IMG/VR virus record: IMGVR_UViG_2537561945_000005
Location: 1 to 50,588 of that record
DNA from: a virus
Taxonomy: Duplodnaviria; Heunggongvirae; Uroviricota; Caudoviricetes
Length of the DNA stretch: 50,588 nucleotides
Direction: 5' to 3' (one strand)
Shown here: piece by piece, positions 1 to 50,588 of the stretch
How positions within the stretch are numbered: position 1 is the first letter of the stretch
Layout of the letters: each line of letters begins with the position of its first letter
Notes under the pieces: generated by a model
Database searches by the model: none
What the model was told of the DNA's origin: nothing
What the model saw: the letters and a program-made list of their open reading frames with translations, nothing else
Position numbers and translations under genes: made by a program

Positions 1-1254
1 ATGCTGGAACAAATGGGCATTGCCGCGAAGCAAGCCTCGTATAAATTAGCGCAACTCTCCAGCCGCGAAAAAAATCGCGTGCTGGAAAAAATCGCCGATG
101 AACTGGAAGCACAAAGCGAAATCATCCTCAACGCTAACGCCCAGGATGTTGCTGACGCGCGAGCCAATGGCCTTAGCGAAGCGATGCTTGACCGTCTGGC
201 ACTGACGCCCGCACGGCTGAAAGGCATTGCCGACGATGTACGTCAGGTGTGCAACCTCGCCGATCCGGTGGGGCAGGTAATCGATGGCGGCGTACTGGAC
301 AGCGGCCTGCGTCTTGAGCGTCGTCGCGTACCGCTGGGGGTTATTGGCGTGATTTATGAAGCGCGCCCGAACGTGACGGTTGATGTCGCTTCGCTGTGCC
401 TGAAAACCGGTAATGCGGTGATCCTGCGCGGTGGCAAAGAAACGTGTCGCACTAACGCTGCAACGGTGGCGGTGATTCAGGACGCCCTGAAATCCTGCGG
501 CTTACCGGCGGGTGCCGTGCAGGCGATTGATAATCCTGACCGTGCGCTGGTCAGTGAAATGCTGCGTATGGATAAATACATCGACATGCTGATCCCGCGT
601 GGTGGCGCTGGTTTGCATAAACTGTGCCGTGAACAGTCGACAATCCCGGTGATCACAGGTGGTATAGGCGTATGCCATATTTACGTTGATGAAAGTGTAG
701 AGATCGCTGAAGCATTAAAAGTGATCGTCAACGCGAAAACTCAGCGTCCGAGCACATGTAATACGGTTGAAACGTTGCTGGTGAATAAAAACATCGCCGA
801 TAGCTTCCTGCCCGCATTAAGCAAACAAATGGCGGAAAGCGGCGTGACATTACACGCAGATGCAGCTGCACTGGCGCAGTTGCAGGCAGGCCCTGCGAAG
901 GTGGTTGCTGTTAAAGCCGAAGAGTATGACGATGAGTTTCTGTCATTAGATTTGAACGTCAAAATCGTCAGCGATCTTGACGATGCCATCGCCCATATTC
1001 GTGAACACGGCACACAACACTCCGATGCGATCCTGACCCGCGATATGCGCAACGCCCAGCGTTTTGTTAACGAAGTGGATTCGTCCGCTGTTTACGTTAA
1101 CGCCTCTACGCGTTTTACCGACGGCGGCCAGTTTGGTCTGGGTGCGGAAGTGGCGGTAAGCACACAAAAACTCCACGCGCGTGGCCCAATGGGGCTGGAA
1201 GCACTGACCACTTACAAGTGGATCGGCATTGGTGATTACACCATTCGTGCGTAA
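1..1254 (+). CDS. proA: Gamma-glutamyl phosphate reductase
   Basis: 417-aa ORF recognised as E. coli ProA; the position upstream of thrW matches the known proA-thrW neighbourhood. Confidence 0.93.
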
Positions 1255-1368
1255 ATAAAACCGGGTGATGCAAAAGTAGCCATTTGATTCACAAGGCCAT
1301 TGACGCATCGCCCGGTTAGTTTTAACCTTGCCCACCGTGATTCACGTTCGTGAACATGTCCTTTCAGG

Positions 1369-1444
1369 GCCGATATAGCTCAGTTGGTAGAGCAGCGCAT
1401 TCGTAATGCGAAGGTCGTAGGTTCGACTCCTATTATCGGCACCA
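1369..1444 (+). tRNA. thrW: tRNA-Thr (anticodon CGU)
   Basis: 76-nt sequence GCCGATATAGCTCAGTTGG...GGCACCA with anticodon loop TTCGTAA and encoded CCA end; cloverleaf-compatible. Confidence 0.9.
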
Positions 1445-1447
1445 TTT
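1399..1447 (+). repeat. attL core: 49-bp direct repeat covering the thrW 3' half
   Basis: Identical 49-bp string ATTCGTAATGCGAAGGTCGTAGGTTCGACTCCTATTATCGGCACCATTT recurs at 43107-43155. Confidence 0.8.
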
Positions 1448-1458
1448 AAATCAATAAG

Positions 1459-2622
1459 TTACACATCATTAGTACCTTCCTTATTTTTTGACTGGGACAA
1501 ATTTGGGACCGATGGGTTCAGGATCGAGTCTATTTGCCGTGCGTGTTCGGTAAGGTGATTAGGTGCAAGGTGAGCATATCGACGAACCATTTCGATAGAC
1601 TCCCAGCCTCCCATTTCCTGTAACACTGACAACGGGACTCCGGCTTGAACCAGCCAACTTGCCCAGGTGTGTCTCAAGTCGTGAAATCTGAAATCATCAA
1701 TACCAGCCCGTCTCAGCGCCGCTTTCCAGGCTGTGTTTGCGTCATACCGCATCTTCCTTACTGTTGGCGCTTTCGTTCCGTCTGGTTTGGTACAGCTTTC
1801 CTTGTACACAAATACCCAACGGTGATGATTCCCGATTTGTTTTTTCAATACGCGACATGCAGTATCATTCAGCGCAACGCCAATTGCGCGGTTTGATTTA
1901 CTCTCTTCCGGGTTTATCCATGCCACCCGGCGCTGCATATCTATTTGTTGCCATTCAAGGTTGATGATGTTCGAGCGTCTTAAGCCTGTTGCCAGTGCAA
2001 ATTCAACAACAGACTTTAATGGCTCCGGACATTCATCAATCAGCCTTTGTGCTTCATGGGGCTCCAGCCAGCGGATCCGTTTATTCTTTGGTTGAGGCAC
2101 TTTAATAATTGGTGCCTTATCCAGCATTTTCCATTCACGCTCTGCGGCTCTTAGTAGGGCCTTTATAAATGAAAGATGCGTAGCCTTCGTTGCAACGGAC
2201 GCTGGTTTTGGCGTGTATTCTGGAACAGGTTTCCCTTTTTTTCTGCATGCTTCTGCCCTGAGTTTCCAGTTTTCCTCATGACGCCGGTTCGTCATTTTCT
2301 GCATTGCTGAATAAATTTTTGATTCAGTGATGTCTCTTAGTTGCATCCCTGCGAAATGTTGAAGCCAGAATCCGATCCGGCTTTTGTCATCGTCCAGTGA
2401 TTTCTTATGTGCTTTCTCTTCGAGCCACCTGACACACGCTTCCTCAAACGTCATATCAGGTATTTCACCAAGTTTGCTGACCCGCCATGCTTCAGCCTTT
2501 AGCTTGTCATGGAGCTCTGTCGCCTGCCTTTTGTCCTTTGTTCCAAGAGACTGTTTAAATCTTTTACCGTTCGGCAATGTGAAACTGGCGTACCATATTT
2601 CACTTCTGCGGAAGAGTGACAT
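1459..2622 (-). CDS. int: Tyrosine integrase, P22 Int type
   Basis: 387-aa protein near-identical over its length to my recollection of P22 integrase ([19 protein letters not shown]...[15 protein letters not shown]); its 3' end lies 15 bp from thrW. Confidence 0.9.
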
Positions 2623-2849
2623 TTTCTTTCCTCTGTTATGCCATCACCCGCGTTCACCTGGACAGTATGCAGCGGAGACTGAAGCGCCGCAATGCAGGCT
2701 TGCCGTGTTGTGAGGTAAGGAGATTTTGGCTTGGTTGGATCTTTACGTGTTGCCTGTAGGCGGCCTGTTCGTATCCAGTTGGTGGCGGTTGGTCTGGATA
2801 TCTTAAGAAACTGACAGGCCTCATCGAGTGTGAGGCTGTATGATTCCAT
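2499..2849 (-). CDS. xis: Excisionase, P22 Xis type
   Basis: [33 protein letters not shown] matches P22 Xis; overlaps the int 3' end as in P22. The ORF track starts 10 codons earlier at 2879. Confidence 0.75.
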
Positions 2850-3159
2850 GGTTACCTCTGCTTTTTGAACGCATGTCACGTAACTTCTTAATGTGTTCTG
2901 CCGTTTCGATCTCTTCTGCTATCCGATCTGCATCAGCTTTATTCACAGGTTCAAAGTCATGATTAAAGCGGAACATGCTGGCGATACATGTTCTGCCTTT
3001 TCGGATGTAGTGAACTTTGTTGTGGGTAGAACGCAGGATTTTGCAGGGAGTGCCGTGGTGGTCGACGTACCAGGTGTTAGGAAAAATGATTCTGAACATT
3101 TTTACACCCCAGTTGGACGATGTTGAAATTTGCTGCTTTGAGGCCATCACAGTCCCCAT
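2821..3159 (-). CDS. Hypothetical early-left-operon protein
   Basis: 112-aa ORF in the b2/ea position between xis and exo; no family recognised and start codon uncertain. Confidence 0.35.
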   Translation of the reverse strand: MGTVMASKQQISTSSNWGVKMFRIIFPNTWYVDHHGTPCKILRSTHNKVHYIRKGRTCIASMFRFNHDFEPVNKADADRIAEEIETAEHIKKLRDMRSKSRGNHGIIQPHTR

Positions 3160-3365
3160 TGTTTGTTCTTAAGTTCGATCTCCTCCTGGCAACTTGCACA
3201 AGTCCGACAACCCTGAACAGCTAGGCGTCTTCGCTCATCTATCGGATCGCCACACTCACAACAATGAGTTGCGGATACAGTCTGGTAGTTCAGACGACGC
3301 ATTTTTATTGCTGTATTGCGCTGTAATTCTTCGATTTCTGATGCTGAATCAATGATGTCTGCCAT
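3147..3365 (-). CDS. TraR/DksA-family C4 zinc-finger protein
   Basis: 72 aa with CxxC-17-CxxC (CCECGDPI...CRTCASC), typical of phage TraR/DksA-like proteins. Confidence 0.65.
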   Translation of the reverse strand: MADIIDSASEIEELQRNTAIKMRRLNYQTVSATHCCECGDPIDERRRLAVQGCRTCASCQEEIELKNKQWGL

Positions 3366-3463
3366 CTTTCATTAATCCCTGAATTGTTGGTTAATACGCT
3401 TGAGGGTAAATGCGAATAATAAAAAAGGAGCCTGTAGCTCCCTGATGATTTTGCTTTTCATGT

Positions 3464-3679
3464 TCATCGTTCCTTAAAGACGCCGTTCAACATGCCGATC
3501 GCCAGGCTTAAATGAGTCGGTGTGAATCCCATCAGCGTTACCGTTTCGCGGTGCTTCTTTAGTACGCTACGGCAAATGTCATCGACGTTTTTATCCGGAA
3601 ACTGCTGTCTGGCTTTTTTGATTTCAGAATTAGCCTGACGGGCAATACTGCGAAGGGCGTTTTCTTGCTGATGTGTCAT
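3464..3679 (-). CDS. Small early protein, lambda orf61-like
   Basis: Position and sequence resemble lambda orf61; start chosen at the internal Met (MTHQQENALR), the ORF extends to 3745. Confidence 0.45.
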   Translation of the reverse strand: MTHQQENALRSIARQANSEIKKARQQFPDKNVDDICRSVLKKHRETVTLMGFTPTHLSLAIGMLNGVFKER

Positions 3680-3755
3680 TGAACAAGTCCCATGTCGGCA
3701 AGCATAAGCACACAGAATATGAAGCCCGCTGCCAGAAAAATGCATTCAGTGGTTG

Positions 3756-3947
3756 TCATACCTGGTCTCTCTCATCTGCTTCTGCTTTCGCCACCATCAT
3801 TTCCAGCTTTTGTGAAAGGGATGCGGCTAACGTATGAAATTCTTCGTCTGTTTCTACTGGTATTGGCACAAACCTGACTCCAATTTGAGCGAGGCTATGT
3901 GCCATCTCAATGCTCGTTCTTAACTCAACAGGAGATGCTTTGTGCAT
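3756..3947 (-). CDS. Small early protein, lambda orf63-like
   Basis: 63-aa ORF in the lambda orf63 position upstream of exo. Confidence 0.5.
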   Translation of the reverse strand: MHKASPVELRTSIEMAHSLAQIGVRFVPIPVETDEEFHTLAASLSQKLEMMVAKAEADERDQV

Positions 3948-4108
3948 ACAGCTCCCCGTTTATTATTTATCTCCTCAGCCAGCCGCTGTGCTTTCAGTGG
4001 ATTTCGGGTAACAGAAAGGCCGGGAAATACCCAGCCTCGCTTTGTAACGGAGTAGACGAAAGTGATCGCACCTACCCGGATATTATCGTGAGGATGCTTC
4101 ATCGCCAT
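3920..4108 (-). CDS. Small early protein, lambda orf60a-like
   Basis: [28 protein letters not shown] matches my recollection of lambda orf60a; immediately upstream of exo. Confidence 0.55.
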
Positions 4109-4779
4109 TGTTCCCCAAATACAAAACCAATTTCAGCCAGTGCCTCGTCCATTTTTTCGATGAACTCCGGCACCATCTCGTCAAAACTCGCCATGTAATT
4201 TTCATCCCGCTCAACCACGACATAATGCAGGCCTTCACGCTTCATTCGTGGGTCATAGTTGGCAAAGTACCAGGCATCTTTTCGTGTCACCCACATGCTG
4301 TACTGCACCTGGGCCATGTAAGCCGACTTTATGGCCTCGAAACCACCGAGCCGGAACTTCATGAAATCCCGGGAGGTAAACGGGCATTTCAGCTCAAGGC
4401 CGTTGCCGTCACTGCATAAACCATCGGGAGAGCAGGCGGTGCGCATACTTTCGTCGCGATAGATGATCGGGGATTCAGTAACATTCACGCCGGAAGTAAA
4501 CTCAAACAGGGCTCTGGCGTCGTTCTCGTACTGTTTTCCCCAGGCCAGTGCTTTAGCGTTAACTTCCGGAGCCACACCGGTGCAAACCTCGGCAAGCAGG
4601 GTGTGGAAGTAGGACATTTTCATGTCAGGCCACTTCTTTCCTGAGCGGGGCTTTGCTATCACGTTGTGAACTTCTGAAGCGGTGATGACGCCGAGCCGTA
4701 ATTTGTGCCATGCATCATCCCCCTGTTCGACAGCTCTCACGTCGATCCCGGTACGCTGCAGGATAATGTCCGGTGTCAT
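4099..4779 (-). CDS. exo: Lambda exonuclease (Red-alpha)
   Basis: 226 aa, near-identical to lambda Exo ([43 protein letters not shown]...). Confidence 0.95.
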
Positions 4780-5561
4780 GCTGCCACCTTCTGCTCAGTG
4801 GCTTTCTGTTTCAGGAATCCGAGAGCTTTCACTGCTTCGGCCTGTGTCAGTTCTGACGATGCGCGAATGTCGCGGCGAAATATCTGGGAACAGAGCGGCA
4901 ATAAGTCGTCATCCCATGTTTTATCCAGGGCAATCAGCAGAGTGTTAATCTCCTGCATGGTTTCATCGTTAACCGGAGTGATGTCGCGTTCCGGCTGACG
5001 TTCTGCAGTGTATGCGGTATTTTCGACAATGCGCTCGGCTTCATCCTTGTCATAGATACCAGCAAATCCGAAGGCCAGACGGGCACACTGAATCATGGCT
5101 TTATGACGTAACATCCGTTTGGGATGCGACTGCCACGGCCCCGTGATTTCTCTGCCTTCGCGGGTTTTGAATGGTTCGCGGCGGCATTCATCCATCCACT
5201 CGGTAACGCAGATCGGATGATTGCGGTCCTTGCGGTAAATCCGGCATGTGCAGGATTCATTGTCCTGCTCAAAGTCCATACCATCAAACTGCTGGTTTTC
5301 ATTGATGATACGGGACCAGCCATCAACGCCCACCACCGGAACGATGCCGTTCTGCTTGTCAGGGAAGGCGTAAATTTCTTTCGTCCACGGATTAAGGCCG
5401 TACTGGTTGGCGACGATCAACAATGCGATGAACTGCGCATCGCTGGCATCACCTTTAAATGCCGTCTGGCGAAGAGTGGTGATCAGTTCCTGTGGGTCGA
5501 CAGAATCCATGCCGACACGTTCAGCCAGCTTCCCAGCCAGCGTTGCGAGTGCTGTACTCAT
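4776..5561 (-). CDS. bet: Lambda Bet (Red-beta) single-strand annealing protein
   Basis: 261 aa, near-identical to lambda Bet; 4-nt overlap with exo as in lambda. Confidence 0.95.
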
Positions 5562-5566
5562 CCGTT

Positions 5567-5983
5567 TTATACCTCTGAATCAATATCAACCTGGTGGTGA
5601 GCAATGGTTTCAACCATGTACCGGATGTGTTCTGCCATGCGCTCCTGAAACTCAACATCGTCATCAAACGCACGGGTAATGGCTTTTTTGCTGGCCCCGT
5701 GGCGTTGCAAATGATCGATGCATAGCGATTCAAACAGGTGCTGGGGCAGGCCTTTTTCCATGTCGTCTGCCAGTTCTGCCTCTTTCTCTTCACGGGCGAT
5801 CTGCTGGTAGTGACGCGCCCAGCTCTGAGCCTCAAGACGATCCTGAATGTAATAAGCGTTCATGGCTGAACTCCTGAAATAGCTGTGAAAATATCGCCCG
5901 CGAAATGCCAGGCTGATTAGGAAAACAGGAAAGGGGGTTAGTGAATGCTTTTGCTTGATCTCAATTTCAGCATTAATATCCAT
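5567..5983 (-). CDS. gam: Gam, RecBCD inhibitor (long form)
   Basis: 138 aa containing the lambda Gam core [38 protein letters not shown]; the short form would start at the internal Met. Confidence 0.9.
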
Positions 5984-6081
5984 TTTTTATAAGCGTCGAC
6001 GGCTTCACGAAACATCTTTTCATCGCCAATAAAAGTGGCGATAGTGAATTTAGTCTGGATAGCCATAAGTGTTTGATCCAT
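5938..6081 (-). CDS. kil: Kil host-killing protein
   Basis: 47-aa frame [47 protein letters not shown] matches lambda Kil. Confidence 0.75.
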
Positions 6082-6214
6082 TCTTTGGGACTCCTGGCTG
6101 ATTAAGTATGTCGATAAGGCGTTTCCATCCGTCACGTAATTTACGGGTGATTCGTTCAAGTAAAGATTCGGAAGGGCAGCCAGCAACAGGCCACCCTGCA
6201 ATGGCATATTGCAT
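6050..6214 (-). CDS. cIII: CIII, FtsH/HflB inhibitor
   Basis: 54 aa [54 protein letters not shown] matches lambda CIII. Confidence 0.85.
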   Translation of the reverse strand: MQYAIAGWPVAGCPSESLLERITRKLRDGWKRLIDILNQPGVPKNGSNTYGYPD

Positions 6215-6286
6215 GGTGTGCTCCTTATTTATACATAACGAAAAACGCCTCGAGTGAAGCGTTATTGGTATGCGGTAAAACCGCAC

Positions 6287-6655
6287 TCAGACGGCCTTGA
6301 TAGTCATATCATCTGAATCAAATATTCCTGATGTATCGATATCGGTAATTCTTATTCCTTCACCTCCATCCATTGGAGGCCATCCTTCCTGACCATTTCC
6401 ATCATCCCAGTCGAACTCACAAACAACACCATATGCATTTAAGTCTTTCGAAATTGCTATAAGCAGAGCATGTTGCGCCAGCATGATTAATACAGCATTT
6501 AATAAAGAGCCGTGTTTATTGAGTCGGTATTCAGAGTCTGACCAGAAATTATTAATCTGGTGAAGTTTTTCCTCTGTCATTACGTCATGGTCGATTTCAA
6601 TTTCTATTGATGCTTTCCAGTCGTAATCAATGATGTATTTTTTGATGTTTGACAT
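6287..6655 (-). CDS. ea10: Ea10-like early protein
   Basis: 122 aa, recognised as lambda Ea10 by sequence and position. Confidence 0.75.
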   Translation of the reverse strand: MSNIKKYIIDYDWKASIEIEIDHDVMTEEKLHQINNFWSDSEYRLNKHGSLLNAVLIMLAQHALLIAISKDLNAYGVVCEFDWDDGNGQEGWPPMDGGEGIRITDIDTSGIFDSDDMTIKAV

Positions 6656-6837
6656 CTGTTCATATCCTCACAGATAAAAAATCGCCCTCACATTGGAGGG
6701 CAAAGAAGATTTCCAATAATCAGAACAAGTCGGCTCCTGTTTAGTTACGAGCGACATTGCTCCGTGTATTCACTCGTTGGAATGAATACACAGTGCAGTG
6801 TTTATTCTGTTATTTATGCCAAAAATAAAGGCCACTA

Positions 6838-7038
6838 TCAGGCAGCTTTGTTGTTCTGTTTGTCAAGTTCTCTGGCAATCATTGCCGTCGTTCGTATTGC
6901 CCATTTATCGACATATTTCCCATCTTCCATTACAGGAAACATTTCTTCAGGCTTAACCATGCATTCCGATTGCAGCTTGCATCCATTACATCGCTTGAAT
7001 TGTCCACACCATTGATTTTTATCAATAGTCGTAGTCAT
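6838..7038 (-). CDS. ral: Ral restriction-alleviation protein
   Basis: 66 aa MTTTIDKNQWCGQFKRCNGCKLQSECMVKPEEMF... matches lambda Ral. Confidence 0.85.
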   Translation of the reverse strand: MTTTIDKNQWCGQFKRCNGCKLQSECMVKPEEMFPVMEDGKYVDKWAIRTTAMIARELDKQNNKAA

Positions 7039-7108
7039 ACGGATAGTCCTGGTATTGTTCCATCACATCCTGAGGATGCTCTTCGAACTCTTCAAATTCT
7101 TCTTCCAT
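7022..7108 (-). CDS. Small acidic ORF, lambda orf28-like
   Basis: 28-aa ORF MEEEFEEFEEHPQDVMEQYQDYPYDYDY overlapping the ral start, as in lambda; too short for the ORF track. Confidence 0.35.
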   Translation of the reverse strand: MEEEFEEFEEHPQDVMEQYQDYPYDYDY

Positions 7109-7251
7109 ATATCACCTTAAATAGTGGATTGCGGTAGTAAAGATTGTGCCTGTCTTTTAACCACATCAGGCTCGGTGGTTCTCATGTACCCCTACAGCGA
7201 GAAATCGGATAAACTCTATTCACCCCTACAGAGAGCAAAAGAGAAACGCCG

Positions 7252-7833
7252 ATGAACAACTCATGGTGGCAGGAACTAATGCATTTTTTCCTGCAAGGAA
7301 TGACACTTAAACAGTTGATTCATATGCTAATCATCCTGATCATATTGATTATTGTTATGCCGGTAAGCGTAAAAGAATGGATAAACCTGCATAATCCAGA
7401 AATCCTTCCTCATTACTGGATGTATTACATCCTGTTGTTTTGCGTTAGCTATGTGCTTAACGGCGTTGTTAATTCCGCTTATCACGCTGTGACTGAAAGA
7501 ATTGAGGTATCCGCTGCTCAGAAGCGAAAATCTAAAGAAGAAAAATATGTGCAAGATTTGTTTGATTCATTAACTCTTGGAGAAAGAGCGTATTTGGCAT
7601 TCGCTGTAGCCGCTAATAACCAGCTACAAACGGAAAAGGGAGCTCATGAATCAATTTCATTGCTCAAAAAAGGACTCCTCGTTCGAAGGCCTCCTGCTGT
7701 TGGATATCCTGATACCGACCGTTTTGTTATTCCTGAAAGCTATAGACATGAGTGCTACATTCGGTTTGCCGGGAAGGCAGACAGCCTTATGGATGAACTT
7801 ATCGCTCAGGATAAGCATGGCAAAAACAAGTAA
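7252..7833 (+). CDS. sieB: Superinfection exclusion protein B
   Basis: 193-aa membrane protein on the opposite strand between ral and N, matching lambda SieB in sequence and position. Confidence 0.8.
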   Translation: MNNSWWQELMHFFLQGMTLKQLIHMLIILIILIIVMPVSVKEWINLHNPEILPHYWMYYILLFCVSYVLNGVVNSAYHAVTERIEVSAAQKRKSKEEKYVQDLFDSLTLGERAYLAFAVAANNQLQTEKGAHESISLLKKGLLVRRPPAVGYPDTDRFVIPESYRHECYIRFAGKADSLMDELIAQDKHGKNK

Positions 7834-7849
7834 TTAGCAAATGAATTTA

Positions 7850-8158
7850 TCATCTCGCCGTCAGTTGTTTTGATTTCCGGTAGCCTGCCGCGTAAATAGC
7901 TACGTTTGGCAGGCAAACACTTCCACTGCATTCATCTACTTTCTTGCAGCGAAGGCTTCCGAGTGATATTGCTTTTTCAGAAAGGCTTAACCGCTTTCTC
8001 GGGTCTTCCTGAACAGGTTCCTCACTGTCTGTGCCGAAGATCGAATCGATGATGTTGCAGATGGAATCACGCTCGATGGCCAGCTTTCTGCGCCGCTCAT
8101 GACGGCGAGTTTTGGCATTTCCTGCAAATGTTGATTTTCCGTACACGATTACCGTCAT
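7850..8158 (-). CDS. N: Antiterminator N, P22 gene 24 type
   Basis: MTVIVYGKSTFAGNAKTRRHERRRKLAIERD arginine-rich N-terminus matches P22 gp24 rather than lambda N; start at the internal Met, ORF extends to 8242. Confidence 0.8.
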   Translation of the reverse strand: MTVIVYGKSTFAGNAKTRRHERRRKLAIERDSICNIIDSIFGTDSEEPVQEDPRKRLSLSEKAISLGSLRCKKVDECSGSVCLPNVAIYAAGYRKSKQLTAR

Positions 8159-8276
8159 GATGTTTTCCTCATGTGAAATGGCTTTGGTGGTGATGCGCCA
8201 GATGCTGATCTTCTGGTTGCTGTCGTTACTGCTGCAATTCACATCACCCCAAACCCATCTCGTTTGGTATCTGTTC

Positions 8277-8310
8277 GCGCTTTGTCAGCGCATCATCGAA
8301 GTTAAAGAGC
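8277..8310 (-). promoter_or_regulatory. nutL (boxB 8277-8291, boxA ~8300-8310)
   Basis: Minus-strand reading gives GCTCTTTAAC (boxA-like) followed by GCGCTGACAAAGCGC, the P22-type boxB hairpin, just upstream of N. Confidence 0.7.
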
Positions 8311-8566
8311 CTGCCAATCTGTTCCGTTTGGCTGCCAGCGTCCTGCTGATGGTGATGATAATGAACCAATAGTTCGATATTATCAAGAACTATAAGTACG
8401 AATTGTTTGTGGTTCATTAACTTAATGGGATATGTTTTTGATATGTAAAGGAGTTTATTTTTGTAAAGATTGAAGATTGGTCAGTAGGAGAGAAAGAATT
8501 GTTTGCTGGCGTGTTAGTTCGTGGGTTAGCACATGTGCGGATGTTAAATAAGGTAGACGATCGTGA

Positions 8567-8596
8567 GGAAAAGAAAAACCGGCGCTGAGGCCGGGT
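8567..8596 (-). terminator. Rho-independent terminator ending the cI / rex-position transcript
   Basis: Minus-strand hairpin CCGGC-CTCAGC-GCCGG followed by a T-rich run, immediately downstream of the 8601-9500 ORF. Confidence 0.6.
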
Positions 8597-8600
8597 ATAA

Positions 8601-9500
8601 TTATTTGATTATTTCTTTTATAAAGACTTCTTTCGGTTGGTATTTTTTATCTGATGATTTGAGCTGGTACGTTATTGTTATATCAGCACGTACAGCAAAT
8701 TTACCTGCAAAATCTGATGGGTTTACGTTGGGGCCAAGAACCATATTTACTCTTCGATCTATTAATCCAGGGATAACAGCAGCCCAACCTTTCTCTGGAT
8801 TGTCGAGGTCTAATGCACGGATTTCAACATCAACATCAAAATGATCCTGAGTATATGACTCTGGTGTGAAGACAACTTCAGTTGGGGCTTTTTTAATGGT
8901 TTCAGCGGGAATGGTCACTGTACCACCCCCTGTACCTATGACCATCGTAGATCCTTCGTCTGCCCTAGCTGGGGCAAGCGTCTTAATGGAACTTTTGGCA
9001 AGAGTCTTCTTATTGGTTACCGTGCTTTCTATGATTGCTTGAAGACGGTCAGGTGAAATATTAGCCTCACCGGCACCAATATTGATGATTGTATTGTTAT
9101 TTGCTTCAAAGTGGGAGGTGTTGCTTGGAGCCATAGCCTTAGTTGCTAGAACTAAGCCATATCCAACCAGACCAATAACAACAGCACCAACGAGAGCGTT
9201 TCTCATTTTCCCATTTCCGATCTTTGCATGAGCGCCAGCAAGAAACTTGTCCATTTCTTCTTGGCTACCAAAGAGGAGTTTAATAACAATATCTTCATAA
9301 AGGCTTCCTGCTTCTAATCGCGCAACATGCACCGATATATCAAGGATATTAGCCCCTGTCAGTTCCTGCAAAACACCTTCTGATTGTTTTGCGATGGCCT
9401 CCCACCCTTGAAGGGAGGTAATCACATCTTTGATGCTTACAGGTTCTTTAGTTGAATAATATATGTTTTCGGTAAAGGTTAAAGATAATTCTTGGGACAT
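8601..9500 (-). CDS. Membrane protein in the rex position (candidate superinfection-exclusion or abortive-infection factor)
   Basis: 299-aa ORF directly downstream of cI on the same strand, where lambda carries rexAB; one central hydrophobic helix (ALVGAVVIGLVGYGLVLATKAMA); no family recognised. Confidence 0.6.
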   Translation of the reverse strand: MSQELSLTFTENIYYSTKEPVSIKDVITSLQGWEAIAKQSEGVLQELTGANILDISVHVARLEAGSLYEDIVIKLLFGSQEEMDKFLAGAHAKIGNGKMRNALVGAVVIGLVGYGLVLATKAMAPSNTSHFEANNNTIINIGAGEANISPDRLQAIIESTVTNKKTLAKSSIKTLAPARADEGSTMVIGTGGGTVTIPAETIKKAPTEVVFTPESYTQDHFDVDVEIRALDLDNPEKGWAAVIPGLIDRRVNMVLGPNVNPSDFAGKFAVRADITITYQLKSSDKKYQPKEVFIKEIIK

Positions 9501-9629
9501 CCGAGCCCTCGCTGTTTCTTTCGATTTGCTGTGTTAAGCTAATATTTTAATATCCATGTTTCTGTTTGCTTGCAGTGTGTTTCTCACCACCATCCAAACG
9601 TACTGGTTACTAGCTATGTGATGATGAAG

Positions 9630-10337
9630 TCATGAACTTTTCAGCCATTCCCTGGCCTCGATGTCATCTAGGTGGCGAGATTGCTTCAGAATACCAGCTA
9701 CATACTCCACCTTTGCTACTTGATGATAAGGCAACGTTATTGGCCTGTGGTCTTGGTTGATGCTTGTAAATTGGTATTCTCCGTCTCTGTCATAGCCAAG
9801 AACCTTGATCATGTTGTGCCCTTCAATGGTTCTGACAAACACCTCATCACCTGGGAATACTTTGGTGTTAGGCTCAATGAGTACATATTCTCCTGATTTT
9901 ATTCTGGGCCACATGCTGTCTCCTTTTACACGAAGACCAAAGGCATCTGGATCATCGCTATAAATCTTGAGCCACCCATCGCGCTCTTCGGTCATCTCGA
10001 TGGCACCATCAACACCAAGAATTGCCTCACCAACCACGCGCACTAACCCTTTTTTTAATTTGCCAACAATTGAAAAAGTATCTTCATCATTCGCTCCATT
10101 TAACGAAGTGCCGTGCTGAAGCCAAATAACATCAACGTTTAGAAATTTCGCAAGCGCATTCATTTTTTCCTGGCGTGGTAAAGACTCAGCATTAAACCAT
10201 TTGCTAACGCCTTTGGACGAAAGAGAAAGGGCACGGGCTATGGCCATTCCCCTACCATGTTCATCAAGACCAGCTTCTTTACAGGCTTGCGCTAGCCGCT
10301 GGGCGAATTCTTTGCGCACTTTTTCATTCTGAACCAT
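9630..10337 (-). CDS. cI: CI-type repressor with HTH and LexA-like S24 peptidase domain
   Basis: 235 aa with N-terminal HTH (GMAIARALSLSSKGVSKW) and C-terminal GDSMWP Ser/Lys autopeptidase motif; divergently arranged with cro. Confidence 0.85.
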   Translation of the reverse strand: MVQNEKVRKEFAQRLAQACKEAGLDEHGRGMAIARALSLSSKGVSKWFNAESLPRQEKMNALAKFLNVDVIWLQHGTSLNGANDEDTFSIVGKLKKGLVRVVGEAILGVDGAIEMTEERDGWLKIYSDDPDAFGLRVKGDSMWPRIKSGEYVLIEPNTKVFPGDEVFVRTIEGHNMIKVLGYDRDGEYQFTSINQDHRPITLPYHQVAKVEYVAGILKQSRHLDDIEAREWLKSS

Positions 10338-10415
10338 GAGTACGATACTAAAGCACTTGCAAAAACTTTCAGTTCAACCATAATGCGTACTGAAAGTACG
10401 AAAAAGGACATTCCT
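10338..10415. promoter_or_regulatory. Divergent operator/promoter region (oR, pRM, pR)
   Basis: 78-bp cI-cro intergenic region containing inverted half-sites ACTTTCAGT / ACTGAAAGT. Confidence 0.5.
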
Positions 10416-10643
10416 ATGCAAAATCTTGATGAGCCGATTAAAGGTGTCGGCATCCCTGAAGTTGCGAAGGCTTGTGGAGTTAGCGAAAGGGCTGTCTATA
10501 AGTGGCTCAAAAACGGCTTCCTCCCTAAGACTGAGTTTTTTGGGAAAACGAAATACGCATCAAAAATCGAAGAGATTTCTGGTGGCAAATATCAAGCAAG
10601 CGAAATGCTTGAAATAAGCAAAAAGAACCTTCTGGCAGCATAA
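10416..10643 (+). CDS. cro: Cro-like HTH repressor
   Basis: 75 aa with HTH VAKACGVSERAVYKWLKNG; start chosen at the Met with AAGGA upstream, ORF track begins at 10383. Confidence 0.7.
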   Translation: MQNLDEPIKGVGIPEVAKACGVSERAVYKWLKNGFLPKTEFFGKTKYASKIEEISGGKYQASEMLEISKKNLLAA

Positions 10644-10650
10644 GTAACAC

Positions 10651-10685
10651 CGCTCTTTATCAATCTGCACCGCCGACAACGCGGT
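10651..10685 (+). promoter_or_regulatory. nutR (boxA CGCTCTTTATCA, boxB hairpin)
   Basis: boxA consensus at 10651-10662 and a 5-bp stem hairpin ACCGC-CGACAAC-GCGGT at 10669-10685, between cro and cII. Confidence 0.6.
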
Positions 10686-10749
10686 AACTAATTAAGAACT
10701 CATCGAAAGATGCGTATTAGTGATTATTTACCTATGGAAATAGTAAGAA

Positions 10750-11049
10750 ATGGAACAAACAAATTACAGCAAACTATCACAGCGCGACGTTGATCGCGCA
10801 GAAACAGATTTACTTATCAACCTGTCAACGCTTACTCAGCGCGGTCTGGCAAAGATGATTGGCTGTCATGAATCGAAGATAAGCAGAACAGACTGGAGGT
10901 TTATAGCTTCGGTCTTGTGTGCTTTTGGCATGGCATCAGACATCAGTCCGATTAGCAGAGCTTTTAAGTATGCGCTTGATGAAATCACCAATAAAAAACG
11001 CCCGGTGTGCAAGACCGAGCGTTCTAATCAAATCCAGATGGAATTCTGA
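10750..11049 (+). CDS. cII: CII transcriptional activator
   Basis: C-terminus ITNKKRPVCKTERSNQIQMEF matches lambda CII; HTH in the middle; position after cro. Confidence 0.8.
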   Translation: MEQTNYSKLSQRDVDRAETDLLINLSTLTQRGLAKMIGCHESKISRTDWRFIASVLCAFGMASDISPISRAFKYALDEITNKKRPVCKTERSNQIQMEF

Positions 11050-11071
11050 GGTCATTACTGGATCTATCAAC
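10995..11071 (-). ncRNA. oop: oop antisense RNA (by positional homology)
   Basis: The cII 3' end and the 33-bp cII-O spacer are lambda-like; coordinates transferred from lambda oop, which overlaps the cII 3' end. Confidence 0.45.
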
Positions 11072-11081
11072 AGGAGTCATT

Positions 11082-11981
11082 ATGACAAATACAGCAAAAA
11101 TACTCAACTTCGGCAGAGGTAACTTTGCCGGACAGGAGCGTAATGTGGCAGATCTCGATGATGGTTACGCCAGACTATCAAATATGCTGCTTGAGGCTTA
11201 TTCAGGCGCAGATCTGACCAAGCGACAGTTTAAAGTGCTGCTTGCCATTCTGCGTAAAACCTATGGGTGGAATAAACCAATGGACAGAATCACCGATTCT
11301 CAACTTAGCGAGATTACAAAGTTACCTGTCAAACGGTGCAATGAAGCCAAGTTAGAACTCGTCAGAATGAATATTATCAAGCAGCAAGGCGGCATGTTTG
11401 GACCAAATAAAAACATCTCAGAATGGTGTATCCCTCAAAACGAGGGAAAATCCCCTAAAACGAGGGATAAAACATCCCTCAAATTGGGGGATTGCTATCC
11501 CTCAAAACAGGGGGACACAAAAGACACTATTACAAAAGAAAAAAGAAAAGATTATTCGTCCGAGAATTCTGGCGAATCCTCTGACCAGCCAGAAAACGAT
11601 CTTTCTGTGGTTAAACCGGATGCTGCAATTCAGAGCGGCAGCAAGTGGGGGACAGCAGAAGACCTGACCGCCGCAGAGTGGATGTTTGACATGGTGAAGA
11701 CTATCGCACCATCAGCCAGAAAACCGAATTTTGCTGGGTGGGCTAACGATATCCGCCTGATGCGTGAACGTGACGGACGTAACCACCGCGACATGTGTGT
11801 ACTGTTCCGCTGGGCATGCCAGGACAACTTCTGGTCCGGTAACGTGCTGAGTCCGGCTAAACTCCGCGACAAGTGGACCCAGCTCGAAATCAACCGTAAC
11901 AAGCAACAGGCTGGCGTGACAGCCAGAAAACCAAAACTCGACCTGACAAACACTGACTGGATTTACGGGGTGGATTTATGA
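11082..11981 (+). CDS. O: Replication initiator O
   Basis: 299 aa, near-identical to lambda O. Confidence 0.95.
   Translation: MTNTAKILNFGRGNFAGQERNVADLDDGYARLSNMLLEAYSGADLTKRQFKVLLAILRKTYGWNKPMDRITDSQLSEITKLPVKRCNEAKLELVRMNIIKQQGGMFGPNKNISEWCIPQNEGKSPKTRDKTSLKLGDCYPSKQGDTKDTITKEKRKDYSSENSGESSDQPENDLSVVKPDAAIQSGSKWGTAEDLTAAEWMFDMVKTIAPSARKPNFAGWANDIRLMRERDGRNHRDMCVLFRWACQDNFWSGNVLSPAKLRDKWTQLEINRNKQQAGVTARKPKLDLTNTDWIYGVDL
11431..11560 (+). repeat. ori-lambda: four iterons plus AT-rich segment
   Basis: Four 17-19 bp iterons (TCCCTCAAAACGAGGGA-like) at 11431, 11451, 11474 and 11497, followed by an A/T-rich stretch inside O. Confidence 0.85.
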
Positions 11982-12679
11982 AAAACATCGCCGCACAGAT
12001 GGTTAACTTTGACCGTGAGCAGATGCGTCGGATCGCCAACAACATGCCGGAACAGTACGACGAAAAGCCGCAGGTACAGCAGGTAGCGCAGATCATCAAC
12101 GGTGTGTTCAGCCAGTTACTGGCAACTTTCCCGGCGAGCCTGGCTAACCGTGACCAGAATGAACTGAACGAAATCCGCCGCCAGTGGGTTCTGGCTTTCC
12201 GGGAAAACGGGATCACCACAATGGAACAGGTTAACGCAGGAATGCGCGTAGCCCGTCGGCAGAATCGACCATTCCTGCCATCACCCGGGCAGTTTGTCGC
12301 CTGGTGCCGGGAAGAAGCATCCGTTAACGCCGGGCTGCCAAACGTCAGCGAGCTGGTTGATATGGTTTACGAGTATTGCCGGAAGCGAGGCCTGTATCCG
12401 GATGCGGAGTCTTATCCGTGGAAATCAAACGCGCACTACTGGCTGGTTACCAACCTGTATCAGAACATGCGGGCCAATGCGCTTACTGATGCGGAATTAC
12501 GCCGTAAGGCCGCAGATGAGCTTGTCCATATGACTGCGAGAATTAACCGTGGTGAGGCGATCCCTGAACCAGTAAAACAACTTCCTGTCATGGGCGGTAG
12601 ACCTCTAAATCGTGCACAGGCTCTGGCGAAGATCGCAGAACTCAAAGCTAAGTTCGGACTGAAAGGAGCAAGTGTATGA
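11978..12679 (+). CDS. P: Replication protein P (DnaB loader)
   Basis: 233 aa, near-identical to lambda P. Confidence 0.95.
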   Translation: MKNIAAQMVNFDREQMRRIANNMPEQYDEKPQVQQVAQIINGVFSQLLATFPASLANRDQNELNEIRRQWVLAFRENGITTMEQVNAGMRVARRQNRPFLPSPGQFVAWCREEASVNAGLPNVSELVDMVYEYCRKRGLYPDAESYPWKSNAHYWLVTNLYQNMRANALTDAELRRKAADELVHMTARINRGEAIPEPVKQLPVMGGRPLNRAQALAKIAELKAKFGLKGASV

Positions 12680-12966
12680 CGGGCAAAGAGGCAATTATTC
12701 ATTACCTGGGGACGCATAATAGCTTCTGTGCGCCGGACGTTGCCGCGCTAACAGGCGCAACAGTAACCAGCATAAATCAGGCCGCGGCTAAAATGGCACG
12801 GGCAGGTCTTCTGGTTATCGAAGGTAAGGTCTGGCGAACGGTGTATTACCGGTTTGCTACCAAGGAAGAACGGGAAGGAAAGATGAGCACGAACCTGATT
12901 TTTAAGGAGTGTCGCCAGAGTGCCGCGATGAAACGGGTATTGGCGGTATATGGAGTTAAAAGATGA
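12676..12966 (+). CDS. ren: Ren
   Basis: 96 aa matching lambda Ren. Confidence 0.85.
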   Translation: MTGKEAIIHYLGTHNSFCAPDVAALTGATVTSINQAAAKMARAGLLVIEGKVWRTVYYRFATKEEREGKMSTNLIFKECRQSAAMKRVLAVYGVKR

Positions 12967-13039
12967 CCATCTACATTACTGAGCTAATAACAGGCCTGCT
13001 GGTAATCGCAGGCCTTTTTATTTGGGGGAGAGGGAAGTC

Positions 13040-13480
13040 ATGAAAAAACTAACCTTTGAAATTCGATCTCCAGCACATCAGCAAAACGCTATTCACGCAG
13101 TACAGCAAATCCTTCCAGACCCAACCAAACCAATCGTAGTAACCATTCAGGAACGCAACCGCAGCTTAGACCAAAACAGGAAGCTATGGGCCTGCTTAGG
13201 TGACGTCTCTCGTCAGGTTGAATGGCATGGTCGCTGGCTGGATGCAGAAAGCTGGAAGTGTGTGTTTACCGCAGCATTAAAGCAGCAGGATGTTGTTCCT
13301 AACCTTGCCGGGAATGGCTTTGTGGTAATAGGCCAGTCAACCAGCAGGATGCGTGTAGGCGAATTTGCGGAGCTATTAGAGCTTATACAGGCATTCGGTA
13401 CAGAGCGTGGCGTTAAGTGGTCAGACGAAGCGAGACTGGCTCTGGAGTGGAAAGCGAGATGGGGAGATCGGGCTGCATGA
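13040..13480 (+). CDS. ninB: NinB (Orf) recombination mediator
   Basis: 146 aa from MKKLTFEIRSPAHQQNAIHAV matches lambda NinB. Confidence 0.85.
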   Translation: MKKLTFEIRSPAHQQNAIHAVQQILPDPTKPIVVTIQERNRSLDQNRKLWACLGDVSRQVEWHGRWLDAESWKCVFTAALKQQDVVPNLAGNGFVVIGQSTSRMRVGEFAELLELIQAFGTERGVKWSDEARLALEWKARWGDRAA

Positions 13481-14004
13481 CAATCAAATCAAATACGCCA
13501 GCACACGACAAGGACTGCTGGCAAACGCCGCTTTGGCTTTTTGATGCACTGGATATTGAGTTTGGATTCTGGCTGGATTCGGCAGCGAGCGACAAAAATG
13601 CTCTGTGTGCTCACTGGCTAACTGAGGCCGACGACGCGCTCAATTCTGAGTGGGTAAGCCACGGTGCAATCTGGAATAACCCACCGTACAGCAATATCAG
13701 GCCGTGGGTGGAAAAAGCCGCTGAGCAGTGCATACAACAGCGACAGACGGTAGTTATGCTTGTGCCAGAGGATATGTCAGTCGGATGGTTCAGCAAGGCT
13801 CTGGAGAGTGTCGACGAAGTTCGCATTATCACTGATGGACGGATTAATTTTATCGAACCATCGACAGGGTTGGAGAAGAAGGGAAACAGCAAAGGCTCCA
13901 TGCTGCTGATTTGGCGACCGTTCATCAGTCCTCGACGGATGTTTACTACCGTATCCAAAGCGGCATTGATGGCGATCGGGCAGGGCGTCAGGAGGGCGGC
14001 ATGA
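13477..14004 (+). CDS. Phage N6-adenine DNA methyltransferase (Dam-like)
   Basis: 175 aa with NPPY motif ([10 protein letters not shown]) in the nin region; ATGA overlap with the ninB stop. Confidence 0.7.
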
Positions 14005-14177
14005 GGCGACAGCGACGAAGTTTCACCGACATCATCTGCGAAAACTGCAAATACCTTCCAACGAAACGCTCCAGAAATAAACGCAAGCCAATCCCAAAAG
14101 AATCTGACGTAAAAACCTTCAATTACACAGCTCACCTGTGGGATATCCGGTGGCTAAGATATCGTGCGAGGAAATGA
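14001..14177 (+). CDS. ninE: NinE-family protein
   Basis: 58 aa [37 protein letters not shown] matches the lambdoid NinE family. Confidence 0.6.
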
Positions 14178-14179
14178 CA

Positions 14180-14521
14180 ATGGATTATTCACAGTTAAGT
14201 GATTTTGAAATTAACAGAATGGTAGGAGACATAATTTTTAAAGGCCTTTGGGCAAGTAAACCGGAAACATCAGGGAATAACACCAACAAATGGTATTACG
14301 GAAATGCTGATACAACTTTTGAGCCATTAAATCATTTGCCTGACTACTGCAATGATCCGAGCGCTTCATGGCCGATTATTGAGAAATACAGGATTTCTAT
14401 CTTAGACCAGTTAACTGAATGGTGTGTGGATGCAAAAGGCGTAAGCCCAATATTTGATACCAGACCTCTCCGCGCCGCCATGATTGTCTTTCTCCTGATG
14501 CAGGAGGCCAATAATGCTTAG
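14180..14521 (+). CDS. Hypothetical nin-region protein
   Basis: 113-aa ORF with GAGGA 8 nt upstream; no family recognised. Confidence 0.45.
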
Positions 14522-14708
14522 CCCATCTCAATCCCTTCAATACCAGAAAGGAAGCATAGAGCGGGCTTCAATGAGCACAGAGTGGATTCTATCTAGGTTT
14601 AGCGCATACAGAAGATTGCCGGTAAAGGGCATGCCAAGCAAGTCGATGCTGCATATGCAAAAGAATGCGCGCTGGAAGGTATGGCGAAAACACAGGTTAT
14701 GTGGCTGA
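14514..14708 (+). CDS. NinF-like ORF, divergent after 12 residues (possible remnant)
   Basis: N-terminus [12 protein letters not shown] matches lambda NinF, but the remainder lacks the Cys-rich NinF body. Confidence 0.3.
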
Positions 14709-14727
14709 AAGAGGGGATTATTAAGGC

Positions 14728-15090
14728 GTGAATACCTACAGCATCACATTACCCTGGCCTCCGAGCAATAATCGCTATTACCGCCATAATCGCGGGCGCA
14801 CGCACGTCAGCGCAGAGGGGCAGGCATACCGCGATAACGTCGCCAGAATCATTAAAAACGCAATGCTGGATATCGGCCTGGCTATCCCTGTGAAAATCCG
14901 CATTGAGTGCCACATGCCGGATCGCCGTCGCCGTGACCTGGATAATCTGCAAAAAGCCGCTTTTGACGCACTCACTAAAGCAGGTTTCTGGCTGGATGAT
15001 GCTCAGGTCGTTGATTACCGCGTTGTGAAGATGCCTGTTACCAAAGGTGGGAGGCTGGAACTGACCATCACCGAAATGGGGAATGAATGA
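14728..15090 (+). CDS. rusA: RusA Holliday-junction resolvase
   Basis: 120 aa, essentially identical to E. coli DLP12 RusA. Confidence 0.9.
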
Positions 15091-15227
15091 TGTTTGAGTT
15101 TAATATGGCAGAACTTCTTCGCCACCGCTGGATGCGCCTGCGCTTATATCGTTTCCCCAGTTCTGTTTTGACCGATTACCGAATACTGAAGAATTACGCC
15201 AAAACCCTGACAGGAGCAGGAGTATGA
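15090..15227 (+). CDS. ylcG: YlcG-like small protein
   Basis: 45-aa [25 protein letters not shown]... between rusA and Q as in DLP12; below the ORF-track length cutoff. Confidence 0.45.
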   Translation: MFEFNMAELLRHRWMRLRLYRFPSSVLTDYRILKNYAKTLTGAGV

Positions 15228-15312
15228 AGTCAGAGATAACAATCAACTAATACTGTTTTGTTGATTTTTGCTTGTAATTGGCGTTCTGGTCTGATTTTTG
15301 TGGAGTAAGTTG

Positions 15313-15696
15313 ATGCGTGATATTCAGATGGTTCTTGAGCGTTGGGGAGCGTGGGCGGCTAATAATCATGAAGATGTGACCTGGTCGTCCATTGCCGCCG
15401 GTTTTAAGGGATTAATTACTTCAAAAGTAAAATCTCGCCCGCAATGTTGTGACGATGACGCGATGATTATTTGCGGGTGCATGGCCCGTCTGAAAAAGAA
15501 CAACAGCGATTTGCACGATTTATTAGTAGATTATTATGTAGTCGGTATGACATTCATGTCACTGGCAGGTAAGCATTGCTGCTCTGATGGTTATATCGGG
15601 AAAAGGTTACAGAAGGCTGAGGGCATAATTGAAGGGATGTTAATGGCATTAGATATCCGGTTAGAGATGGATATCGTTGTTAATAACTCTAATTAA
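15313..15696 (+). CDS. Q: Late antiterminator Q, DLP12 QuuD / phage 21 type
   Basis: 127 aa [22 protein letters not shown]... matches DLP12 QuuD; sits upstream of the porin and lysis genes. Confidence 0.75.
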
Positions 15697-15885
15697 TATG
15701 CCAATTATTTACTAAAAGTTATTAAAAATGGGGCGTTGAGACGCCCCCAAAAATAAAGGGTAATATATAACAGAAGGTTTATATAGTTAGAAGCAAGGTT
15801 GTGCTTCTAAAGGAAGTGGCTTGAGGGAGCCACTTATATGTTGGGGAGGCAACGCCTCCCGCAACATATCTTTTTCGTAATCAGA

Positions 15886-16983
15886 TTAGAACTGGTAAAC
15901 CAGACCTACAGCAACGATGTCATCAGTGCTTACACCGAGTGCTTTAGTGAAGTCATTTTTGTCAAGCAGGTTGATTTTGTAATCAACGAAAGTAGACATA
16001 TTTTTGTTGAAGTAATAGGTTGCACCTACATCAACATATTTGACTAAGTCCTGATCGCCCCATACTCCAAGATCCTTACCTTTAGATTGCAGGTAAGCAA
16101 CGGACGGACGCAGACCGAAATCGAACTGATATTGTGCAACAGCTTCGAAGTTTTGGGCTTTATTAGCAACGAAGTGATCAGCAAATACAGTCATATTCTG
16201 GGTTTCAGAATAGGTAGTGGCCAGGTAAATGTTGTTAGCGTCATATTTCAGACCTGCGGCCCAAACTTCTGCATTTTTACCGGAAGCAAATACTTCAGGA
16301 AGAACTTTCCCTGCATTAACTTGAGTGTCGGTACGATCAGATTTCGCATAAGTTGCACCGATACCGAATCCTTCGTATTCATAGGTAGCAGAGAAACCGA
16401 AGCCATCACCGTTACCTTCAGTGTAGTTATCGAAATCGCTACGATCGTTTTTGCCTTGGTACTGAGCAGCAAAGTTCAGACCATCAACCAGACCAAAGAA
16501 GTCGTTGTTACGATAGGTTGCAACACCAGTTGCACGTTGAGTCATGAACACGTCGGTTTGAGTCCAAGTGTCACCACCGAATTCTGGCAGGACGTCAGTC
16601 CACGCACCGATGTCGTATGCTACACCGTAGTTACGGCCGTAATCGATGGAGCCGTAGTCACCGAATTTCAGGCCAGCGAAGGCAAGACGGGTTTTATCTT
16701 TGGAGGAACCTTGAGATTCAGCGCGGTTGCCTTTGAATTCATATTCCCACTGACCGAAACCAGTCAGTTGATCGTTGATTTGGGTTTCACCTTTGAAGCC
16801 AAGACGGGCATAAGTAGTATCACCATCATCTGCATCATTAGAGGAGAAGTAGTGCTTAGCATTAACTTTCCCGTACAGATCCAGCTTGTTACTGTCTTTA
16901 TTATAAATTTCAGCTGCCTGAGCAGACATCGCCATCAGTACTGATGCAGCTACAGCAGAAATTGCCACTGTTAATTTTTTCAT
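15886..16983 (-). CDS. nmpC: Outer-membrane general porin, NmpC/Lc (OmpC family), intact
   Basis: 366 aa with signal peptide [23 protein letters not shown] and C-terminal ...VGLVYQF; OmpC/OmpF-type beta-barrel; same location as nmpC in DLP12. Confidence 0.85.
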
Positions 16984-17189
16984 CGTGAGCCCTTTTTTTG
17001 AACTATTATTAAAAAATGATGTCACTGCGCGATAAATATTCATCTAATCAATGTGATTATTTCAAGATGTAAGTTTTGGTTTCTCGTTTGATTTGTGAAG
17101 TAGATCTCTATTTTTATCTGAACTTTTTTCTATCGAATCCTATTCATGGCTCTTTGCTGAATAAAAATAAATCTATTAGCCAATTTATA

Positions 17190-17225
17190 TTAACGGCTGT
17201 TATTTATAAGTGCTCTATAATTTGA
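17190..17225 (+). promoter_or_regulatory. Candidate late promoter pR' (-10 TATAAT at 17216-17221)
   Basis: Consensus -10 hexamer about 190 nt upstream of a strong terminator; -35 is weak. Position between Q and lysis genes fits a Q-dependent late promoter. Confidence 0.35.
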
Positions 17226-17410
17226 AGGTTCAATTTAAACCGGCTAAAAATAACACTGGAAATTATTTGTTGGTTATTTGTTGGGATTTGCTTATGTATT
17301 TGTAGTGGTGTTTTCAATACTCGGTAGCATTCTCGCAAATATCATTTAGTGGTTTACGTACGTAAAAAATTGGTTATGCTGTTAAGAGTGGTTACTTCGT
17401 CACACAGCTT

Positions 17411-17443
17411 AAACCCGCCGTCGAGCGGGTTTTTCCATTTTTT
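17411..17443 (+). terminator. Rho-independent terminator (candidate tR')
   Basis: Hairpin ACCCGC-CGTCGA-GCGGGT followed by TTTTTCCATTTTTT, upstream of the holin gene. Confidence 0.6.
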
Positions 17444-17555
17444 GAGTCTCGATATTAGCTGATAACCCAATACCTGAGTTATTCACTGACTCCGAGTCTG
17501 TTACGTTTCGTAGTATTCCCTCAATTTACACCCGCTTTGTCTGCGAGGTGGGGTT

Positions 17556-17771
17556 ATGAAATCCATGGATAAGTTAACAACGGGTGTCGCCTATGGCACC
17601 TCAGCAGGTAGTGCCGGTTACTGGTTTTTACAGCTGCTCGATAAAGTCACGCCCTCACAGTGGGCAGCAATAGGTGTGCTGGGTAGCCTGGTATTTGGCC
17701 TGCTGACGTACCTGACAAACCTTTATTTCAAGATTAAAGAAGATAAGCGCAAGGCTGCGAGAGGTGAATAA
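17556..17771 (+). CDS. S: Pinholin, S21 type
   Basis: 71 aa with two TM segments; matches phage 21 S / DLP12 EssD. Confidence 0.85.
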
Positions 17772-18268
17772 TGCCTCCATCATTACGAAAAGCCGTTGCT
17801 GCTGCTATTGGTGGCGGAGCAATTGCTATAGCATCAGTGTTAATTACTGGCCCAAGTGGTAACGATGGTCTGGAAGGTGTCAGCTACATACCATACAAAG
17901 ATATTGTTGGTGTATGGACTGTATGTCACGGGCATACAGGAAAAGACATCATGCTCGGTAAAACGTATACCAAAGCAGAATGCAAAGCCCTCCTGAATAA
18001 AGACCTTGCCACGGTCGCCAGACAAATTAACCCGTACATCAAAGTCGATATACCGGAAACAATGCGCGGCGCTCTTTACTCATTCGTTTACAACGTGGGT
18101 GCTGGCAATTTCAGAACATCGACGCTTCTTCGCAAAATAAACCAAGGCGATATCAAAGGCGCATGTGATCAGCTACGTCGCTGGACATATGCTGGCGGTA
18201 AGCAATGGAAAGGTCTCATGACTCGTCGTGAGATTGAGCGTGAAATCTGTTTGTGGGGTCAGCAATGA
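17771..18268 (+). CDS. R: SAR endolysin (lysozyme), R21 type
   Basis: 165 aa with N-terminal signal-anchor-release segment ([18 protein letters not shown]) and T4-lysozyme-like body. Confidence 0.85.
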
Positions 18269-18726
18269 ACAGAGTAACCGCGATTATCTCCGCTCTGGTT
18301 ATCTGCATCATCGTCGGCCTGTCATGGGCTGTTAATCATTACCGTGATAACGCCATTACCTACAAAGCCCAGCGCGACAAAAATGCCAGAGAACTGAAGC
18401 TGGCGAACGCGGCAATTACTGACATGCAGATGCGTCAGCGTGATGTTGCTGCGCTCGATGCAAAATACACGAAGGAGTTAGCTGATGCGAAAGCTGAAAA
18501 TGATGCTCTGCGTGATGATGTTGCCGCTGGTCGTCGTCGGTTGCACATCAAAGCAGTCTGTCAGTCAGTGCGTGAAGCCACCACCGCCTCCGGCGTGGAT
18601 AATGCAGCCTCCCCCCGACTGGCAGACACCGCTGAACGGGATTATTTCACCCTCAGAGAGAGGCTGATCACTATGCAAAAACAACTGGAAGGAACCCAGA
18701 AGTATATTAATGAGCAGTGCAGATAG
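18265..18726 (+). CDS. Rz: Rz i-spanin
   Basis: N-terminal TM then coiled-coil; ATGA overlap with the endolysin stop. ORF track begins at GTG 18253. Confidence 0.8.
18485..18667 (+). CDS. Rz1: Rz1 o-spanin lipoprotein, embedded in Rz
   Basis: 60-aa +1-frame ORF inside Rz with lipobox VVVGC and a proline-rich body. Confidence 0.7.
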
Positions 18727-18757
18727 AGCTGCCCATATCGATGGGCAACTCATGCAA

Positions 18758-19051
18758 TTATTGTGAGCAATACACACGCGCTTCCAGCGGAGTATAAATG
18801 CCTAAAGTAATAAAACCGAGCAATCCATTTACGAATGTTTGCTGGGTTTCTGTTTTAACAACATTTTCTGCGCCGCCACAAATTTTGGCTGCATCAACAG
18901 TTTTCTCCTGTCCAATTCCCGAAACGAAGAAATGATGGGTGATGGTTTCCTTTGGTGTTACTGCTGTCGGTTTGTTTCCAACAGTAAACGTCTGTTGAGC
19001 ACATCCTGTAATAAGCATTGCCAGAGCGGCAGAAAACAACATTTTTTTCAT
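18758..19051 (-). CDS. bor: Bor lipoprotein (serum-resistance, lysogenic conversion)
   Basis: 97 aa MKKMLFSAALAMLITGCAQQTFTVGNK... matches lambda Bor; lipobox LITGC. Confidence 0.85.
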   Translation of the reverse strand: MKKMLFSAALAMLITGCAQQTFTVGNKPTAVTPKETITHHFFVSGIGQEKTVDAAKICGGAENVVKTETQQTFVNGLLGFITLGIYTPLEARVYCSQ

Positions 19052-19151
19052 CTTATTATCCTGTATTGTTAAAAACAGCAGAATCCTATGTGACAACAAT
19101 TAAACGATAGTTAAATGGATTGATGAAAATTAAAACTATATAGGTGTACGG

Positions 19152-19418
19152 TCAGACTATTGGAGGTAGTCTGGATTTGAATGTCAGTGTGTTGTCGGCA
19201 TTATGGCAATGCAATTTGGATAAAGCGGGGATTAAAAAGATAGAGGCGAGCCGGTCAGGTAGAAATGAATCAGGCTCAAAGTGAAGCGGAAAAGGTCTTT
19301 GGCACAAACTGATGCTGCCATAATTACAGCCTGATGACTTGTGGAATGAAACATGTTGAACCTCCTTAATTGATGTGATTCGAGTGAGGAAGGCATTCTG
19401 TCCCTCTATAGTGTCCAT
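19152..19418 (-). CDS. Hypothetical ORF downstream of bor
   Basis: 88-aa ORF with no recognisable features; may be non-coding. Confidence 0.2.
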   Translation of the reverse strand: MDTIEGQNAFLTRITSIKEVQHVSFHKSSGCNYGSISLCQRPFPLHFEPDSFLPDRLASIFLIPALSKLHCHNADNTLTFKSRLPPIV

Positions 19419-19575
19419 TAAATCAAACGGGAAATTTGTCTCATGCGTGAGACAAGTCTCTCCATTAGTGAGTTGTATTGATCGCGACTCTTCAAAGAAT
19501 CCATTACTGCGTTGATGAAAAAGGTTTACTACGAATGAAGGCAGCTATTTCGCTGGTTTCTTCATTGGAGTACAT

Positions 19576-19926
19576 ATGCCCCCACGAACCCCAAAAGCCT
19601 GCCGTGTTCGCGGCTGCCGCCATACCACCACTGACCCGTCAGGTTATTGCGAAAGCCACAAAAGCGAAGGCTGGAAGCAATACAAGCCAGGACAGTCCCG
19701 TCATCAGCGTGGTTATGGTTCTAAGTGGGATGTTATACGTACGCGCATTCTGAAGCGTGACAAAGGCCTGTGTCAGTTATGTCTGCGTGCTGGTGTGGTG
19801 CGTGAGGCGAAAACTGTTGACCACATCATCCCTAAAGCGCATGGCGGCACTGATGCCGACTGTAATCTGCAGAGTCTGTGCTGGCCGTGTCATAAGGCGA
19901 AGACGGCCCGTGAACGGTTGAAGTGA
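19576..19926 (+). CDS. HNH endonuclease (terminase-associated, HK97 gp74 type)
   Basis: 116 aa with paired CxxC and HNH motifs (CQLCLRAG...DHIIPKAHGG...CWPCH), immediately upstream of terS. Confidence 0.8.
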   Translation: MPPRTPKACRVRGCRHTTTDPSGYCESHKSEGWKQYKPGQSRHQRGYGSKWDVIRTRILKRDKGLCQLCLRAGVVREAKTVDHIIPKAHGGTDADCNLQSLCWPCHKAKTARERLK

Positions 19927-20051
19927 TAATGATTCTCAACTGCCTGAGGGGAGGGGCGGGTCAAATCCCTGCGGCCTGACGTCTTCCGGACTGCCCGCCC
20001 CATCGTTTTTTTATACCCGCGAAAAATGAAATTTAACCAGGAGTGCCGCAT
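19927..20051. other. Candidate cos region
   Basis: GC-rich inverted repeat GGGGCGGG...CCCGCCCC (19963-20006) between the HNH gene and terS, where HK97-type phages place cos. Confidence 0.3.
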
Positions 20052-20546
20052 ATGGCTGGAACGGCGGGGCGTTCCGGGCGTCGCCCCAAGCCAACGGCGC
20101 GCAAGGCGCTGTCCGGAAACCCCGGCAAGCGAGCCCTGAACAAAGATGAACCTGTTTTTACGCCCATCAAAGGTGTTGAGCCACCGGAGTGGTTCGCTGA
20201 AGAGGATCTCCCTCTCGCCACGATCATGTGGCAACTGACAACCAAAGAACTCTGCGGTCAGGGCCTGCTGTGCGTGACTGACCTAGCGGTACTTGAGCGG
20301 TGGTGCGTGGCCTATGAGTTCTGGCGACGTGCCGTGAAAAATATTGCCAGACAGGGCAACACCATCACCGGTGCAATGGGCGGTATGGTCAAAAATCCGG
20401 AGCTGACCGCCAAGAAAGAACAGGAGTCCGAGATGAGCAGCACGGGGGCAATGCTCGGACTCGACCCCAGCAGCCGCCAGCGTCTGATTGGCCTGGCGGG
20501 GCAGAAGAAAGCCACTAACCCGTTTCTGAAAATCATCGAATCATGA
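20052..20546 (+). CDS. terS: Terminase small subunit (HK97 gp1 / P27 family)
   Basis: [14 protein letters not shown]... with AGGAG 8 nt upstream; ORF track starts at GTG 20043. Confidence 0.8.
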
Positions 20547-22276
20547 GCCGGAAATCTTACCCCAACGTAAATGCTGCCAATCAGTATGCCCGTGATGTCG
20601 TGCGCGGAAAGATTGTGGCCTGCCAGTTTGTGATTCAGGCCTGCCAGCGCCATCTTGATGACCTGATGGCGGAAAAAAGTAAGTCGTTTCGTTACCGCTT
20701 CGACAAGGACCTGGCTGAACGGGCCGCGAAATTTATTCAGCTGTTGCCACACACCAAGGGGGAGTGGGCATTCAAGAGGATGCCCATCACGCTGGAACCG
20801 TGGCAGCTCTTTGTGATCTGCTGTGCGTTTGGCTGGGTCAATAAAGGCTCCCGGCTGCGCCGCTTCCGTGAGGTGTATACCGAAATCCCCCGTAAGAACG
20901 GCAAATCGGCAATCTCTGCCGGTGTCGCCCTGTATTGTTTTGCCTGTGATAACGAGTTTGGCGCGGAAGTGTATTCCGGTGCCACGACAGAGAAACAGGC
21001 GTGGGAAGTCTTTCGCCCGGCGCGACTGATGTGTAAACGCACACCCATGCTGACGGAAGCGTTCGGGATTGAGGTTAACGCCTCAAACATGAACCGTCCG
21101 GAGGATGGCGCGCGGTTTGAACCGCTGATCGGCAACCCAGGTGATGGTTCATCACCCCACTGTGCCGTGGTTGATGAATATCACGAGCATGCCACCGATG
21201 CGCTTTATACCACAATGCTTACCGGGATGGGGGCGCGACGTCAGCCACTGATGTGGGCCATCACCACCGCCGGGTACAACATTGAGGGGCCGTGCTACGA
21301 CAAACGGCGGGAAGTCATCGAGATGCTCAACGGCTCGGTGCCTAACGATGAACTGTTCGGGATCATCTATACCGTTGATGAAGGTGACGACTGGACCGAC
21401 CCGCAGGTGCTGGAAAAAGCCAATCCAAATATTGGCGTGTCGGTTTATCGCGAATTTTTGTTAAGTCAGCAGCAGCGTGCGAAAAATAACGCCCGTCTGG
21501 CAAACGTCTTTAAAACAAAACACCTCAATATCTGGGTGTCGGCGCGTTCGGCGTATTTCAACCTGGTGAGCTGGCAGAGCTGCGAGGATAAATCACTGAC
21601 TCTTGAGCAGTTCGAGGGGCAGCCGTGCATTCTGGCCTTTGACCTGGCGCGTAAGCTGGATATGAACAGCATGGCGCGACTTTATACCCGCGAGATTGAC
21701 GGTAAAACGCATTACTACAGTGTGGCCCCGCGTTTCTGGGTACCGTATGACACGGTGTATAGCGTCGAGAAAAATGAAGATCGCCGGACAGCCGAACGCT
21801 TTCAGAAATGGGTGGAAATGGGCGTTCTGACCGTTACCGATGGTGCGGAGGTGGATTATCGCTACATCCTCGAGGAGGCCAAAGCGGCGAACAAAATCAG
21901 CCCGGTCAGTGAGTCACCCATCGACCCCTTCGGGGCGACCGGGTTGTCACATGACCTTGCTGATGAAGACCTGAACCCCATCACTATCATTCAGAACTAC
22001 ACCAACATGTCCGACCCGATGAAAGAGCTGGAAGCGGCAATTGAATCGGGGCGCTTTCATCATGATGGCAATCCCATCATGACCTGGTGTATCGGCAACG
22101 TGGTCGGCAAAACCATTCCGGGTAACGATGATGTGGTGAAGCCCGTCAAAGAGCAGGCGGAAAACAAAATCGATGGTGCAGTGGCGCTGATTATGGCGGT
22201 TGGCAGAGCCATGCTGTACGGGAAAGAAGACACGCTGTCTGACCACATTGAGTCCTATGGGATCCGCTCGCTTTAA
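20543..22276 (+). CDS. terL: Terminase large subunit
   Basis: 577 aa with Walker A-like segment ([12 protein letters not shown]), ATPase and nuclease halves; overlaps the terS stop. Confidence 0.9.
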
Positions 22277-22287
22277 CTGAGGTAATT

Positions 22288-22470
22288 ATGATCATGCTGA
22301 TTCTCGCGCCTCTGGTGGGCGTGCTGGGGGCGCTTTTGCTGGCGTATGGTGCCTGGCTGATTTATCCCCCGGCGGGGTTTGTTGTTGCCGGGGCGTTGTG
22401 CCTGTTCTGGTCGTGGCTGGTGGCGCGATATCTCGACCGTACACAGTCGTCTGTCGGCGGAGGTAAATAG
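22288..22470 (+). CDS. Small hydrophobic protein
   Basis: 60-aa ORF with two predicted TM segments between terL and portal. Confidence 0.35.
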
Positions 22471-23711
22471 TGTTCTTTTCGGGATTATTTCAACGAAAAA
22501 GTGACGCACCGGTGACCACGCCAGCAGAGCTGGCGGAGGCTATCGGGTTGTCCTACGACACCTATACCGGAAAGCAGATCAGCAGCCAGCGGGCCATGCG
22601 ACTGACGGCGGTTTTTTCCTGTGTCAGGGTGCTGGCGGAGTCGGTCGGGATGTTGCCCTGCAACCTGTATCACCTGAACGGCAGCCTGAAGCAGAGAGCC
22701 ACTGGCGAACGTCTGCATAAGCTGATCTCCACGCATCCCAATGGCTATATGACGCCGCAGGAGTTCTGGGAGCTGGTGGTCACCTGTCTGTGCCTGCGGG
22801 GAAACTTTTACGCCTACAAAGTGAAAGCATTTGGCGAAGTGGCTGAACTGCTGCCCGTCGATCCCGGCTGTGTGGTACCGAAGCTTAACAGTAGCTGGGA
22901 GCCGGTCTATCAGGTCACATTCCCGGATGGCTCCACGGATGTACTGAGCCAGGAAGATATCTGGCATGTGCGCACGCTGACGCTGGACGGACTGGTGGGG
23001 CTGAATCCCATCGCCTATGCCCGCGAGGCAATATCGCTGGCGGCAGCGACCGAAGAGCACGGGGCCAGACTGTTCAGCAATGGCGCGGTGACGTCGGGTG
23101 TGTTGCGTACAGAGCAGACGCTGTCAGATCAGGCTTATGAGCGCCTGAAGAAAGATTTTGAGGAGCGTCACACCGGGCTTGGCAATGCTCACCGCCCGAT
23201 GATCCTTGAGATGGGGCTGGACTGGAAGTCGATGGCGCTGAACGCCGAGGACAGCCAGTTCCTGGAAACCCGCAAGTTTCAGCTTGAAGAAATCTGTCGT
23301 CTGTTCCGGGTGCCATTGCACATGGTGCAGAACACCGATCGCGCCACCTTCAACAATATCGAAGAGCTGGGGCTGGGATTTATCAACTATTCACTGGTGC
23401 CGTATCTGACCCGCATTGAGCAGCGGATCAACACCGGACTGGTACGAAAAAGTAAGCAGGGCGTTTATTACGCCAAATTTAACGCCGGGGCCTTACTGCG
23501 TGGGGATATGAAGTCCCGTTTTGAAGCCTACGCTACCGGGATCAATTGGGGAATTTACTCTCCCAATGACTGCCGCGACCTGGAAGATATGAATCCGCGT
23601 CCCGGTGGTGATGTCTATCTCACACCGATGAACATGACCACGAAACCCTCCGATGGCAGTAAAGCCGGTAAGCAGAAGGATAACGCCAATGCAGACGAAA
23701 CAACGTCTTGA
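22470..23711 (+). CDS. Portal protein, HK97 family
   Basis: 413 aa; GTG start with GGAGG upstream; position and length typical of an HK97-family portal. Confidence 0.88.
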   Translation: MFFSGLFQRKSDAPVTTPAELAEAIGLSYDTYTGKQISSQRAMRLTAVFSCVRVLAESVGMLPCNLYHLNGSLKQRATGERLHKLISTHPNGYMTPQEFWELVVTCLCLRGNFYAYKVKAFGEVAELLPVDPGCVVPKLNSSWEPVYQVTFPDGSTDVLSQEDIWHVRTLTLDGLVGLNPIAYAREAISLAAATEEHGARLFSNGAVTSGVLRTEQTLSDQAYERLKKDFEERHTGLGNAHRPMILEMGLDWKSMALNAEDSQFLETRKFQLEEICRLFRVPLHMVQNTDRATFNNIEELGLGFINYSLVPYLTRIEQRINTGLVRKSKQGVYYAKFNAGALLRGDMKSRFEAYATGINWGIYSPNDCRDLEDMNPRPGGDVYLTPMNMTTKPSDGSKAGKQKDNANADETTS

Positions 23712-24339
23712 TGTACCGCTGAGTCTGAAATCTGTCAGTGACTCCGGTGAGTTTGAAGGGTATGGCTCCGTCTTTGGTGTAAAGGACAGCCACGATGATG
23801 TGGTGATGTCAGGGGCATTTGCCGCTTCCCTGCGGGCGTGGAGTGACAGAAAAGCGTTACCTGCGCTGCTCTGGCAGCACCGCATGGATGAACCCATCGG
23901 TGTTTACACCGAAATGAAGGAAGACGATGTCGGGCTTTACGTCAGGGGACGGTTGCTTATTGATGATGATCCCCTCGCAAAACGCGCACATGCACACATG
24001 AAGGCCGGTTCGTTAACCGGCCTTTCTATTGGGTACGTCCTGAAAGACTGGGAATACGACCGGACGAAAGAAGCCTTTCTGCTGAAAGAAATCGACCTCT
24101 GGGAAGTCAGTCTGGTGACGTTCCCGTCTAACGACGAGGCGCGGATCAGCGACGTCAAGAACGCGCTGGCCCGCGGGGAAATCCCCGAACAGAAAAAAAT
24201 CGAAAGAGTCCTGCGTGATGTCGGACTCTCCCGTACCCAGGCCAAAGCATTCATGGCCGGGGGCTATGGCGCACTGTCCCTGCGCGACGCTGAGGATGTG
24301 AGCTCTGCACTGAATGCACTGAAAAATCTGAACTTCTAA
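23689..24339 (+). CDS. Prohead maturation protease, HK97 family
   Basis: Follows portal and precedes capsid; start chosen at MQTKQRLD with AAGGA upstream (alternative ATG at 23653). Confidence 0.82.
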   Translation: MQTKQRLDVPLSLKSVSDSGEFEGYGSVFGVKDSHDDVVMSGAFAASLRAWSDRKALPALLWQHRMDEPIGVYTEMKEDDVGLYVRGRLLIDDDPLAKRAHAHMKAGSLTGLSIGYVLKDWEYDRTKEAFLLKEIDLWEVSLVTFPSNDEARISDVKNALARGEIPEQKKIERVLRDVGLSRTQAKAFMAGGYGALSLRDAEDVSSALNALKNLNF

Positions 24340-24353
24340 TCAGGAGAAATACG

Positions 24354-25559
24354 ATGGCGGTAGATATTAAAGATGTCGAACAGGTCGCGCAGGAGCTGCA
24401 GCAGAAGTTTGACGACTTCAAAGCAAAGAACGACAAGCGCGTGGATGCGATTGAGCAGGAAAAAGGCAAGCTTGCCGGGCAGGTGGAAACCCTGAACGGG
24501 AAACTCAGCGAGCTGGAAAATCTCAAAAGCGACCTTGAAAAAGAGCTGCTTGAGCTGAAACGTCCGGCAGGTGGAGCGCAAAATAAACTGGCCACCGAGC
24601 ATAAAGAGGCGTTTGTGGGCTTCCTGCGTAAAGGCCGTGAAGACGGTCTGCGCGATCTGGAGCGTAAGGCATTGCAGGTGGGCACCGATGAAGACGGTGG
24701 CTACGCCGTGCCGGAAGAACTGGATCGCAACATTCTTAACCTGCTGAAAGATGAAGTGGTGATGCGTCAGGAAGCCACGGTGATCACCGTTGGCGGCTCC
24801 GACTACAAAAAACTGGTGAATCTGGGCGGTACGGCTTCCGGATGGGTTGGCGAGACTGACGCGCGATCCCAGACTGCCACCTCCAGACTGGAGCTGATTG
24901 AACCTCTCATGGGGGAAATCTACGGCAACCCGCAGGCTACCCAGAAAATGCTGGACGATGCCTTCTTCAACGTGGAGGCATGGATCAACAGCGAGCTGGC
25001 AACCGAATTTGCCGAACAGGAAGAAATTGCCTTTACCTCAGGCGATGGCACCAAGAAGCCGAAAGGGTTCCTGGCGTATGAATCCACTGATGAAACCGAC
25101 AAGGTCCGGGCGTTCGGCAAACTTCAGCATATTGTATCCGGCGAAGCGACCGCGGTGACCGCAGACGCCATTATCAAACTGATTTACACGCTGCGTAAGG
25201 CACACCGCACTGGCGCGAAGTTCATGATGAACAACAACAGCCTGTTTGCCATCCGTCTGCTTAAAGACAGCGAGGGTAACTATCTGTGGCGTCCAGGGCT
25301 GGAACTGGGGCAGCCGTCCTCTCTGGCGGGTTACGGTATCGCTGAAAACGAACAGATGCCGGATATCGCCGCTGATGCGAAAGCCATTGCATTTGGTAAC
25401 TTCAAACGGGGTTACACCATCGTTGACCGTATCGGCACCCGCATTCTGCGTGACCCGTACACCAATAAACCGTTTGTCGGTTTTTATACCACCAAGCGCA
25501 CCGGCGGGATGCTGGTCGATTCGCAGGCCATCAAACTGCTGAAGATTGCAGCGGCGTAA
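24354..25559 (+). CDS. Major capsid protein, HK97 fold, with N-terminal delta domain
   Basis: 401 aa; N-terminal ~100 aa coiled-coil (scaffold-like) then capsid body; AGGAG RBS. Confidence 0.9.
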   Translation: MAVDIKDVEQVAQELQQKFDDFKAKNDKRVDAIEQEKGKLAGQVETLNGKLSELENLKSDLEKELLELKRPAGGAQNKLATEHKEAFVGFLRKGREDGLRDLERKALQVGTDEDGGYAVPEELDRNILNLLKDEVVMRQEATVITVGGSDYKKLVNLGGTASGWVGETDARSQTATSRLELIEPLMGEIYGNPQATQKMLDDAFFNVEAWINSELATEFAEQEEIAFTSGDGTKKPKGFLAYESTDETDKVRAFGKLQHIVSGEATAVTADAIIKLIYTLRKAHRTGAKFMMNNNSLFAIRLLKDSEGNYLWRPGLELGQPSSLAGYGIAENEQMPDIAADAKAIAFGNFKRGYTIVDRIGTRILRDPYTNKPFVGFYTTKRTGGMLVDSQAIKLLKIAAA

Positions 25560-25566
25560 TCATTCA

Positions 25567-25594
25567 GGGGCGCGGAACCGCGCCCCCTGTTTTG
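25567..25594 (+). terminator. Hairpin after the capsid gene (probable partial terminator)
   Basis: GGGGCGCGG-AAC-CGCGCCCC followed by CTGTTTT, directly after the capsid stop. Confidence 0.5.
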
Positions 25595-25608
25595 ACGGGT
25601 GAAGAATC

Positions 25609-25809
25609 ATGATACTGAAACAAGATCTGAAATGGTCACCGGACGGTATGCGTGTTGAGGTCATTCGGGCCGGTGAGTATGACGACGGGGCGCTTCCTGC
25701 CCGGGTGCAGGAGATTGCACTTCAGGCCGGGTTAGCAGAGCGCGGAATCAGTGCAAAAAGCAGTAAAGCGGCAAAAGAGAAAAAAGCCACGACCAGTAAA
25801 GAGGGCTGA
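25609..25809 (+). CDS. Small head-module protein
   Basis: 66-aa ORF between capsid and connector genes; function not assignable. Confidence 0.4.
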   Translation: MILKQDLKWSPDGMRVEVIRAGEYDDGALPARVQEIALQAGLAERGISAKSSKAAKEKKATTSKEG

Positions 25810-25811
25810 GT

Positions 25812-26135
25812 ATGCTTCTGACAATGGAAGAGATTAAAGCCCAACTCCGGCTGGATGAGGATTTCGATGCTGATGACCGCCATCTGCAACTGCTGGCCTG
25901 TGCGGCACAAAAGCGGACGGAAACGTATCTGAACCGGAAGCTCTATGCACCGGATAAAACCATTCCGGACAGCGATCCGGACGGGCTGCACCTGCCGGAT
26001 GATATTCGTCTGGGGATGCTGATGCTTATCAGCCATTTTTACGAAAACCGCTCGTCGGTTACGGAAGTGGAGAAACTCGACATGCCGCAGAGTTTTGGCT
26101 GGCTTGTCGGCCCGTACAGGTACTTTCCGCAATGA
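25812..26135 (+). CDS. Head-tail connector (gp6-like)
   Basis: 107 aa; size and position match a head-completion/connector protein. Confidence 0.65.
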   Translation: MLLTMEEIKAQLRLDEDFDADDRHLQLLACAAQKRTETYLNRKLYAPDKTIPDSDPDGLHLPDDIRLGMLMLISHFYENRSSVTEVEKLDMPQSFGWLVGPYRYFPQ

Positions 26136-26542
26136 AAATTCGTCAGGCGCAGACCAGCGCAACCTACATTCTGCCTGACCCAGGCGAGCTGAATAAACGC
26201 GTCCTGATCCGCCAGCGGGTGGATATGCCCGCGGATAACTTTGGCGTGGAGCCTCAATACCCGGTTGCGTTCCGGGCATGGGCGAAGGTTATCCAGACCA
26301 GTGCCACCACCTGGCAGGAAACCGCGCAGATCGGAGACGCCATCACCCATTACATCACCATTCGCTACCGCCGGGGGATCACTGCTGATTATGAGGTGGT
26401 CTGTGATGACAGTGTGTATCGGGTGAAACGTCAGCGTGATCTGAACGGGGCGCGGCGCTTTCTGCTGCTGGAGTGTACGGAGCTGGGCGAATGTAGGCAG
26501 AGTCACGGAGGCAACAATGACGACTTCCTTTTTGCACGTTGA
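26132..26542 (+). CDS. Head closure / head-tail adaptor protein
   Basis: 136 aa, translationally coupled to the preceding gene. Confidence 0.6.
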   Translation: MKIRQAQTSATYILPDPGELNKRVLIRQRVDMPADNFGVEPQYPVAFRAWAKVIQTSATTWQETAQIGDAITHYITIRYRRGITADYEVVCDDSVYRVKRQRDLNGARRFLLLECTELGECRQSHGGNNDDFLFAR

Positions 26543-27023
26543 TTTTCAGCAGCCCGCGGAGATGCGCTTTAACCGCGCCCGTGTCCGGCGGGCGTTTGTC
26601 ACGATTGGTCAGCGTCATATGCGTGATGCCCGTCGGCTGGTGATGCGCCGTGCGCGGTCGGCACCGGGTGAAAACCCCGGTTATCAGACCGGACGCCTGG
26701 CTCGTTCGATTGGTTACATGGTACCCAGAGCCAGTAAACATCGCCCTGGTTTTATGGCACGTATAGCCCCTAACCAGCGTAATGGAGAGGGAAATCGCCG
26801 TATCACCGGTGATTTTTATCCGGCTTTTTTGTTCTATGGCGTGAGGCGAGGGGCAAAGCGTCGTCGCAGCCATCATCGTGGTGCATCCGGTGGCAGCGGC
26901 TGGCGACTGGCTCCACGTAATAACTTCATGGTGGAAACTCTTGAAAAGAACCGCAGCTGGACACGCTATTTTCTGGCGCGGGAATTGCGTAAATCACTGA
27001 AGCCGGAGCGACGACACAGATGA
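26517..27023 (+). CDS. HK97 gp10-like neck protein
   Basis: 168 aa, basic, in the head-tail joining block. Confidence 0.55.
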   Translation: MTTSFLHVDFQQPAEMRFNRARVRRAFVTIGQRHMRDARRLVMRRARSAPGENPGYQTGRLARSIGYMVPRASKHRPGFMARIAPNQRNGEGNRRITGDFYPAFLFYGVRRGAKRRRSHHRGASGGSGWRLAPRNNFMVETLEKNRSWTRYFLARELRKSLKPERRHR

Positions 27024-27580
27024 AACTGACGCCTGTTATTGCTGCACTGCGTGCCCGCTGTCCGTATTTTGAAAACCGGGTTGCAGGCGCGGCCCAGTTC
27101 AAAAATCTGCCGGAGGTCGGAAAGCTGAAGCTCCCGGCGGCATATGTGGTACCGGGTGATGACTCTCCGGGAGAAAACAAAAGCCAGACCGACTACTGGC
27201 AGGAGCTGAAAGAGGGCTTCTCCGTGGTTGTCATACTGAGTAACGGGCGTGATGAGCGCGGTCAGTTTGCCTCGTATGATGTGGTGGACGATGTCCGGCA
27301 GATGCTCTTTAAGGCTCTGCTGGGCTGGAACCCGGAAGCGTGCGGTAACCCGATTACCTATGACGGCGGTACGCTGCTGGATCTGAATCGTCATGAGCTG
27401 ATTTATCAGTTCGATTTTTCGGTCATCAGCGAGCTGACTGAAGACGATACCCGCCAGCAGGATGACCTGAACAGTCTGGATGAACTGCGAACGCTGGCGA
27501 TTGATGTTGATTATCTCGATCCCGGTAACGGGCCTGACGGCGATATCGAACATCACACCGAAATAACCCTTCCTTCCTGA
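27020..27580 (+). CDS. Tail completion / neck protein
   Basis: 186 aa immediately upstream of the sheath gene. Confidence 0.5.
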   Translation: MKLTPVIAALRARCPYFENRVAGAAQFKNLPEVGKLKLPAAYVVPGDDSPGENKSQTDYWQELKEGFSVVVILSNGRDERGQFASYDVVDDVRQMLFKALLGWNPEACGNPITYDGGTLLDLNRHELIYQFDFSVISELTEDDTRQQDDLNSLDELRTLAIDVDYLDPGNGPDGDIEHHTEITLPS

Positions 27581-27588
27581 GAATCATC

Positions 27589-27759
27589 ATGTTTGTGAAA
27601 CCTGTTAAAGGGCGGTCAGTGCCTGACCCTGCCCGCGGCGACCTTTTGCCCGCCGAAGGGCGAAATGTTGACGAGAACAACTACTGGCTGCGCCGTGAAG
27701 CCGCGGGTGATATCCGGCGCGTGAATAAAAAGGTGAACACCGATGACGATAAGCTTTAA
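27589..27759 (+). CDS. Small ORF upstream of the sheath gene
   Basis: 56-aa ORF MFVKPVKGRSVPDPARGDLLPAEG... overlapping the sheath start; too short for the ORF track. Confidence 0.35.
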   Translation: MFVKPVKGRSVPDPARGDLLPAEGRNVDENNYWLRREAAGDIRRVNKKVNTDDDKL

Positions 27760-29239
27760 CACCATTCCGTCGAATACGCTGGTTCCGTTGTTTTATGCGG
27801 AAATGGATAACCAGGCGGCGAATACTGCACAGGACAGCGGAGCATCGCTGCTGATTGGTCATGCCAATAACGGTGCAGAGATTGTTGCCAACAGTCTGGT
27901 ACTGATGCCGTCGGCAGACTATGCACGCCAGATTTGTGGTGCGGGAAGTCAGCTGGCGCGTATGGTCGAGGCTTATCGCCAGACTGACCCGTTTGGCGAG
28001 CTGTATGTGATTGCCGTTCCTGAATCCACAGGCGCGGCGGCAACAGTTACGCTGACGGTGACCGGGGCAGCAACCGAAACCGGCACGGTGAATGTTTATG
28101 TGGGACGTACCCGCGTGCAGGCACCGGTGACCAACGGCGATAACGTCGCGACGATTGCCAGCAGTATCAAAGATGCCATCAATGCCGTTCCGGCCCTGCC
28201 GTTTACGGCCTCATCTTCGGCTGGTGTGGTTACACTGACCGCTCGCCATAAGGGGCTTTGCGGGAATGAAATTCCTGTCAGCCTCAATTACTACGGCTTC
28301 GGTGGGGGCGAAGTGCTGCCAGCGGGCGTACAGATTGCCGTGGCGACGGGGAACGCCGGAACGGGCGCTCCTGTTCTCACCGGCGCGGTGGCTGCAATGG
28401 CGGATGAGCCGTTTGATTATATCGGCCTGCCGTTCAACGACACGGCCTCCGTTAACACGCTGGTGACCGAGATGAACGATACCAGCGGTCGCTGGAGCTA
28501 TGCGCGTCAGCTGTATGGTCATGTGTATACGGCAAAGATCGGCACGCTGTCAGAACTGGTGACCGCAGGTGACCAGTTTAACCAGCAGCACATTACCCTG
28601 GCGGGGTACGAAAAAGACACCCAGACGCCTGCCGACGAGCTGGCGGCAAGCCGTACCGCCCGCGCAGCGGTGTTTATCCGCAACGATCCGGCACGTCCCA
28701 CGCAGACCGGTGAGCTGGTGGGTATGCTGCCTGCGCCGAAGGGGAAACGGTTCACGATGACCGAGCAGCAGACCCTGCTGTCTCATGGCGTGGCAACGGC
28801 GTATGTCGAAAGCGGGGTGCTGCGCATTCAGCGTGATGTCACCACGTACAGGAAAAATGCTTACGGGGTTGCGGATAACAGCTACCTCGACAGCGAGACG
28901 CTGCATACCAGTGCGTATGTACTGCGCAAACTGAAATCCGTCATTACCAGTAAGTACGGGCGTCACAAGCTTGCCAGCGACGGTACCCGCTTTGGTCCCG
29001 GTCAGGCGATTGTCACCCCGGCGGTAATCAAAGGGGAACTGCTGGCAACCTACCGTCAGCTTGAGCGTGCGGGGATCGTGGAAAACTACGAACTGTTTAA
29101 GCAGTACCTGGTTGTGGAGCGTGATGCCAGCGATCCGAACCGCCTGAACACGCTGTTCCCGCCTGACTATGTTAACCAGTTGCGTGTTTTTGCCGTGGTT
29201 AACCAGTTCCGTCTTCAGTATTCAGAGGAGTCTGCATAA
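27743..29239 (+). CDS. Tail sheath protein (Mu gpL type)
   Basis: 498 aa upstream of the tube/chaperone/tape-measure block; marks a contractile tail. Confidence 0.85.
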   Translation: MTISFNTIPSNTLVPLFYAEMDNQAANTAQDSGASLLIGHANNGAEIVANSLVLMPSADYARQICGAGSQLARMVEAYRQTDPFGELYVIAVPESTGAAATVTLTVTGAATETGTVNVYVGRTRVQAPVTNGDNVATIASSIKDAINAVPALPFTASSSAGVVTLTARHKGLCGNEIPVSLNYYGFGGGEVLPAGVQIAVATGNAGTGAPVLTGAVAAMADEPFDYIGLPFNDTASVNTLVTEMNDTSGRWSYARQLYGHVYTAKIGTLSELVTAGDQFNQQHITLAGYEKDTQTPADELAASRTARAAVFIRNDPARPTQTGELVGMLPAPKGKRFTMTEQQTLLSHGVATAYVESGVLRIQRDVTTYRKNAYGVADNSYLDSETLHTSAYVLRKLKSVITSKYGRHKLASDGTRFGPGQAIVTPAVIKGELLATYRQLERAGIVENYELFKQYLVVERDASDPNRLNTLFPPDYVNQLRVFAVVNQFRLQYSEESA

Positions 29240-29595
29240 TGGCCCGTATCGGGGGAACCTGTTATTTCAAAATTGACGGTCAGCAGCTATCGCTGACCGG
29301 CGGCATTGAGGTGCCCATGAACAGGACGGTCAATGATGACATCATCGGCCTGGACGGTTCAGTGGACCGCAAGGAAACTCACCGTGCGCCTTATGTCAAA
29401 GGGACCTTCAAGGTGCCGAAGAATTTTCCGGTGAGCAAAATCACCTCGTCTGATGAGATGACCATCACTGCCGAGCTGGCGAACGGTCAGGTCTATGTAT
29501 TGTCGTCCGCCTGGCTGCACGGAGAAGCGAACCATAATGCCGAAGAAGGCACGGTTGATCTTGAGTTCCACGGTGAAGAAGGGGATTACCAGTAA
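29239..29595 (+). CDS. Tail tube protein
   Basis: 118 aa; TAATG coupling to the sheath gene. Confidence 0.8.
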   Translation: MARIGGTCYFKIDGQQLSLTGGIEVPMNRTVNDDIIGLDGSVDRKETHRAPYVKGTFKVPKNFPVSKITSSDEMTITAELANGQVYVLSSAWLHGEANHNAEEGTVDLEFHGEEGDYQ

Positions 29596-29864
29596 TGAAA
29601 GAGCTTGAGTTAAAGAAACCGATTATCGCTCATGGTGAGACACTCTCCGTACTGGAGTTTGATGAACCCACCGGGAAGGATGTCCGCGAGCTGGGGTATC
29701 CCTACCAGATGAATCAGGATGAGTCCGTCAGACTTCTGGCGCATGTGGTGTCGAAATACATTGTGCGGCTGGCGAAAGTGCCGCAAAGCTCTGTCGACCA
29801 GATGTCTCCGGCAGACCTGAATGCAGCGGCGTGGCTTGTGGCTGGTTTTTTCCTCCAGGCCTGA
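29595..29864 (+). CDS. Tail assembly chaperone (short form)
   Basis: 89-aa ORF before the tape measure gene, with a downstream overlapping -1 ORF to 30013. Confidence 0.7.
   Translation: MKELELKKPIIAHGETLSVLEFDEPTGKDVRELGYPYQMNQDESVRLLAHVVSKYIVRLAKVPQSSVDQMSPADLNAAAWLVAGFFLQA
29846..29852 (+). other. Slippery heptamer TTTTTTC for -1 programmed frameshift
   Basis: Zero-frame GGT TTT TTC; a -1 slip reads PPGLTAEYLTDRFF... through to 30013, matching the 29831-30013 ORF. Confidence 0.65.
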
Positions 29865-30005
29865 CGGCTGAATACCTCACTGATCGCTTCTTTGACTGCG
29901 CCAGCTACTGGCGCATTAATCCCTTCGAATTGCTGAATATGCCGATCAGTGAAATTCCCTTGCTGGTCAGTCAGGCAAACAGGATAGAGCAGGAGAAACG
30001 CACAC

Positions 30006-31838
30006 ATGGCTGAATTTGAGCTTAAGGCGTTGATCACCGGTGTCGACAGGCTTTCTCCCGCGCTGTCGAAAATGCAAAAGAAAATCCGGGGATTTAAACG
30101 CCAGGCGGAAGAAGCGTCACAGGGTGGGCTGGCGCTTGGTGGCGGACTGGCAGCGGGTCTGACGCTTTCCCTGAAATCTTATGCTGATCAGGAAAACGCC
30201 GCCACCGGGCTGAAAGTCGCCATGATGGATGCGAACGGCGAGGTTGGAAAGAGCTTTCAGGACATCAATAAACTGGCTATTGGCCTGGGTAACCAGCTAC
30301 CCGGTACAACGGCTGATTTCCAGAACATGATGCAGATGCTGGTGCGTCAGGGGATCCCGGCAGAAAACATTCTTGGTGGTGTGGGTAAAGCGACAGCTTA
30401 TCTTGCGGTACAACTGAAAAAAACACCGGAAGCGGCTGCTGAGTTTGCCGCAAAGATGCAGGATGCTACCGGAACGGCCTCAGAAGACATGATGGGGCTG
30501 TTCGACACAATTCAGAAGGCGTTTTATCTGGGCGTGGACGATACCAACATGCTGTCATTCTTCACTAAAACCAGCTCTGTTCTGAAGATGGTGAATAAGG
30601 ACGGTCTTCAGGCTGCACAGAGTCTTGCCCCCATCAGTGTCATGATGGATCAGATGGGGATGAACGGGGAGTCGGCAGGTAATGCCCTGCGAAAAGTTAT
30701 CCAGTCCGGATTAAGCGTTAAGAAAATCAGGGACGTCAATAAAATCATGGCCCGCCAGAAACTCGGGGTACAGCTCGATTTTACTGATGGCAAAGGGAGT
30801 TTTGGCGGTCTTGATAACATGTTCAGGCAACTGGCAAAGCTGCGAAAACTGACCGACGTTAAGCGAACCGGTGTACTTAAGGCAATATTTGGTGATGATG
30901 CCGAAACCCTTCAGGTGGTCAATGCACTAATCGATAAAGGAAAGGATGGCTACGATCAGATCCAGCAGAAGATGAATAAACAGGCCAGCCTGAATAAACG
31001 TGTTCAGGCTCAGCTTGGTACGCTGTCCAACCTGTGGGAGGCAATGACGGGGACCGCAACTAACGGCCTTGCGGCTATTGGCGGCGCATTTTCTGGTGAC
31101 GCTAAGAACATCACGCAGTGGCTGGGGGAGTTGGGGGAGAAATTCACGAAGTTTGCGGATGAAAATCCCCGGGTTATTCGCGGCGTCGTCGGGCTTGCTG
31201 CCGGTCTTGCGATTCTGAAACTGGGATTGATGGGCGTGGGCAGTGCCATCAGCATTGTCAGCAGGATCATGTCGATGACGCCGATTGGCATGATTGCGAC
31301 GGCGATAGCCCTGGCTGCGGGATTAATTATCACTAACTGGGATGTTGTCGGACCTTATTTCAAGAAGCTCTGGGAAACCATTGGTCCTTATTTTGAGGCT
31401 GGCTGGGAACTCCTTAAGAAAGTTTTTGCCTGGTCGCCGCTGGGGATGGTGATCAATAACTGGGGACCGGTTGTTAAGTGGTTTCAGGATATGTGGGATA
31501 AGCTGAAGCCGATTATTGAATGGTTTACCGACAGTTCCGGTGACACGGTCGATACCATTAACTCGGCGCAGTGGGGCGCGGGTGCTTATGATGCTTATGG
31601 GACGGGAATACCGGCACGGGGATACACGCCTTATCCGGCGGTGGATCCGGCTCAGGCAAACAACGCCTCCGATGCCACAGGCTCGAATCCCTTCATGATT
31701 AATAAAGCTACCGCGCCAAAAGTTGATGGTGAGATCAAGGTATCATTTATAAATATGCCACCAGGTATGCGGGTTACGGAAACACGCTCCAGTGGCATTG
31801 ATATAAATCACGATGTTGGCTATACCCGATTTTGGTAG
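30006..31838 (+). CDS. Tail tape measure protein
   Basis: 610 aa, alpha-helical and Ala/Gly-rich with hydrophobic segments, after the chaperone frameshift pair. Confidence 0.85.
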   Translation: MAEFELKALITGVDRLSPALSKMQKKIRGFKRQAEEASQGGLALGGGLAAGLTLSLKSYADQENAATGLKVAMMDANGEVGKSFQDINKLAIGLGNQLPGTTADFQNMMQMLVRQGIPAENILGGVGKATAYLAVQLKKTPEAAAEFAAKMQDATGTASEDMMGLFDTIQKAFYLGVDDTNMLSFFTKTSSVLKMVNKDGLQAAQSLAPISVMMDQMGMNGESAGNALRKVIQSGLSVKKIRDVNKIMARQKLGVQLDFTDGKGSFGGLDNMFRQLAKLRKLTDVKRTGVLKAIFGDDAETLQVVNALIDKGKDGYDQIQQKMNKQASLNKRVQAQLGTLSNLWEAMTGTATNGLAAIGGAFSGDAKNITQWLGELGEKFTKFADENPRVIRGVVGLAAGLAILKLGLMGVGSAISIVSRIMSMTPIGMIATAIALAAGLIITNWDVVGPYFKKLWETIGPYFEAGWELLKKVFAWSPLGMVINNWGPVVKWFQDMWDKLKPIIEWFTDSSGDTVDTINSAQWGAGAYDAYGTGIPARGYTPYPAVDPAQANNASDATGSNPFMINKATAPKVDGEIKVSFINMPPGMRVTETRSSGIDINHDVGYTRFW

Positions 31839-31866
31839 CCAGGATTCCCCTCACATGTATTGCTGG

Positions 31867-31894
31867 TTGTAAGTCATAAATAGAGTGATAGAAT
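31867..31894 (+). promoter_or_regulatory. Sigma70-like promoter of the tail-module moron (TTGTAA-16-TAGAAT)
   Basis: -35 TTGTAA at 31867-31872, 16-bp spacer, -10 TAGAAT at 31889-31894, about 36 bp upstream of the moron ATG. Confidence 0.5.
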
Positions 31895-31929
31895 TAATGC
31901 ACATTTAGAAAAATGTTAATAGGCGAAAA

Positions 31930-32460
31930 ATGAAAGGCTATATCACAGCAAGTGTAATTCTTGGAGCAGCGGCTATTTTTTCATCTCTCATAATCTCTGG
32001 CAACATCTCCTTTAAAGATGAACATATTATTCAGTTATCTGGAGGAGCCATAAAACTTGGTGATGTTTATAAAGAAAATAAATTGATAAGTGCAAAGATT
32101 ATTTTTCCAGATAATCAGGGTGAACAGATTCTTGTTGTCGACGGCAATCCTGAAAACTTTAAGGAGGATTTTCAGGAGAAATTAAATAAAGTAATAAAAA
32201 CTTTAAATGCGTCAAAGAAAAAAGATGAAGAGAAAGTTAGCCTGGATAATTTAAGTGTTATTGAAGAGTCTAAACTAGAGCTCGTTTCTGCGGTGCGTTA
32301 CTCTGCTCAGTATGTTCCTATGTTTACTCTGACGCTGGACAAAAAAGAAATTACCATGCCTAAAAATACGGTAATATTTCCATTTGCCAGCGATGAAACA
32401 GCTAAGTATTTAAATGAACAACAGCAAAAGTATAAAGATTCGTTGTTTCTGACTCGCTAA
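31930..32460 (+). CDS. Moron: secreted or membrane-anchored protein of unknown function
   Basis: 176 aa with N-terminal hydrophobic segment (ITASVILGAAAIFSSLIISG), Lys/Glu-rich; AT-rich codon usage unlike flanking tail genes. Confidence 0.6.
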   Translation: MKGYITASVILGAAAIFSSLIISGNISFKDEHIIQLSGGAIKLGDVYKENKLISAKIIFPDNQGEQILVVDGNPENFKEDFQEKLNKVIKTLNASKKKDEEKVSLDNLSVIEESKLELVSAVRYSAQYVPMFTLTLDKKEITMPKNTVIFPFASDETAKYLNEQQQKYKDSLFLTR

Positions 32461-32478
32461 TTAATAAAATTCATTACA

Positions 32479-32510
32479 AGGCCACCTTCTAATAGGTGGC
32501 TTTTTTATTT
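32479..32510 (+). terminator. Rho-independent terminator of the moron
   Basis: GCCACC-TTCTAATA-GGTGGC followed by TTTTTTATTTT. Confidence 0.7.
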
Positions 32511-32521
32511 TCGGAGTGTAT

Positions 32522-33850
32522 ATGACGTGGAAAGACAGGCTTCAGGATGCGTCATTTCGAGGTGTGCCGTTTAAGGTTGAAGAAGAAAGTGCGGGAACCG
32601 GCCGTCGTGTGGAAACACACGAATATCCGAACCGCGACAAACCCTATACCGAAGATCTGGGAAAAGTCACTTTCCGCCCGTCCATCACGGCTTATGTGGT
32701 GGGAGATGACTGCTTTGACCAGCGCGATCGCCTGATTGACGCGCTGAATAAACCCGGTCCCGGCACGCTTGTCCACCCGACATACGGTGAGCTGAAAGTC
32801 TGTGTTGACGGGGAAGTTCGGGTCAGCACATCGAAGAGTGAAGGGCGTATTGTCCGCTTTGACCTGAAGTTTGTCGAAGCGGGAGATCTCTCTTACCCCA
32901 CATCAGGCGTGGCGACGGCGCAGACGCTGATGTCATCCTGTTCTGCACTGGATGACTGCATCAGTGACAGCTTCAGCGGTTTCAGTATCGATGGCGTGGC
33001 GGATTTTGTGCAGAACGACGTTATCGGTAATGCCAGCACAATGCTTGGGTATGTTTCTGATGCGATGAAAGTGGTGGATTCTGCCGTATCGGATGCCGCC
33101 AGGCTGTTGCAGGGGGATATCTCGGTACTTCTGCCGCCACCATCGTCAGGCAAAAATTTCGTTGAGCAGGTGCAGAAAATGTGGCGTACCGGGAAACGCC
33201 TTTATGGTAACGCCAGCGACCTGGTCACCATGATCAAAACGCTTTCCGGTGTCAGCCTCGGCAGCGATCTGCAACCGCGCGGCGTCTGGAAAACGGACAG
33301 TAAAACCACCGCCACGGCGACGCAGCAGCGTAACGTGGTTGCCAGCATCCTTCGTACGACCGCAATCAGCGAAGCGGCGTATGCCGTCACCCGATTGCCT
33401 GCGCCAACAACTTCCGCGGTGATGCAGAATGCCGCAGTGGGGCAGGCAACAACACCCGCGCAGAGCACTGACTGGCCTTCCGTCACGCATCCGGCACTGA
33501 ACAATGCTCCGGCGGTGAAAAGCACGGTTGACCTGCCGACGTGGGAAGAACTGACTGACATTCGCGACACACTGAATACGGCAATTGATAAGGAGTTGTC
33601 CCGTACAACCAGTGATGCGCTGTTTCTGGCGCTGCGCCGGGTGAAAGCAGATCTGAATGCGGATATCAACACGCGCCTTGAACAGTCTGCACGGATCATT
33701 CAGCGCACGCCGGATGAGGTTTTACCCGCGCTGGTGCTGGCGGCGACCTGGTTTGATAACGCGGCGCGTGATGCGGACATTATCCGGCGTAATGCCATTA
33801 CGCATCCCGGCTTTGTGCCGGTGATCCCTCTGAAGGTGCCAGTGCAATGA
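32522..33850 (+). CDS. DNA circularisation protein (Mu gpN type)
   Basis: 443 aa following the tape measure gene; GGAG RBS. Confidence 0.75.
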   Translation: MTWKDRLQDASFRGVPFKVEEESAGTGRRVETHEYPNRDKPYTEDLGKVTFRPSITAYVVGDDCFDQRDRLIDALNKPGPGTLVHPTYGELKVCVDGEVRVSTSKSEGRIVRFDLKFVEAGDLSYPTSGVATAQTLMSSCSALDDCISDSFSGFSIDGVADFVQNDVIGNASTMLGYVSDAMKVVDSAVSDAARLLQGDISVLLPPPSSGKNFVEQVQKMWRTGKRLYGNASDLVTMIKTLSGVSLGSDLQPRGVWKTDSKTTATATQQRNVVASILRTTAISEAAYAVTRLPAPTTSAVMQNAAVGQATTPAQSTDWPSVTHPALNNAPAVKSTVDLPTWEELTDIRDTLNTAIDKELSRTTSDALFLALRRVKADLNADINTRLEQSARIIQRTPDEVLPALVLAATWFDNAARDADIIRRNAITHPGFVPVIPLKVPVQ

Positions 33851-34926
33851 ACGACAATGTCACGCTACGGGTAAATGGCCGGGAGTGGAATGGCTGGACA
33901 TCGGTGCGCATCGGTGCCGGTATTGAACGGCTGGCGCGGGATTTCAGTGTGGAGATCACCCGCCAGTGGCCGGGAGATGAGGGTATTACCACGCTTCAGC
34001 CGCGCATTAAAAACGGTTCAAAAGTGGAGGTGCTGATTGGTGATGAGCTGGTGATCACCGGCTGGGTGGAGGCGACGCCCGTTCGTTACGATGCCCGTTC
34101 GGTCAGCACCGGTATTGCCGGACGCAGTCTGACCGCTGACCTGATTGACTGTGCAGCCGAACCGACACAGTTTAACGGACGATCGCTGGTACAGATTGCG
34201 CAGGCGCTTGCTGCGCCTTTCGGCATTGAGGTGGTGAACAACGGTGCGCCGTCGGGTATTATTCCTGATGTCCAGCCTGATTACGGTGAAACGGTGATTG
34301 AGGTAATCAACAAAATACTCGGTCAGCAGCAGGCACTGGCTTACGACGACCCGCACGGCAGGCTGGTGATTGGCGGTATTGGCTCAACGCGGGCACATAC
34401 TGCGCTGGTACTCGGGGAAAACATCCTTTCCTGCGATACGGAGAAGAGTATCCGGGAGCGGTTTTCTGTTTACCAGGTGGCGGGGCAGCGTGCCGGAAAC
34501 GACGATGATTTCGGTGAGGCCACCACCACCGCGCTGCGGGCCCGCACAGAGGACGCATTTATTGCCCGTTACCGTCCGATGTATATCAGGCAGACAGGGC
34601 AGGCTACGGGGGCAGGCTGTATTGCCCGTGCGGACTTTGAAGCCCGACAACGGGCGGCGCGGACGGATGAAACCACCTATGTGGTGCAGGGCTGGCGACA
34701 GGGTAATGGTACGCTGTGGCAGCCCAACCAGCGGGTGATTGTCTTTGATCCGGTCTGTGGTTTCGACAATACCGAACTGCTTGTTTCGGAAGTCACGTTT
34801 ACTCAGGACCAGAACGGCACTCTGACGGAAATCCGTGTCGGCCCACCTGATGCTTATCTGCCTGAACCCGAAGCCCCCGGCGCGCGGAAAAAGAAAAAAG
34901 CCAGAGTACAGGAGGACCCGTTCTGA
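33847..34926 (+). CDS. Baseplate hub protein (Mu gpP / gp44 type)
   Basis: 359 aa in the Mu baseplate gene order. Confidence 0.78.
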   Translation: MNDNVTLRVNGREWNGWTSVRIGAGIERLARDFSVEITRQWPGDEGITTLQPRIKNGSKVEVLIGDELVITGWVEATPVRYDARSVSTGIAGRSLTADLIDCAAEPTQFNGRSLVQIAQALAAPFGIEVVNNGAPSGIIPDVQPDYGETVIEVINKILGQQQALAYDDPHGRLVIGGIGSTRAHTALVLGENILSCDTEKSIRERFSVYQVAGQRAGNDDDFGEATTTALRARTEDAFIARYRPMYIRQTGQATGAGCIARADFEARQRAARTDETTYVVQGWRQGNGTLWQPNQRVIVFDPVCGFDNTELLVSEVTFTQDQNGTLTEIRVGPPDAYLPEPEAPGARKKKKARVQEDPF

Positions 34927-35474
34927 TGAGGACGATTGAAGCCATGCAGCGACAACTCCTCGGCCTGATTGGGCGGGCCGTGGTGAAAAGCATCAGTGCC
35001 GCCACGAAATGTCAGACCGTGGATGTGTCCCTGATTGCCGGTGAACCCAAAGCCGGGGTTGAACATCTTGAACCTTACGGTTTTACCGCAAGGGCAAACA
35101 GCGGTGCGGAAGCGGTGGTGTTGTTTCCGGATGGTGACCGTTCTCATGCGGTGGTTGTTACGGTGTCGGATCGGCGTTACCGCCTGAAAGGGCTGCAGAC
35201 GGGTGAGGTGGCTGTCTATGACGATCAGGGGCAGTCCGTGACGCTGACCCGGGAGGGGATCGTGGTGGACGGTGCAGGTAAAACGATCACGTTTCGCAAT
35301 TCACCTAAAGCACGTTTTGAAATGGACCTGGAAGTGACAGGACAGGTGAAAGACCTGTGCGACTCCAGCGGCACCACCATGTCAGCGATGCGGCTTGCCT
35401 ATAACGGGCATCGTCACAGAGAGAACGGTCAGGGCAGTAACACCGACAAACCTGATAAAGCGATGGAGGCATGA
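34926..35474 (+). CDS. Baseplate spike / assembly protein (gpV-like, Mu gp45)
   Basis: 182 aa in the baseplate block. Confidence 0.72.
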   Translation: MRTIEAMQRQLLGLIGRAVVKSISAATKCQTVDVSLIAGEPKAGVEHLEPYGFTARANSGAEAVVLFPDGDRSHAVVVTVSDRRYRLKGLQTGEVAVYDDQGQSVTLTREGIVVDGAGKTITFRNSPKARFEMDLEVTGQVKDLCDSSGTTMSAMRLAYNGHRHRENGQGSNTDKPDKAMEA

Positions 35475-35899
35475 TGGAACTGTGGCTGACGGTGAACGGT
35501 AAACGCACCTGCGCCAGCGCACCGCTGGATCCGCTGACCCGCGCCGTGGTGATTTCCCTGTTCACCTGGCGGCGGGCGGAGCCTGATGACAACGCCGACG
35601 TCCCGATGGGATGGTGGGGGGATACCTGGCCTGCGGTACAGAATGACCGTTACGGCTCCCGACTGTGGCTGCTTCAGCGCAGCAAACTGACCAATCAGCT
35701 GGTGCAGACGGTAAGGGGGTATATCCGCGAATGCCTGCAATGGATGATTGATGACGGCGTGGTGTCCCGTATTGATCTGGATATCCGCCGCACCGGGATT
35801 AATGAGCTGGGTAACAGTATCACTCTCTGGCGTCGTGACGGACCGGTAATGATTTCTTTTGATGATCTGTGGAGTGCGATAACGCATGGCGGACAGTGA
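35471..35899 (+). CDS. Baseplate protein (Mu gp46 / gp25-like)
   Basis: 142 aa, translationally coupled within the baseplate block. Confidence 0.68.
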   Translation: MMELWLTVNGKRTCASAPLDPLTRAVVISLFTWRRAEPDDNADVPMGWWGDTWPAVQNDRYGSRLWLLQRSKLTNQLVQTVRGYIRECLQWMIDDGVVSRIDLDIRRTGINELGNSITLWRRDGPVMISFDDLWSAITHGGQ

Positions 35900-36944
35900 A
35901 TTTCAGCGCCCGACGCTGGCAGAAAATATCAGTATGCTCCGTAACGATTTATTCGCCAGGCTGGACGTCAGCGACACGCTCCGGCGCATGGATGAAGACG
36001 TGCGGGCAAAGGTGTATGCGGCGGCGCTGCATACGGTTTACGGGTACATCGATTATCTGGCAATGAATATGCTGCCTGACCTGTGCGATGAGTCCTGGCT
36101 GGCGCGACATGCTGCGATGAAACGGTGTCCGCGCAAGGGGGCCACGGCTGCCAGCGGGTATATGCGCTGGGAAGGTGTCAGCGATGGCCTGAAGGTGACT
36201 GCCGGGAGCGTGATTCAGCGCGATGACCTGGTTCAGTACACGGCAACTGCCGATGCAATCAGCTCCGGTGGTGTCCTGCGTGTGCCGATCACTTGCTCAA
36301 CTACAGGCGCGGTCGGTAACGCTGACGACGGTACGGCATTAATCCTGGTCACGCCGGTGAATGGTCTGCCGTCTTCCGGTGTTGCAGATACCCTGACTGG
36401 CGGATTCGATACTGAAGATCTGGAAACGTGGCGCGCCCGCGTCATTGAGCGGTATTACTGGACGCCGCAGGGCGGGGCTGACGGGGACTATGTCGTCTGG
36501 GCTAAAGAAGTGCCCGGCATTACCCGCGCATGGACATACCGTCACTGGATGGGAACGGGAACTGTCGGTGTGATGATTGCCAGCAGTGACCTGATTAATC
36601 CCATTCCGGAAGAATCAACGGAAACGGCGGCAAGACAACATATCGGGCCACTGGCCCCGGTGGCAGGCTCTGATTTGTATGTGTTCAGGCCGGTGGCACA
36701 TACGGTGGATTTTCATATCCGCGTGACGCCGGACACACCGGAAATACGGGCTGCCATCACCGCCGAGTTGCGTTCGTTCCTGCTGCGTGATGGTTATCCG
36801 CAGGGAGAACTGAAGGTGTCACGTATCAGTGAGGCGATTTCCGGTGCGAACGGGGAATACAGCCATCAGTTGCTTGCACCGGCGGACAATATCTCCATTG
36901 CAAAAAATGAACTGGCGGTTCTGGGGGCGATTTCATGGACGTGA
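35886..36944 (+). CDS. Baseplate J-like protein (Mu gp47)
   Basis: 352 aa in the expected order. Confidence 0.78.
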
Positions 36945-37519
36945 CAAACGATGATTACATCCGTCTGTTGTCGGCACTGCTGCCGCCCGGTCCGGCGTGG
37001 TCAGCCAGCGATCCGGCGATTGCTGGTGCGGCACCGTCATTAACCCGTGTTCATCAGCGTGCGGATGCCCTGATGCGGGAGCTGGATCCGCGCACCACCA
37101 CTGAACTGATAAACCGTTGGGAGCGTCTGTGCGGTCTGCCGGATGAATGTATTCCCGCAGGGACACAGACCCTTCGCCAGCGTCAGCAACGGCTGGATGC
37201 GAAGGTTAATCTGGCGGGCGGCATCAATGAGGATTTTTACCTTGCACAGCTTGCTGCCCTGGGCAGACCAGACGCCACTATCACGCAATACGATAAAAGC
37301 ACGTTCACCTGCTCATCGGCCTGTACTGACGCGGTGAATGTGCCGGAATGGCGGTATTACTGGCAGGTCAACATGCCAGCCGCCACCAACACCACCTGGA
37401 TGACATGTGGCGACCCCTGTGATTCCGCACTGCGTATCTGGGGGGACACCGTTGTCGAATGTGTGCTTAACAAACTCTGCCCGTCGCATACCTACGTAAT
37501 TTTTAAATATCCGGAGTAA
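36935..37519 (+). CDS. Baseplate/tail protein (Mu gp48-like)
   Basis: 194 aa immediately upstream of the tail fibre gene. Confidence 0.62.
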
Positions 37520-37522
37520 TCC

Positions 37523-38437
37523 ATGCATCGTATAGACACAAAAACCGCGCAGAAGGATAAGTTCGGCGCGGGTAAGAACGGTTTTACCCGTGGTAACCCC
37601 CAGACCGGCACGCCAGCCACCGATCTGGATGATGACTACTTTGACATGTTGCAGGAAGAACTCTGCAGCGTGGTGGAGGCATCCGGTGCCAGTCTGGAGA
37701 AGGCGCGGCACGACCAGCTGCTTACCGCGCTTCGTGCGCTGCTGTTAAGCCGCAAGAATCCGTTTGGCGATATCAAATCGGATGGCACTGTGCAAACGGC
37801 TCTCGAAAACCTTGGTTTGGTGGATGATTCCGGTGTAGTAGGCCGCTTGCTTAATACTCAAGTGATTACCTCATCTGGTACTTACACCCCAACACCGGGT
37901 ACCCGGAAAATTAAGGTAATTCTTACCGGGGGAGGTGGCGGTGGTAGTTCTGTCATCGCCACATCATTTTCTCAGACGGCGTTTGGAGGTGGAGGTGGCT
38001 CTGCCGCAACCTGCATCGGTATTTTTGACCTTGAAGATATCAGTGATTTTTCTGTCGTTATCGGAGCAGGTGGAACAGCTGATAATCCAGGTGGGACATC
38101 AACATTTAATGGAATGTCAGCCGGTCGCGGTGGTAGTGGATCCGGCGTAAACACTCCGTCAATTGGTTCTGGTGGTGCAGATGGAACAGCTACTGGCGGG
38201 CTAATCAATATCCATGGTGGCTATGGTAGTGACGGTCAGCAGGGAAGTTATTACTCATTTGGTAATGGTGCGGCTTCGTTCTGGGGGGGAGGTGGTCGTG
38301 CTGGTTCTGCTAATGGTGTTGCAGCCAAAGCATATGGTGCTGGCGGAGGTGCTGCTTATGACACCGCTTTTTCAGGAGTGCTAAAAGCCGGTGGAACAGG
38401 AGCGCCTGGGATCTGCGTGATTGAGGAGTTTGCATAA
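37523..38437 (+). CDS. Tail fibre protein with Gly-rich C-terminal domain
   Basis: 304 aa; N-terminus [47 protein letters not shown] typical of fibre N-termini; Gly-rich distal half. Confidence 0.8.
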
Positions 38438-38850
38438 TGAATTACGCATTAATTAAAAATAATGTCGTCGTAAATACGGTTGTCTGTAATTCAGATAACG
38501 ATGCAAAAAAATTATTTCCGGATTACACCGTCATTAATATTACTGGCATTGCCGCAGGAATAAACTGGACATATGACGGTACTAATTTCACGGCGCCAGT
38601 TATTGAAAAATCAGTTGCCGAATTAGCCGCGGAAAATATGGCAATATCAAACTCTGAGTATGCTCGCGCAACAACTCAAATCGATTTGTTGAACGATCAG
38701 ATCCAGGATGCTGACTACACTGACACAACTGAGAACGCAGTGAAGTCGGCACTTACAGAGTGGACTGAGTACCGTAAATCATTACGTGCATATATCAGGG
38801 CTGGTGACTGGACACAGTCACTGCCTATTCAGCCAGATTCGGTCAGTTAA
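38437..38850 (+). CDS. Tail fibre assembly chaperone
   Basis: 137 aa directly after the fibre gene with ATAATG coupling. Confidence 0.72.
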   Translation: MNYALIKNNVVVNTVVCNSDNDAKKLFPDYTVINITGIAAGINWTYDGTNFTAPVIEKSVAELAAENMAISNSEYARATTQIDLLNDQIQDADYTDTTENAVKSALTEWTEYRKSLRAYIRAGDWTQSLPIQPDSVS

Positions 38851-38926
38851 CGTTTAGCAAGATGTCGGAAGCCGTAGCACGTCGTATGCAAGATCGTGCT
38901 GCGGTTTATGCTTATCACTTAAAGAC

Positions 38927-39796
<870 letters not shown>

Positions 39797-39927
39797 CTAA
39801 GCCTTTGAATTTACAAGTACAAAAAAGATACTTTTCCTCATAATGTGAATTAATTTTATGTTTCGTTTGATGATTGGACCGGTCTCGAAAACCGGAGTAG
39901 GGGCAACTCTACCGGGGGGGCAAATCC

Positions 39928-41266
39928 CATAAGCGCTAACTTAAGGGTTGTGGTATTACGCCTGATATGATTTAACGTGCCGATGAATTACTCTCACGAT
40001 AACTGGTCAGCAATTCTGGCCCATATTGGTAAGCCCGAAGAACTGGATACTTCGGCACGTAATGCCGGGGCTCTAACCCGCCGCCGCGAAATTCGTGATG
40101 CTGCAACTCTGCTACGTCTGGGGCTGGCTTACGGCCCCGGGGGGATGTCATTACGTGAAGTCACTGCATGGGCTCAGCTCCATGACGTTGCAACATTATC
40201 TGACGTGGCTCTCCTGAAGCGGCTGCGGAATGCCGCCGACTGGTTTGGCATACTTGCCGCACAAACACTTGCTGTACGCGCCGCAGTTACGGGTTGTACA
40301 AGCGGAAAGAGATTGCGTCTTGTCGATGGAACAGCAATCAGTGCGCCCGGGGGCGGCAGCGCTGAATGGCGACTACATATGGGATATGATCCTCATACCT
40401 GTCAGTTCACTGATTTTGAGCTAACCGACAGCAGAGACGCTGAACGGCTGGACCGATTTGCGCAAACGGCAGACGAGATACGCATTGCTGACCGGGGATT
40501 CGGTTCGCGTCCCGAATGTATCCGCTCACTTGCTTTTGGAGAAGCTGATTATATCGTCCGGGTTCACTGGCGAGGATTGCGCTGGTTAACTGCAGAAGGA
40601 ATGCGCTTTGACATGATGGGTTTTCTGCGCGGGCTGGATTGCGGTAAGAACGGTGAAACCACTGTAATGATAGGCAATTCAGGTAATAAAAAAGCCGGAG
40701 CTCCCTTTCCGGCACGTCTCATTGCCGTATCACTTCCTCCCGAAAAAGCATTAATCAGTAAAACCCGACTGCTCAGCGAGAATCGTCGAAAAGGACGAGT
40801 AGTTCAGGCGGAAACGCTGGAAGCAGCGGGCCATGTGCTATTGCTAACATCATTACCGGAAGATGAATATTCAGCAGAGCAAGTGGCTGATTGTTACCGT
40901 CTGCGATGGCAAATTGAACTGGCTTTTAAGCGGCTCAAAAGTTTGCTGCACCTGGATGCTTTGCGTGCAAAGGAACCTGAACTCGCGAAAGCGTGGATAT
41001 TTGCTAATCTACTCGCCGCATTTTTAATTGACGACATAATCCAGCCATCGCTGGATTTCCCCCCCAGAAGTGCCGGATCCGAAAAGAAGAACTAACTCGT
41101 TGTGGAGAATAACAAAAATGGTCATCTGGAGCTTACAGGTGGCCATTCGTGGGACAGTATCCCTGACAGCCTACAAAACGCAATTGAAGAACGCGAGGCA
41201 TCGTCTTAACGAGGCACCGAGGCGTCGCATTCTTCAGATGGTTCAACCCTTAAGTTAGCGCTTATG
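39928..41266 (+). mobile_element. IS186 (IS4 family), complete, with 10-bp target-site duplication
   Basis: 1339-bp element with terminal inverted repeats CATAAGCGCTAACTTAAGGGTTG and direct repeats GGGCAAATCC at 39918-39927 and 41267-41276; target has the GGGG-N6-CCCC pattern. Confidence 0.9.
39983..41095 (+). CDS. insL: IS186 transposase InsL
   Basis: 370 aa from MNYSHDNWSAILAHIGK..., matching E. coli IS186 InsL. Confidence 0.9.
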   Translation: MNYSHDNWSAILAHIGKPEELDTSARNAGALTRRREIRDAATLLRLGLAYGPGGMSLREVTAWAQLHDVATLSDVALLKRLRNAADWFGILAAQTLAVRAAVTGCTSGKRLRLVDGTAISAPGGGSAEWRLHMGYDPHTCQFTDFELTDSRDAERLDRFAQTADEIRIADRGFGSRPECIRSLAFGEADYIVRVHWRGLRWLTAEGMRFDMMGFLRGLDCGKNGETTVMIGNSGNKKAGAPFPARLIAVSLPPEKALISKTRLLSENRRKGRVVQAETLEAAGHVLLLTSLPEDEYSAEQVADCYRLRWQIELAFKRLKSLLHLDALRAKEPELAKAWIFANLLAAFLIDDIIQPSLDFPPRSAGSEKKN

Positions 41267-41873
41267 GGGCAAATCCCCCTCTCTCCGCCACTTTATCAAT
41301 GACTTATCTCCCGACTTCCCGCCTTGCTTTTCCTAAACAGAACAATCGTAGAATATTCTTGAAGGGTTAGATCGTCACTGTTTTCTGTTCGATACTGTGA
41401 CATTCAGCACTTGATTCGCTATGGATCTGACAGGAAGGTTTCGAGCGAAAATCTGCAGTTATTCAGTCGTTTTCTTATCGGTCACCATTATTCTTTTAGA
41501 CATTGATCCTACAAAGCTGCCGCAAAGTTGGTGGTGGGAACTGAAGTTGCGTAGAGAAGGGGTCAATACCCGGAGGCAAACATGGGCTGGCAAAAGTGTA
41601 GCGGTATTAGGCGCAGCTATTTAGCCTAGTTATGTTTTATGAAAACTTGATATCATATAAGTGTCTTACTTATTGGCTGTAAATAAGGTTTTCTAAGGAA
41701 TTGTTTCTTTAGTATCATTTGTAACTGTAACGGAATTTATAATCCTTTGCTTTATTTTTACGGTATTTTTTATCACACCCTATTTTTTATGTGGTTTTTT
41801 ATACTGAAGTTTGGCAAAGTGAACTTTATATGCATATACTTCATCCTGGTTTCAGTTAAATTGGGTGGATGAT

Positions 41874-42617
41874 ATGGCAACTACATGTTCAGTTATATTG
41901 ATTTTGGAGTCCTTTGATGTTTATTTCGGAAAAGAGAGTGTGTTTCTGGATAGAGGTTTATCTGTACTTGTCGACTCTAGCTATAGAGATTTTTTCCTGA
42001 CATATCCTGAAAGAGTGATAGTGGCGGATTTTGGCGCTGAGTTTATTAGTCGCTATTTGAAAGCTAATAACTTAAGGGATATTTCTGATTGTAGGGAATA
42101 TCCATCTTATTTAAAAATAAACTTTGCTGACTTCAGTTTAATTAAAGGATTAATTAGTTGGGCTAATCACTGTGCTGAATATATAGAAATTTTTGATGAG
42201 TCTATTGCTTTTACATGTCTCTCTGCATTTTCTTCTGAAAAACAATTTGGAGTATTTCTGTTTGGATGTTTGAAAAGCACAGGGGCTAAAGTTAAAACGA
42301 TTATTCATACGGATTTATCTGCACCATGGCGTCTTAAGGATATATCATCAAGATTATATCTCAGCGAAAGTTTACTAAAGAGGAAATTGAAAGAAGAGGG
42401 GGTATCATTCAGTAAGATCATACTTGATGAGAGGATGCAAATGGCTGAATATTTACTCAGCACTCGTTGTTATCCTATTAGTAAAGTAGCTAAGGTCTGT
42501 GGTTATGCCAGTGTCTCATACTTTACTTATGTATTTAGACGTTATTTTGGTGTTTCTCCAAGTCAATACCCTCAGAGGAGTTCAGAAAGTAAAATTCTTA
42601 CTCACCAGGGAATCTGA
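41874..42617 (+). CDS. AraC-family transcriptional regulator (AppY/EnvY-like)
   Basis: 247 aa with C-terminal AraC-type HTH (ISKVAKVCGYASVSYFTYVFRRYFGVSPSQY); AT-rich gene; first ATG with GGTGG upstream, GTG alternative at 41865. Confidence 0.75.
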   Translation: MATTCSVILILESFDVYFGKESVFLDRGLSVLVDSSYRDFFLTYPERVIVADFGAEFISRYLKANNLRDISDCREYPSYLKINFADFSLIKGLISWANHCAEYIEIFDESIAFTCLSAFSSEKQFGVFLFGCLKSTGAKVKTIIHTDLSAPWRLKDISSRLYLSESLLKRKLKEEGVSFSKIILDERMQMAEYLLSTRCYPISKVAKVCGYASVSYFTYVFRRYFGVSPSQYPQRSSESKILTHQGI

Positions 42618-42658
42618 TCATTGTTCTTGCCCCCTTATTTCCAGACAGGGGGTGTATC

Positions 42659-42886
42659 TTAAGTTAACGTTACCCGCTGACGTCGATATTCTCGCGGAGA
42701 GCGATAACCCAACGCACTGTGCGGATGGTTTTCATTGTAATGTTCGATCGCCACTGCAAGATTATGCAATGCCGTTCTTACATTCGGTTTCGGCATGAAC
42801 GCGATGTAGTCTTCCTTCATCGTTTTCACGAACCTTTCTGCCATTCCATTACTCTGAGGACTGCTGATTACCCATGAGGAGTACAA
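42659..42886 (-). pseudogene. Transposase remnant (DDE/rve integrase-core C-terminal fragment)
   Basis: ~70-aa fragment ...[19 protein letters not shown]...[14 protein letters not shown] typical of an rve-type transposase C-terminus; no upstream catalytic region. Confidence 0.55.
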
Positions 42887-43106
42887 TTAAACGGGTTAAT
42901 CAGTTTCTCCATTTGAAAGAAAAAAGACTTCTGTACTGTTTGATATCACCGCTATTTTCTTATTTTCTGTGCAGGTCGTAGTGGGACAAAACTGAGACAC
43001 ATAAGGCCTCACAATGGCTTGCAAGGCTTTACATGTTTTGATGTGGTGGGACGTGTGAGCGCAGTGTTGATGGGGTAATACTTTGAATTAGAAGCGGATT
43101 CTTATG

Positions 43107-43155
43107 ATTCGTAATGCGAAGGTCGTAGGTTCGACTCCTATTATCGGCACCATTT
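43107..43155 (+). repeat. attR of the prophage / attL of the downstream island: partial thrW 3' copy
   Basis: Exact 49-bp copy of 1399-1447; no tRNA 5' half, so not a functional tRNA. Confidence 0.8.
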
Positions 43156-43315
43156 CAAACTCTTCCCAAGTCTACCGAAATCAACTAAAAGCTCGTATAC
43201 TGCGGTTTCTGGCCCGTATCTTATCTCCTGTTATCAACTAGACTCAACCGAAATCAAGTCGCAGTTGGGGGCATAAGTGGGGGCATTTTGTGTTCGGTCT
43301 AGGGAGATGCCCCCA

Positions 43316-44524
43316 ATGAAACTTAATGCGCGACAGGTAGACGCAGCTAAACCCAGAGAGAAAGCCTATAAGCTGGCAGATGGTGCTGGTTTGTATCTTG
43401 AGGTTGTTCCCTCTGGTTCCAGATACTGGCGGATGAAATATCGCTTCAATGGAAAAGAGAAGCGTATGGCCTTTGGTGTCTATCCGGCAGTGTCCCTTGC
43501 ACAAGCGAGGGCACTGCGTGACGACGCCAAGAAAAAGCTTGCCGAAGGTATCGATCCATCGCTTGCCAAGAAAGAAGAAAAGCTGGTTCGAGATGTGCAG
43601 CTAAATAATACGTTTCAGGCTGTGGCACTTGAATGGCATGGAACGAAGGTGAGCCGATGGTCAGAAGGTTATGCCTCGGACATTATCGAAGCCTTTAATA
43701 AAGATATTTTTCCCTATATTGGCCAACAACCGGTGAATGAAATCAAACCGCTGGTTCTGCTTAATGTGCTGCGTCGAATTGAAAGCCGTGGCGCGACAGA
43801 GAAGGCCAAGAAGGTTCGCCAGCGTTGCAGCGAAGTCTTTCGTTACGCCATCGTAACCGGTCGTGCGGAATACAATCCTGCAGCGGATCTTACCAGCGCG
43901 ATGTCAGGGCATGAATCGAAGCATTATCCCTTCCTTACTGTTGAGGAGTTACCAGACTTTTTTAAAGCTCTCGCAGGCTACACAGGAAGCCCGTTAGTTG
44001 TTCTTGCGGCACGTCTGCTGATCCTCACGGGAGTTCGCACTGGCGAACTCCGAGGTGCTTTCTGGAGTGAGTTTGATCTTGAAAAAGCGGTGTGGGAGAT
44101 ACCTGCCGAGCGTATGAAGATGAAACGGCCTCACCTTGTCCCCCTCTCTACCCAAGCGCTGGAAATCGTACAGCAACTCAAAGTGATGTCAGGGCAATAT
44201 CCACTGGTGTTCCCGGGACGTAATGATCCCCGCAAGACGATGAGTGAAGCGAGTATTAATCAGGTTTTTAAGCGGATTGGATATACGGGGAGGGTAACGG
44301 GGCATGGTTTCCGTCACACGATGAGTACGATTTTGCATGAGGAAGGTTTCAATACAGCGTGGATTGAAACCCAGCTGGCTCACGTTGATAAAAATGCGAT
44401 TCGTGGGACGTATAACCATGCGTTGTATTTGGAAGGACGTAGGGAGATGATGCAGTGGTATGCGGACTATATAAACGCTAATCATAATTCATGTATTTCT
44501 TTGCTGGTGAACGCTACAAAGTAG
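43316..44524 (+). CDS. int: Tyrosine integrase, P4 type
   Basis: 402 aa with N-terminus MKLNARQVDAAKPREKAYKLADGAGLYLEVVPSGSRYWRMKYRFNGKEKRMAFGVYP and C-terminal R..HxxR..Y catalytic region; adjacent to the tRNA-derived att copy. Confidence 0.85.
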   Translation: MKLNARQVDAAKPREKAYKLADGAGLYLEVVPSGSRYWRMKYRFNGKEKRMAFGVYPAVSLAQARALRDDAKKKLAEGIDPSLAKKEEKLVRDVQLNNTFQAVALEWHGTKVSRWSEGYASDIIEAFNKDIFPYIGQQPVNEIKPLVLLNVLRRIESRGATEKAKKVRQRCSEVFRYAIVTGRAEYNPAADLTSAMSGHESKHYPFLTVEELPDFFKALAGYTGSPLVVLAARLLILTGVRTGELRGAFWSEFDLEKAVWEIPAERMKMKRPHLVPLSTQALEIVQQLKVMSGQYPLVFPGRNDPRKTMSEASINQVFKRIGYTGRVTGHGFRHTMSTILHEEGFNTAWIETQLAHVDKNAIRGTYNHALYLEGRREMMQWYADYINANHNSCISLLVNATK

Positions 44525-44765
44525 ATTTGACGTGATGATAGGATTGATTAGGAAAATGACCTAAAACCGTATATTTTGATACTTAAGTTTAAACATTAGC
44601 CCTATATCCGATCGCCCTTTGTTACCTACACTTCTATCTTTTTTAGGTTCTAGGGCTGAAAGATTTGAAGATAAGTTTATAAATATCAATAGATTACATG
44701 ATTGTGTTGGTTCTTGGGTAGCCGTAACGCCTAGGGCGGTAGCGTACTTAAGATGAGTATAAAAA

Positions 44766-45974
44766 ATGAACAGTAACTATATGCCATTCACACAACGAGA
44801 TAGTCTCGGAAGATACTATACAAAAGAATCCATAAGTGCATTATTGGTTTCTCAGATGAAAGCTGAAAAAGTCAATAATATTATTGATTTAGCTTCTGGT
44901 GAGGGGAGCTTAACCTATGCTGCTTTAGACCGATGGAAGAATGCAGAAGCATATTCTTTGGATATAGAATCTCGGATGTCAAAAAAAGTATGTGATAATC
45001 TTACTCATATTGTAACAGATGCCCTTGTTCATTCATTTCCTGAAATGCTTGCCCGACATCAAGGAAATTTTGATGTTGCAGTATGTAATCCTCCATTCAC
45101 TCTCCCTGAATGGAGGGATGATTATTTTAAAATCATTAGTGAGATTGGCGCAGATAAATATATATCTGTCTCAAAATATGTCCCAGCAGAGATAATATTT
45201 ATATCTCAAGTCATCAGGTTTCTTAAAAAGGGCGGTGAGGCTGGAATAATTTTACCTGATGGTATATTTACAGCAAGAAAGTTTATAGGTTTAAGACGAT
45301 ATTTATTGAATGAACATTCAATTACAAAAGTCATTGAATTGCCTAGGAATATCTTCAAAAGGACAGAGGCTAAAACACATATTTTAATTTTTAATAAAAA
45401 AATTATGCCTCATCATAAAATACAATTACATTGTATAACTAAAGATGGGGAATTGTCGCCTCCTGTTTTAATTAGAAAAGAAGATGCGGTTGAGAGAATG
45501 GACTACTCTTATCATTATAATAAAAATGAAGGTAAAGGGTTTAGCACAATAGGGATGCTTAAAAACATTTCAATTTTTAGAGGTAGGTTTAATTCAAAGG
45601 AAATTACGGAACATGTTTTTCATACGACAAAATTTAGTGGTGATGAAAAGTACATTAAATTCCACTGCAACTCTGTAGAAGAATTGAAGCCATCAAAATT
45701 AGATGTCATTGCTAAGCCTGGTGATATATTAATAGCAAGAGTTGGGCGAAATTTTCATAAAAAAATATTGTTTGTTGAGAGCGGCTATTCTTATATCAGT
45801 GACTGTATTTTTCTGATACGAGCCTCTGGTGGAGATAAGAAAAAACTATTTGATTTTCTTTGTTCTCAAGATGGGCAAGAGGAATTATCTCGAGCGAGTA
45901 GTGGTGTAGCCGCACAACATATTACAATGGATGCATTAAAAAAAATACATCTTGTAAGGATTAAACATGACTGA
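44766..45974 (+). CDS. N6-adenine DNA methyltransferase, gamma class (M.TaqI-like layout: catalytic domain plus C-terminal putative TRD)
   Basis: Motif X GRYYTKESI, motif I IIDLASGEGSL and motif IV NPPF in N-to-C order within the first ~115 aa; ~200-aa C-terminal domain; AT-rich. Confidence 0.75.
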   Translation: MNSNYMPFTQRDSLGRYYTKESISALLVSQMKAEKVNNIIDLASGEGSLTYAALDRWKNAEAYSLDIESRMSKKVCDNLTHIVTDALVHSFPEMLARHQGNFDVAVCNPPFTLPEWRDDYFKIISEIGADKYISVSKYVPAEIIFISQVIRFLKKGGEAGIILPDGIFTARKFIGLRRYLLNEHSITKVIELPRNIFKRTEAKTHILIFNKKIMPHHKIQLHCITKDGELSPPVLIRKEDAVERMDYSYHYNKNEGKGFSTIGMLKNISIFRGRFNSKEITEHVFHTTKFSGDEKYIKFHCNSVEELKPSKLDVIAKPGDILIARVGRNFHKKILFVESGYSYISDCIFLIRASGGDKKKLFDFLCSQDGQEELSRASSGVAAQHITMDALKKIHLVRIKHD

Positions 45975-47673
45975 TGTGGAATTAGATAGTAATTTTCTTA
46001 TCGAGGAACGAGCTGATTATATTGATGAGGATACGATAAAAAATAATACTATCAGATCTGGAGAGTTTTTCGATATTATACATAATGCTCTTATATCCCC
46101 AGGCATCAAACTTATAGTTGGTCCTAGGGGATGTGGTAAAACACATTTGATGCGTTATGCTTGGGTTGAATGTAAAAACGATGATAACGCACCATTACCA
46201 CTCTATGTTTCTTTTAATAAATATTTTAAGTTAGAGCCGCTTTTAAAAAATAAACCAAATGCAATTGATCTCTTTCATAAATGGGTATTAGCAAAGATAC
46301 TACTCTCTGCTTATGAAATTGCTTGCGATATTGAAGATTCTGAATATCTTGATTTGTCAACGATACTCATAGCGGATAAAGAGTTCCTAATTAATTTAAT
46401 CGTAAGGCTTGAGCAGGGTCTTTCGCCATCATTAGAACAAGAAAACATTGTTCAATTGATCAGTGTTTCTTCTGTCATATCCTCGTTGAGTTCACTATGT
46501 GATTGGCTTGAACGTAAAAGAGTCATTATTTTATTAGACGATGCAGCAATAAGCTTAACTCCTGAATATCTTTACGAGTTTTTTGATATTGTACGTAGTC
46601 TAAAAACCTCAAAAATAGCTTTAAAGGCATCGGTTTATCCTGGAACAACCGAATATGGCCCAAGGTTTCATGTTGCTCATGATGCTGAAACAATTGATGC
46701 TTGGATTTCGGTACAGCACCCTAATTATTCCTCAGTGATGGATGCTATAGCGCAGGCAAGGTTTCCTGGGTATGATGGCATTCCGGATGACTTGAAAGAG
46801 TTATTTAAATTCTCAGCATTTGGTATTCCACGTTCTTTTTTGATGATGTTAAGAGATTATCAAACAACTTTAAGTCAGACAACTCAGCAAAAATTTAATA
46901 AAATAATTGAAAGGTATGTTGAGCTTAGACTCAGCGAATACAGTTCACTAAAAGATAAGCTACCTCGATTGTTTGACATTGTTTCATTAGGTGAATCACT
47001 TTTATTAAAAGTAGTCGAATTACTCAAGGAAAGTAACTCCCAATATAAAGAAGAGAAACAAGTCATAATCGGTATAGAGAAAAATGATAATGTTTATTTT
47101 TCTCGACTCACTAAGCTATTAATTGAAACAGGGCTTTTTTATAATCTTCCTGATATTTCTCATGGTGATGGGCGTACTTATGAAAGATATATACCTCATT
47201 ATGCTTTATTAATAAAGGAAAGAGTGTTTAACGAAGGAAGTAGAGGTTTTTCTCCTTCTCAGATTATTCAAAAAATACTAAGAAAGAATGCTAAGCATCC
47301 TGTCAGAAGAAACATTTCATCATTATTCAATGCTGAGCAACTTGCGAGACTTAAACTAACTTTACCTCCATGCAATAACTGCAAGACTCCGCGATTGACT
47401 GACAATCAAAAATTTTGCCATCATTGTGGGAATCAATTGATTGATGAGTCGGCCTATAATCAGTGCATGTCTATTCCACTGTCAAAAGTACCACATCTAA
47501 CATCTTGGCAAATGCAAAAACTATCTGGGCTGGAAAAAGTAAAAACTATAGGAGATGTATTGTCTTTACAAGACCCTGGGAGTGAGTTAAGAAAAATTCA
47601 CAGAATAGGACCCAAAATTGCCAATAAAATTATGGACAAAGTGTTATTACATGTTGAAGAGTTTTTGTCTTAA
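45967..47673 (+). CDS. P-loop NTPase with C-terminal zinc ribbon and helix-hairpin-helix
   Basis: Walker A GPRGCGKTHLMR, Walker B VIILLDDAA, C-terminal CNNCK...CHHCG and HhH-like IHRIGPKIANKI; 8-nt overlap with the methyltransferase gene. Confidence 0.7.
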   Translation: MTDVELDSNFLIEERADYIDEDTIKNNTIRSGEFFDIIHNALISPGIKLIVGPRGCGKTHLMRYAWVECKNDDNAPLPLYVSFNKYFKLEPLLKNKPNAIDLFHKWVLAKILLSAYEIACDIEDSEYLDLSTILIADKEFLINLIVRLEQGLSPSLEQENIVQLISVSSVISSLSSLCDWLERKRVIILLDDAAISLTPEYLYEFFDIVRSLKTSKIALKASVYPGTTEYGPRFHVAHDAETIDAWISVQHPNYSSVMDAIAQARFPGYDGIPDDLKELFKFSAFGIPRSFLMMLRDYQTTLSQTTQQKFNKIIERYVELRLSEYSSLKDKLPRLFDIVSLGESLLLKVVELLKESNSQYKEEKQVIIGIEKNDNVYFSRLTKLLIETGLFYNLPDISHGDGRTYERYIPHYALLIKERVFNEGSRGFSPSQIIQKILRKNAKHPVRRNISSLFNAEQLARLKLTLPPCNNCKTPRLTDNQKFCHHCGNQLIDESAYNQCMSIPLSKVPHLTSWQMQKLSGLEKVKTIGDVLSLQDPGSELRKIHRIGPKIANKIMDKVLLHVEEFLS

Positions 47674-47743
47674 TTTTGATGGCATGTACTTGTCAATCGT
47701 GTCTTTCTTATCTGAAAAGTTTAATTTAAAAAGAGTCGGGAAA

Positions 47744-48739
47744 ATGGAACTAGAATCAAAAGAGGATTATGAAGAGACCACTCATCATAATGTGGCGTCC
47801 TCAGTTGTCACTGCAACCCATGATAACTTAGATGGAAGAGAGTTTTTTGAACTATGTAGTAATCCAGCTCTAGTTTTTTCGTTTGAGACACACAAAAAAT
47901 TTAATGAGTTACCTGTTGATAGCAAGGAATCCCCGTTAGATCTTTTTATAGCTAATACAAAGCAACTTCACTTGTTAAGATCTGGTGATATTTCAAACAC
48001 ATTAAGCCATCTGTTGTTATTAGGTTATGTGTCTGCAGCCGAAAGTTATTTGCGAGCTCTTATCAGAAATCTAATTAATCATGATGAATATATACAGTCT
48101 ATAGTTTCTGATAAGGCCGTTAGTTATGCAGCGGCACAACACCATAAAAAGGAGTTATTACCAGAAGCTTTACTTGAGGACTTTTCATTGGCAAGCCCTT
48201 ATAATGTTTTTGAAACATTAAAGGACATTATTGGAATGAAAGGACAACGACCAATCGAAATGATGAAATGCTCAAGCGAATTCATGAAAGTTTGCGAGTT
48301 AAGGCATTGTTGTGTTCATCGATTTGGTAAGTTGGGTTCGAAAAATGCAATCCGACTAGGATTGGCTGAACATATGAAGCACTTAGAAAAACCGATAATA
48401 CTCAATAATGATGATCTCGAGCAAATCGCATTTATTGTTGAGAATTTTATTAGAACTTTGAATAATACCGTTTTCAAATTTATAATTAATCGTACAGTTG
48501 AGAACAAAAATAAGGAAAAAGGAGGGGAAAGACTATATGATTCTGAATGGACATGGGTGTTTGAAAAAGATATAAGTCGATACGAAAAGTATTATTCAAT
48601 ATTTAGTGCCAAAAACGATACCCTTCCCGGATTATCATTACAGGATTCATATCAACTTTTTGTTAATGCATATAAGCCTAAACTTCCTGCAAGAAAAAAT
48701 AAAAAAAAACTGAAGAAAATTAACGCCACTACTATCTGA
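47744..48739 (+). CDS. Hypothetical protein, third operon gene (possible HEPN-like R-x4-H motif)
   Basis: ~331-aa ORF after the ATPase; contains ELRHCCVHRFGK fitting R-x4-H in a predicted helical context; upstream in-frame starts at 47618 and 47684 are possible. Confidence 0.55.
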   Translation: MELESKEDYEETTHHNVASSVVTATHDNLDGREFFELCSNPALVFSFETHKKFNELPVDSKESPLDLFIANTKQLHLLRSGDISNTLSHLLLLGYVSAAESYLRALIRNLINHDEYIQSIVSDKAVSYAAAQHHKKELLPEALLEDFSLASPYNVFETLKDIIGMKGQRPIEMMKCSSEFMKVCELRHCCVHRFGKLGSKNAIRLGLAEHMKHLEKPIILNNDDLEQIAFIVENFIRTLNNTVFKFIINRTVENKNKEKGGERLYDSEWTWVFEKDISRYEKYYSIFSAKNDTLPGLSLQDSYQLFVNAYKPKLPARKNKKKLKKINATTI

Positions 48740-48925
48740 AAATATTAGTAATTTTTACTTGAAATGGCAGGGCGTTATTTTTTTTTTGATTGAATATGGG
48801 TAATGTTAAATATCTAATCATTTGAAACTTCTAGCTATATTAATAAATGTAATGTGTGAATGATGATGGTGCTTGCTTTAACTATAGATTGTTATTCCAT
48901 ATAGAAATTAGGTAATGACTCCAAC

Positions 48926-49429
48926 TTATTGATAGTGTTTTATGTTCAGATAATGCCCGATGACCTTGTCATGCAGCTCCACCGATTTTGAGAACGACAG
49001 TGACTTCCGTCCCAGCCTTGCCAGATGTTGTCTCAGATTCAGATTATGTCGCTCAATGCGCTGAGTGTAACGCTTGCTGATAACGTGCAGCTTTCCCTTC
49101 AGGCGTGATTCATACAGCGGCCAGCCATCCGTCATCCATACCACGACCTCAAAGGCCGACAGCAGGCTCAGAAGACGCTCCAGTGTGGCCAGAGTGCGTT
49201 CACCGAAGACGTGCGCCACAACCGTCCTCCGTATCCTGTCATACGCGTAAAACAGCCAGCGCTGACGTGATTTAGCACCGACGTAGCCCCACTGTTCGTC
49301 CATTTCAGCGCAGACAATCACATCACTGCCCGGTTGTATGCGCGAGGTTACCGACTGCGGCCTGAGTTTTTTAAGTGACGTAAAACCGTGTTGAGGCCAA
49401 CGCCCATAATGCGTGCACTGGCGCGACAT
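48926..49429 (-). CDS. insB: IS1 transposase InsB
   Basis: 167 aa matching IS1 InsB. Confidence 0.88.
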
Positions 49430-49623
49430 CCGACGCCATTCATGGCCATATCAATGATTTTCTGGTGCGTACCGGGCTGAGAGGCGGTGTAAGTGAACTG
49501 TAGTTGCCATGTTTTACGGCAATGAGAGCAGAGATAGCGCTGATGTCCGGCAGTGCTTTTGCCGTTACGCACCACGCCTTCAGTAGCGGAGCAGGAAGGA
49601 CATCTGATGGAAATGGAAGCCAC
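49348..49623 (-). CDS. insA: IS1 InsA
   Basis: 91 aa [43 protein letters not shown]... matching IS1 InsA. Confidence 0.88.
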
Positions 49624-50033
49624 GCAAGCACCTTAAAATCACCATCATACACTAAATCAGTAAGTTGGCAGCATTACCAGCAGATGTAAAGAATACCGCT
49701 TTGTTAATCTGACTTGTAGACTTCTTTGGGATTGTATCACTTTCACTCATAATCATTTATTCCATTAATTAAATTCGCACTGGATAGAAGGTACTACCTC
49801 TCACAGAGTAGCAAAGTTCAACTGGCTATGCGGCGTTAATCGGAATGCATGGTGGAATGTGAATCGCCACCGGTTTTTTAGGGGGTTGTAGAGTGGCATC
49901 GGAAAGAGGTTTTTAGGGGGGGAGGTTGATAATACCGCGCCCCCATAATCTTGCCATCTCTTACATTGAGATGTTAAAAGCTACAAATGCTCTCCCTATT
50001 TTTCAATGTAGACATTTATAGCAATATAAAAAT

Positions 50034-50588
50034 TTATTGTTCAGCTTTTTCAACAACAAAACCATTTTGCCAAACAAACACAATCAAGAGTTCAATATTA
50101 ACAATACCCCATTGATTAGAAATGGCGACAATTTCACCAGAAGGAAGTGTAATCAATGCATCTTCGTTGATATGATAGCGACTCTTTTGCTTCTCTGGTA
50201 TCTGATCGATAAGTATAACCGTACGTTTTTTAAAGTCTTCACTTAATCCATTTATTAAATCATTATAACTTGCAGGGTTAAATTGTTTTATACAATCGCG
50301 TAATAACTCAAGCGCTAACTTACGTTTATTAAGTTTTTTATCTTTGCATATATACCACGTATAGCCCTTCTCTTTTTTCTGACTGCTAATTAGCTGCTCA
50401 TCACGTTTTTCACGAAACTTAACTTGATATTCTTCCAATTCAGGAACCGGTATGATTTGCTCTGCATTGATCAGAACATCATCATTAAATCTATAAGGCG
50501 TCAGACGAACACATCGAATGTCTACCCCTTTATCTCTTAACCAAATCGCAGTGGTAGTCAGTTCCTTGCTAAAATCCGATGAAGCCAA
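50034..50588 (-). CDS. Hypothetical protein, N-terminally truncated by the window edge
   Basis: 184 codons open to the window end; AT-rich; no family recognised. Confidence 0.4.
   Translation of the reverse strand: MASSDFSKELTTTAIWLRDKGVDIRCVRLTPYRFNDDVLINAEQIIPVPELEEYQVKFREKRDEQLISSQKKEKGYTWYICKDKKLNKRKLALELLRDCIKQFNPASYNDLINGLSEDFKKRTVILIDQIPEKQKSRYHINEDALITLPSGEIVAISNQWGIVNIELLIVFVWQNGFVVEKAEQ

Follow-up and report, generated by a model that had tools for sequence, protein, structure and literature searches.

A tRNA gene that is followed by two integrase genes and by a second copy of its own 3′ half raises the question of which mobile elements occupy the site, where each of them ends, in which order they arrived and whether they can leave separately. 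The thrW locus of Escherichia coli BE311, a piglet isolate, poses this question in the stretch of DNA analysed here (the window, 50,588 nucleotides; source record NZ_CP097213.1). In our view the locus is very probably a two-member array in which a genomic island entered thrW first and an SfII-like phage second, each element possessing its own integrase gene, an excisionase-type gene and a pair of att sites. The structure of the array agrees across three independent assemblies. It is already known in kind, as thrW is a known hotspot at which tandem elements have been published; the tandem noted in the initial annotation is correct, but it belongs to an ordinary, well-documented type. The features on which the analysis is based are listed in Table 1.

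Table 1. Features of the thrW locus in window coordinates, with the basis of each assignment.
Feature	Position	Strand	Basis and remarks
proA	1..1254	+	Conserved chromosomal flank, upstream of thrW; ORF list; RefSeq annotation NZ_CP097213.1
thrW, tRNA-Thr(CGU), intact	1369..1444	+	ARAGORN; identical to K-12 thrW
att copy 1 (prophage attL core, 49 bp)	1399..1447	+	Exact repeat; shuffle test
Prophage, mosaic, 41,659 bp	1448..43106		Nucleotide matches to lambdoid/Sf phages; annotation; SfII attP arms at both ends
Prophage integrase, SfII/P22 type	1459..2622	-	tblastn; Pfam Phage_integrase
Prophage excisionase	2499..2849	-	PHROG 2907 excisionase, E 1.8e-52; 96% identical to SfII Xis
P arm of prophage attR	42982..43106	+	Matches SfII attP left arm
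att copy 2 (prophage attR core, 49 bp)	43107..43155	+	Exact repeat; shuffle test
Island attL core TCCTATTATCGGCACCATT (tRNA nt 60-76 + TT)	43136..43154	+	Repeated as 18-nt copy at island far end
Genomic island, proximal 7.4 kb	43156..50588		Annotation of downstream record; island length (total ~40.45 kb, 33 kb beyond the window)
Candidate arm-type sites, island integrase	43267..43314		Motif search; GGGGGCAT at 43267 and 43279 (+) and 43307 (-)
Island integrase, P4 type	43316..44524 (GTG-extended start 43277)	+	P4 Int homology; Pfam

ARAGORN detects one tRNA gene in the window, tRNA-Thr(CGU), which is intact and located at the proA side next to the prophage integrase gene, as had been described. 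It is the regenerated target gene, the 3′ part of which makes up the phage attL. The 49-mer ATTCGTAATGCGAAGGTCGTAGGTTCGACTCCTATTATCGGCACCATTT occurs in the window in two exact copies, both on the plus strand and without mismatches, and the earlier statement that an exact repeat of the thrW 3′ half brackets the prophage is thereby confirmed; none of 100 dinucleotide-preserving shuffles matched the 49-mer when up to 3 mismatches were permitted. The repeat corresponds to thrW nucleotides 31-76 plus 3 downstream nucleotides (TTT) and lengthens to 52 nt at the cost of one mismatch. Its left copy is part of the intact thrW gene 3′ of proA, with the oppositely oriented integrase ORF directly after it. 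The right copy is a displaced thrW 3′ fragment, followed after a gap of ~160 bp by the second integrase ORF. The two copies represent the attL and attR cores of the prophage itself.

In tblastn comparisons the prophage integrase has 100% identity with SfII Int and 89.9% with P22 Int, in agreement with the label P22-type that it had been given. An integrase of the P22/SfII lineage with a neighbouring xis gene thus lies beside attL, the arrangement of thrW-integrating phages of the SfII/P22 type. When the prophage ends are rejoined in silico, the resulting sequence aligns with the SfII attP colinearly and without gaps, with 205 of 210 positions identical; this attP includes the 3′ part of thrW, anticodon loop through gene end, the core beginning at tRNA nucleotide 31. 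The body of the prophage is mosaic, with a lambda-like early region (97.7% identity to lambdoid phages, with 60% of the query covered) and a late region of SfII/SfV-type myovirus head and tail genes that is 97.7% identical to SfII, SfI, SfIV and SfV. Beside attP, in the position of gtrABC, an AraC-family gene (41865-42617, encoding a YdeO/GadX-like regulator) is found together with IS remnants. A serotype-converting Sf phage is rejected as an identity for the prophage, since it lacks the gtr genes (SfII has gtrII, gtrB and gtrA there). A PD-T4-3 defence gene is present as well, together with IS421 and some annotated gene fragments (Rz1, DUF1364, stfP); on account of the latter two, the prophage may be defective.

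The second integrase had been called P4-type and placed immediately after the right repeat copy. Both statements hold: it aligns with P4 Int from end to end at 44% identity (E 5e-124), is composed of Arm-DNA-bind_3, Phage_int_M and Phage_integrase domains (Pfam), which correspond to the arm-binding DUF4102-type N-terminal domain, the SAM-like middle domain and the tyrosine-recombinase catalytic domain of P4-type integrases, and starts ~160 bp downstream of the copy. It is unrelated to the prophage integrase, and because the weak alignment between the two is confined to the catalytic domain (E 0.006), cross-reactivity of the two enzymes is unlikely. This integrase (WP_000772656.1) is encoded by an intact ORF that does not differ between strains.

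The far end of the element lies outside the window, and it defines what the two elements share. Gapless searches of the 45 kb downstream detected no copy of the full 49-mer besides copy 2, and a gapless search with the island 19-mer allowing up to 3 mismatches matched copy 2 alone. Such searches miss the third att copy because it contains a 1-nt deletion; it was revealed by gapped blastn-short and then verified as an exact 18-mer, at window-equivalent positions 83589-83606, where it abuts the native chromosomal flank. The additional att copy anticipated downstream in the initial annotation therefore exists, 33 kb past the window at the island end, but with 18 nt instead of 49 bp. It follows that the island core is confined to the terminal 19 nt of the right copy and does not extend over the 49 bp. 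The proposal of a shared 49-bp att core stands in so far as one physical 49-bp copy is common to both elements; the island repeat proper comprises only its last 19 nt, which double as island attL core. Like P4-type islands, the element has a short tRNA 3′-end repeat at both boundaries and its integrase gene at the tRNA-proximal end. The 8-mer GGGGGCAT may represent the arm-type binding site of the island integrase: five of its six occurrences in the 84.7 kb scanned are at the two island ends, including a second pair with equal 12-bp spacing at window-equivalent 83508 and 83520, beside the third att copy.

The island cargo includes an MTase/ATPase module, BREX-1, Ag43 and a CbtA/YeeU toxin-antitoxin pair. 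Past the window end, the annotation lists IS1, BREX-1, an AlpA-like gene, Ag43, an antirestriction gene and YeeU/CbtA; the AlpA/Vis-type gene encodes a small HTH protein (Pfam AlpA match). No relaxase or conjugation genes are annotated in the island. Insertions comprise IS1, ISEc12 and an IS1 fragment (annotation), and the insertions of IS1 and ISEc12, together with the deletion in the far-end core, may have rendered the island immobile.

One tRNA gene thus serves two unrelated integrases, one using a 49-bp core centred on the anticodon and the other a 19-nt core in the T-stem and 3′ end. Given two subsites in thrW, a single repeat forms both the right end of the prophage and the left end of the island, and the same view explains why the search for a third 49-bp copy failed. 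For annotation, it sets the true boundaries of a 41.66-kb prophage and a 40.45-kb defence island and avoids calling an 82-kb "prophage".

A survey of 5426 complete E. coli genomes, which are phylogenetically non-independent, revealed all four possible states of the site: empty, island only, phage only and tandem. BL21 has an empty site, with the downstream flank of the island directly after thrW. The island-only junction (window 900-1447 joined to 43156-43705, the phage deleted) is uninterrupted in 198 of the 5426 genomes, and the 25 of these matches that were listed are 100% identical across 1098 bp. Phage only is the state of strain N73, in which attR is joined to the native flank. A tandem, recognized as phage P arm, core and island arm, is present in 49/5426 genomes, and the prophages differ among them; in WCHEC005784, for example, a lambda-like siphovirus prophage precedes an island integrase identical to WP_000772656.1. 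Summed up (198 + 49), at least 247 genomes have the island at thrW, and the far-end junction of the island was found in 167/5426, including the island-only strain M217, where this junction is 100% identical with the 1-nt deletion included. An SfII-type int gene follows thrW in 1215 genomes of the same set, and the BE311-type prophage itself is found in three.

These data point to the following history. A ~40-kb island with a P4-type integrase would first have entered the T-stem/3′-end subsite of thrW, leaving 19 nt of core on the tRNA side and an 18-nt copy beside the original downstream flank (yagP′/paoD). Later, an SfII-like temperate phage would have used its P22/SfII-type Int to enter the still intact thrW gene, by recombination between the phage attP, which carries 49 bp identical to thrW nucleotides 31-76 plus 3 nt, and the thrW site centred on the anticodon loop. 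Phage entry would have remade thrW at attL and shifted both the 49-bp attR fragment and the island downstream by 41.7 kb. Since the prophage is rare (3/5426), its entry into a thrW gene that already carried the island is the most likely course. The proposal that the prophage inserted between thrW and a pre-existing island is supported by the 198 island-only genomes, the occurrence of this prophage in three genomes, the presence of different prophages before an identical integrase, and the third att copy and island end downstream, whose absence had been named in the initial annotation as a refutation.

In a single genome both orders would leave the same sequence. The island-first order rests on parsimony, and entry of the island into the regenerated copy, mentioned as an option in the initial annotation, is less parsimonious. 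For that to have happened, an SfII-like phage would have lysogenised an empty thrW and the island would then have inserted into the 3′ 19 nt of the attR copy. Copy 2 does hold the complete island core, the phage-only genome N73 has copy 2 followed by native flank and so offers a usable target, and the authors of TIGER (PMC7192596) allow a second element to enter either restored core. We nevertheless consider this order improbable: the prophage is found in 3 genomes, versus at least 247 with the island at thrW; other strains have other prophages before the same integrase gene; and the far-end junction of island-only M217, identical down to the deletion, implies that insertion of the island was an older, shared event.

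Each member has its own integrase, an excisionase-type gene and an att pair, and independent excision should therefore be possible; as judged from gene content, it is plausible that either element could excise alone, with both integrases presumably active. Excision of the two together, which had also been suggested, would require either the island integrase or homologous recombination; it is a non-canonical reaction for both integrases. A composite mobile unit, in which a block of ~82 kb moves between copy 1 and the distal copy, is in our judgement highly improbable. Accretion and joint mobilisation of tandem elements are documented, for example for phage-ICE tandems in Streptococcus (PMC13651849), and the 19-nt core of the island is contained in copy 1 as well. 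Against this, each part is found alone in many genomes and the two integrases are mutually unrelated; the 18-nt distal copy lacks the anticodon region and is unusable for the phage Int, while copy 1 lacks, for the island Int, an adjacent island arm bearing GGGGGCAT motifs; the island has no annotated relaxase or conjugation gene; and 82 kb is about twice the size of the SfII genome (41.5 kb). It is similarly very unlikely that the array acts as a functional unit, in which the island Int would join copy 1 and the distal copy into a ~82-kb circle or phage induction would mobilise the defence cargo. In the latter case, the MTase/ATPase module and BREX-1 would travel by aberrant excision or in situ packaging after prophage induction, and, if this were true, phage occupancy of thrW would be a vehicle for spreading the defence island to new hosts. 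It is more conceivable, although still rather doubtful, that one element or both have decayed and become fixed, the repeats being scars without a current role in recombination. The 1-nt deletion in the distal core, the IS1, ISEc12 and IS1-fragment insertions in the island, and IS421 and the partial genes Rz1, DUF1364 and stfP in the prophage would fit such decay. On the other side, the phage Int and Xis are 100% and 96% identical to those of SfII, an isolated phage, the 49-bp cores are still perfectly identical, and the ORF of the island integrase is undisrupted and the same in different strains, with an AlpA-type gene present. This explanation concerns activity and not origin, and is hence compatible with the two-step history preferred here.

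Among known proteins and elements, the island shows similarity to two well-known systems but corresponds to neither. Phage P4 has an integrase of the same family, a tRNA 3′-end core of ~20 bp (20 bp in the annotation of the P4 attP) and an AlpA/Vis-type gene, but measures 11.6 kb versus 40 kb for the island. In contrast to the P4 annotation, the 37 features annotated in the island region include none of the P4 genes (alpha primase, sid, psu, delta, epsilon, cos, cI), a comparison made at the level of annotation. A P4-like satellite is rejected on the grounds of size and these absent helper-exploitation genes; the element is a genomic island with a P4-type integrase. The cryptic prophage CP4-6 of K-12 occupies the same slot between proA-thrW and yagP/paoD and shares with the island a homologous GTPase, DUF932, antirestriction, RadC and YeeU/CbtA-type module with 49-76% amino acid identity. 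Unlike in the island, the integrase of CP4-6 (IntF) is at the distal end beside a full thrW fragment of ~51 bp, the shared module has the reverse orientation relative to thrW, and the cargo is otherwise different and lacks BREX. IntF gives only a weak catalytic-domain match to the island Int (E 2e-5). The identity of the island with CP4-6 is rejected in view of the unrelated integrase, the inverted and divergent module and the ~51-bp fragment at the end of CP4-6.

The prophage is closest to the phages SfII, SfI, SfIV, SfV and P22, which likewise integrate at thrW downstream of proA (PMC3306764). With SfII it has Int (100%), Xis (96%) and attP (205/210) in common, and the head and tail genes are those of Sf phages (~97.5%). 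It differs from SfII in its early region, which is lambda-like instead of SfII-like, and in having the AraC-family regulator and IS remnants where SfII keeps gtrABC; the PD-T4-3 defence gene sets it apart from the SfII/P22 group.

Sun et al. (2011, PMC3306764) obtained tandem occupancy of thrW experimentally, the incoming SfI inserting at the attL of a resident SfX prophage. Tandem prophages at thrW are also present in E. coli O157:H7 (PMC9997748). In these arrays, as proposed for BE311, the newcomer enters the regenerated, intact thrW gene and so comes to lie between thrW and the resident, and an att copy marks every boundary. Both members are phages there, alike in integrase type and core, whereas the resident in BE311 is an island with a P4-type integrase that uses another, shorter subsite of this tRNA gene. 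Tandem tDNA arrays have been catalogued by Islander and TIGER, which distinguish anticodon from T-stem subsites (PMC4383910, PMC7192596), with 125 tandems among 3919 islands in Islander 2014 (PMC4383910). The features by which Islander recognizes a tandem are found here: an intact tRNA gene at one end, an integrase for each member, and a co-oriented tDNA fragment for each member (49 bp, and 18 nt at the distal end). Genomes in which each member is absent and the site is precisely restored exist as well (the 198 island-only genomes, N73 and BL21). There is no difference in principle from the Islander and TIGER arrays, and the thrW array of BE311 is an instance of this catalogued class.

The window matches the minus strand of the chromosome of E. 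coli BE311 (NZ_CP097213.1), an isolate from piglet faeces in China, at 100% identity, and strains F41 and K99S are likewise identical to it. Its thrW sequence is the same as that of K-12. The 49-mer ATTCGTAATGCGAAGGTCGTAGGTTCGACTCCTATTATCGGCACCATTT occurs exactly twice in the window, in direct orientation and without mismatch (copy 1, 1399-1447; copy 2, 43107-43155), and shuffles of the window gave no match with up to three mismatches allowed. The repeat comprises tRNA positions 31-76 and three bases downstream, which bears out the exact repeat of the thrW 3' part in the initial annotation. Homology of the phage attP reaches beyond the tRNA end: the P' arm TTTAAATCAA..AGTTAC resembles the native thrW downstream flank (window 1445-1465 compared with 1518-1540 and 2648-2670 of the comparison loci L007 and L008), so that in a comparison with an empty site of the BL21 type the block of identity would measure ~56 bp, not 49 bp.

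Features of the thrW locus (window numbering; window-equivalent, the same numbering carried past the window end; L001, the downstream locus of NZ_CP097213.1)
Feature	Coordinates	Strand	Remarks
proA	1-1254		directly before thrW
thrW, tRNA-Thr(CGU)	1369-1444	+	ARAGORN; sole tRNA gene called in window
Prophage integrase (tyrosine recombinase)	1459-2622	-	domain search
Excisionase, PHROG 2907	2499-2849	-	ORF overlaps prophage int
IS421	39977-41095		prophage moron locus
AraC-family gene, YdeO/GadX-like	41865-42617		prophage moron locus
IS integrase-core fragment	within 39977-42868		prophage moron locus
GGGGGCAT pair, 12 bp apart	43267 and 43279		tRNA-proximal island end
GGGGGCAT inverted copy	43307		tRNA-proximal island end
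Island integrase	43316-44524	+	Arm-DNA-bind_3, Phage_int_M, Phage_integrase domains
Type II-like N6 methyltransferase		+	first island operon; PADLOC MTase_II, E 8e-237
ORC/CDC6-like AAA ATPase		+	first island operon; faint PADLOC matches
GGGGGCAT second pair, 12 bp apart	83508 and 83520 (window-equivalent 83508-83527; L001 ~1180-1199)		distal island end

The integrase beside the intact tRNA gene shows 100% identity to that of Shigella phage SfII and 89.9% to P22 Int, in agreement with its earlier designation as P22-type, and the excisionase shares 96% identity with SfII Xis. Genes for packaging, head and contractile tail show 97-98% identity to the Shigella phages SfII, SfI, SfIV and SfV, while the early region is lambda-like (97.7% identity to a set of lambdoid phages, 60% of the query covered), with annotated genes including N, a cI-type repressor, cro/cII, O, P, nin, Q and lysis genes. 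When window 42982-43155 was joined in silico to 1448-1490, the product was colinear with the SfII attP region (205/210 identical, no gaps). Since the rejoined ends match SfII attP, the 49-bp copies are, judged by sequence, the cores of attL and attR in an SfII-type mosaic prophage of 41,659 bp.

SfII carries gtrA, gtrB and gtrII at the moron locus beside attP, whereas the prophage has IS421, the AraC-family gene and the IS fragment in their place; identity with a serotype-converting phage was rejected on this ground, and the attP-proximal locus (39977-42868) looks like a case of cargo exchange. The AraC-family regulator is low in GC (~38-41%) and most similar to YdeO/GadX, under the curated cut-offs. 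Just past the tail-fibre genes, a moron at 38927-39751 (-) matches PD-T4-3, an anti-phage defence made up of a single gene (PADLOC PDLC04031, E 2.7e-140); RefSeq names it merely 'LEM-3-like GIY-YIG domain-containing protein'. In the annotation, Q and the lysis cassette are also separated by an OmpC/NmpC-like porin gene (15886-17043, -), and an iss/bor-type serum-survival lipoprotein gene comes past the cassette (~18758-19050). An 18-nt repeat (TATCCCTCAAAACGAGGG-like) occurs three times at 11429-11513 within the replication O-like gene (11082-11981); these are ordinary iterons, typical of a lambdoid ori.

Downstream of the window no third copy of the full 49-mer was found. Between yagP' and the CbtA gene, a gapped search located TCCTATTATCG-CACCATT (window-equivalent 83589-83606; record 3691117-3691100); apart from the loss of one G, it equals the final 19 nt of each 49-bp copy. 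The expected third att copy is thus present at the island end, but as 18 nt with a 1-nt deletion, and the 49-bp core attributed to both elements holds for the prophage only, the island core being 19 nt with its distal copy 33 kb beyond the window. The AAAATCAAAGAGTTACCCCATATTTAAATACACC... that follows the distal copy is the native thrW flank: it lies directly after thrW at the empty BL21 site (proB-proA-thrW-yagP'-paoD; few allelic base differences in the first ~15 nt) and after the thrW fragment that closes the K-12 cryptic prophage CP4-6 on the right, and in a genome-wide search matches in the sampled empty-site genomes begin exactly at its start. The island therefore measures ~40.45 kb. Its 19/18-nt direct repeat, at the T-stem/acceptor end of the tRNA, is similar in size to the annotated 20-bp core of P4. 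Of six occurrences of the 8-mer GGGGGCAT in the 84.7 kb examined, five are at the island ends, and we infer that the P4-type integrase may use these as arm-type sites. The stretch from the core to the island int contains a ACCGAAATCAA pair (43174 and 43247).

The integrase immediately after copy 2 had been called P4-type, and its domains and full-length 44% identity to P4 Int (E 5e-124) agree with this. Protein comparison found no meaningful similarity to the prophage integrase. Identity of the island with a P4 satellite was rejected on its size and on the lack of P4 helper-exploitation genes among its annotated features. The first island operon (44766-48739, +; about 33% GC; three genes) additionally encodes a 373-aa protein with no match in Pfam, NCBIfam or PADLOC. 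The operon, also kept in strain WCHEC005784, could represent an uncharacterised module of restriction or defence type. Further on, the source record annotates IS1, BREX-1, an AlpA-family gene, Ag43, antirestriction, DUF932 and RadC-like genes and a YeeU/CbtA toxin-antitoxin pair, followed by a yagP-like LysR pseudogene and paoD. BREX-1 is complete (brxA, brxB, brxC, pglX, pglZ, brxL; L001 20022-33396, NZ_CP097213.1 3710021-3723395, ~1-14 kb beyond the window), and two zinc-ribbon genes and an inovirus-type Gp2 gene adjoin it.

Among 5426 complete E. coli genomes, thrW is followed by this SfII-type int in 1215, and the in silico phage-deleted junction (thrW directly followed by island arm and integrase) is uninterrupted in 198, with 25 listed genomes 100% identical over 1098 bp. 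The tandem (phage P arm, core, island arm) was found in 49 genomes, the island far-end junction in 167 and this particular prophage in three. The island-only strain M217 has a 100% identical far-end junction, deletion included, and in the phage-only strain N73 the native flank directly follows the phage attR. With island-only, tandem, phage-only and empty-site genomes found, all four site states exist in nature. WCHEC005784 carries a lambda-like siphovirus prophage ahead of an identical island integrase protein, and strain 6409 the phage arm ahead of a different P4-type integrase variant. Either order of arrival ends in an identical sequence, which makes the argument about order a comparative one. 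Prophage occupancy is about equal with the island (49/247, 20%) and overall (22%). Most parsimonious is a widespread resident island that came first and left thrW intact, with phages inserting there repeatedly and in recent times; the genome counts thus favour the annotation's preferred reading, entry of the prophage between thrW and a pre-existing island. In an experiment, SfI entering a host with SfX already at thrW inserted into the SfX attL (PMC3306764), which agrees with phage insertion into the intact thrW of island-bearing genomes.

The three att copies and both recombinases are defined, and both products of each excision reaction exist as natural sequences. The phage Int/Xis pair would excise the prophage between the 49-bp copies, and the island Int with the AlpA-like protein would act on 43136-43154 and the distal 18-nt copy to release the island. 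The phage Int is predicted to be unable to use the distal copy, because the anticodon region is missing from it. For both elements to leave together, the island Int would have to carry out a non-canonical attB-like × attR reaction, or homologous recombination would have to act instead. The IS insertions and the loss of one nucleotide from the distal core speak for some decay.

The initial observation is correct; what it describes has been known before. The thrW gene is listed with the tDNAs at which integration in E. coli is most frequent (PMC7545054), tandem prophages at thrW have been reported in O157:H7 (PMC9997748), and an SfI-SfX tandem was made there in the laboratory (PMC3306764). Identity of the island with CP4-6 was rejected, as protein comparison found no meaningful similarity between its integrase and IntF. 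Also unlike the island, K-12 CP4-6 (L004, NC_000913.3 262871-297260) has the homologous ykfA to ykfI module in opposite orientation and ends with intF beside a full ~51-bp thrW fragment. In E. coli, thrW is therefore the target of three or more unrelated integrase lineages, among them the SfII/P22, IntF and P4 types. Functional studies of phage-ICE tandems have been published (PMC13651849). Islander and TIGER have defined and catalogued tandem arrays, telling anticodon-centred from T-stem attachment subsites, and by every criterion of theirs the locus belongs to the tandem-array class.

Follow-up and report, generated by a model that had tools for sequence, protein, structure and literature searches.

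Gene content of the thrW prophage

The window (the whole 50,588-nucleotide stretch of DNA that was analyzed) comes from a pig Escherichia coli strain and carries a seemingly complete temperate phage of 41.7 kb in the thrW tRNA gene. A 52-nt thrW repeat flanks the prophage (attL at 1399-1450, attR at 43107-43158), its copies matching the core and arm of SfV attP exactly, and these repeats therefore set the length of the prophage at 41,708 bp, i.e., 100.6% of the SfII genome (41,475 bp). The initial annotation had placed the right end at 38850, whereas the actual end is attR, 4.3 kb further, so that a cargo region with an IS421 copy is included. The homologies, open reading frames, and att, nut, ori and frameshift sites given below, as well as the population distribution, are direct observations. 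From left to right, the features are:

1369..1444, +: thrW tRNA-Thr(CGT), the integration target (ARAGORN; RefSeq annotation)
1399-1450, no strand: attL, 52 nt equal to SfV attP exactly; 46-nt core exact also in SfII and P22
1459..2622, -: integrase, 387-aa open reading frame (RefSeq start 2577); amino acid (aa) identity 100% to SfII, 98% to SfV, 90% to P22
2499..2849, -: excisionase (HTH_17); aa identity 96% to SfII, 90% to P22
2870..7231, -: early-left block of DUF4222, TraR/DksA, orf61/63/60a, exo, bet, gam, kil, cIII, ea10 and ral
7252..7833, +: sieB, superinfection exclusion; 83% aa to P22 SieB
7850..8158, -: N antiterminator of the P22 gp24 type; 71% aa identity
8277..8310, -: nutL, with boxA GCTCTTTAAC (8301-8310) and boxB GCGCTGACAAAGCGC (8277-8291), both equal to P22 nutL
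8601..9500, -: 299-aa membrane protein, function not known, in the position of lambda rexAB (phrog_4506)
9630..10643: immunity region, with cI 9630-10337 (-; HTH and S24 peptidase), oR 10338-10415 and cro 10416-10643 (+)
10651..10685, +: nutR, with boxA CGCTCTTTATC, one base off P22, and boxB ACCGCCGACAACGCGGT (10669-10685), equal to P22
10750..12966, +: cII with 83% aa identity to HK97 and 39% to lambda, followed by O, P and ren with 98-100% aa identity to lambda
13040..15227, +: nin region of ninB, N6-adenine methyltransferase, ninE, ninX, ybcO fragment (14642-14731), rusA and ylcG
15313..15696, +: late antiterminator Q; 100% aa to DLP12 QuuD; Pfam Phage_antitermQ
15886..16983, -: intact NmpC/OmpC-type porin, a lysogenic-conversion gene
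17556..18726, +: lysis cassette of holin 17556-17771, endolysin 17771-18268, Rz 18265-18726 and embedded Rz1 18485-18667
18758..19051, -: iss/bor serum-resistance lipoprotein
19576..22276, +: packaging module of HNH endonuclease 19576-19926, terS 20052-20546 and terL 20543-22276; 94-99% aa to SfII
about 19927-20050: cos region, placed from the linearization point of the SfII and SfV records
22288..27580, +: ymfR, portal, S78 prohead protease, HK97-family major capsid, connector, head-closure, neck and tail-terminator genes; 93-100% aa to SfII
27589..31838, +: contractile tail with DUF2635 protein, sheath, tube, tail chaperone and tape measure protein
31930..32460, +: low-GC moron, 176-aa protein with a signal peptide or transmembrane segment
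32522..37519, +: Mu-type baseplate; 97-100% aa to SfV/SfII, 27-43% to Mu
37523..38850, +: tail fiber (304 aa), then a 137-aa putative fiber-assembly protein
38927..39700, -: CMoRE/PD-T4-3, a GIY-YIG type IV restriction endonuclease, cargo
39929..41265, +: IS421, with 12-bp target duplication GGGGCAAATCCC at 39917-39928 and 41266-41277
41874..42868: AraC-family regulator 41874-42617 (+) and IS integrase-core remnant 42659-42868 (-)
42982..43158, no strand: SfV/SfII-type attP arm (96-97% nt), with attR 43107-43158 at its end

Likeness of the modules to known phages

The early half of the element is close to lambda in much of its coding sequence. The early-left block is collinear with phage 1H12 from 2870 and 97.5% identical to lambda at the nucleotide level from 3170 onward, and the proposed near-identity to lambda was borne out for exo, bet, gam, kil, cIII, ea10 and ral (96-100% aa) as well as for O, P, ren and ninB (98-100%). 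Rz, Rz1 and bor extend this range down to 92%. The lambda ori iterons with their AT-rich region are conserved at 11430-11566 (one mismatch in 137 nt), and the gene order is lambdoid, but lambda int, N, cI, cro, Q, S, R and all lambda virion genes are absent from the window. Its N protein gave no match to lambda N and is of the P22 gp24 type, and both boxB hairpins are identical to their P22 counterparts, as had been noted. For int and xis, however, the P22 label did not hold: They belong to the SfII/SfV module (97-98% nt identity, versus 81% to P22), i.e., to the parent of the virion genes. The likeness to P22 thus comprises the thrW att core, the Int/Xis family, the N type with its hairpins, sieB and the related ninE and ninX, whereas P22 c2, gene 23, replication, lysis, podovirus virion and gtr genes are lacking. 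The cI/cro immunity region, on which the initial annotation is silent, is of neither the lambda, P22, HK97 nor SfV type; it matched 1H12-type phages at 99.8% nt identity (97% for some Stx2a phages). The N6-adenine methyltransferase of the nin region is 99% identical in amino acids to that of HK97.

From rusA onward, the K-12 prophage DLP12 is a close relative, its rusA, ylcG, quuD, nmpC, essD, rrrD, rzpD and bor genes being 97-99% identical in nucleotides; yet at argU DLP12 has decayed to a remnant, with nmpC broken by IS5, whereas here the module is intact in a complete phage. The DLP12/phage 21 character assigned to Q, the porin and the lysis genes is well founded for DLP12 (99-100% aa for Q, porin, holin and endolysin). 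For phage 21, it holds for the holin (Pfam "P21 holin S") and for the R21-type endolysin, which matches PDB 3HDE (phage 21 R21; E = 4e-112) and 4ZPU, but for Q the relation to Q21 is remote (E = 8e-7). Rz, Rz1 and bor resemble lambda (92-99% aa) no less than DLP12.

The late genes likewise fit the description of a lambdoid regulatory genome joined to the genes of a myovirus particle, as in SfV-like phages: Pfam places the head genes in HK97-type families and those of tail and baseplate in the Mu gp45/46/48, GpP and DNA_circ families, while the late region is 97-98% identical in nucleotides to SfII and SfV. An HK97 head and a Mu tail are present at the level of protein families only, with no detectable DNA similarity of the window to HK97 or Mu. 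For HK97, the shared families are portal, protease, capsid and terminase (25-36% aa); for Mu, they are sheath, gp38, N, P and gp45-48 (27-43% aa), and the tube protein gave no direct match to Mu M. The baseplate homologs comprise the DNA-circularization protein N, the hub P, gp45, gp46, gp47 (Baseplate_J) and gp48. The tail chaperone carries a -1 frameshift slippery site (the T-run in GGTTTTTTC near 29845). Neither the Mu transposase, repressor and invertible G segment nor the HK97 tail and early genes occur in the window.

SfII (NC_021857; with SfI and SfIV) resembles the window in attP, int, xis, the cos/HNH/terminase region, thrW integration, portal/protease/capsid (99% aa, also for the capsid protein itself), neck, sheath, tube, tape measure and baseplate, with nucleotide identities of 97.9% over 19927-31832 and 97.3% over 32498-37820. 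The early region, Q and lysis genes of SfII are its own and show no DNA similarity to the window, its fiber tip and assembly gene are different, and it carries gtrA, gtrB, gtrII and an acyltransferase beside attP, all missing here; the window in turn has a 666-bp insertion after the tape-measure gene. This low-GC moron, which neither SfII nor SfV has, comes with a terminator and a promoter-like site of its own. SfV (NC_003444), the prototype of the "SfV-like" lambdoid myoviruses, shares architecture, att site and integrase, and its terminase, tail and baseplate genes are 96-100% identical in amino acids; its portal/protease/capsid module is another HK97-family allele (portal and capsid of the window have 25-27% aa identity to SfV and 26-32% to HK97), it has other early, Q and lysis genes, and its gtrABV genes are absent from the window.

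The fiber has an SfV-type N-terminal part of 99 aa and a C-terminal Gly_rich_2 domain. RefSeq splits it into a "pseudogene" and a coding sequence, although it is one open frame whose exact protein occurs on 77 contigs. Family matches of the C terminus and the 137-aa partner are weak (Caudo_TAP, E = 0.005). Beyond the fiber, no gtr serotype-conversion genes were found in the prophage, and the slot that holds gtrABC in the Shigella phages is filled by CMoRE/PD-T4-3, the IS421 insertion and the AraC regulator, a CMoRE-AraC cargo that recurs in numerous thrW-integrated SfV-like prophages of E. coli. The stretch 41874..42868 is 98.6-99% identical to att-proximal cargo of the lambdoid siphophages PhiR70_1, ev099 and mEp332. 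IS421, which belongs to the cargo and interrupts no known essential gene, sits in a tRNA-Ser-like fragment, and strain CPE35 has the empty site.

A probable two-parent origin and its alternatives

The labels lambda, P22, DLP12 and phage 21 hold gene by gene, but the many-parent mosaic that they suggest is misleading for the whole element. The non-structural half (2870-19166) is collinear with 1H12/Lambda_ev245-type phages (Jouyvirus, lambda-like siphoviruses) at 95.6-98.3% nt identity, in the segments 2870-6806, 7147-15672 and 17545-19166. The likeness covers DUF4222 through exo-bet-gam-kil, sieB, the P22-type N and nut sites, the immunity region with the 299-aa gene at the rex position, lambda O/P/ren, the nin genes, a quuD-type Q and P21-type lysis genes with bor. 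1H12 differs in its lambda head, non-contractile tail, other int/xis and att site, in lacking ral, and in its Q-to-holin cargo (lipocalin and ybgA-like genes, in place of the porin). The int-xis-attP segments (1399-2859 and 42982-43158), like all virion genes (19575-37820), show 97-98% nt identity to Shigella phage SfII; measured against SfII/SfV, 1399-2859, 19575-31832, 32498-37820 and 42982-43158 show 96-98%. Because the non-structural half pre-exists as a single collinear block in siphophages such as 1H12, the element is most simply read as an essentially two-parent hybrid and not as a five-phage patchwork, a history that is an argument from parsimony. An SfII-like phage would have donated attP, int, xis and the entire virion module, and a lambda-like siphophage of the 1H12 type all that lies past xis up to the lysis cassette. 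The mosaic is real yet ordinary, and by its sequence it falls in a described class: By definition, SfV-like phages are lambdoid Myoviridae, and they integrate at thrW (PMC3603311; PMC3851460). We consider it very probable that the element is a 41,708-bp temperate SfV-like prophage at the 3' end of thrW, with a P22/SfV-family tyrosine integrase, that arose by recombination of an SfII-like and a 1H12-like parent.

Long repeats common to lambdoid prophages can mis-join, and each genome has several places that match the window, which would allow for an assembly artifact that fused two separate prophages of the strain. We regard this as extremely improbable, given that the same contiguous arrangement is found in three complete genomes, that the flanks are coherent (proA-thrW on the left, attR on the right), and that both junctions recur, the left one in 641 and the right one (lysis to packaging) in 197 of 5426 E. 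coli genomes. The E. coli strains BE311, F41 and K99S, which share the window at 100% identity, may belong to one clone and hence do not count as three independent witnesses; the arrangement is, however, also present in decayed copies in the independent strains CPE35 (Thailand) and SCU-118 (human), with deletions and without IS421. It is similarly unlikely, if somewhat less so, that the DNA between 38.9 and 43.1 kb does not belong to the phage but is the remnant of another integrated element (e.g., a serU-type lambdoid phage) caught between the prophage and thrW, with 38850 as the correct end. The block 39880-42869 (tRNA-Ser-like fragment, AraC, IS remnant) indeed lacks a counterpart in SfII or SfV and is 98.6-99% identical to att-proximal DNA of the siphophages named above; but it occupies the exact gtrABC slot, its cargo is common among thrW SfV-like prophages, and no second att repeat was found near 38.9 kb. 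Moreover, the attP arm and attR lie beyond the block, and Int-mediated excision would therefore take it along.

More weight is due to the possibility, which we still hold to be the lesser one, that the prophage is cryptic, i.e., complete-looking but no longer making infectious particles, possibly through a mismatch of lambda-type late control with the SfII-type late operon, a non-functional chimeric fiber, or polar effects of IS421. The insertion sequence within the element points this way, as do the PGAP pseudogene calls on three fragments (the fiber N terminus, stfP; ybcO; an Rz1 remnant), the 410 bp without assignment (19166-19575) between lysis and packaging genes, and the decay of near relatives, with three large internal deletions in the CPE35 copy. 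Set against this, none of the 60-odd phage genes is interrupted or shortened in comparison with SfII, 1H12 and DLP12, the fiber frame is continuous and its exact sequence recurs on 77 contigs, IS421 made a clean duplication in non-coding cargo, the lysis-to-packaging junction is retained across genomes, and the genome length suits an SfII-type head. A search of every gene of the prophage for frameshifts and stops found none, all annotated frames translating without internal stops, in agreement with the earlier view that the modules are intact. No essential gene is thus visibly broken, and inducibility appears plausible.

Predicted life cycle of the phage

From the gene set, we infer that the prophage may be expressed, induced and assembled into particles. 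In the lysogen, the LexA-like cI repressor would block pL and pR until SOS-induced self-cleavage lifts the block, after which the nutL and nutR hairpins would be read by the matching P22-type N, and the lambda ori would be fired by lambda O and P. The QuuD-type Q is predicted to antiterminate late transcription through the phage-21-type pinholin/SAR-endolysin cassette into the packaging genes, with HNH, TerS and TerL carrying out cos packaging. The resulting virion would combine an HK97-fold capsid with a Mu-type sheath, tube and baseplate, and would probably recognize its host by a fiber with a new glycine-rich tip. While resident, the phage may equip its host with conversion and defense cargo in the form of the porin, Iss/Bor, SieB, CMoRE, the AraC regulator and two membrane proteins of unknown function.

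Extent and integration site of the thrW prophage

We compared the window, by blastn and by per-gene tblastn, with lambda, P22, HK97, Mu, the Shigella lambdoid myoviruses SfV and SfII, and the K-12 region that holds the cryptic prophage DLP12. The chromosome of Escherichia coli BE311 from piglet faeces (NZ_CP097213.1) carries the window at 100% identity, as do strains F41 and K99S, and at least 80% of either window half was found only in these three. The names of the relatives K99S and F41 suggest ETEC. The features at the ends of the prophage are as follows:

1-1254: proA, which opens the window
1369-1444: thrW, tRNA-Thr(CGT), the sole tRNA gene detected in the window
1399-1450: left copy of a 52-nt direct repeat, in the 3' part of thrW
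43107-43158: right copy of the repeat, with one mismatch between the two copies

The SfV attP region contains the left copy without a mismatch, and SfII and P22 likewise contain its first 46 nt unchanged. By blastn, the final 177 bp of the prophage (42982-43158, right copy included) share 96-97% identity with the SfV and SfII attP arm. We therefore take the repeats to be attL and attR, which gives a prophage unit of 41,708 bp. The initial annotation had drawn the edges at 1459 and 38850; the left one, at the end of int, was essentially right, but the right one fell 4.3 kb short of attR. The means of thrW integration, a shared 46-bp att core and conserved Int and Xis, are present, with Int 98-100% identical in amino acids to that of the Shigella serotype-converting phages, whose 46-bp attP and thrW target are documented (PMC3851460). 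The description of int and xis as P22-type captured the family (90% amino acid and 81% nucleotide identity), but SfII is closer, at 100% and 96% amino acid identity, respectively (97-98% in nucleotides). The integration module goes with the virion genes, with no separate P22 parent.

Composition of the regulatory and virion halves

Two early stretches follow lambda closely: orf61 to ral (3170-7231, 97.5% nucleotide identity by blastn) and the end of cII through O, P, ren and ninB (10985-13483, 98.5% by blastn). The proteins of both sets are 96-100% identical to those of lambda, in line with the earlier view of exo to ral, O, P, ren and ninB as almost lambda-identical. The iterons and AT-rich stretch of the lambda ori are present at 11430-11566, where one position of 137 nt is a mismatch. 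Similarity to P22 runs from ral through sieB and N to nutL (6858-8352, 80% nucleotide identity by blastn). Here, N shares 71% amino acid identity with P22 gp24 (tblastn), and lambda N gave no tblastn match to the window N. The nut elements are

8301-8310, minus strand: nutL boxA, identical to P22 nutL
8277-8291, minus strand: nutL boxB, identical to P22 nutL
10669-10685: nutR boxB, identical to P22 nutR; the nutR boxA differs by one change

Both boxB sequences are predicted hairpins (-8.6 and -6.7 kcal/mol), and the proposal of a P22-type N with P22-style boxB at nutL and nutR thus stands. By its sequence, the N/nut pair would belong to the P22 specificity class of antitermination.

Farther along, 14642-19105 is 97-99% identical in nucleotides to DLP12 (ybcO fragment, rusA, ylcG, quuD, nmpC, essD, rrrD, rzpD and bor). 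The DLP12/21 type assigned to Q, the lysis genes and the porin was accordingly apt for DLP12, but Q, although 100% identical to QuuD, has just a remote similarity to Q21 (E = 8e-7). The holin falls in the Pfam family "Bacteriophage P21 holin S," and the endolysin matches PDB 3HDE, which we take to be the R21 endolysin of phage 21, and 4ZPU (E about 1e-111). Rz, Rz1 and bor are also 92-99% identical in amino acids to their lambda counterparts. The NmpC/OmpC-type porin (15886-16983, minus strand), disrupted by IS5 in the K-12 DLP12, is intact in the window; together with an Iss/Bor serum-survival lipoprotein (18758-19051, minus strand), it is potential fitness or virulence cargo.

The immunity genes cI and cro had no match in lambda, P22, HK97, SfV or SfII. 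Their region is 99.8% identical in nucleotides to the 1H12/Lambda_ev245 phage group and 97% to some Stx2a phages, and when k-mers of the cI-cro stretch were compared with those around pL, the sole results were an inverted ACTTTCAGT/ACTGAAAGT pair and a single common 9-mer. The lambda-like siphophage 1H12 (Jouyvirus), for which a search found no literature, is collinear with the whole non-structural half, at 97.4% over 2870-6806, 98.3% over 7147-15672 and 95.6% over 17545-19166. The 1H12-type unit combines lambda-type recombination and replication genes, a P22-type N with its nut sites, the same immunity type, a gene for a 299-aa protein at the rex position, HK97/P22-like nin genes, and DLP12/21-type Q and lysis genes. 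Cultured lambdoid phages therefore already have the non-structural block as one unit.

The late half (19575-37820) matches SfII, SfI, SfIV and SfV at 97-98% nucleotide identity, save for a 666-bp insertion at 31832-32498, and its tail proteins are 96-100% identical in amino acids to those of SfV and SfII. The earlier reading of an HK97 head on a Mu tail agrees with the protein families, which are Phage_capsid, Peptidase_S78 and Phage_portal for the head and Phage_sheath, Tail_tube, Phage_Mu_Gp45, GP46, Baseplate_J and Phage_Mu_Gp48 for the tail (Pfam). It does not extend to DNA, however: Neither HK97 nor Mu had a blastn match in the late region, and amino acid identity is 25-43%. The HK97 values are portal 32%, protease 36%, terL 26% and capsid protein 25-26% (across under half of its length), and the sheath and baseplate proteins share 27-43% with Mu; Mu M had no direct tblastn match to the window tube protein. 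The portal, protease and capsid are 99% identical in amino acids to SfII and just 25-27% to SfV. This SfII-like rather than SfV-like pattern agrees with the published split, in which one HK97-family head allele is common to SfI, SfII and SfIV and SfV has another (PMC3851460).

The tail fibre reads as a single gene:

37523-38437: tail fibre, one 304-aa frame with a 99-aa SfV-type N-terminus and a Gly_rich_2 domain

RefSeq splits this frame into a "StfP pseudogene" ("missing C-terminus") and a "glycine-rich domain protein," and the exact 304-aa protein occurs on 77 contigs, mostly named "carbohydrate kinase"; both the split and this name look like annotation errors. The 137-aa ORF after the fibre carries weak tail-fibre-assembly signals.

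Origin and class of the hybrid

Taken at face value, these family names describe a five-parent mosaic of lambda, P22, 21, HK97 and Mu. We rejected that history because alignments to 1H12 and SfII account for nearly all the DNA (95.6-98% identity), and HK97 and Mu share none in the late region. Most simply, the prophage is a two-parent hybrid made by two crossovers. The first would lie after xis and before the opening early-left gene, where SfII homology extends to 2859 and 1H12 homology begins at 2870; with this 10-bp gap at a gene boundary, the initial annotation was accurate in calling the module boundaries sharp. The second, at 19166-19575, would fall after bor/iss and before the HNH gene. 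These ~410 bp, which separate the lysis cassette from the HNH gene, contain most of the RefSeq "Rz1 remnant" (19156-19284), had no match in any reference phage compared, and are probably debris of the crossover that joined the two parents. A third source would have supplied part of the cargo adjoining attR.

Both hybrid joints are common in E. coli: At least 80% of the junction of int-xis with the lambda-type early-left genes (1900-4300) is covered in 641 of 5426 complete genomes, and the Rz-iss/HNH-terS junction (18300-20600) is covered in 197 of them. The full combination had no record in the phage collection, where none spans at least 80% of either window half. Phage vB_EcoM-689R6, the closest cultured myovirus, was considered as an instance of the same combination and rejected; its late genes are SfII-type, but they are combined with an SfV-type early region and an e14-type int.

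The "SfV-like" group is defined as lambdoid Myoviridae (PMC3603311), and the idea of a lambdoid regulatory genome driving a myovirus particle, here read from genes, coincides with this definition. The lambdoid order is present (int-xis, early-left, N, cI, cro, cII, replication, nin, Q, lysis and late genes), and the gene content includes Mu-type contractile tail genes and an HK97-family head. The element adds a member to this known class, and its architecture is unsurprising. With Shigella SfI, SfII, SfIV and SfV, it shares the thrW att site and Int, but the O-antigen modification genes by attP are missing: Searches with SfV GtrA, GtrB and GtrV, SfII GtrII and the SfII acyltransferase (tblastn) found no gtrA, gtrB, type-specific gtr or oac in the window. 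Lambdavirus and Jouyvirus have lambda-type head and non-contractile tail genes, whereas the window contains no lambda or 1H12 structural DNA, and lambda had no match to any late-region protein. Mu-like phages transpose replicatively and integrate at random, whereas this prophage is site-specific at thrW with att repeats, and Mu A, B, repressor c and Gin had no tblastn match in the window. The P22-like phages (Lederbergvirus) have a podovirus virion and c2/gene 23 control genes, and the relation of the prophage to them is limited to int/xis, N, sieB and some nin genes; P22 c2 and gp23 had no tblastn match in the window.

Cargo, membrane proteins and integrity

In SfV and SfII, gtrABC occupies the interval from the fibre genes to attP. 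In the window, this slot holds a gene for the restriction enzyme CMoRE, IS421, an AraC-family regulator and an IS remnant:

38927-39700, minus strand: CMoRE/PD-T4-3, GIY-YIG, full length
39929-41265: IS421, inside the prophage, with a clean 12-bp target duplication GGGGCAAATCCC

Recent work showed that CMoRE is a type IV restriction endonuclease that acts on DNA with 5hmC and glucosyl-5hmC (PMC12923530), and the window copy reads as a full-length match to this characterised GIY-YIG enzyme (PADLOC PD-T4-3, E = 2e-140, 255 of 256 positions; PDB 9U75, E = 4e-172, full length). The IS421 insertion split a non-coding 3' fragment of a serU-like tRNA-Ser, for which E. coli CPE35 has the empty site. 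The fragment overlaps a tRNA-Ser annotation in phage SerU-LTIIb, and the lambdoid siphophages PhiR70_1, ev099 and mEp332 have att-proximal DNA that matches 39880-42869 at 98.6-99% identity; the fragment and the AraC region look like a fossil att region of the third parent. The same CMoRE-AraC cargo is present in many E. coli SfV-like prophages at thrW, which often have an invertible fibre segment (pinE, tfaE), unlike the window prophage. Besides this cargo, the prophage has the intact porin, iss/bor, sieB and an N6-adenine methyltransferase as conversion or exclusion genes.

Two further genes encode membrane proteins of no assigned family function:

8601-9500, minus strand: 299-aa protein with one central transmembrane helix, between pL/N and cI, the position of lambda rexAB
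31832-32498: 666-bp moron, GC about 44%, between the tape-measure and DNA-circularisation genes
31867-31894: promoter-like site of the moron
31930-32460: 176-aa moron protein with an N-terminal signal peptide or transmembrane segment
32478-32503: terminator of the moron

The 299-aa protein belongs to PHROG 4506 (unknown function), with homologues from Enterobacterales to Methylococcales; it had only a sub-threshold Pfam match (DUF1206), no PADLOC match and, for its AF2 model (pLDDT 82), no Foldseek neighbour in the PDB at E <= 0.001. Its gene is a candidate exclusion or abortive-infection gene. The moron is absent from SfII and SfV, and its protein (PHROG 5485, unknown function) has homologues in Enterobacteriaceae only and no Pfam or PADLOC match.

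A second island, 43316-48739, follows attR directly as a tandem integration with a GC content of about 33%:

43316-44524: P4-type tyrosine integrase
44766-45974: N6 DNA methyltransferase (PADLOC MTase_II, full length, E = 8e-237)
45967-47673: ORC/CDC6-like AAA ATPase
47651-48739: 362-aa protein, no Pfam match and no PDB sequence match
48926-49623: past the island, transposase CDS (RefSeq) of an IS1 copy
50034 onward: frameshifted hypothetical gene, at the window end

From this gene content, the island looks like a restriction-modification or defence module, and, with the IS1 copy and the frameshifted gene that close the window, it is itself being eroded by insertion sequences.

Each annotated phage gene lacks internal stops and covers 100% of its closest homologue. 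Rz1 is embedded in Rz (18485-18667), the tail chaperone has a T-run slippery site, as expected, with a -1 frame ORF after it, and the prophage is 100.6% of the length of SfII (41,475 bp), with a capsid protein 99% identical. RefSeq lists three pseudogenes: the ybcO fragment (14642-14731) and the Rz1 remnant, which are debris at recombination joints, and stfP, which is an annotation artefact. The suggestion that all modules are intact thus appears to hold for the essential genes, none of which is visibly damaged on translation, with the qualification of IS421 in the cargo and the ybcO and Rz1 debris. CPE35 (L010, 6948-23925) has a decayed copy of the prophage at thrW, without IS421 and without the second island after attR. 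Three internal deletions removed orf60a-ninB, the HNH gene to the portal and onward to the tail chaperone, and the DNA-circularisation gene to the fibre; the lineage therefore does decay, and CPE35 provides a natural comparator "before IS, after decay." We consider it unlikely that one joint reading holds throughout, in which an inducible hybrid would make SfII-type myovirus particles under lambda-type control, the Gly-rich fibre tip would confer a host range undescribed for this virion type, and the 299-aa and 176-aa proteins would add new superinfection-exclusion or defence functions to those of CMoRE and SieB.

Overall, the initial observation was real and mostly accurate, and its interpretation was right in kind. 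Descriptions of lambdoid modular exchange and of lambdoid genomes with Mu-type tails reportedly go back to the publication of the SfV genome in 2002. The prophage carries little weight for phage biology in general. Its use lies in the boundaries and the two-parent reading, which make it a correctly bounded, apparently intact example of an SfV-like prophage in E. coli; in the correction of a fibre that RefSeq splits into a pseudogene and a CDS; in singling out two prophage membrane proteins in classic exclusion-gene positions; and in CMoRE in place of gtr, whereby the "conversion slot" by attP can hold an anti-T-even restriction enzyme instead.

What the first reader, a model, noticed from the sequence alone, without database searches (positions are those of the whole stretch)
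8277..10685. P22-type N and nut sites embedded in an otherwise lambda-like early region
Both nutL and nutR have boxB hairpins of the P22 type (GCGCTGACAAAGCGC at nutL; a GACAA-containing loop at nutR), matching the P22-type arginine-rich motif of N. The genes on either side (sieB, ral, cII, O) are lambda-type. The recombination joints that swapped the N/nut specificity unit and the immunity region must lie within a few hundred bp of these sites.
Basis: partly seen in the sequence, partly recalled or inferred. Interest (0 to 1): 0.35.

Follow-up and report, generated by a model that had tools for sequence, protein, structure and literature searches.

The report
P22-type N/nut module in lambdoid prophage
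This is an ordinary, already-sequenced E. coli lambda-like prophage whose early antitermination unit (N protein plus its two RNA target sites) is of the Salmonella phage P22 type; this is a textbook case of lambdoid phage mosaicism and not a new system.

Summary
N (7850-8158, minus strand, 102 aa) is 71% identical to P22 gp24. Its arginine-rich motif matches the P22 N-peptide of PDB 1A4T at 18 of 19 residues. The nutL boxB (8277-8291) and nutR boxB (10669-10685) are identical to the boxB hairpins at P22's annotated nut sites. Each follows a boxA at P22 spacing. The boxA+GACAA pattern occurs only at these two places in the window (0.01 expected by chance).

sieB is P22-type (83% aa) and unrelated to lambda SieB. 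cII is 39% identical to lambda CII and is of a Stx-phage type. The non-lambda insert spans about 7216-11040. Its left joint lies in a promoter block shared by lambda and P22. Its right joint lies in the last codons of cII.

The insert is itself mosaic:
- sieB plus the N 3' end.
- The N 5' part, nutL and pL/oL.
- A 299-aa gene of unknown function in the rexAB slot.
- A Stx-phage-type cI-cro-cII immunity region with a roughly 80-bp P22-type nutR cassette.

The same 4.3 kb is 100% identical in E. coli chromosomes, and 7800-10750 is 99.8% identical in the phage 1H12 family. It is already known and of low interest.

The parts
6838..7038 (-). ral, lambda-type. It lies at the end of the left lambda-like arm, which runs 3170-7231.
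   Evidence: Pfam Ral match E = 3e-48. Window 6000-7231 is 98.4% identical to lambda.
7134..7215 (+). Left joint. This block is nearly identical in the window, lambda and P22 and covers the position of P22's annotated sieB promoter. To its right the window follows P22 and lambda diverges.
   Evidence: Three-way alignment. P22 promoter annotation.
7252..7833 (+). sieB, P22-type superinfection exclusion gene, convergent with N.
   Evidence: 83% aa identity to P22 SieB. E = 0.58 against lambda SieB. Pfam SieB match.
7850..8158 (-). N antiterminator, P22 gp24 type, 102 aa. The arginine-rich motif is residues 13-31. The last approximately 23 aa are also shared with 933W/HK97-type N proteins.
   Evidence: 71% identity to gp24 over the full length, with 40 of the first 42 residues identical. 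PF25694 match over the full length, E = 5e-41. Only the arginine-rich motif resembles lambda N. C-terminal alignment.
8277..8291 (-). nutL boxB, GCGCUGACAAAGCGC.
   Evidence: Identical to the P22 nutL boxB and to the 15-mer RNA of PDB 1A4T as quoted in PMC11480772. Hairpin fold.
8303..8311 (-). nutL boxA, GGCUCUUUA. It has G where P22 and lambda have C at position 1.
   Evidence: The same G variant occurs in 1H12 and in Stx2a phage EH1965.
8358..8386 (-). pL candidate promoter (TTGATA-17-CATTAT). The transcript start near 8351 begins the CATCAGCAGGACGC block conserved with lambda and P22, and similarity to P22 ends here.
   Evidence: Promoter scan. Alignments. BLAST end point at 8352.
8363..8399 (.). 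oL: two 13-bp operator-like palindromes (8363-8375 and 8387-8399) overlapping pL. Their operator role is inferred.
   Evidence: All five exact matches to the motif GWACTNWWRGTWY fall in oL or oR. The motif was derived from these same sites, so this is descriptive and not a test.
8579..8594 (-). Intrinsic terminator closing the cI operon. It lies in a 39-bp island (8558-8596) that is 95% identical to the sequence just downstream of lambda rexB.
8601..9500 (-). 299-aa gene of unknown function occupying the rexAB slot downstream of cI. It has one hydrophobic stretch (residues 102-122).
   Evidence: Full-length match to phrog_4506, function unknown. No significant Pfam, PADLOC or NCBIfam hit. Among phage records it occurs only in the 1H12 family. 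AF2 model with pLDDT 84 has no fold match.
9630..10337 (-). cI repressor (HTH plus S24 peptidase) of a Stx-phage immunity type. GenBank annotates the Stx2 phage I homologue as similar to H-19B CI.
   Evidence: Pfam. 97% nt identity to Stx2a phages, Stx2 phage I and P27.
10331..10399 (.). oR: three operator-like palindromes (10331-10343, 10363-10375, 10387-10399), with the pR candidate TTGCAA-16-CATAAT at 10357-10384.
10416..10643 (+). cro, 75 aa.
   Evidence: HTH matches in Pfam and PHROG. PGAP annotation of the identical E. coli locus.
10651..10659 (+). nutR boxA, CGCUCUUUA.
   Evidence: Identical to the P22 nutR boxA.
10669..10685 (+). nutR boxB, ACCGCCGACAACGCGGU.
   Evidence: Identical to the P22 nutR boxB. 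Fold. It is part of an approximately 80-bp cassette (about 10656-10735) that is replaced in Stx2 phage I and BP-4795, which carry another N type.
10750..11049 (+). cII, Stx-phage type. The right joint to the lambda-like arm falls in its last codons (11029-11046), in the conserved cII-end/oop-terminator block.
   Evidence: 39% aa identity to lambda CII. Pfam Phage_CII match. Three-way alignment. oop-like terminator at 10995-11025 on the minus strand.
11082..11981 (+). O, lambda-type. It opens the right lambda-like arm, for which BLAST reports identity from 10985 to 13480.
   Evidence: 98.6% nt identity to lambda.

Best explanation
The window is a natural E. coli lambdoid prophage of the phage 1H12 kind. 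Its early-left arm (exo to ral) and its replication arm (O, P, ren, ninB) are about 98% lambda. A 3.8-kb stretch between them (about 7216-11040) comes from other lambdoid lineages.

That stretch carries a complete, self-consistent P22-class N antitermination unit: an N protein with the P22 arginine-rich motif, plus nutL and nutR sites whose boxB hairpins are the P22 ones.

The mechanism below is inferred from the lambda and P22 paradigm and was not tested here:
1. After repressor loss, pL and pR fire.
2. N is translated from the pL transcript.
3. Its arginine-rich motif binds the GACAA boxB hairpins on both nascent transcripts, while NusB/NusE bind boxA.
4. With NusA and NusG, the complex makes RNA polymerase resistant to downstream terminators. 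These include the lambda-derived terminators in the replication/nin arm, because N-modified polymerase is not terminator-specific.

The unit stays matched because nutL and nutR lie just outside the immunity region. Recombination in short conserved blocks swaps N, nut cassettes and immunity regions as modules. These blocks are the sieB promoter, the N 3' end, the pL start, the cro stop with boxA, and the cII end with oop.
For: - N is 71% identical to P22 gp24 and matches PF25694 over its full length.
- Residues 14-32 match the 1A4T peptide NAKTRRHERRRKLAIERDT at 18 of 19 positions, and the nutL boxB equals the 1A4T RNA.
- Both boxB hairpins and both boxA-boxB spacer lengths equal P22's.
- The motif occurs only twice, in the correct positions and orientations, against 0.01 expected.
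- The lambda-like arms and joints are mapped.
- N type and nutR type co-vary. Stx2a phage EH1965 has the same cI-cro-cII, a P22-type N and this same nutR. Stx2 phage I and BP-4795 have the same cI-cro-cII, a 933W/HK97-type N and a different nutR cassette.
- Eleven complete phage genome records of the 1H12 family carry this region at 99.8% identity, which I take as a sign that the combination is viable.
- 146 of 5426 complete E. coli genomes hold at least 80% of the 4.3-kb region, and 257 hold the N 5' part with nutL.
Against: - No functional data were obtained here.
- The nutL boxA has G instead of C at position 1. The NusB-NusE-BoxA structure paper describes position-1 variation as tolerated (PMC3177189), and the variant is shared by the related phages.
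- The nutR hairpin alone is not statistically remarkable as a fold (z = -1.4). Its identification rests on identity with P22's annotated nutR.
- The boxB sequence alone does not discriminate N families. The nutL of Stx2 phage I, which has a 933W/HK97-type N, also carries GCGCTGACAAAGCGC.
Confidence: 0.9

Rival explanations
1. The N/nut unit was acquired recently and directly from Salmonella phage P22 by a lambda-like phage, with joints immediately beside the nut sites.
For: The boxB hairpins and the arginine-rich motif are identical to P22's. Similarity to P22 stops at the pL start and resumes at the cro stop.
Against: The sieB-N-nutL block is only 80% nt identical to P22 and nutR with its flanks only 72%. 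The same segments are 93-97% identical to E. coli Stx2a phages and 99-100% identical to E. coli prophages. The block that replaced lambda sequence runs from sieB to cII, not just from N to nutR.
Confidence: 0.05
2. N here belongs functionally to the 933W/HK97 specificity class and not to the P22 class, because GACAA boxB hairpins are shared by both classes.
For: The nutL of Stx2 phage I, with a 933W/HK97-type N, carries the same 15-mer, and its nutR contains CGCTGACAAAGCG. The C-terminal approximately 23 aa of this N match the 933W-type C-terminus.
Against: The arginine-rich motif and the first 42 residues are those of P22 gp24 (40 of 42 identical), whereas overall identity to the Stx2 phage I N is 45%. 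The boxA, spacers and nutR boxB are P22's and differ from the extended nutR of Stx2 phage I.
Confidence: 0.04
3. The nut-like sequences are chance matches in intergenic DNA and have no function.
For: The nutR hairpin is energetically unremarkable (z = -1.4). Rfam reports no nut family match.
Against: There are two hits against 0.01 expected, both in transcript sense at the canonical positions: between pL and N, and just after cro. They are base-for-base identical with P22's annotated sites, conserved in related phages, and nutR co-varies with N type.
Confidence: 0.01

Closest known systems
Salmonella phage P22 gene 24 protein with P22 nutL and nutR (solved complex PDB 1A4T)
   Same: The arginine-rich motif is identical. 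Both boxB hairpins are identical and the boxA-boxB spacing is the same. The gene order sieB(+), N(-), nutL, pL ... cro, nutR is the same.
   Different: Overall identity is 71% aa and 80% nt. The nutL boxA has G at position 1. The immunity region between the nut sites is unrelated to P22 immC. The host is E. coli and the backbone is lambda-like.
Escherichia phage 1H12 family (NC_049947 and 10 further records; genus Jouyvirus) and E. coli prophages such as in strains BE311, F41 and K99S
   Same: Window 7800-10750 is 99.8% identical to the phages, and 7000-11300 is 100% identical to the chromosomal prophages. N is already annotated there as an N-type antiterminator.
   Different: 1H12 lacks about 340 bp including ral (window 6807-7146) and is somewhat more diverged in sieB (96.5% over 7232-8352). 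The nut sites are not annotated in those records.
Laboratory lambda-P22 hybrids (lambda immP22; Botstein and Herskowitz 1974, listed in the references of PMC11893012) and classical imm21 and imm434 hybrids. What these hybrids contain is stated from my own knowledge, not from a tool result.
   Same: A lambda backbone carries a foreign immunity region. When the substitution extends leftward through N, the foreign N comes with its cognate nut sites.
   Different: In this window the immunity region is not P22's but a Stx-phage type, so N/nut and immunity have separate origins. This is a natural isolate and not a laboratory cross.
Stx phages with the same immunity type (Stx2a phage EH1965 group; Stx2 converting phage I; BP-4795; P27)
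   Same: cI-cro-cII are 92-97% identical. The EH1965 group also shares the N 5' part, nutL, pL/oL and nutR.
   Different: Stx2 phage I and BP-4795 carry a 933W/HK97-type N and a different nutR cassette. The N of EH1965 appears to be interrupted near codon 72 next to a transposase ORF. All of them have different genes in the rexAB slot.
Lambda N with lambda nutL and nutR
   Same: The architecture and presumed mechanism are the same. So are the positions of the nut sites relative to pL, N, cro and cII, and the conserved pL transcript start.
   Different: Lambda boxB is GCCCUGAAGAAGGGC (nutL) or GCCCUGAAAAAGGGC (nutR), and its boxA is CGCUCUUA. The N proteins align only over the arginine-rich motif (E = 0.023).

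Membership tests
P22-type N antiterminator (gp24; Pfam PF25694 N_peptide) | Full-length sequence membership in the family | tested here: met
   PF25694 match at 139.7 bits against a cutoff of 27.9, covering residues 1-102 on profile positions 1-100 of 100. 71% identity to P22 gp24.
P22-type N antiterminator (gp24; Pfam PF25694 N_peptide) | N-terminal arginine-rich motif of the P22 specificity class (NAKTRRHERRRKLAIERDT) | tested here: met
   Window N residues 14-32 read NAKTRRHERRRKLAIERDS, matching 18 of 19 positions.
P22-type N antiterminator (gp24; Pfam PF25694 N_peptide) | Gene is the first on the pL transcript, downstream of nutL | tested here: met
   pL candidate at 8358-8386, nutL at 8277-8311 and N at 7850-8158, all on the minus strand.
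P22-type N antiterminator (gp24; Pfam PF25694 N_peptide) | Antitermination activity that depends on cognate nut sites and on host Nus factors | not testable with these tools
   This needs reporter or genetic assays. The only indirect support is that complete phage genome records carry the identical module.
P22-class nut site (boxA, spacer, boxB with GACAA loop) | boxB is a 5-bp stem with a GACAA pentaloop identical to P22 boxB-left or boxB-right | tested here: met
   Both boxB sequences are identical to the P22 record. Folds.
P22-class nut site (boxA, spacer, boxB with GACAA loop) | boxA CGCUCUUUA lies 9-11 nt upstream of boxB | tested here: met
   The nutR boxA is an exact match. The nutL boxA is GGCUCUUUA, with one change at position 1. 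Spacers are 11 and 9 nt, as in P22.
P22-class nut site (boxA, spacer, boxB with GACAA loop) | One site in each early transcript, in sense orientation, upstream of the first terminators | tested here: met
   nutL lies between pL and N and nutR lies 8 nt after the cro stop. There are no other copies in the window. The first terminators themselves were not mapped.
Lambda-type N/nut | Lambda N sequence and a GAAAA or GAAGA boxB loop | tested here: not met
   N aligns to lambda N only over the arginine-rich motif (E = 0.023). The boxB sequences differ.
   ral and O meet it at 98% nt. sieB does not (E = 0.58 against lambda and 83% aa to P22). cII does not (39% aa).

The most novel reading that the evidence does not exclude
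The N/nut unit itself leaves no room for novelty. The least-understood element inside the finding's coordinates is the 299-aa gene at 8601-9500. It sits in the rexAB slot, on the same strand and downstream of cI, and ends at the terminator shared with lambda. It has one hydrophobic stretch and an invariant ANNNxIxNIGAG motif. It has no match in Pfam, PADLOC, NCBIfam or PDB folds. Homologues occur in unrelated mobile-element contexts (a Serratia primase island and a Mu-like prophage). It could be a previously uncharacterised membrane protein, expressed in the lysogen, that excludes or aborts infection by other phages.
Probability: 0.3. Interest if true: 0.4.

Novelty: already known. Interest (0 to 1): 0.1.

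Why it matters
It matters little beyond annotation. The region is a clean natural example of a long-established principle. In lambdoid phages the N/nut specificity unit, the immunity region and the flanking arms are exchangeable modules, joined at short conserved sequences. N type and nut type travel together.

Two practical points follow:
- The nut sites could be added to the annotation of the 1H12 family and of many E. coli prophages.
- The plus-strand "hypothetical protein" called across nutL in several records is probably spurious.

The P22-class N/nutL segment is present in about 5% of complete E. coli genomes, so it is not a Salmonella peculiarity.

Tried and rejected
- An Rfam scan of 6000-13000 with permissive thresholds returned no nut or boxB family match. 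It found only the lambda cIII thermoregulator and two chance hits, so it could not test the nut sites.
- A PDB sequence search with N found nothing relevant, probably because the solved P22 N chains are short peptides.
- Cocozaki et al. 2008 on P22 boxB requirements (PMC2446750) is not held. The P22 genome record and PMC11480772 were used for the reference sequences.
- For the 299-aa protein, Pfam gave only a sub-threshold DUF1206 hit. PADLOC and NCBIfam gave nothing, and PHROGs gave a family of unknown function.
- A confident AF2 model of that protein (pLDDT 84) had a best PDB TM-score of 0.19. Its best viral-library matches had TM-scores of 0.3-0.4, to uncharacterised and DUF6575-domain proteins. 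No function could be assigned.
- Direct recent transfer from P22 was considered and rejected on identity levels.
- The operator motif scan is circular, because the motif was built from the same sites. It is reported only as description.
Full report
**Observation**

On the minus strand, GCGCTGACAAAGCGC lies at 8277-8291. In the transcript it is preceded by GGCTCTTTA (8303-8311) after an 11-nt spacer. On the plus strand, CGCTCTTTA (10651-10659) is followed after 9 nt by ACCGCCGACAACGCGGT (10669-10685).

I extracted the nutL and nutR regions annotated in the P22 record NC_002371 and compared them side by side. Both boxB sequences and both spacer lengths are identical to P22's. The only differences are one base in the nutL boxA (G for C at position 1) and two bases in the nutR spacer. 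The lambda sites are clearly different: boxB GCCCTGAAGAAGGGC or GCCCTGAAAAAGGGC, and boxA CGCTCTTA.

The pattern GCTCTTTA-N(10-19)-GACAA occurs only twice in the 50.6-kb window. Both copies are in transcript sense. Shuffles give 0.01 expected, and none of 100 shuffles reached two matches.

The nutL boxB folds into the expected 5-bp stem with a GACAA pentaloop (z = -3.4). The nutR boxB folds as a 5-bp stem with a 7-nt loop, exactly as the identical P22 sequence would.

**N protein**

The ORF at 7850-8158 on the minus strand (102 aa from the ATG that PGAP also uses) is 71% identical to P22 gp24 over its whole length. Forty of the first 42 residues are identical. It matches Pfam PF25694 from end to end (E = 5e-41).

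Residues 14-32 (NAKTRRHERRRKLAIERDS) differ at one position from the P22 N-peptide in PDB 1A4T. The RNA in that structure is the same 15-mer as this nutL boxB (PMC11480772). Against lambda N, only the arginine-rich motif aligns weakly (E = 0.023).

The last approximately 23 residues (CLPNVAIYAAGYRKSKQLTAR) are also shared with the 933W/HK97-type N of Stx2 phage I. Exchange within N has been described for phage L against P22 (PMC8022706).

**Flanks and joints**

BLAST against lambda shows 98.4% identity for 6000-7231 and 98.6% for 10985-13396.

sieB is not. It is 83% identical to P22 SieB and unrelated to lambda SieB. cII is not either. It is 39% identical to lambda CII and 97% identical at the DNA level to the cII of Stx phages.

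The left joint lies in a block (7134-7215) that is nearly identical in the window, lambda and P22. This block covers the position of P22's annotated sieB promoter. Immediately after it the window follows P22, while lambda diverges.

The right joint lies in the last codons of cII (11029-11046), in the conserved cII-end/oop-terminator block. There the informative sites switch from the Stx-phage pattern to the lambda pattern.

**Internal structure of the 3.8-kb insert**

- **7216 to about 7916 (sieB plus the N 3' end).** This is 99% identical to phage PhiR11_1 and 86-89% to Salmonella P22-like phages.
- **7941-8467 (N 5' part, nutL, pL/oL).** This is 93-96% identical to a large group of Stx2a phages. 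Similarity to P22 (80% overall) ends at 8352, the conserved pL transcript start CATCAGCAGGACGC.
- **8468-9601 (the rexAB slot).** This holds a 299-aa gene. It ends at a terminator within a 39-bp island that is 95% identical to the sequence just after lambda rexB. Among phage records, only the 1H12 family has this gene.
- **9602-11045 (cI, cro, nutR, cII).** This is 97% identical to Stx2a phages and related to P27 and Stx2 phage I.

Stx2 phage I and BP-4795 share cI-cro-cII but encode a 933W/HK97-type N. In them the sequence is identical to the window through the cro stop and the first bases of boxA. A different nutR then follows, and identity resumes at the cII ribosome-binding site.

nutR is therefore an approximately 80-bp cassette (about 10656-10735) that co-varies with N type. 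This is the best comparative support available here for a functional N-nut pairing.

One caveat applies. The nutL of Stx2 phage I also carries GCGCTGACAAAGCGC. The GACAA boxB is thus shared by two N families, and the P22 assignment rests on the arginine-rich motif, boxA, the spacers and the nutR form together.

**Immunity region**

cI is an HTH plus S24-peptidase repressor, and cro is a 75-aa HTH protein. A 13-bp palindromic motif occurs exactly five times without mismatch in the window. Two copies overlap the pL candidate and three overlap the pR/pRM region. The motif was derived from these same sites, so this is descriptive only.

**Prevalence**

Eleven complete phage genome records of the 1H12 family (genus Jouyvirus) are 99.8% identical over 7800-10750. 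E. coli strains BE311, F41 and K99S are 100% identical over 7000-11300.

Of 5426 complete E. coli genomes, 146 hold at least 80% of that 4.3 kb. A further count shows that 257 genomes hold the N 5' part with nutL. PGAP already names the gene "transcriptional antitermination N peptide".

**Mechanism**

This is inferred from the lambda and P22 paradigm and was not tested here. N made from the pL transcript binds boxB on both nascent early transcripts through its arginine-rich motif, and NusB/NusE bind boxA. With NusA and NusG, the complex renders RNA polymerase termination-resistant. This allows expression of the lambda-type recombination genes to the left and the lambda-type replication and nin genes to the right.

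The G at position 1 of the nutL boxA is the only departure from the P22 consensus. Position 1 differs among functional boxA sequences, and the NusB-NusE-BoxA structure paper describes that difference as tolerated (PMC3177189). The variant is also conserved in 1H12 and in the Stx2a phages.

**The 299-aa gene**

- It is a full-length member of phrog_4506, whose function is unknown.
- It has no significant match in Pfam, PADLOC or NCBIfam.
- All 55 homologues found are unnamed or "hypothetical" (one UniRef label names a domain); the named records are from several Enterobacterales genera and Accumulibacter.
- Homologues lie in other mobile contexts: a Serratia primase island and a Mu-like prophage.
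- A confident AF2 model (pLDDT 84) finds no meaningful fold match in the PDB or the viral library.
- Its position suggests a lysogen-expressed accessory gene, but nothing more can be said.

**Verdict**

The flank description is half wrong, and the donor is a lineage resident in E. coli phages, not P22 itself. The whole arrangement is already in public phage and genome records. It illustrates well-known lambdoid mosaicism and is of low interest.

Noticed in passing
window 8601-9500 (-): A 299-aa gene of unknown function sits in the rexAB slot, downstream of cI and ending at a lambda-like terminator. It belongs to phrog_4506. It has one hydrophobic stretch (residues 102-122) and an invariant ANNNxIxNIGAG motif. 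It has no defence-database or fold match. Homologues occur in a Serratia primase island and a Mu-like prophage.
   Followed up: partly
L004 (Stx2a phage EH1965) 1826-3302: In a large group of Stx2a-converting phages, the P22-type N reading frame departs from the window's N after about residue 72. A transposase-like ORF (296 aa) lies immediately downstream. N therefore looks interrupted by an insertion sequence in those phages.
   Followed up: no
window 10656-10735; L007 4560-4680; L008: Stx2 phage I and BP-4795 share cI-cro-cII with the window but have a 933W/HK97-type N and a different nutR cassette. The cassette is swapped exactly between boxA and the cII ribosome-binding site. Their nutL still carries the P22 15-mer boxB but has no canonical boxA nearby.
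   Followed up: partly
window 8157-8372 (+): RAST and PGAP annotate a plus-strand "hypothetical protein" (for example WP_000971596) that runs antisense across the N leader, nutL and the pL start. It is probably a spurious call.
   Followed up: no
window 6807-7146: The window carries lambda-type ral plus about 340 bp that phage 1H12 lacks. This is an indel between otherwise 98-99% identical genomes.
   Followed up: no
window 6169-6227 (-): Rfam reports a Lambda_thermo match (the cIII thermoregulator RNA) at 88.5 bits. This is expected in the lambda-like left arm.
   Followed up: no
window 8249-8267 (-): A short hairpin (CCAAACGAGATGGGTTTGG) just downstream of the nutL boxB in the N leader is conserved in P22 and partly in lambda. 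It may belong to the N-leader structure.
   Followed up: no
window 13481-50588: Outside the early-left and replication arms, only two short stretches (14008-14174 and 18265-19105, the latter matching the Rz/bor part of lambda) match lambda by megablast. The late and structural genes are not lambda's. This fits the placement of 1H12 in the genus Jouyvirus and not Lambdavirus.
   Followed up: no

Follow-up and report, generated by a model that had tools for sequence, protein, structure and literature searches.

The window analysed here, the whole 50,588-nucleotide stretch of a Caudoviricetes genome (IMG/VR record IMGVR_UViG_2537561945_000005), carries a CI-type repressor gene with 97% DNA identity to the cI of Stx-converting phages and, directly downstream of it on the same strand, a gene for a 299-aa protein (Table 1). 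Comparison with lambda cI-rexA-rexB showed the same layout, with OR/cro, cI, the 299-aa gene, a terminator and pL/N in that order, and the description in the first-pass annotation of a single ORF occupying the slot held by rexAB in lambda is borne out. The same applies to the terminator that it had assigned to this gene: the hairpin CCGGCCTCAGCGCCGG, followed by TTTTTCTTTT, runs from 8594 to 8569 on the minus strand, 6 nt past the stop codon, with a folding energy of -9.1 kcal/mol (z = -1.84). This terminator-like element closes the cI-ORF unit and corresponds in position to the lambda terminator after rexB. A sieB gene lies on the other side of N, also as previously stated. An Rfam scan over positions 8200-10700 gave no match, and a search of the OR and OL regions for common k-mers for operator mapping returned one 9-mer only. 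The svsR sRNA at the cI 3' end was considered and set aside, as its paper does not concern the 299-aa gene.

Table 1 Features of the repressor operon and its surroundings, in window coordinates
Feature	Position	Strand	Basis and remarks
sieB, superinfection-exclusion gene	7252..7833	+	Pfam SieB E = 2.5e-22; phrog_1301
N antiterminator (largest ORF)	7850..8242	-	Pfam; RefSeq: 7850-8158; downstream of cassette and pL region
Swapped cassette, 1,134 bp	8468..9601	-	Comparison with Stx2a phage with same cI and same pL/N flanks
Largest unit common to relocated copies	8567..9562	-	36-62 nt leader, ORF and terminator
Intrinsic-terminator-like hairpin and T-run	8569..8594 (hairpin 8579-8594, T-run 8569-8578)	-	Hairpin scan, folding
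CDS of 299-aa protein	8601..9500, stop codon included	-	ORF, ATG start
Spacer between cI and ORF, 129 nt	9501..9629	-	Terminator, promoter and fold scans
Shine-Dalgarno GAGGG	9506..9510	-	5 nt 5' of ATG; read from sequence
CI-type repressor gene, HTH_3 and Peptidase_S24, 933W immunity type	9630..10337	-	Pfam, PHROGs, DNA comparison
Divergent cI/cro control region	10338..10382		OR, PRM and PR expected here; within block 97% identical to Stx phages
Cro-like HTH protein, divergent from cI	10383..10643	+	Pfam; RefSeq product shorter, 75 aa

Scans of the minus strand of the 129-nt spacer between cI and the 299-aa gene found no terminator-like site and no sigma-70-like promoter, and the spacer RNA has no stable fold (z = 0.29), so that read-through from the cI transcript is expected, and we infer co-transcription of the gene with cI on the PRM transcript. 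Alignment of six regions upstream of family genes revealed no conserved regulatory DNA, and the largest unit common to relocated copies has a leader of just 36-62 nt, which leaves no room for a conserved promoter. In phage 933W, which has the same cI type, genes downstream of cI are co-transcribed with it, according to a passage of PMC3564112 that cites Tyler 2004. Judged from its sequence context, the 299-aa gene is likely to be expressed in the lysogen. In 17 of 37 viral loci examined for context no repressor is adjacent, and in some phages the family gene is oriented like the late genes, so not every copy would be expressed in a lysogen.

The gene belongs to a block of DNA that is exchanged between phages. 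On either side of the swapped cassette the window is homologous to a Stx2a phage (7941-8467, 93%; 9602-11000, 97%), and in a Stx2 phage with the same cI the 299-aa gene is replaced by DUF3024 and NYN genes. Downstream of the same cI allele in E. coli we found at least five alternative cassettes, of which the 299-aa gene is one; the others include the DUF3024 and NYN pair, DUF3024 with a hypothetical gene and the Stk kinase, a 180-aa hypothetical gene with a DUF1828 gene, and a 126-aa hypothetical gene. Gene swapping at the equivalent locus, a comparison proposed in the first-pass annotation, is thereby evident, and the 299-aa gene is dispensable and variable among phages of the same immunity region, as are the accessory (moron) genes of the lambdoid cI/PRM operon. 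Copies with 94-97% protein identity were found at four further locations, at three of which a different CI-type repressor gene lies immediately upstream. The left end of the unit common to them (8567) is also the start of the range that had been marked out initially (8567-9629). The 299-aa gene is best explained as a promoter-less accessory cassette, made up of leader, ORF and terminator, inserted into the repressor operon of this lambda-like prophage. Measured against copies 81-96% identical in DNA, its dN/dS was 0.02-0.09, which indicates a real gene under strong purifying selection. The same prophage also has a porin gene between Q and the lysis genes.

The 299-aa protein has a single strongly hydrophobic segment at residues 101-123 (Kyte-Doolittle 2.24 over 19 aa; next best 0.93), in keeping with the transmembrane helix reported earlier. 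This helix is glycine-rich, its sequence is conserved across the family in hydrophobicity only, and it is followed closely by the invariant motif FEANNNTIINIGAGE at residues 131-145. The K/R count falls from 3.3 before the helix to 1.1 behind it, and 77 of 87 members show N > C; from this the positive-inside rule, the one basis for this topology, predicts a single-pass inner-membrane protein with a cytoplasmic N-domain and a periplasmic C-domain. Modelling with AF2 (pLDDT 84) predicted a cytoplasmic alpha/beta domain (residues 1-94), the transmembrane helix (101-123), a helical region (147-180) and a C-terminal beta-barrel (about 215-297), such that the cytoplasmic part of ~100 aa would be ferredoxin-like and the periplasmic part would span ~175 aa. 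Conservation peaks in a block (entropy 0.48, versus about 1.6 elsewhere) that is predicted to be periplasmic, where the most conserved motif, ANNNTIINIGAGE, is membrane-proximal, and the predicted cytoplasmic N-domain is conserved to the same degree as the predicted periplasmic part. Of the topology and structural homology checks suggested at the outset, the former thus gave an N-in/C-out prediction, and the latter gave matches at noise level only; the family profile matched no PDB sequence. Neither Pfam nor the structure search recognised a kinase, nuclease or other enzymatic or toxin-like domain in the protein, and no similarity to anti-sigma or DNA-binding domains was detected.

The slot between cI and pL is already known for exclusion genes (RexAB, Stk and Hex), so that another occupant would be unsurprising. 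Exclusion by lambda RexAB, 933W Stk and 434 Hex, all made from the cI transcript, has been shown by experiment (PMC3564112). The claim that genes in this position usually protect the lysogen is a base-rate argument, and because 434 Hex also modulates induction (PMC3564112), slot position alone does not prove exclusion. The first-pass reading of the locus is plausible overall and partly supported, and we regard the gene as a good candidate for a new phage-exclusion protein. The 299-aa protein probably has some anti-phage exclusion or defence function; that it acts specifically as an envelope or genome-entry block is a more tentative proposition, and to the full best explanation, a lysogen-expressed protein that excludes heterologous phages at the envelope, we assign a probability of roughly 0.4. 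The cI (PRM) transcript of the lysogen would read through into the gene, translation would yield the single-pass inner-membrane protein with its N-domain in the cytoplasm and its C-domain in the periplasm, and heterologous superinfecting phages would be excluded at the envelope. The most likely route would be that the periplasmic domain, with the ANNNTIINIGAGE motif and the beta-barrel, hinders the inner-membrane transfer of the incoming genome, and a block at that step would be superinfection exclusion and not cell suicide.

Some observations weigh against this exclusion reading. The N-domain matches the periplasmic part in conservation, which argues against a simple periplasmic blocker, as this would not need an N-domain, and the very strong purifying selection differs from what the fastest-evolving genes of arms races show. 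The known entry-blocking exclusion proteins are mostly shorter than 299 aa. HK97 gp15 and lactococcal Sie2009 are envelope-located superinfection exclusion proteins. These two, Glo of the Vibrio phage K139 (whose exclusion is mentioned in a passage of PMC3564112) and P22 SieA (PMC10461980) are prophage-expressed single proteins, membrane-anchored or periplasmic, several of which are encoded beside the repressor; the 299-aa protein resembles them in location and logic only, and they have no cytoplasmic domain of 100 aa and are for the most part smaller. Defence at the injection site does exist, as seen in SNIPE, an E. coli defence nuclease that resides constitutively in the membrane and acts on siphoviruses where they inject their genomes (PMC13190303), but SNIPE cleaves the entering DNA with its nuclease domain, whereas in the 299-aa protein neither a nuclease nor any other catalytic domain is recognisable. 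Tab (tail assembly blocker) was rejected as a counterpart, its slot being a different one (between the terminase genes) and its distribution limited to close relatives of JBD26. We give little credence to a reading of the family as widespread single-protein 'outside-in' phage sensors, in which the conserved periplasmic domain would detect, at the inner membrane, the ejection machinery or the tape-measure protein of a phage in the act of injection and signal via the helix to the conserved ferredoxin-like domain, which would then halt infection.

The protein could instead be a single-polypeptide abortive-infection effector or sensor, silent in the lysogen and triggered by phage through the N-domain or through periplasmic envelope sensing, that, once oligomerised by way of the glycine-rich helix, depolarises the membrane and does the jobs of both RexA and RexB. 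Like RexA/RexB, the 299-aa gene occupies the interval from cI to OL/pL on the same strand as cI, has a terminator after it, provides a membrane component and would be accessory cargo expressed in the lysogen; Pfam RexA or RexB gave no match to the protein at E <= 1, and hhalign comparison of the family profile gave probabilities of 0.1% for RexA and 0.5% for RexB, which upholds the view of the first-pass annotation that the ORF is unrelated to either. Rex consists of two proteins, the four-helix membrane channel RexB and the cytoplasmic sensor RexA, whereas here there are one gene, one helix and a large predicted periplasmic domain. The abortive reading gains from the conservation of domains on either predicted side of the membrane in a protein that stands alone, from the glycine content of the helix, and from a slot common to RexAB and 933W Stk, both of which are abortive (PMC3564112). 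Stk, which sits in that slot behind nearly the same cI allele (about 97% identity in DNA), reportedly shares the cI transcript and aborts HK97 infection (PMC3564112), but it is a eukaryote-like protein kinase (Pkinase E = 2e-46) encoded with DUF3024 and other genes, whereas the 299-aa protein has no kinase domain and is encoded alone. BstA of the Salmonella prophage BTP1 is likewise a single defence gene directly behind the prophage repressor, found in diverse Gram-negative prophages, and it acts in abortive infection at phage DNA replication sites in the cytoplasm (PMC8585504); unlike BstA, the 299-aa protein is predicted to reside in the inner membrane and has no PADLOC match. Matches of one distant family member to the Pycsar transmembrane-effector Pfam family (E = 0.0026) and of another to the PADLOC 2TM 'Effector' model (E = 0.0098) are both at chance level. 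One helix is, however, a weak basis for a pore, and this one is conserved in hydrophobicity alone; the topology prediction places the best-conserved residues in the periplasm, neither a toxin-like nor an enzymatic domain was found, and some homologues are oriented with the late genes of the phage that carries them, a risky placement for a suicide protein that can be triggered. We consider the abortive mechanism unlikely.

The sole named family of the 299-aa protein is phrog_4506, whose function is unannotated in PHROGs (E = 1.9e-170, residues 1-299 to profile positions 1-300 of 300). No match to the protein was obtained in Pfam, NCBIfam or PADLOC, no Pfam family was assigned to any of 52 diverse members, and no homology to the annotated exclusion families of Pfam and PHROGs was detected. 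A weak match to DUF1206 (E = 0.0067, below the Pfam cut-off) covered only the hydrophobic helix and was discarded, and SieB (PF14163) does not match the protein, the SieB homologue being the neighbouring gene. All family members are named 'hypothetical' in databases, the PMC open-access and bioRxiv full text does not mention the family, and the accession and sequence of the 299-aa protein are absent from the DefensePredictor supplements. One distant member, P0186 (E = 4e-31 versus the 299-aa protein), is collinear over residues 31-247 with positions 23-227 of PADLOC PDC-S42 (PDLC05015; E = 5.9e-6, two thirds of the profile), an unvalidated candidate defence family whose profile length of 302 positions equals that of our family and which is not mentioned in the PMC open-access and bioRxiv full text. 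PDC-S42 matched 2 of the 52 diverse members and not the 299-aa protein itself at E <= 1, and would link the family to defence weakly and indirectly.

At 50% identity the family forms 663 clusters. Its members are uniformly about 300 aa long and never seen fused with other domains, and it spans phages of Enterobacterales, Pseudomonas, Accumulibacter and one cyanobacterium. In E. coli its distribution is patchy, with near-identical copies in 150 of 5,426 complete genomes. This near-identity, together with the purifying selection, would fit a conserved host target, as expected of a lysogenic-conversion factor that is not anti-phage but an envelope protein altering the host, for example in tolerance of toxins or bacteriocins that act in the periplasm, envelope stress or colonisation; moron slots also hold non-defence cargo, such as the porin of this prophage. 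The spread from Enterobacterales to a cyanobacterium argues instead for a target common to phage biology and not to one host niche, the characterised occupants of the exact slot are exclusion systems (PMC3564112), and the structural matches are at noise level, so that host conversion appears quite improbable.

Genomic contexts were counted over 37 assessable diverse IMG/VR viral loci, in 20 of which a CI-type repressor lies just upstream (17 S24-type, 3 HTH-only). A homologue in Lonsdalea (52% identity) lies behind a cI without significant full-length similarity, another in Pectobacterium behind a short Rac-type CI, and that of Pseudomonas phage D14C behind CI plus one gene; other moron-type slots are antisense beside Q, after Q, after a spanin and, in a P4/PICI-like island, after the primase. 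No neighbour other than the upstream repressor is conserved, and no conserved partner gene was found across 38 loci. This neighbourhood would suit a modulator of the prophage's own switch, with an anti-sigma-like layout relaying an envelope signal to the lysis-lysogeny decision or dampening induction; in length and helix position (about residue 100) the protein may resemble single-pass signalling proteins such as RseA and FecR. Although 434 Hex, made from the cI transcript, offers a precedent in dampening RecA-mediated repressor cleavage (PMC3564112), such a role is very unlikely for a gene that follows repressors unrelated in sequence and type, both S24-cleavable and HTH-only, that lacks an adjacent repressor in 17 of the 37 loci and detectable anti-sigma or DNA-binding similarity, and that shares its cI with four other cassettes with which this repressor also works.

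The family is found behind repressors from E. coli to Pseudomonas, as well as in a cyanophage, and has no annotation, structural relative or literature. An ability to exclude phages, if real, would make it a new defence family of single genes that could be tested at little cost, and a periplasm-facing mechanism, if true, would add to the few known genome-entry defences. Should the periplasmic domain prove to be a sensor, the protein would be a prophage-borne immune receptor that detects a phage ahead of any phage gene expression, with a fold that has no solved or annotated relative. The occurrence of one cI allele with at least five cassettes is a natural experiment for finding more prophage defences.

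The interval between cI and pL/N, which in lambda holds rexA-rexB, is occupied in the window by a single 299-codon ORF within a gene order that matches lambda (sieB, N, pL/OL, the rexB-rexA position, cI, OR, cro). The first-pass annotation had described one ORF with its own terminator behind cI and sieB on the far side of N; both descriptions hold, with coordinates refined as tabulated, and profile comparison excludes RexA and RexB as relatives of the protein, as had been suspected. The hairpin following the ORF folds at -9.1 kcal/mol (z = -1.84). Scanning the coding strand of the 129-nt spacer between cI and the ORF revealed neither terminator-like nor promoter-like sites, this spacer folds no better than shuffled sequence (z = 0.29), and no Rfam family matched anywhere in window 8200-10700. 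Accessory genes expressed from the PRM transcript have been described in this slot, including RexAB, 434 Hex and the 933W kinase, which is co-transcribed with cI and aborts infection by HK97 (PMC3564112). We infer that the ORF is transcribed together with cI in the lysogen. In the lambdoid prophage NC-SV of E. coli NC101, cI has been reported (PMC12803456, 2026) to carry a co293-like sRNA, svsR, at its 3' end; the corresponding part of cI in the window is 9630-9700. The palindrome at the start of the cro-like ORF is more likely a putative operator than a terminator.

Coordinates of features in the window, in the 299-aa protein and in compared loci (L-numbers).
Feature	Sequence	Position	Strand	Remarks
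299-codon ORF	window	8601..9500	-	ATG start
Shine-Dalgarno GAGGG	window	5 nt upstream of ORF ATG	-	read from sequence
CI/LexA-type repressor, 235 aa	window	9630..10337	-	HTH_3 and Peptidase_S24 domains; next gene upstream of ORF
Cro-like gene	window	10383..10643		divergent from repressor gene
N	window	7850..8242	-	beyond ORF
sieB	window	7252..7833	+	beyond ORF
Terminator-like GC hairpin and TTTTTCTTTT	window	8594..8569	-	starts 6 nt after ORF stop codon
Perfect palindrome CGTACTGAAAGTACG	window	10386-10400		overlaps start of cro-like ORF; flagged terminator-like by scan
9-mer AAGTACGAA, found again	window	8394-8402		pL-side region
Porin gene, full-length	window	15886-17043	-	Pfam Porin_1, E = 5.6e-157; opposite strand to late genes
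Beta-alpha-beta-beta-alpha domain, N-terminal	protein	1-94		AlphaFold2 model
Long helix	protein	101-123		AlphaFold2 model; only strongly hydrophobic stretch
Short conserved segment, then three helices	protein	138-179		AlphaFold2 model
C-terminal beta-barrel	protein	about 215-297		AlphaFold2 model
Small 65-74 aa gene	L027	6926-7123	-	strand of locus
Small 65-74 aa gene	L029	2434-2640	-	strand of locus
Small 65-74 aa gene	L037	6937-7143	-	strand of locus
Small 65-74 aa gene	L043	7045-7248	-	strand of locus
Small 65-74 aa gene	L038/L040/L041	7411-7635	-	strand of locus
Overlapping downstream gene	L034	6906-7346
Overlapping downstream gene	L035	6906-7166
Overlapping downstream gene	L054	6867-7184
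Overlapping downstream gene	L055	6948-7517
Overlapping downstream gene	L047	6929-7732
Overlapping downstream gene	L059	6885-7382

Comparison of the equivalent locus in related prophages, as proposed at the first pass, revealed gene swapping behind one cI allele, which is of the 933W/Stx-phage type. The cI-containing part of the query is shared at 95–99% identity by 129 phage records that lack the ORF, while only 11, each a lambda-like coliphage of the Lambda_ev/1H12 series, have both. BLAST against the Stx2a phage Stx2_EH0505 gave two blocks, window 7941-8467 (N/pL, 93%) and 9602-11000 (cI to cII, 97%), separated by 1,134 bp in the window and by 1,519 bp encoding a DUF3024 protein and an NYN-domain protein in the Stx2a phage. 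With the same cI allele, E. coli EDL933 carries DUF3024, a hypothetical gene and the Stk protein kinase, strain C3 a 180-aa hypothetical gene and a DUF1828 gene, and strain E423 one 126-aa hypothetical gene. The window arrangement is present at ≥99% identity in 150 of 5,426 complete E. coli genomes. Elsewhere in the Stx2a phage (1458-2671), just past N, a 108-aa ORF and a 296-aa ORF that overlap resemble, by eye, an IS3-family transposase pair.

Over the 1.3 kb surrounding the ORF (query 8400-9700), identity to the CE0021a prophage is 100%. The match to this prophage is limited to 3170-18534 (98% overall) and leaves out 1-3169 and 18535-50588; the late/structural region differs, so that the window represents a mosaic phage. 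The window porin gene is annotated ompC in the CE0021a prophage (98% identical), between a Q-type antiterminator and the lysis genes; next to sieB and the 299-aa protein, its expression in the lysogen would alter the envelope in a second way.

Four further contexts contain copies with 94–97% protein identity (81–95% DNA): in L026, L028 and L029 a different CI-type repressor immediately precedes the gene, and in L027 no repressor was identified upstream. The homology of these copies to the window begins only 36–62 nt 5' of the ATG and ends shortly after the terminator (~9540..8567). The moving unit thus comprises leader, ORF and terminator with no conserved promoter-sized region, which fits a cassette dependent on read-through from the host operon. 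Comparison with these copies gave dN/dS values of 0.02–0.09, indicating strong purifying selection on the protein. Two damaged copies were observed, one in an E. coli genome with an IS1 element annotated inside the matched stretch containing the ORF (NZ_CP090319.1 2225003-2227080) and one broken into 201-aa and 105-aa pieces (L031 5498-6404, IMG/VR).

More distant homologues occupy diverse positions. In Lonsdalea prophages it likewise sits between cI and N, and their cI lacks significant full-length similarity to that of the window; the Pectobacterium homologue follows a short Rac-type CI, and in P. aeruginosa phage D14C one gene separates it from CI. The homologue is antisense, adjoining Q near the lysis genes, in Edwardsiella, directly after a Q-like antiterminator in P. 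protegens phage PseuP_222, ahead of a lysozyme gene in a cyanophage with a DDE transposase, ahead of a protease gene in a phage with Mu-like head genes, and after the primase of a P4/PICI-like island in Serratia. An IMG/VR scan returned 50 loci, of which 37, some mutually related, had upstream sequence and did not duplicate the E. coli copy; an S24 repressor lies directly upstream on the same strand in 17 of these 37 and an HTH-only CI-type repressor in 3 further. Clustering of all neighbours yielded a single large conserved group, the repressors, and no conserved partner gene. In seven IMG/VR loci a small convergent gene, absent from the window, lies just downstream of the homologue (no Pfam match in the one copy scanned, L037). 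The gene following several distant homologues overlaps their stop codon by 4–19 nt, which suggests translational coupling; these genes are mutually unrelated except for the L034/L035 pair, and a 146-aa example had no Pfam match.

A word-indexed search recovered 55 clusters at 90% identity from Accumulibacter and Enterobacterales (Salmonella, Pectobacterium, Yersinia, Serratia, Kluyvera, Edwardsiella, Lonsdalea and Citrobacter), and a profile search of 1.84 billion representatives recovered 663 at E ≤ 1e-3 (282 at E ≤ 1e-30). In the top 150 of these 663 clusters, most members are 290–335 aa and matched along almost their entire length, shorter ones match the profile partially, and none carries an extra domain. 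Full-length homologues with 25–38% identity were found by tblastn in Pseudomonas phages and a Leptolyngbya phage. All database names are 'hypothetical protein', the sole family membership is phrog_4506, of unknown function, and no publication on the family was found in PMC open-access and bioRxiv full text.

The AlphaFold2 model, built from 35 homologues (mean pLDDT 84, pTM 0.68), places a long helix between an N-terminal domain and a C-terminal barrel, and hydropathy agrees with the single central transmembrane helix noted initially. Across 87 family members, K/R residues average 3.3 in the 15 residues before this helix versus 1.1 after it, with N exceeding C in 77 and the reverse in 2. This bias predicts a single-pass, N-in/C-out inner-membrane protein with a cytoplasmic N-domain and 175 periplasmic C-terminal residues. 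Within the closer family, conservation peaks at FEANNNTIINIGAGE (131-145; entropy 0.48 versus ~1.6 elsewhere), a block that begins 8 residues past the helix and has diverged in the Pseudomonas branch; a second conserved block is IRALDLD..GWAAV (227-242). The predicted cytoplasmic domain is conserved equally, suggesting coupling across the membrane.

Some anti-phage role is somewhat better than an even bet. Its most probable form, to which we assign a probability of about 0.35–0.4, is a lysogen-expressed envelope exclusion protein whose best-conserved residues would face the periplasm and whose periplasmic domain would hinder genome transfer across the inner membrane; the equal conservation of the cytoplasmic domain counts against this mechanism. 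An abortive-infection sensor/effector is unlikely. Envelope exclusion is favoured over it because the conserved residues are predicted to be periplasmic, the protein has no toxin or enzymatic domain, and some homologues share the orientation of their own phage's late genes, a placement that does no harm to an entry blocker but is risky for a suicide effector. The PADLOC candidate model PDC-S42 is matched (E = 5.9e-6; residues 31-247, collinear with positions 23-227 of 302) by a distant family member, P0186, which shares 29% identity with the window protein (E = 4e-31), a weak and indirect link of the family to defence; the window protein did not match this model, and PMC open-access and bioRxiv full text yielded no mention of it. 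Immediately upstream of P0186, a short metagenomic contig (L069 123-653) encodes a small PLD-family (PLDc_2) protein. A conversion factor with no antiviral function is rather improbable. We consider a Hex-like or anti-sigma-like modulator of induction quite improbable. As cI/PRM-operon cargo the gene resembles RexAB, Stk, Hex, BstA and K139 exclusion, but the protein belongs to none of these families.

Replacement of rexAB by another gene is an ordinary notion for specialists. Here the familiar cargo slot of the prophage holds a member of an uncharacterised family, of moderate interest since this family is broad, cleanly delimited, without structural relatives and easily testable.

Follow-up and report, generated by a model that had tools for sequence, protein, structure and literature searches.

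The window analyzed here is the whole stretch of 50,588 nucleotides corresponding to positions 1 to 50,588 of IMG/VR virus record IMGVR_UViG_2537561945_000005. Part of its late region encodes an antiterminator, an outer-membrane porin, a lysis cassette and a small lipoprotein. The features located there, together with the basis for their assignment, are as follows:

15313-15696, plus strand: late antiterminator Q, QuuD type, Q21 family (PF06530, E=4e-53; PGAP quuD)
15719-15885, minus strand: porin 3'UTR / ipeX sRNA region, 167 nt (identity to the PA-2/K-12 locus)
15886-16983, minus strand: porin gene nmpC/lc, intact, 365 aa (family matches and near-identity to NmpC/Lc)
15944-15947, minus strand: unoccupied IS5 target CTAA (window sequence compared with the K-12 and phage 434 records)
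16915-16983, minus strand: signal peptide, codons 1-23 (MKK...SAQA/AEIYNK)
16984-17182, minus strand: nmpC promoter region PnmpC, -199 to -1 (1 nt different from K-12)
17091-17111, within the PnmpC region: CRP site (21/21 identical to the site annotated in PA-2)
17354-17381, plus strand: candidate late promoter pR' (inferred from TTTACG-16 nt-TATGCT)
17411-17432, plus strand: hairpin of candidate terminator tR', with a T-run extending to 17445 (inferred from a terminator scan)
17556-17771, plus strand: holin S, phage-21 pinholin type, dual start MKSM (PF04971, E=2e-35; PGAP essD)
17771-18268, plus strand: endolysin R (RrrD, lysozyme; PF00959, E=1.3e-45)
18265-18726, plus strand: spanin Rz (RzpD; PF03245, E=2.8e-54)
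18485-18667, plus strand: Rz1 lipoprotein gene, embedded in Rz (PF06085, E=2.9e-20)
18758-19051, minus strand: Bor-family outer-membrane lipoprotein, iss-like, 97 aa (PF06291, E=6.6e-31)

These genes lie between att repeats of 52 nt (1399-1450 and 43107-43158) that are visible in the window sequence and adjoin a tRNA-Thr gene (thrW). The 41.7 kb between the repeats encode integrase, replication, lysis, head and tail genes, and with this full set of phage genes the element at thrW looks like a complete prophage. E. coli BE311 and CPE35 are among the strains with this exact module. Its early region is lambda-like and its tail genes are contractile, Mu/SfV-like. In a synteny comparison, the order Q-porin-S-R-Rz/Rz1-bor, with porin and bor on the minus strand, was common to the window, DLP12 and PA-2. 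Of 5426 complete E. coli genomes, 1804 contain the 4.2-kb module over 80% or more of its length, and the IS5 site was uninterrupted in 770 genomes. The porin was found in 42 phage records and bor in 195, with iss present on 639 plasmids. The chromosomal site of the module varies (argU in K-12, thrW in the window), and in related phages the slot between Q and S is filled by other cargo. The region is the classical lambdoid qsr'/DLP12-PA-2 late-region module, which is already well described and has all of its genes intact here. The putative pR', from which transcription is predicted to start near 17388, is suggested by two comparisons: a weak promoter-like match (E=0.15) in a porin-less phage carrying the same Q, and a 77-nt block directly upstream of S that is kept in phage SfII.

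The open reading frame at the porin locus spans 15886-17043 on the minus strand and amounts to 385 aa when counted from its first ATG. Homology points to the ATG at 16983 as the start, which is also the one used in the K-12 and PA-2 records and in the PGAP annotation of an identical genome. The 385-aa product starting at the ATG at 17043 was rejected, its 20-aa extension being absent from the NmpC, Lc and host porin annotations. The reading frame contains no internal stop or frameshift; it opens with the 23-codon signal peptide, followed by AEIYNK, presents the PEFGG motif of loop L3 from residue 133 onward and closes on a C-terminal VYQF. A sequence-only reading of this DNA had described a full-length OmpC-family porin gene with a signal peptide on the opposite strand between Q and the lysis cassette, and the gene is present there as described. 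The protein covers the entire Pfam Porin_1 model (PF00267, 1-337/337; E=5.6e-157, 522.9 bits for a cut-off of 23.7) and reaches 529.8 bits with NCBIfam model NF007841 ('porin OmpC' subfamily, cut-off 484); its scores fall below both cut-offs for the PhoE and OmpF equivalog models of NCBIfam. Solved OmpC structures align with it end to end (E=4e-137), residue 1 of the chain coinciding with the mature N-terminus, and solved OmpF and PhoE chains likewise align over its full length; none of the PDB matches bears the name NmpC, Lc or OmpD. Because the alignment with these trimeric porin structures runs end to end, the protein is predicted to fold into a 16-strand beta-barrel forming outer-membrane trimers.

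The porin is identical to the K-12 NmpC fragment at 346 of 346 aa and to PA-2 Lc at 361 of 365 (98.9%). Agreement of this order, like that with the family models, greatly exceeds what chance would give. The equivalent DLP12 gene had been said to be disrupted by an insertion sequence in K-12, and indeed, in MG1655, IS5 interrupts nmpC after codon 346. The phage 434 record carries the remark 'IS5 insertion after codon 346', and the CTAA junction of IS5 has been confirmed in K-12 (PMC11677980). Judged by its sequence, the window porin gene is an intact allele of DLP12 nmpC. Related prophage copies are annotated as 'ompC' in some genomes, and several phage records label the gene OmpD.

Upstream of the porin gene, K-12 and the window disagree at 4 of the 577 positions between porin and S, and both CRP sites annotated in PA-2 are kept identical. 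In K-12, deletion of the segment from -199 to -1 abolishes PnmpC, and the transcription start has been mapped there by 5' RACE; CRP activates the promoter, OmpR, IHF and MprA repress it, and its transcript is detectable during growth in minimal glycerol medium (PMC11677980). Between porin and S, a consensus promoter scan detected nothing resembling a sigma-70 site (overall, it reported 4 sites, versus 9.6 in shuffles), and the assignment of the nmpC promoter therefore follows the K-12 literature. The GC content of the upstream region is only 30-35%, and such AT-richness makes H-NS-type silencing possible under some conditions.

Immediately downstream of the porin gene, the 3'UTR shows 0 mismatches in 167 nt with PA-2, and the K-12 sequence matches along the stretch. 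The terminator scan placed a Rho-independent terminator at its end (hairpin 15730-15747, followed by a T-run), and the predicted fold of the full 167 nt has an energy of -62.9 kcal/mol (z=-9.5). This length equals the value published for ipeX (PMC12197685). An Rfam scan of positions 14500-20000 at a permissive threshold yielded no ipeX, its sole match being a chance miRNA (E=0.91), and hence the assignment to ipeX is drawn from sequence identity to the described locus. Several secondary sources (PMC12197685, PMC3333887, PMC5069750, PMC3617542) describe ipeX as carried on the porin transcript and as reducing OmpC and OmpF; of these, PMC3617542 and PMC5069750 disagree on whether ipeX depends on Hfq or base pairing. 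The public record of the identical genome leaves ipeX out of its annotation.

The gene that follows Rz, where the sequence-only reading had placed bor, is convergent with Rz and lies 31 nt past the Rz stop. Its product scores 106.7 bits with PF06291 (cut-off 25), matches phrog_260 over 1-97/97 and, as read from the sequence, contains the lipobox LITG/C with C17 as the lipidated cysteine; a PDB sequence search with Bor gave no match. Searches by tblastn that took the local Rz and Rz1 as queries did not recover the 'Rz1 pseudogene' annotated by PGAP downstream of bor. Identity amounts to 91% with K-12 BorD, 91.8% with lambda Bor and 99-100% with plasmid proteins annotated as Iss. Residue 83 is L in the window and F in plasmid Iss, a difference of 1 aa, and the upstream ATG that gives plasmid iss its 102-aa form (MQDNK... 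extension) reads ATA here. Since ATA replaces this ATG and L83 replaces F83, the plasmid (ColV) Iss allele is excluded, and by these sequence features the gene is a chromosomal/prophage iss-like allele, neither the plasmid allele nor lambda-bor-like. Both bor and iss are associated with serum survival (PMC4313913 and references therein), in keeping with the link between Bor and serum resistance put forward earlier. The allele call refines that link: in APEC O78-9, serum survival requires plasmid iss, and chromosomal iss/bor alleles failed to complement its loss (PMC4313913). Given this failure in that strain, the present allele may contribute little or nothing to serum resistance.

Taken together, we consider it very probable that the region is an intact qsr'/DLP12-PA-2 module carrying two lysogenic-conversion genes, nmpC/lc and bor/iss. 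Sequence identity and intact genes are established in the window, as are conserved regulatory and 3'UTR sequences, and near-identical published genes provide the analogy by which promoter activity, protein production and the ipeX and permeability effects may be extended to it. Both genes run opposite to the late operon, and each would have a promoter of its own. The nmpC/lc product would be one of the general-diffusion porins (OmpC/OmpF/PhoE family), exported through Sec and then inserted into the outer membrane, and its sigma-70 promoter would be stimulated by CRP, dampened by OmpR, IHF and MprA, and favored at 37 C. The 167-nt ipeX tail of the nmpC mRNA would lower OmpC and OmpF synthesis post-transcriptionally. 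With the phage porin made and ipeX lowering OmpC and OmpF, the lysogen would therefore partly exchange host porins for the phage porin, which would alter permeability and deprive OmpC-dependent phages of their receptor. In turn, bor/iss would supply a small outer-membrane lipoprotein associated with a modest gain in serum survival. The earlier proposal that an extra porin alters outer-membrane permeability agrees with data on a near-identical gene, nmpC, whose reactivation leads to higher cefotaxime permeability (bioRxiv 10.64898/2026.08.19.745717). The porin had also been proposed to act as or block a phage receptor, and this too fits the published locus, where the blocking would reside largely in the 3'UTR (ipeX). 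The ipeX region sits just beyond the coordinates considered in that reading. By the same analogy, these effects on porin content, ipeX targets and permeability may operate in this particular lysogen.

An intact porin gene could nonetheless be quiescent, silenced in the lysogen by H-NS or by OmpR, IHF and MprA, and produce no phenotype. The low GC content upstream is compatible with such silencing, several nmpC repressors have been reported (PMC11677980), and nmpC has historically been called 'quiescent' (title of reference 84 in PMC3333887). Against this, PnmpC is active in K-12 (PMC11677980) and the window promoter is 1 nt different from it; NmpC homologues are made as protein by CFT073 at 37 C (PMC12890032) and are contained in AIEC outer-membrane preparations (PMC9409007); and the quiescence of the cited laboratory strains is due to IS5 in K-12 and IS1A in an evolved strain (bioRxiv 2026), not to the promoter. 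We regard a silent porin gene as unlikely. Far less credible is the idea that these are host genes, an ompC paralogue and a host lipoprotein near phage remnants, and not phage cargo. The placement of the porin in the OmpC subfamily by NCBIfam and the 'ompC' label of some prophage copies lend themselves to it, but both genes lie inside the att-bounded 41.7-kb element with its integrase, replication, lysis, head and tail genes, both recur in sequenced phage genomes (42 for the porin and 195 for bor), and the module occupies differing chromosomal sites, argU and thrW. This prophage context already refutes it.

The module could also be selected mainly for the benefit of the phage, with the porin and ipeX serving superinfection exclusion and the permeability and serum effects arising as by-products. 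OmpC is reportedly the receptor of PA-2 and is said to be lost in PA-2 lysogens (work of the Schnaitman laboratory); a literature search on OmpC as the PA-2 receptor found nothing usable. The cargo between Q and S varies among related phages, as expected of morons under phage-level selection, and the reduction of OmpC and OmpF by ipeX (PMC3333887, PMC5069750) points the same way. On the other hand, the tail of this prophage is contractile and Mu/SfV-like, so that self-exclusion is not implied, and nmpC is thermoregulated and favored at host temperature (PMC12890032), which suggests a host-adaptive use. We hold selection mainly at the phage level to be possible, if rather doubtful; it overlaps with the reading of the region as an intact module with two lysogenic-conversion genes, and both can hold. 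More tentative by a small degree is the proposal that porin, ipeX, lysis genes and iss are selected together as an 'envelope-remodelling' cassette, which passes as one block between phages of unrelated virion type and here guards against OmpC-dependent competitors, not against the carrier phage. In the window, the cassette accompanies lambda-like early genes and genes for a contractile tail of the Mu/SfV kind, and elsewhere it occurs in lambda-like phage genomes. Under this proposal, the 173-nt mosaic patch over the L3 loop, by which this allele departs from PA-2 Lc, would represent a diversifying exchange of pore or receptor properties.

For the interpretation as an intact conversion module, the value is practical, not conceptual, and no new question is opened. 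By analogy with the published genes, lysogens of this prophage probably produce one more general porin at body temperature, together with reduced amounts of OmpC and OmpF. Their permeability to beta-lactams could shift as a result, as could their outer-membrane antigens and their susceptibility to phages and colicins that depend on OmpC or OmpF. Virulence-gene screens will flag the iss-like gene, and annotators should read such an 'iss' call as a prophage bor-type allele of uncertain effect on serum survival.

Among known systems, DLP12 of K-12 presents the same genes on the same strands (quuD-nmpC-essD-rrrD-rzpD/rzoD-borD). The intergenic stretches on either side of its porin gene (Q-porin and porin-S) agree with those of the window at 99-100%, and its S, R and Rz differ from their window counterparts by scattered single bases only. 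The two diverge at the CTAA target, which holds IS5 in MG1655 and is empty in the window, and at bor, where homology is lost in the 5' third of the gene and upstream of it. Moreover, DLP12 is a decayed remnant at argU, whereas the window prophage is complete-looking, lies at thrW and has other structural genes. The lc region of PA-2 (GenBank J02580, Rz-R-S-CRP sites-lc-3'UTR) is colinear with the window over 2816 nt at 96.5% identity, with the signal peptide, both CRP sites and the 3'UTR unchanged and with a 16-nt indel upstream of S. All 21 nt differences within lc fall in a single 173-nt patch (CDS nt 288-460, positions 16524-16696) within which the L3 constriction loop is encoded, and four aa changes separate Lc from the window porin (R99H, Q149G, A151T, V154F). 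Lambda Bor and ColV-plasmid Iss share with the window protein the PF06291 domain, the 97-aa length, the lipobox and the opposite-strand position after Rz; ColV-plasmid Iss is set apart by F83 and its upstream ATG. The host porins OmpC, OmpF and PhoE (2J1N, 2OMF, 1PHO) and Salmonella OmpD resemble the window porin in length, domain, PEFGG motif and terminal YQF, with identities of 66% for K-12 OmpC, 62% for K-12 OmpF and 65% for the PhoE encoded beside the prophage (BE311, locus L001). Unlike these host porins, the window porin is phage-borne and, as its sequence indicates, would have its own CRP-dependent promoter and a regulatory 3'UTR.

The coordinates of the sequence-only reading (15886-19051) extend exactly from the porin stop codon through the bor start codon. 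The sequence-only reading had placed the porin on the opposite strand between Q and the lysis cassette, with bor after Rz, and this arrangement was recovered in full, the reading being judged right on every point. The genes concerned, those flanking the porin having been assigned with Pfam, are the following:

15313-15696, plus strand: Q antiterminator of the Q21/QuuD family
15886-16983, minus strand: OmpC-family porin (nmpC/lc), 365 aa
17556-17771, plus strand: phage-21-type holin (S)
17771-18268, plus strand: lysozyme (R)
18265-18726, plus strand: Rz, with embedded Rz1 (18485-18667)
18758-19051, minus strand: Bor-family lipoprotein, 97 aa, 31 nt after Rz

The porin, which had been described as intact, full length and equipped with a signal peptide, proved to be so. 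The product of the minus-strand ORF listed at 15886-17043 matches Pfam Porin_1 across the entire profile (E=5.6e-157) and scores 529.8 bits against the NCBI OmpC-subfamily model (curated cut-off 484). Homology supports the ATG at 16983 as the start, for a product of 365 aa; the PGAP annotation of an identical genome and the K-12 and PA-2 records have this start too. The protein opens with a classical signal peptide (23 residues preceding AEIYNK) and ends in YQF, its constriction loop L3 bears the PEFGG motif, and it aligns end to end with the solved mature OmpC, OmpF and PhoE chains. It is 66% identical to K-12 OmpC and 62% identical to K-12 OmpF; the PhoE encoded next to the prophage in E. 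coli BE311 shares 65% of its residues.

The cryptic prophage DLP12 of K-12 MG1655 has the same gene order, with nmpC split there by IS5, whereas the IS5 target CTAA (15944-15947) is unoccupied in the window, bearing out the earlier contrast between a disrupted K-12 gene and a full-length one here. The window porin is identical to the NmpC fragment preceding IS5 at all 346 residues, and the Q-porin and porin-S intergenic regions share 99-100% identity with K-12. Of 5426 complete E. coli genomes searched, 1804, about a third, carry 80% or more of the 4.2-kb block, and several of these copies are 100% identical and annotated as quuD, porin, essD, rrrD, rzpD and iss. A 120-nt probe spanning the IS5 site matched without a break in 770 genomes; in roughly 300 others, mostly K-12 derivatives, the match was split. 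The intact gene is therefore what commonly occurs in nature, and the disrupted K-12 copy is exceptional. The porin also occurs in 42 phage-genome records, among them the original PA-2 lc sequence and a phage 434 record, the annotation of which reads 'IS5 insertion after codon 346'. The entire 2816-nt PA-2 record (J02580) is colinear with the window (96.5%), and its Lc porin is 98.9% identical. The two porin genes differ at 21 nucleotides, all within one 173-nt patch (16524-16696; CDS nt 288-460), and the L3 constriction-loop segment holds three of the four amino-acid changes (Q149G, A151T, V154F). This pattern points to a patch acquired by recombination, with possible effects on the pore.

The 167 nt that follow the porin stop codon, up to the end of the Rho-independent terminator (15719-15885, minus strand), form the 3'UTR corresponding to the described sRNA ipeX; they show no mismatches to either PA-2 or K-12 and fold into a hairpin series (z=-9.5 against shuffles). 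This segment lies outside the coordinates of the sequence-only reading, and an Rfam search of the ipeX region returned no match. Passages in secondary sources (PMC12197685, PMC3333887, PMC5069750, PMC3617542) state that ipeX reduces OmpC and OmpF synthesis, and are at odds over its Hfq dependence. It is possible, but unlikely, that the porin gene is silenced. Its AT-rich promoter region would allow this; however, the nearly identical K-12 nmpC promoter is active, being lost on deletion of -199 to -1, where 5' RACE mapped a sigma-70 start site (PMC11677980), and the window differs from K-12 by one base over that stretch. The promoter is reportedly activated by CRP and repressed by OmpR, IHF and MprA (PMC11677980), and the window matches the PA-2 record exactly at the two CRP sites annotated there. 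NmpC homologues are favoured at 37 C at the mRNA and protein levels in CFT073 (PMC12890032) and are contained in AIEC outer-membrane preparations (PMC9409007), while IS excision reactivating nmpC leads to higher cefotaxime permeability (bioRxiv 10.64898/2026.08.19.745717). The refuting condition set in the sequence-only reading, a lack of detectable porin, has in effect been answered already for near-identical genes, though not for this strain.

A terminator scan placed a plus-strand terminator with a T-run at 17411-17432, upstream of S, within a 77-nt block also conserved directly upstream of S in phage SfII. Just before it lies a promoter-like TTTACG-16 nt-TATGCT (17354-17381), to which phage Lambda_ev087 has a weak match (E=0.15). 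The two elements make 17354-17445 a candidate pR'/tR' pair, partly conserved in these phages, and one of the two CRP sites of the 1986 PA-2 record (17387-17407) overlaps this region. If 17354-17381 were pR', the porin gene would lie between Q and pR', in a slot for variable cargo, and late transcripts would not cross it in antisense orientation; we offer this as a suggestion only. The Q-S interval (15697-17555 in the window; 1391-4440 and 826-2728 in the related-phage loci L004 and L005, respectively) is a slot with variable cargo. In Lambda_ev087, whose Q is 90% identical to that of the window and whose lysis and bor genes are the same, a minus-strand lipocalin (Blc) gene, a YbgA-like gene and two hypothetical genes stand in place of the porin, and SfII carries two minus-strand hypothetical genes there.

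A non-phage origin of the porin and bor is excluded by the prophage context. The prophage looks complete, with integrase, lambda-like early region, nin genes, late module, P27-type terminase, HK97-type head and Mu/SfV-like contractile tail, and is integrated at tRNA-Thr(CGT) between 52-nt direct repeats (1399-1450 and 43107-43158). These repeats consist of the 3' part of the tRNA-Thr gene and enclose 41.7 kb. The module therefore sits at argU in K-12 and at thrW here, in phages whose virion genes differ. In the nin region, immediately upstream of rusA, public annotation of an identical genome lists a truncated DUF1364 pseudogene (14642-14731); the stfP tail-fibre gene is truncated according to PGAP. 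Past the tail-fibre genes and inside the att repeats, the right end (39980-42620) holds an IS4-like IS421 transposase gene, an AraC-family regulator gene and an integrase-core fragment. Directly past the second repeat (43316-47500), another tyrosine integrase is annotated in the public record, and behind it come an HsdM-like methyltransferase, an ORC/CDC6-family AAA ATPase and a hypothetical gene. The arrangement has the look of a further island, inserted in tandem at thrW and possibly serving defence.

The window Bor is 91% identical to K-12 BorD, 91.8% to lambda Bor and 99-100% to plasmid proteins annotated Iss; ColV-type plasmid iss differs from it in encoding F83 rather than L83 and in an upstream ATG, where the window has ATA. 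Similarity to DLP12 is high over the 3' two-thirds of bor, falls in the 5' third and is lost upstream (18950-19110), indicating a mosaic junction inside the gene. The region upstream of bor resembles that of plasmid iss. The proposed link to serum resistance is real for the family; the part played by the window allele is uncertain, since in APEC O78-9 serum survival needed plasmid iss, which the chromosomal iss allele and bor both failed to replace (PMC4313913). A sequence search found no solved structure for Bor. Between bor and the HNH endonuclease, PGAP marks a pseudogene in an identical public genome (19156-19284; 'Rz1 lytic protein, missing N-terminus'), and tblastn of this segment with the window's own Rz and Rz1 gave no match.

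The module is a textbook lysogenic-conversion block of an already known kind, that of qsr'/DLP12 nmpC, PA-2 lc and lambda bor; a mainly phage-directed role, in superinfection exclusion, is compatible with this explanation. The nmpC and lc genes have been known since the 1980s, together with lambda bor. The only additions to that picture are the ipeX 3'UTR, the iss-like bor allele and the mosaic L3 patch relative to PA-2.

What the first reader, a model, noticed from the sequence alone, without database searches (positions are those of the whole stretch)
29595..30013. -1 programmed frameshift in the tail assembly chaperone at TTTTTTC
The chaperone ORF ends shortly after a textbook X XXY YYZ heptamer (T TTT TTC at 29846-29852), and the -1 frame continues for another 54 codons to overlap the tape measure start. 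This is the conserved G/GT-type recoding signal and should be annotated as a fusion product rather than two separate ORFs.
Basis: partly seen in the sequence, partly recalled or inferred. Interest (0 to 1): 0.4.

Follow-up and report, generated by a model that had tools for sequence, protein, structure and literature searches.

The report
Tail chaperone -1 frameshift, confirmed
A prophage tail-assembly gene carries a slippery TTTTTTC at which some ribosomes probably slip back one base to make a longer second protein; this is the well-known trick of phages lambda and P2, found here in a copy that public databases have not annotated.

Summary
T_TTT_TTC lies at 29846-29852, in phase with the 89-codon chaperone ORF (29595-29864). 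The -1 frame runs 53 more sense codons to a TGA at 30011-30013, overlapping the tape-measure ATG (30006) by 8 nt.

The window is an SfV/SfII-type E. coli prophage with a Mu-like contractile tail: sheath, tube, chaperone, tape measure.

The heptamer pattern alone is weak evidence, since 5 of 124 ORFs in the window pass the same mechanical test. Comparison decides it:
- Of 25 non-redundant relatives (28-100% identity), 24 keep T_TTT_TTN at the same codons. One has G_GGT_TTT 3 nt upstream.
- The codon before the heptamer encodes six different amino acids in the 25 (seven over all copies tabulated) but always ends in T.
- The extension is under purifying selection only in the -1 frame (pN/pS 0.28 versus about 1.2).
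- 21 of 25 have no start codon from which the extension could be made on its own.

A profile comparison aligns the slip site with that of phage P2 E/E+E', where the frameshift is experimentally established.

Verdict: a real, ordinary programmed -1 frameshift. It is unannotated in RefSeq and GenBank, and PHROGs files the extension as "unknown function". No conserved stimulatory RNA structure was found. A codon-invariant hairpin 45 nt downstream is unexplained.

The parts
27743..29239 (+). Tail sheath gene (498 aa), Mu gpL-like. First gene of the tail module; context only.
   Evidence: Pfam PF04984, PF17482 and PF17481. phrog_165 tail sheath, E 1.5e-231.
29239..29595 (+). Tail tube gene (118 aa), Mu gpM-like. 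Its stop TAA overlaps the chaperone ATG by 1 nt (TAATG). It is the presumed binding partner of the -1-frame domain.
   Evidence: Pfam PF10618 Tail_tube, E 2.4e-33. Sequence read. The partner role is inferred from lambda gpGT-gpV, as summarised in PMC5009743.
29595..29864 (+). Zero-frame tail assembly chaperone ORF (89 aa), the G/E-like product. AAGGGGA at 29579-29585 is a likely ribosome-binding site.
   Evidence: PF10109 Phage_TAC_7, E 2.4e-15. RefSeq calls it 'phage tail assembly protein' WP_000661047.1.
29846..29852 (+). Slippery heptamer T_TTT_TTC. tRNA-Phe on UUU (P site) and UUC (A site) can re-pair one base back on UUU UUU.
   Evidence: Phase checked. In 24 of 25 non-redundant relatives the same codon pair is T_TTT_TTN; the third base of the preceding codon and the first Phe codon TTT are invariant. 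All 80 IMG/VR loci with an identical protein (26 nucleotide haplotypes) keep it.
29852..30013 (+). -1-frame extension, the T/E'-like domain: 53 sense codons plus TGA. It is reachable only by shifting from the chaperone frame.
   Evidence: pN/pS is 0.28 in the -1 frame against 1.23 and 1.15 in the other two frames. No SD-preceded start in 25 of 25 relatives and no start codon at all in 21 of 25. Conserved protein motif A-x-[FY]-W-[RK]-x-N-P...A-x-R-I. Aligns with P2 E'. phrog_32181, E 2.3e-41.
29595..30013 (+). Predicted frameshift fusion product, join(29595..29852,29852..30013), 139 aa, with junction ...AAWLVAGFF|PPGLTAEYLTDR...
   Evidence: Constructed. tblastn with it gives two-piece, two-frame matches in divergent phages.
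30006..31838 (+). Tape measure protein gene (610 aa). It has its own Shine-Dalgarno AGGAG at 29991-29995, inside the end of the -1 extension.
   Evidence: PF10145 PhageMin_Tail, E 1.3e-26. phrog_28 and phrog_17727 tape measure. Sequence read.
29897..29915 (+). Hairpin U-GCGCCAG-CUA-CUGGCGC-A, 45 nt 3' of the heptamer. It is under nucleotide-level constraint in the window's subgroup. Whether it belongs to the recoding signal is unknown.
   Evidence: Predicted. All four degenerate stem codons are codon-invariant in 13 relatives while the loop codon varies; background invariance is 4/59. It is a single occurrence in the window.

Best explanation
This is a programmed -1 ribosomal frameshift in the tail assembly chaperone gene of an SfV/SfII-type prophage with a Mu-like contractile tail.

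How it works:
1. Ribosomes start at ATG 29595.
2. Most read through GGU UUU UUC CUC CAG GCC UGA and release an 89-aa chaperone.
3. A minority slip while tRNA-Phe occupies UUU in the P site and UUC in the A site. Both tRNAs move back one base onto U UUU UU.
4. Decoding resumes at CCU (29852) and adds 53 residues, ending at UGA 30011-30013. This gives a 139-aa fusion.

By analogy with lambda G/GT and P2 E/E+E':
- the shared N-terminal domain coats the tape measure protein, which is encoded immediately downstream;
- the -1-frame domain recruits the tail tube protein, which is encoded immediately upstream;
- the fixed low ratio of long to short product is needed for correct tail assembly;
- neither protein stays in the virion.

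Shown here by computation: the ORF geometry, conservation of the slip site, coding constraint in the -1 frame, the lack of an independent start, and homology to P2 E/E+E' with aligned slip sites.

Inferred, not shown: that the shift is ribosomal, its efficiency, and the binding partners.
For: Geometry.

Gene order sheath-tube-chaperone-tape measure, with Pfam hits.

The same architecture appears in 11 divergent phages: SfV, EPP-1, AH07, SfIV, ST64B, phiP27, BgVeeders33, DVM-2008, PG1, PBb002 and YeP1. Each has an in-phase T-rich heptamer and a -1 extension of 50-63 aa ending within -3 to +10 nt of the tape-measure start.

In 25 non-redundant (<90% identity) relatives:
- 24 have T_TTT_TTN and 1 has G_GGT_TTT;
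- the codon before the heptamer encodes six different amino acids (G, P, N, R, S or D; a V/GTT copy lies in the wider set) yet always ends in T;
- the first Phe codon is always TTT, including in GC-rich Burkholderia, Pseudomonas and Bordetella phages;
- only 3 of 137 codon columns have an invariant third base.

The zero-frame tail after the heptamer varies from 3 to 26 codons and is not conserved.

pN/pS for the extension is 0.28 in the -1 frame against 1.23 and 1.15 in the other frames. In a second subgroup it is 0.36 against 1.12 and 1.38.

No usable start in the -1 frame.

P2 E/E+E' is annotated with an experimentally based -1 shift site. It reads GGT TTT TTG, gives 91- and 142-aa products, and overlaps gene T by 8 nt, the same as here. 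hhalign gives 94.6% and E 6.7e-8 and aligns VAGFF with VVGFL.

U_UUU_UUC and U_UUU_UUU are measured -1 shifters in E. coli: 0.12% and 0.33% without a stimulator, 7.6% and 10.2% with the IS3 pseudoknot (Sharma et al. 2014, PMC4066793, Table S3).

The G/GT-type shift is described as widely conserved in long-tailed dsDNA phages (PMC5009743; PMC3091744).
Against: - No experimental data exist for this gene.
- No stimulatory element conserved across the family was found. Downstream 60-nt folds have mean z -0.58. SD-like sequence upstream occurs in only 2 of 25.
- The bare heptamer gave only about 0.1% shifting in a reporter, so either the efficiency is low or an unrecognised stimulator exists.
- The fusion peptide would be identical if RNA polymerase inserted one U in the run, so sequence analysis alone cannot fully separate the two mechanisms.
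- The mechanical pattern has a background of about 4% among ORFs in this window.
Confidence: 0.9

Rival explanations
1. Transcriptional slippage. RNA polymerase adds one extra U while copying the T6 run. A fraction of mRNAs then encode the same 139-aa fusion in a single frame, and the ribosome does not shift.
For: The site is a homopolymer run: T6 here, T7 in the SfIV-like subgroup and T8 in one copy. The resulting protein would be identical. Sharma et al. note that UUUUUUU is under-represented in all three frames in E. coli, possibly because of transcriptional slippage.
Against: - What is conserved is the phase T_TTT_TTN, not run length. The seventh base is free (C, T or G), while the base before the first Phe codon is fixed as T across seven different preceding codons (GGT, CCT, AAT, CGT, AGT, GTT, GAT).
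- One relative has only a T4 run but a valid G_GGT_TTT heptamer (L125).
- From my own knowledge, not tested here: efficient slippage by E. coli RNA polymerase usually needs runs of about 8-9 or more.
- The homologous P2 site is annotated as a translational frameshift.
Confidence: 0.05
2. The -1 ORF is an independent small gene, translated from its own start (GTG 29831 in the window) as a 60-aa protein. This is how one phage record and PHROGs treat it.
For: the ORF listing reports a 60-aa ORF at 29831-30013 starting at GTG. vB_EcoM-689R6 annotates it as a hypothetical protein. phrog_32181 is a family of such calls.
Against: - In 21 of 25 non-redundant relatives there is no ATG, GTG or TTG in the -1 frame between the last upstream stop and the heptamer.
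- None of the four candidate starts has a Shine-Dalgarno sequence.
- Protein-level conservation begins right at the heptamer.
- The heptamer itself is conserved at synonymous sites, which an independent gene would not require.
Confidence: 0.02
3. There is no recoding. Either the heptamer and open -1 frame are coincidental, or one ancestral gene was split by a frameshift mutation or a sequencing error in the homopolymer.
For: The mechanical pattern occurs in 5 of 124 ORFs in the window. Database proteins of 137-139 aa that look like hard-wired fusions exist (P0001-P0003).
Against: - The two-frame arrangement is kept in 25 divergent lineages from Enterobacterales, Burkholderia, Pseudomonas, Bordetella and an alphaproteobacterium. 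It is also kept in 80 IMG/VR loci with 26 haplotypes.
- The sequence is 100% identical in several independently sequenced complete E. coli genomes.
- The apparently fused database proteins carry several other indels and are noisy assemblies.
- The -1 frame shows purifying selection.
Confidence: 0.02

Closest known systems
Phage P2 gpE / gpE+E' (FETUD tail operon; Christie et al. 2002, cited through PMC3091744 and the NC_001895 annotation)
   Same: - Homologous N-terminal domain: both match Pfam PF10109.
- Profile alignment covers both domains and puts the slip-site codons in register.
- Same local sequence, GGT TTT TTN.
- Same product sizes: 89 and 139 aa here, 91 and 142 aa in P2.
- Same 8-nt overlap of the extension with the tape-measure start.
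- Same position between the tube and tape-measure genes of a contractile tail.
- No obvious downstream hairpin in P2 either (PMC3091744).
   Different: - Z is C here and G in P2.
- Only about 21% identity.
- The -1 domain does not reach Pfam PF06528 (Phage_P2_GpE) even at E <= 1 and sits in a different PHROG labelled 'unknown function'.
- The surrounding tail genes are Mu-like, not P2-like.
- The zero-frame tail after the slip site is 3 codons here and 6 in P2.
Phage lambda gpG / gpGT (Levin et al. 1993; Xu et al. 2004, 2013, 2014, as summarised in PMC5009743)
   Same: - Same logic: two products with a common N-terminus from a -1 shift near the end of the chaperone gene, located just upstream of the tape measure gene.
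- Same expected function: G binds the tape measure, T binds the tube or major tail protein, and a low fixed ratio is required.
   Different: - Lambda uses G_GGA_AAG with tRNA-Gly and tRNA-Lys.
- Lambda has a non-contractile tail.
- No lambda record appears among the 34 phage records matched by the fusion in tblastn at E <= 0.01, and a lambda family does not appear among the Pfam hits.
Phage Mu gp41 (Mup41) tail assembly chaperone
   Same: The neighbouring genes are Mu homologues: sheath L, tube M, tape measure gp42 and the DNA-circulation N protein. Mu gp41 falls just short of PF10109, scoring 24.7 bits against a cut-off of 25.
   Different: - Mu gp41 is 144 aa and belongs to its own family, PF23746.
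- It has no in-phase X_XXY_YYZ heptamer.
- It is reported to use a -2 shift (Xu et al. 2004, as cited in PMC5009743).

So the window has a Mu-like tail but a P2-like chaperone recoding site.

Membership tests
Conserved tail-assembly-chaperone frameshift (lambda G/GT, P2 E/E+E' type; Xu, Hendrix & Duda 2004) | The gene lies between the major tail or tube gene and the tape measure gene. | tested here: met
   Tube 29239-29595, chaperone 29595-29864, tape measure 30006-31838.
Conserved tail-assembly-chaperone frameshift (lambda G/GT, P2 E/E+E' type; Xu, Hendrix & Duda 2004) | A second ORF in another frame overlaps the 3' end of the chaperone ORF, fills the gap to the tape measure gene, and has no start of its own. 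| tested here: met
   The -1 frame is open from 29852 to 30013. There is no SD-preceded start in 25 of 25 relatives and no start codon in 21 of 25.
Conserved tail-assembly-chaperone frameshift (lambda G/GT, P2 E/E+E' type; Xu, Hendrix & Duda 2004) | An in-phase slippery sequence in the overlap, conserved among relatives beyond what the amino-acid sequence requires. | tested here: met
   T_TTT_TTC at 29846-29852. T_TTT_TTN in 24 of 25 relatives and G_GGT_TTT in 1. The synonymous positions are invariant.
Conserved tail-assembly-chaperone frameshift (lambda G/GT, P2 E/E+E' type; Xu, Hendrix & Duda 2004) | The extension is a real coding sequence in the shifted frame. | tested here: met
   pN/pS is 0.28 in the -1 frame and about 1.2 in the other frames. 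Conserved motifs are shown.
Conserved tail-assembly-chaperone frameshift (lambda G/GT, P2 E/E+E' type; Xu, Hendrix & Duda 2004) | Both the short and the long product are made in vivo at a fixed ratio and both are needed for tail assembly. Neither is in the virion. | not testable with these tools
   This needs a reporter assay, mass spectrometry and phage genetics. No published data were found for SfV-type phages.
P2 gpE/gpE+E' homologues (Pfam PF10109 plus PF06528) | The N-terminal domain matches PF10109 Phage_TAC_7 above the gathering threshold. | tested here: met
   56.7 bits against a cut-off of 25.
P2 gpE/gpE+E' homologues (Pfam PF10109 plus PF06528) | The C-terminal -1 domain matches PF06528 Phage_P2_GpE. 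| tested here: not met
   No hit at E <= 1 for the window fusion. Homology of this domain to P2 E' appears only in the profile-profile alignment (ASYWRINPFEL against AVIFHWPPSEL). It is therefore a distant relative, not a member of the Pfam family as currently defined.
P2 gpE/gpE+E' homologues (Pfam PF10109 plus PF06528) | The slip site is at the homologous codons. | tested here: met
   hhalign aligns window residues 82-86 (VAGFF) with P2 VVGFL. Both are encoded by GGT TTT TTN.

The most novel reading that the evidence does not exclude
The bare U_UUU_UUC heptamer shifts only about 0.1% in E. coli reporters, and no canonical stimulator sits 5-9 nt downstream. The codon-invariant 8-bp hairpin 45 nt downstream (29897-29915) might therefore be an unconventional distal modulator of the shift. 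For example, it could stall a leading ribosome so that a trailing ribosome queues near the slip site. Alternatively it could be an unrelated RNA- or DNA-level signal embedded in the T domain.
Probability: 0.07. Interest if true: 0.5.

Novelty: new member of a known kind. Interest (0 to 1): 0.2.

Why it matters
The value is mainly in annotation.

- This prophage tail module matches in 1089 of 5426 complete E. coli genomes, and 895 carry at least 80% of the query. It also occurs in the Shigella serotype-converting phages SfI, SfII and SfV.
- No record of this family opened here for annotation — nine phage GenBank records (SfV, SfIV, ST64B, phiP27 among them) and one RefSeq E. coli chromosome — carries the joined CDS, so an essential tail-assembly protein is missing from their proteomes. 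SfI and SfII were seen only as feature names in search tables.
- The -1 domain is filed in PHROGs as a stand-alone family of unknown function (phrog_32181).
- Recognising it assigns a function to that family and links the Mu-like-tail phages of the SfV/ST64B/phiP27 group to the P2 type of chaperone recoding. Mu itself is reported to use a -2 shift.

Biologically it is a further instance of a textbook mechanism and is not a surprise.

Tried and rejected
1. Long-range stem GCCUGAC (29859-29865) with GUCAGGC (29968-29974). It starts 6 nt after the heptamer and appears in the 161-nt fold. I rejected it as a stimulator. Duplex energy versus shuffles is z -1.1 in the window and averages -0.18 over 25 relatives, and the alignment fold has no covariation term.

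2. A generic downstream hairpin within 60 nt. Mean z is -0.58, the window itself is +0.20, and only the Burkholderia (-3.7) and one Pseudomonas subgroup (-2.8) stand out.

3. Upstream SD-like stimulator: present in 2 of 25.

4. Database proteins that look like hard-wired fusions (P0001-P0006): these are noisy assemblies with multiple indels.

5. AlphaFold2 on the fusion as a single sequence gave pLDDT 46, which is unusable, so no fold search was run.

6. PDB sequence search with the family profile found nothing significant.

7. Rfam scan of 29500-30100 found nothing near threshold.

8. NCBIfam has no model for either this fusion or P2 E+E'.

A viral-contig scan seeded with the Bordetella phage protein found nothing. 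The first viral-contig scan returned only 100%-identical proteins.

10. Christie et al. 2002 (PMC135442) is not in the held library, and Xu et al. 2004 could not be read. I therefore could not check whether SfV, P27 or ST64B were already listed there.
Full report
**What is in the sequence**

The window was read at 29300-30300 and ORFs were listed for 27500-34000. The layout is:
- An 89-codon ORF starts at ATG 29595, overlapping the stop of the upstream gene as TAATG, and ends at TGA 29862-29864.
- TTTTTTC occupies 29846-29852. The zero-frame codons are GGT TTT TTC, so the heptamer is in the X_XXY_YYZ phase.
- After a -1 slip the next codon is CCT at 29852. The -1 frame stays open for 53 sense codons and stops at TGA 30011-30013.
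- That stop lies 8 nt inside the next gene, whose ATG is at 30006 and is preceded by AGGAG at 29991-29995.
- The predicted fusion is 139 aa with junction ...AAWLVAGFF|PPGLTAEYLTDR....

Its '54 codons' counts the stop.

**Context**

Pfam and PHROG scans give this gene order:
- tail sheath, 27743-29239;
- tail tube, 29239-29595 (PF10618);
- tail assembly chaperone, 29595-29864 (PF10109 Phage_TAC_7, E 2.4e-15);
- tape measure, 30006-31838 (PF10145);
- an AT-rich ORF of unknown function;
- a Mu gp43-like DNA-circulation/baseplate hub protein.

The stretch is 100% identical to a prophage of E. coli ETEC H10407 and 98.9-99.7% identical to phages SfV, SfI, SfII and vB_EcoM-689R6. It matches in 1089 of 5426 complete E. 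coli genomes, 895 of which carry at least 80% of the query.

No record of this family opened here annotates a joined CDS. RefSeq and SfV leave 141 nt blank between the chaperone and the tape measure. One phage record calls the -1 ORF a separate hypothetical protein.

**Is it more than chance?**

The heptamer alone is not. The + strand has 268 X XXY YYZ heptamers. The rule 'in-phase heptamer in the last 30 codons plus a -1 extension of at least 40 codons past the stop' is satisfied by 5 of 124 mechanical ORFs in the window. Most of these are spurious ORFs that overlap real genes. The case therefore rests on context and comparison.

**Comparative evidence: phages**

A tblastn search of phage genomes with the fused protein gave two-piece matches in divergent phages. 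I fetched 11 of them, plus Mu and P2.

SfV, EPP-1, AH07, SfIV, ST64B, phiP27, BgVeeders33, DVM-2008, PG1, PBb002 and YeP1 are 28-76% identical to the window fusion apart from SfV. In every one of them:
- there is an in-phase TTTTTTC, TTTTTTT or TTTTTTG at the homologous codon pair;
- the -1 extension is 50-63 aa;
- the extension ends within -3 to +10 nt of the tape-measure start.

**Comparative evidence: genomes and viral contigs**

A scan of one genome per species added 36 loci. Two viral-contig scans added 20 more. After removing redundancy at 90% identity, 25 fused homologues remain.
- 24 have T_TTT_TTN.
- One, from an alphaproteobacterial MAG, has only a T4 run but a valid G_GGT_TTT heptamer 3 nt upstream.
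- Over all copies tabulated the codon preceding the heptamer is GGT, CCT, AAT, CGT, AGT, GTT or GAT. That is seven amino acids (six among the 25), and the codon always ends in T.
- The first Phe codon is always TTT, even in GC-rich hosts.
- The last base of the heptamer is free (C, T or G), and the residue there is Phe or Leu.
- Across the 137 well-populated codon columns the mean major-allele frequency at third positions is 0.50. Only three columns have an invariant third base, and two of them are these slip-site codons.
- The zero-frame tail after the heptamer ranges from 3 to 26 codons and is not conserved.

**The extension is coding, in the -1 frame, with no start of its own**

Among 14 window-like sequences that align without gaps:
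- variable sites fall 29, 19 and 42 on -1-frame codon positions 1, 2 and 3;
- pN/pS is 0.28 in the -1 frame, against 1.23 and 1.15 in the other two frames.

A second subgroup of 12 sequences gives 0.36 against 1.12 and 1.38.

The protein alignment shows a conserved motif, A-x-[FY]-W-[RK]-x-N-P...A-x-R-I.

In 21 of 25 relatives there is no ATG, GTG or TTG in the -1 frame between the last upstream stop and the heptamer. None of the four candidate starts is preceded by a Shine-Dalgarno sequence. The domain can therefore be expressed only by a shift from the chaperone frame.

**Relation to known systems**

The P2 record annotates E (91 aa) and E+E' (142 aa, joined CDS, 'site of -1 translational frameshift').
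- The P2 site reads GGT TTT TTG.
- The E' frame overlaps the tape-measure gene T by 8 nt, exactly as here.
- Both N-terminal domains match PF10109.
- A profile-profile comparison of the 11-sequence alignment with P2 E+E' gives probability 94.6% and E 6.7e-8 over 118 columns spanning both domains. It aligns VAGFF with VVGFL and ASYWRINPFEL with AVIFHWPPSEL.
- The window's -1 domain does not reach Pfam PF06528 (Phage_P2_GpE). In PHROGs it is phrog_32181, 'unknown function', whereas P2 E' is in phrog_1756 and phrog_6416, 'tail protein'.

Mu has homologous sheath, tube and tape-measure genes, but its chaperone is different:
- gp41 is 144 aa and belongs to PF23746;
- it has no in-phase heptamer;
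- it is reported to use a -2 shift (Xu et al. 2004, as cited in PMC5009743).

The review PMC5009743 summarises the lambda mechanism. G and GT bind the tape measure, the T domain recruits the major tail protein, a ratio of about 30:1 is required, and neither protein is in virions. It also states that the shift is widely conserved and 2-3-fold more efficient in P2-like phages.

**Mechanism and open points**

From my own knowledge, E. coli has one tRNA-Phe (anticodon GAA), which reads both UUU and UUC. After a -1 slip both tRNAs would therefore still be paired on UUU UUU.

Sharma et al. 2014 measured -1 shifting on these heptamers in E. coli (PMC4066793, Table S3):

| Heptamer | No stimulator | IS911 stimulator | IS3 pseudoknot |
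|---|---|---|---|
| U_UUU_UUC | 0.12% | 0.89% | 7.6% |
| U_UUU_UUU | 0.33% | 0.45% | 10.2% |
| U_UUU_UUG | 0.12% | 0.25% | 0.77% |

I looked for stimulators and found none conserved across the family:
- downstream 60-nt folds have mean z -0.58, and the window itself has z +0.20;
- the long-range stem seen in the 161-nt fold is not better than shuffles;
- upstream SD-like sequences occur in 2 of 25.

This matches what is reported for P2 (PMC3091744). The efficiency here is therefore unknown. It may be low, or it may depend on an unrecognised element.

Transcriptional slippage on the T run would give the same protein. It is disfavoured because phase rather than run length is conserved, and because of the G_GGT_TTT variant. 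It is not excluded.

**Side observation: a constrained hairpin**

An 8-bp hairpin, U-GCGCCAG-CUA-CUGGCGC-A, lies at 29897-29915, 45 nt past the slip site.
- In 13 window-like relatives, 68 degenerate codon columns have an invariant amino acid. Only 13 of these have an invariant codon.
- Four of the 13 are the slip site (GGT TTT TTC CCT). Four are the stem codons of this hairpin (TGC, GCC, TAC, CGC), while its loop codon varies. One is the overlap with the tape-measure start.
- The background is 4/59. Four out of four by chance is therefore roughly 2e-5. That figure ignores phylogeny and the post hoc choice of the hairpin.
- The hairpin is too far away for a canonical stimulator and is not shared by the other subgroups.

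I leave it unexplained.

**Verdict**

This is a genuine instance of the conserved tail-assembly-chaperone -1 frameshift. It is unannotated in the records examined, and it is homologous to P2 E/E+E' rather than to lambda G/GT. It is an ordinary mechanism. Its value is in correcting annotation, in giving phrog_32181 a function, and in a minor open question about what sets the shift efficiency.

Noticed in passing
window 29897-29915 (+): Perfect hairpin or palindrome GCGCCAG-CTA-CTGGCGC inside the -1-frame domain. All four degenerate stem codons are codon-invariant in 13 relatives, while the loop codon varies and the background invariance is 4/59. It lies 45 nt from the slip site, too far for a canonical stimulator. 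It occurs once in the window. Function unknown.
   Followed up: partly
window 31930-32460 (+): An AT-rich (about 34% GC against about 55% in the flanks) 176-aa ORF sits between the tape measure gene and the DNA-circulation/baseplate hub gene. It matches phrog_5485 (unknown function) and has no Pfam or PADLOC hit. It looks like a moron inserted in the tail operon.
   Followed up: partly
PHROGs family phrog_32181, matching window 29831-30013: This 63-aa family of 'unknown function' is the -1-frame T domain of the chaperone, called as a stand-alone gene by automatic annotation. The label could be corrected.
   Followed up: yes
L125 1458-1464 (alphaproteobacterial MAG CAVZBG010000008.1): A distant relative replaces T_TTT_TTN with G_GGT_TTT 3 nt upstream. 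It keeps a 61-aa -1 extension with the AWFWRLNPFE motif. This is a natural swap of slippery heptamer at the same site.
   Followed up: partly
L127, L129, L130 (Pantoea bathycoeliae and Arsenophonus endosymbiont genomes): Copies in insect-endosymbiont genomes are decayed, with an altered T run, truncated chaperone ORFs and no intact extension. This is consistent with prophage erosion.
   Followed up: no
L095 1553-2131 (phage Mu gp41 to gp42 gap): Mu gp41 has no in-phase -1 heptamer. The open frame in the gap before the tape measure is the +1 frame, consistent with the published -2 shift. So phages sharing Mu-like sheath, tube and tape-measure genes use two different chaperone recoding solutions.
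   Followed up: partly
L132-L143 (Burkholderia BgVeeders33-like viral contigs), 60 nt after the heptamer: This subgroup has a strong predicted hairpin starting 8 nt after TTTTTTC (-28.3 kcal/mol, z -3.7). It is a possible subgroup-specific canonical stimulator that the E. coli subgroup lacks.
   Followed up: no
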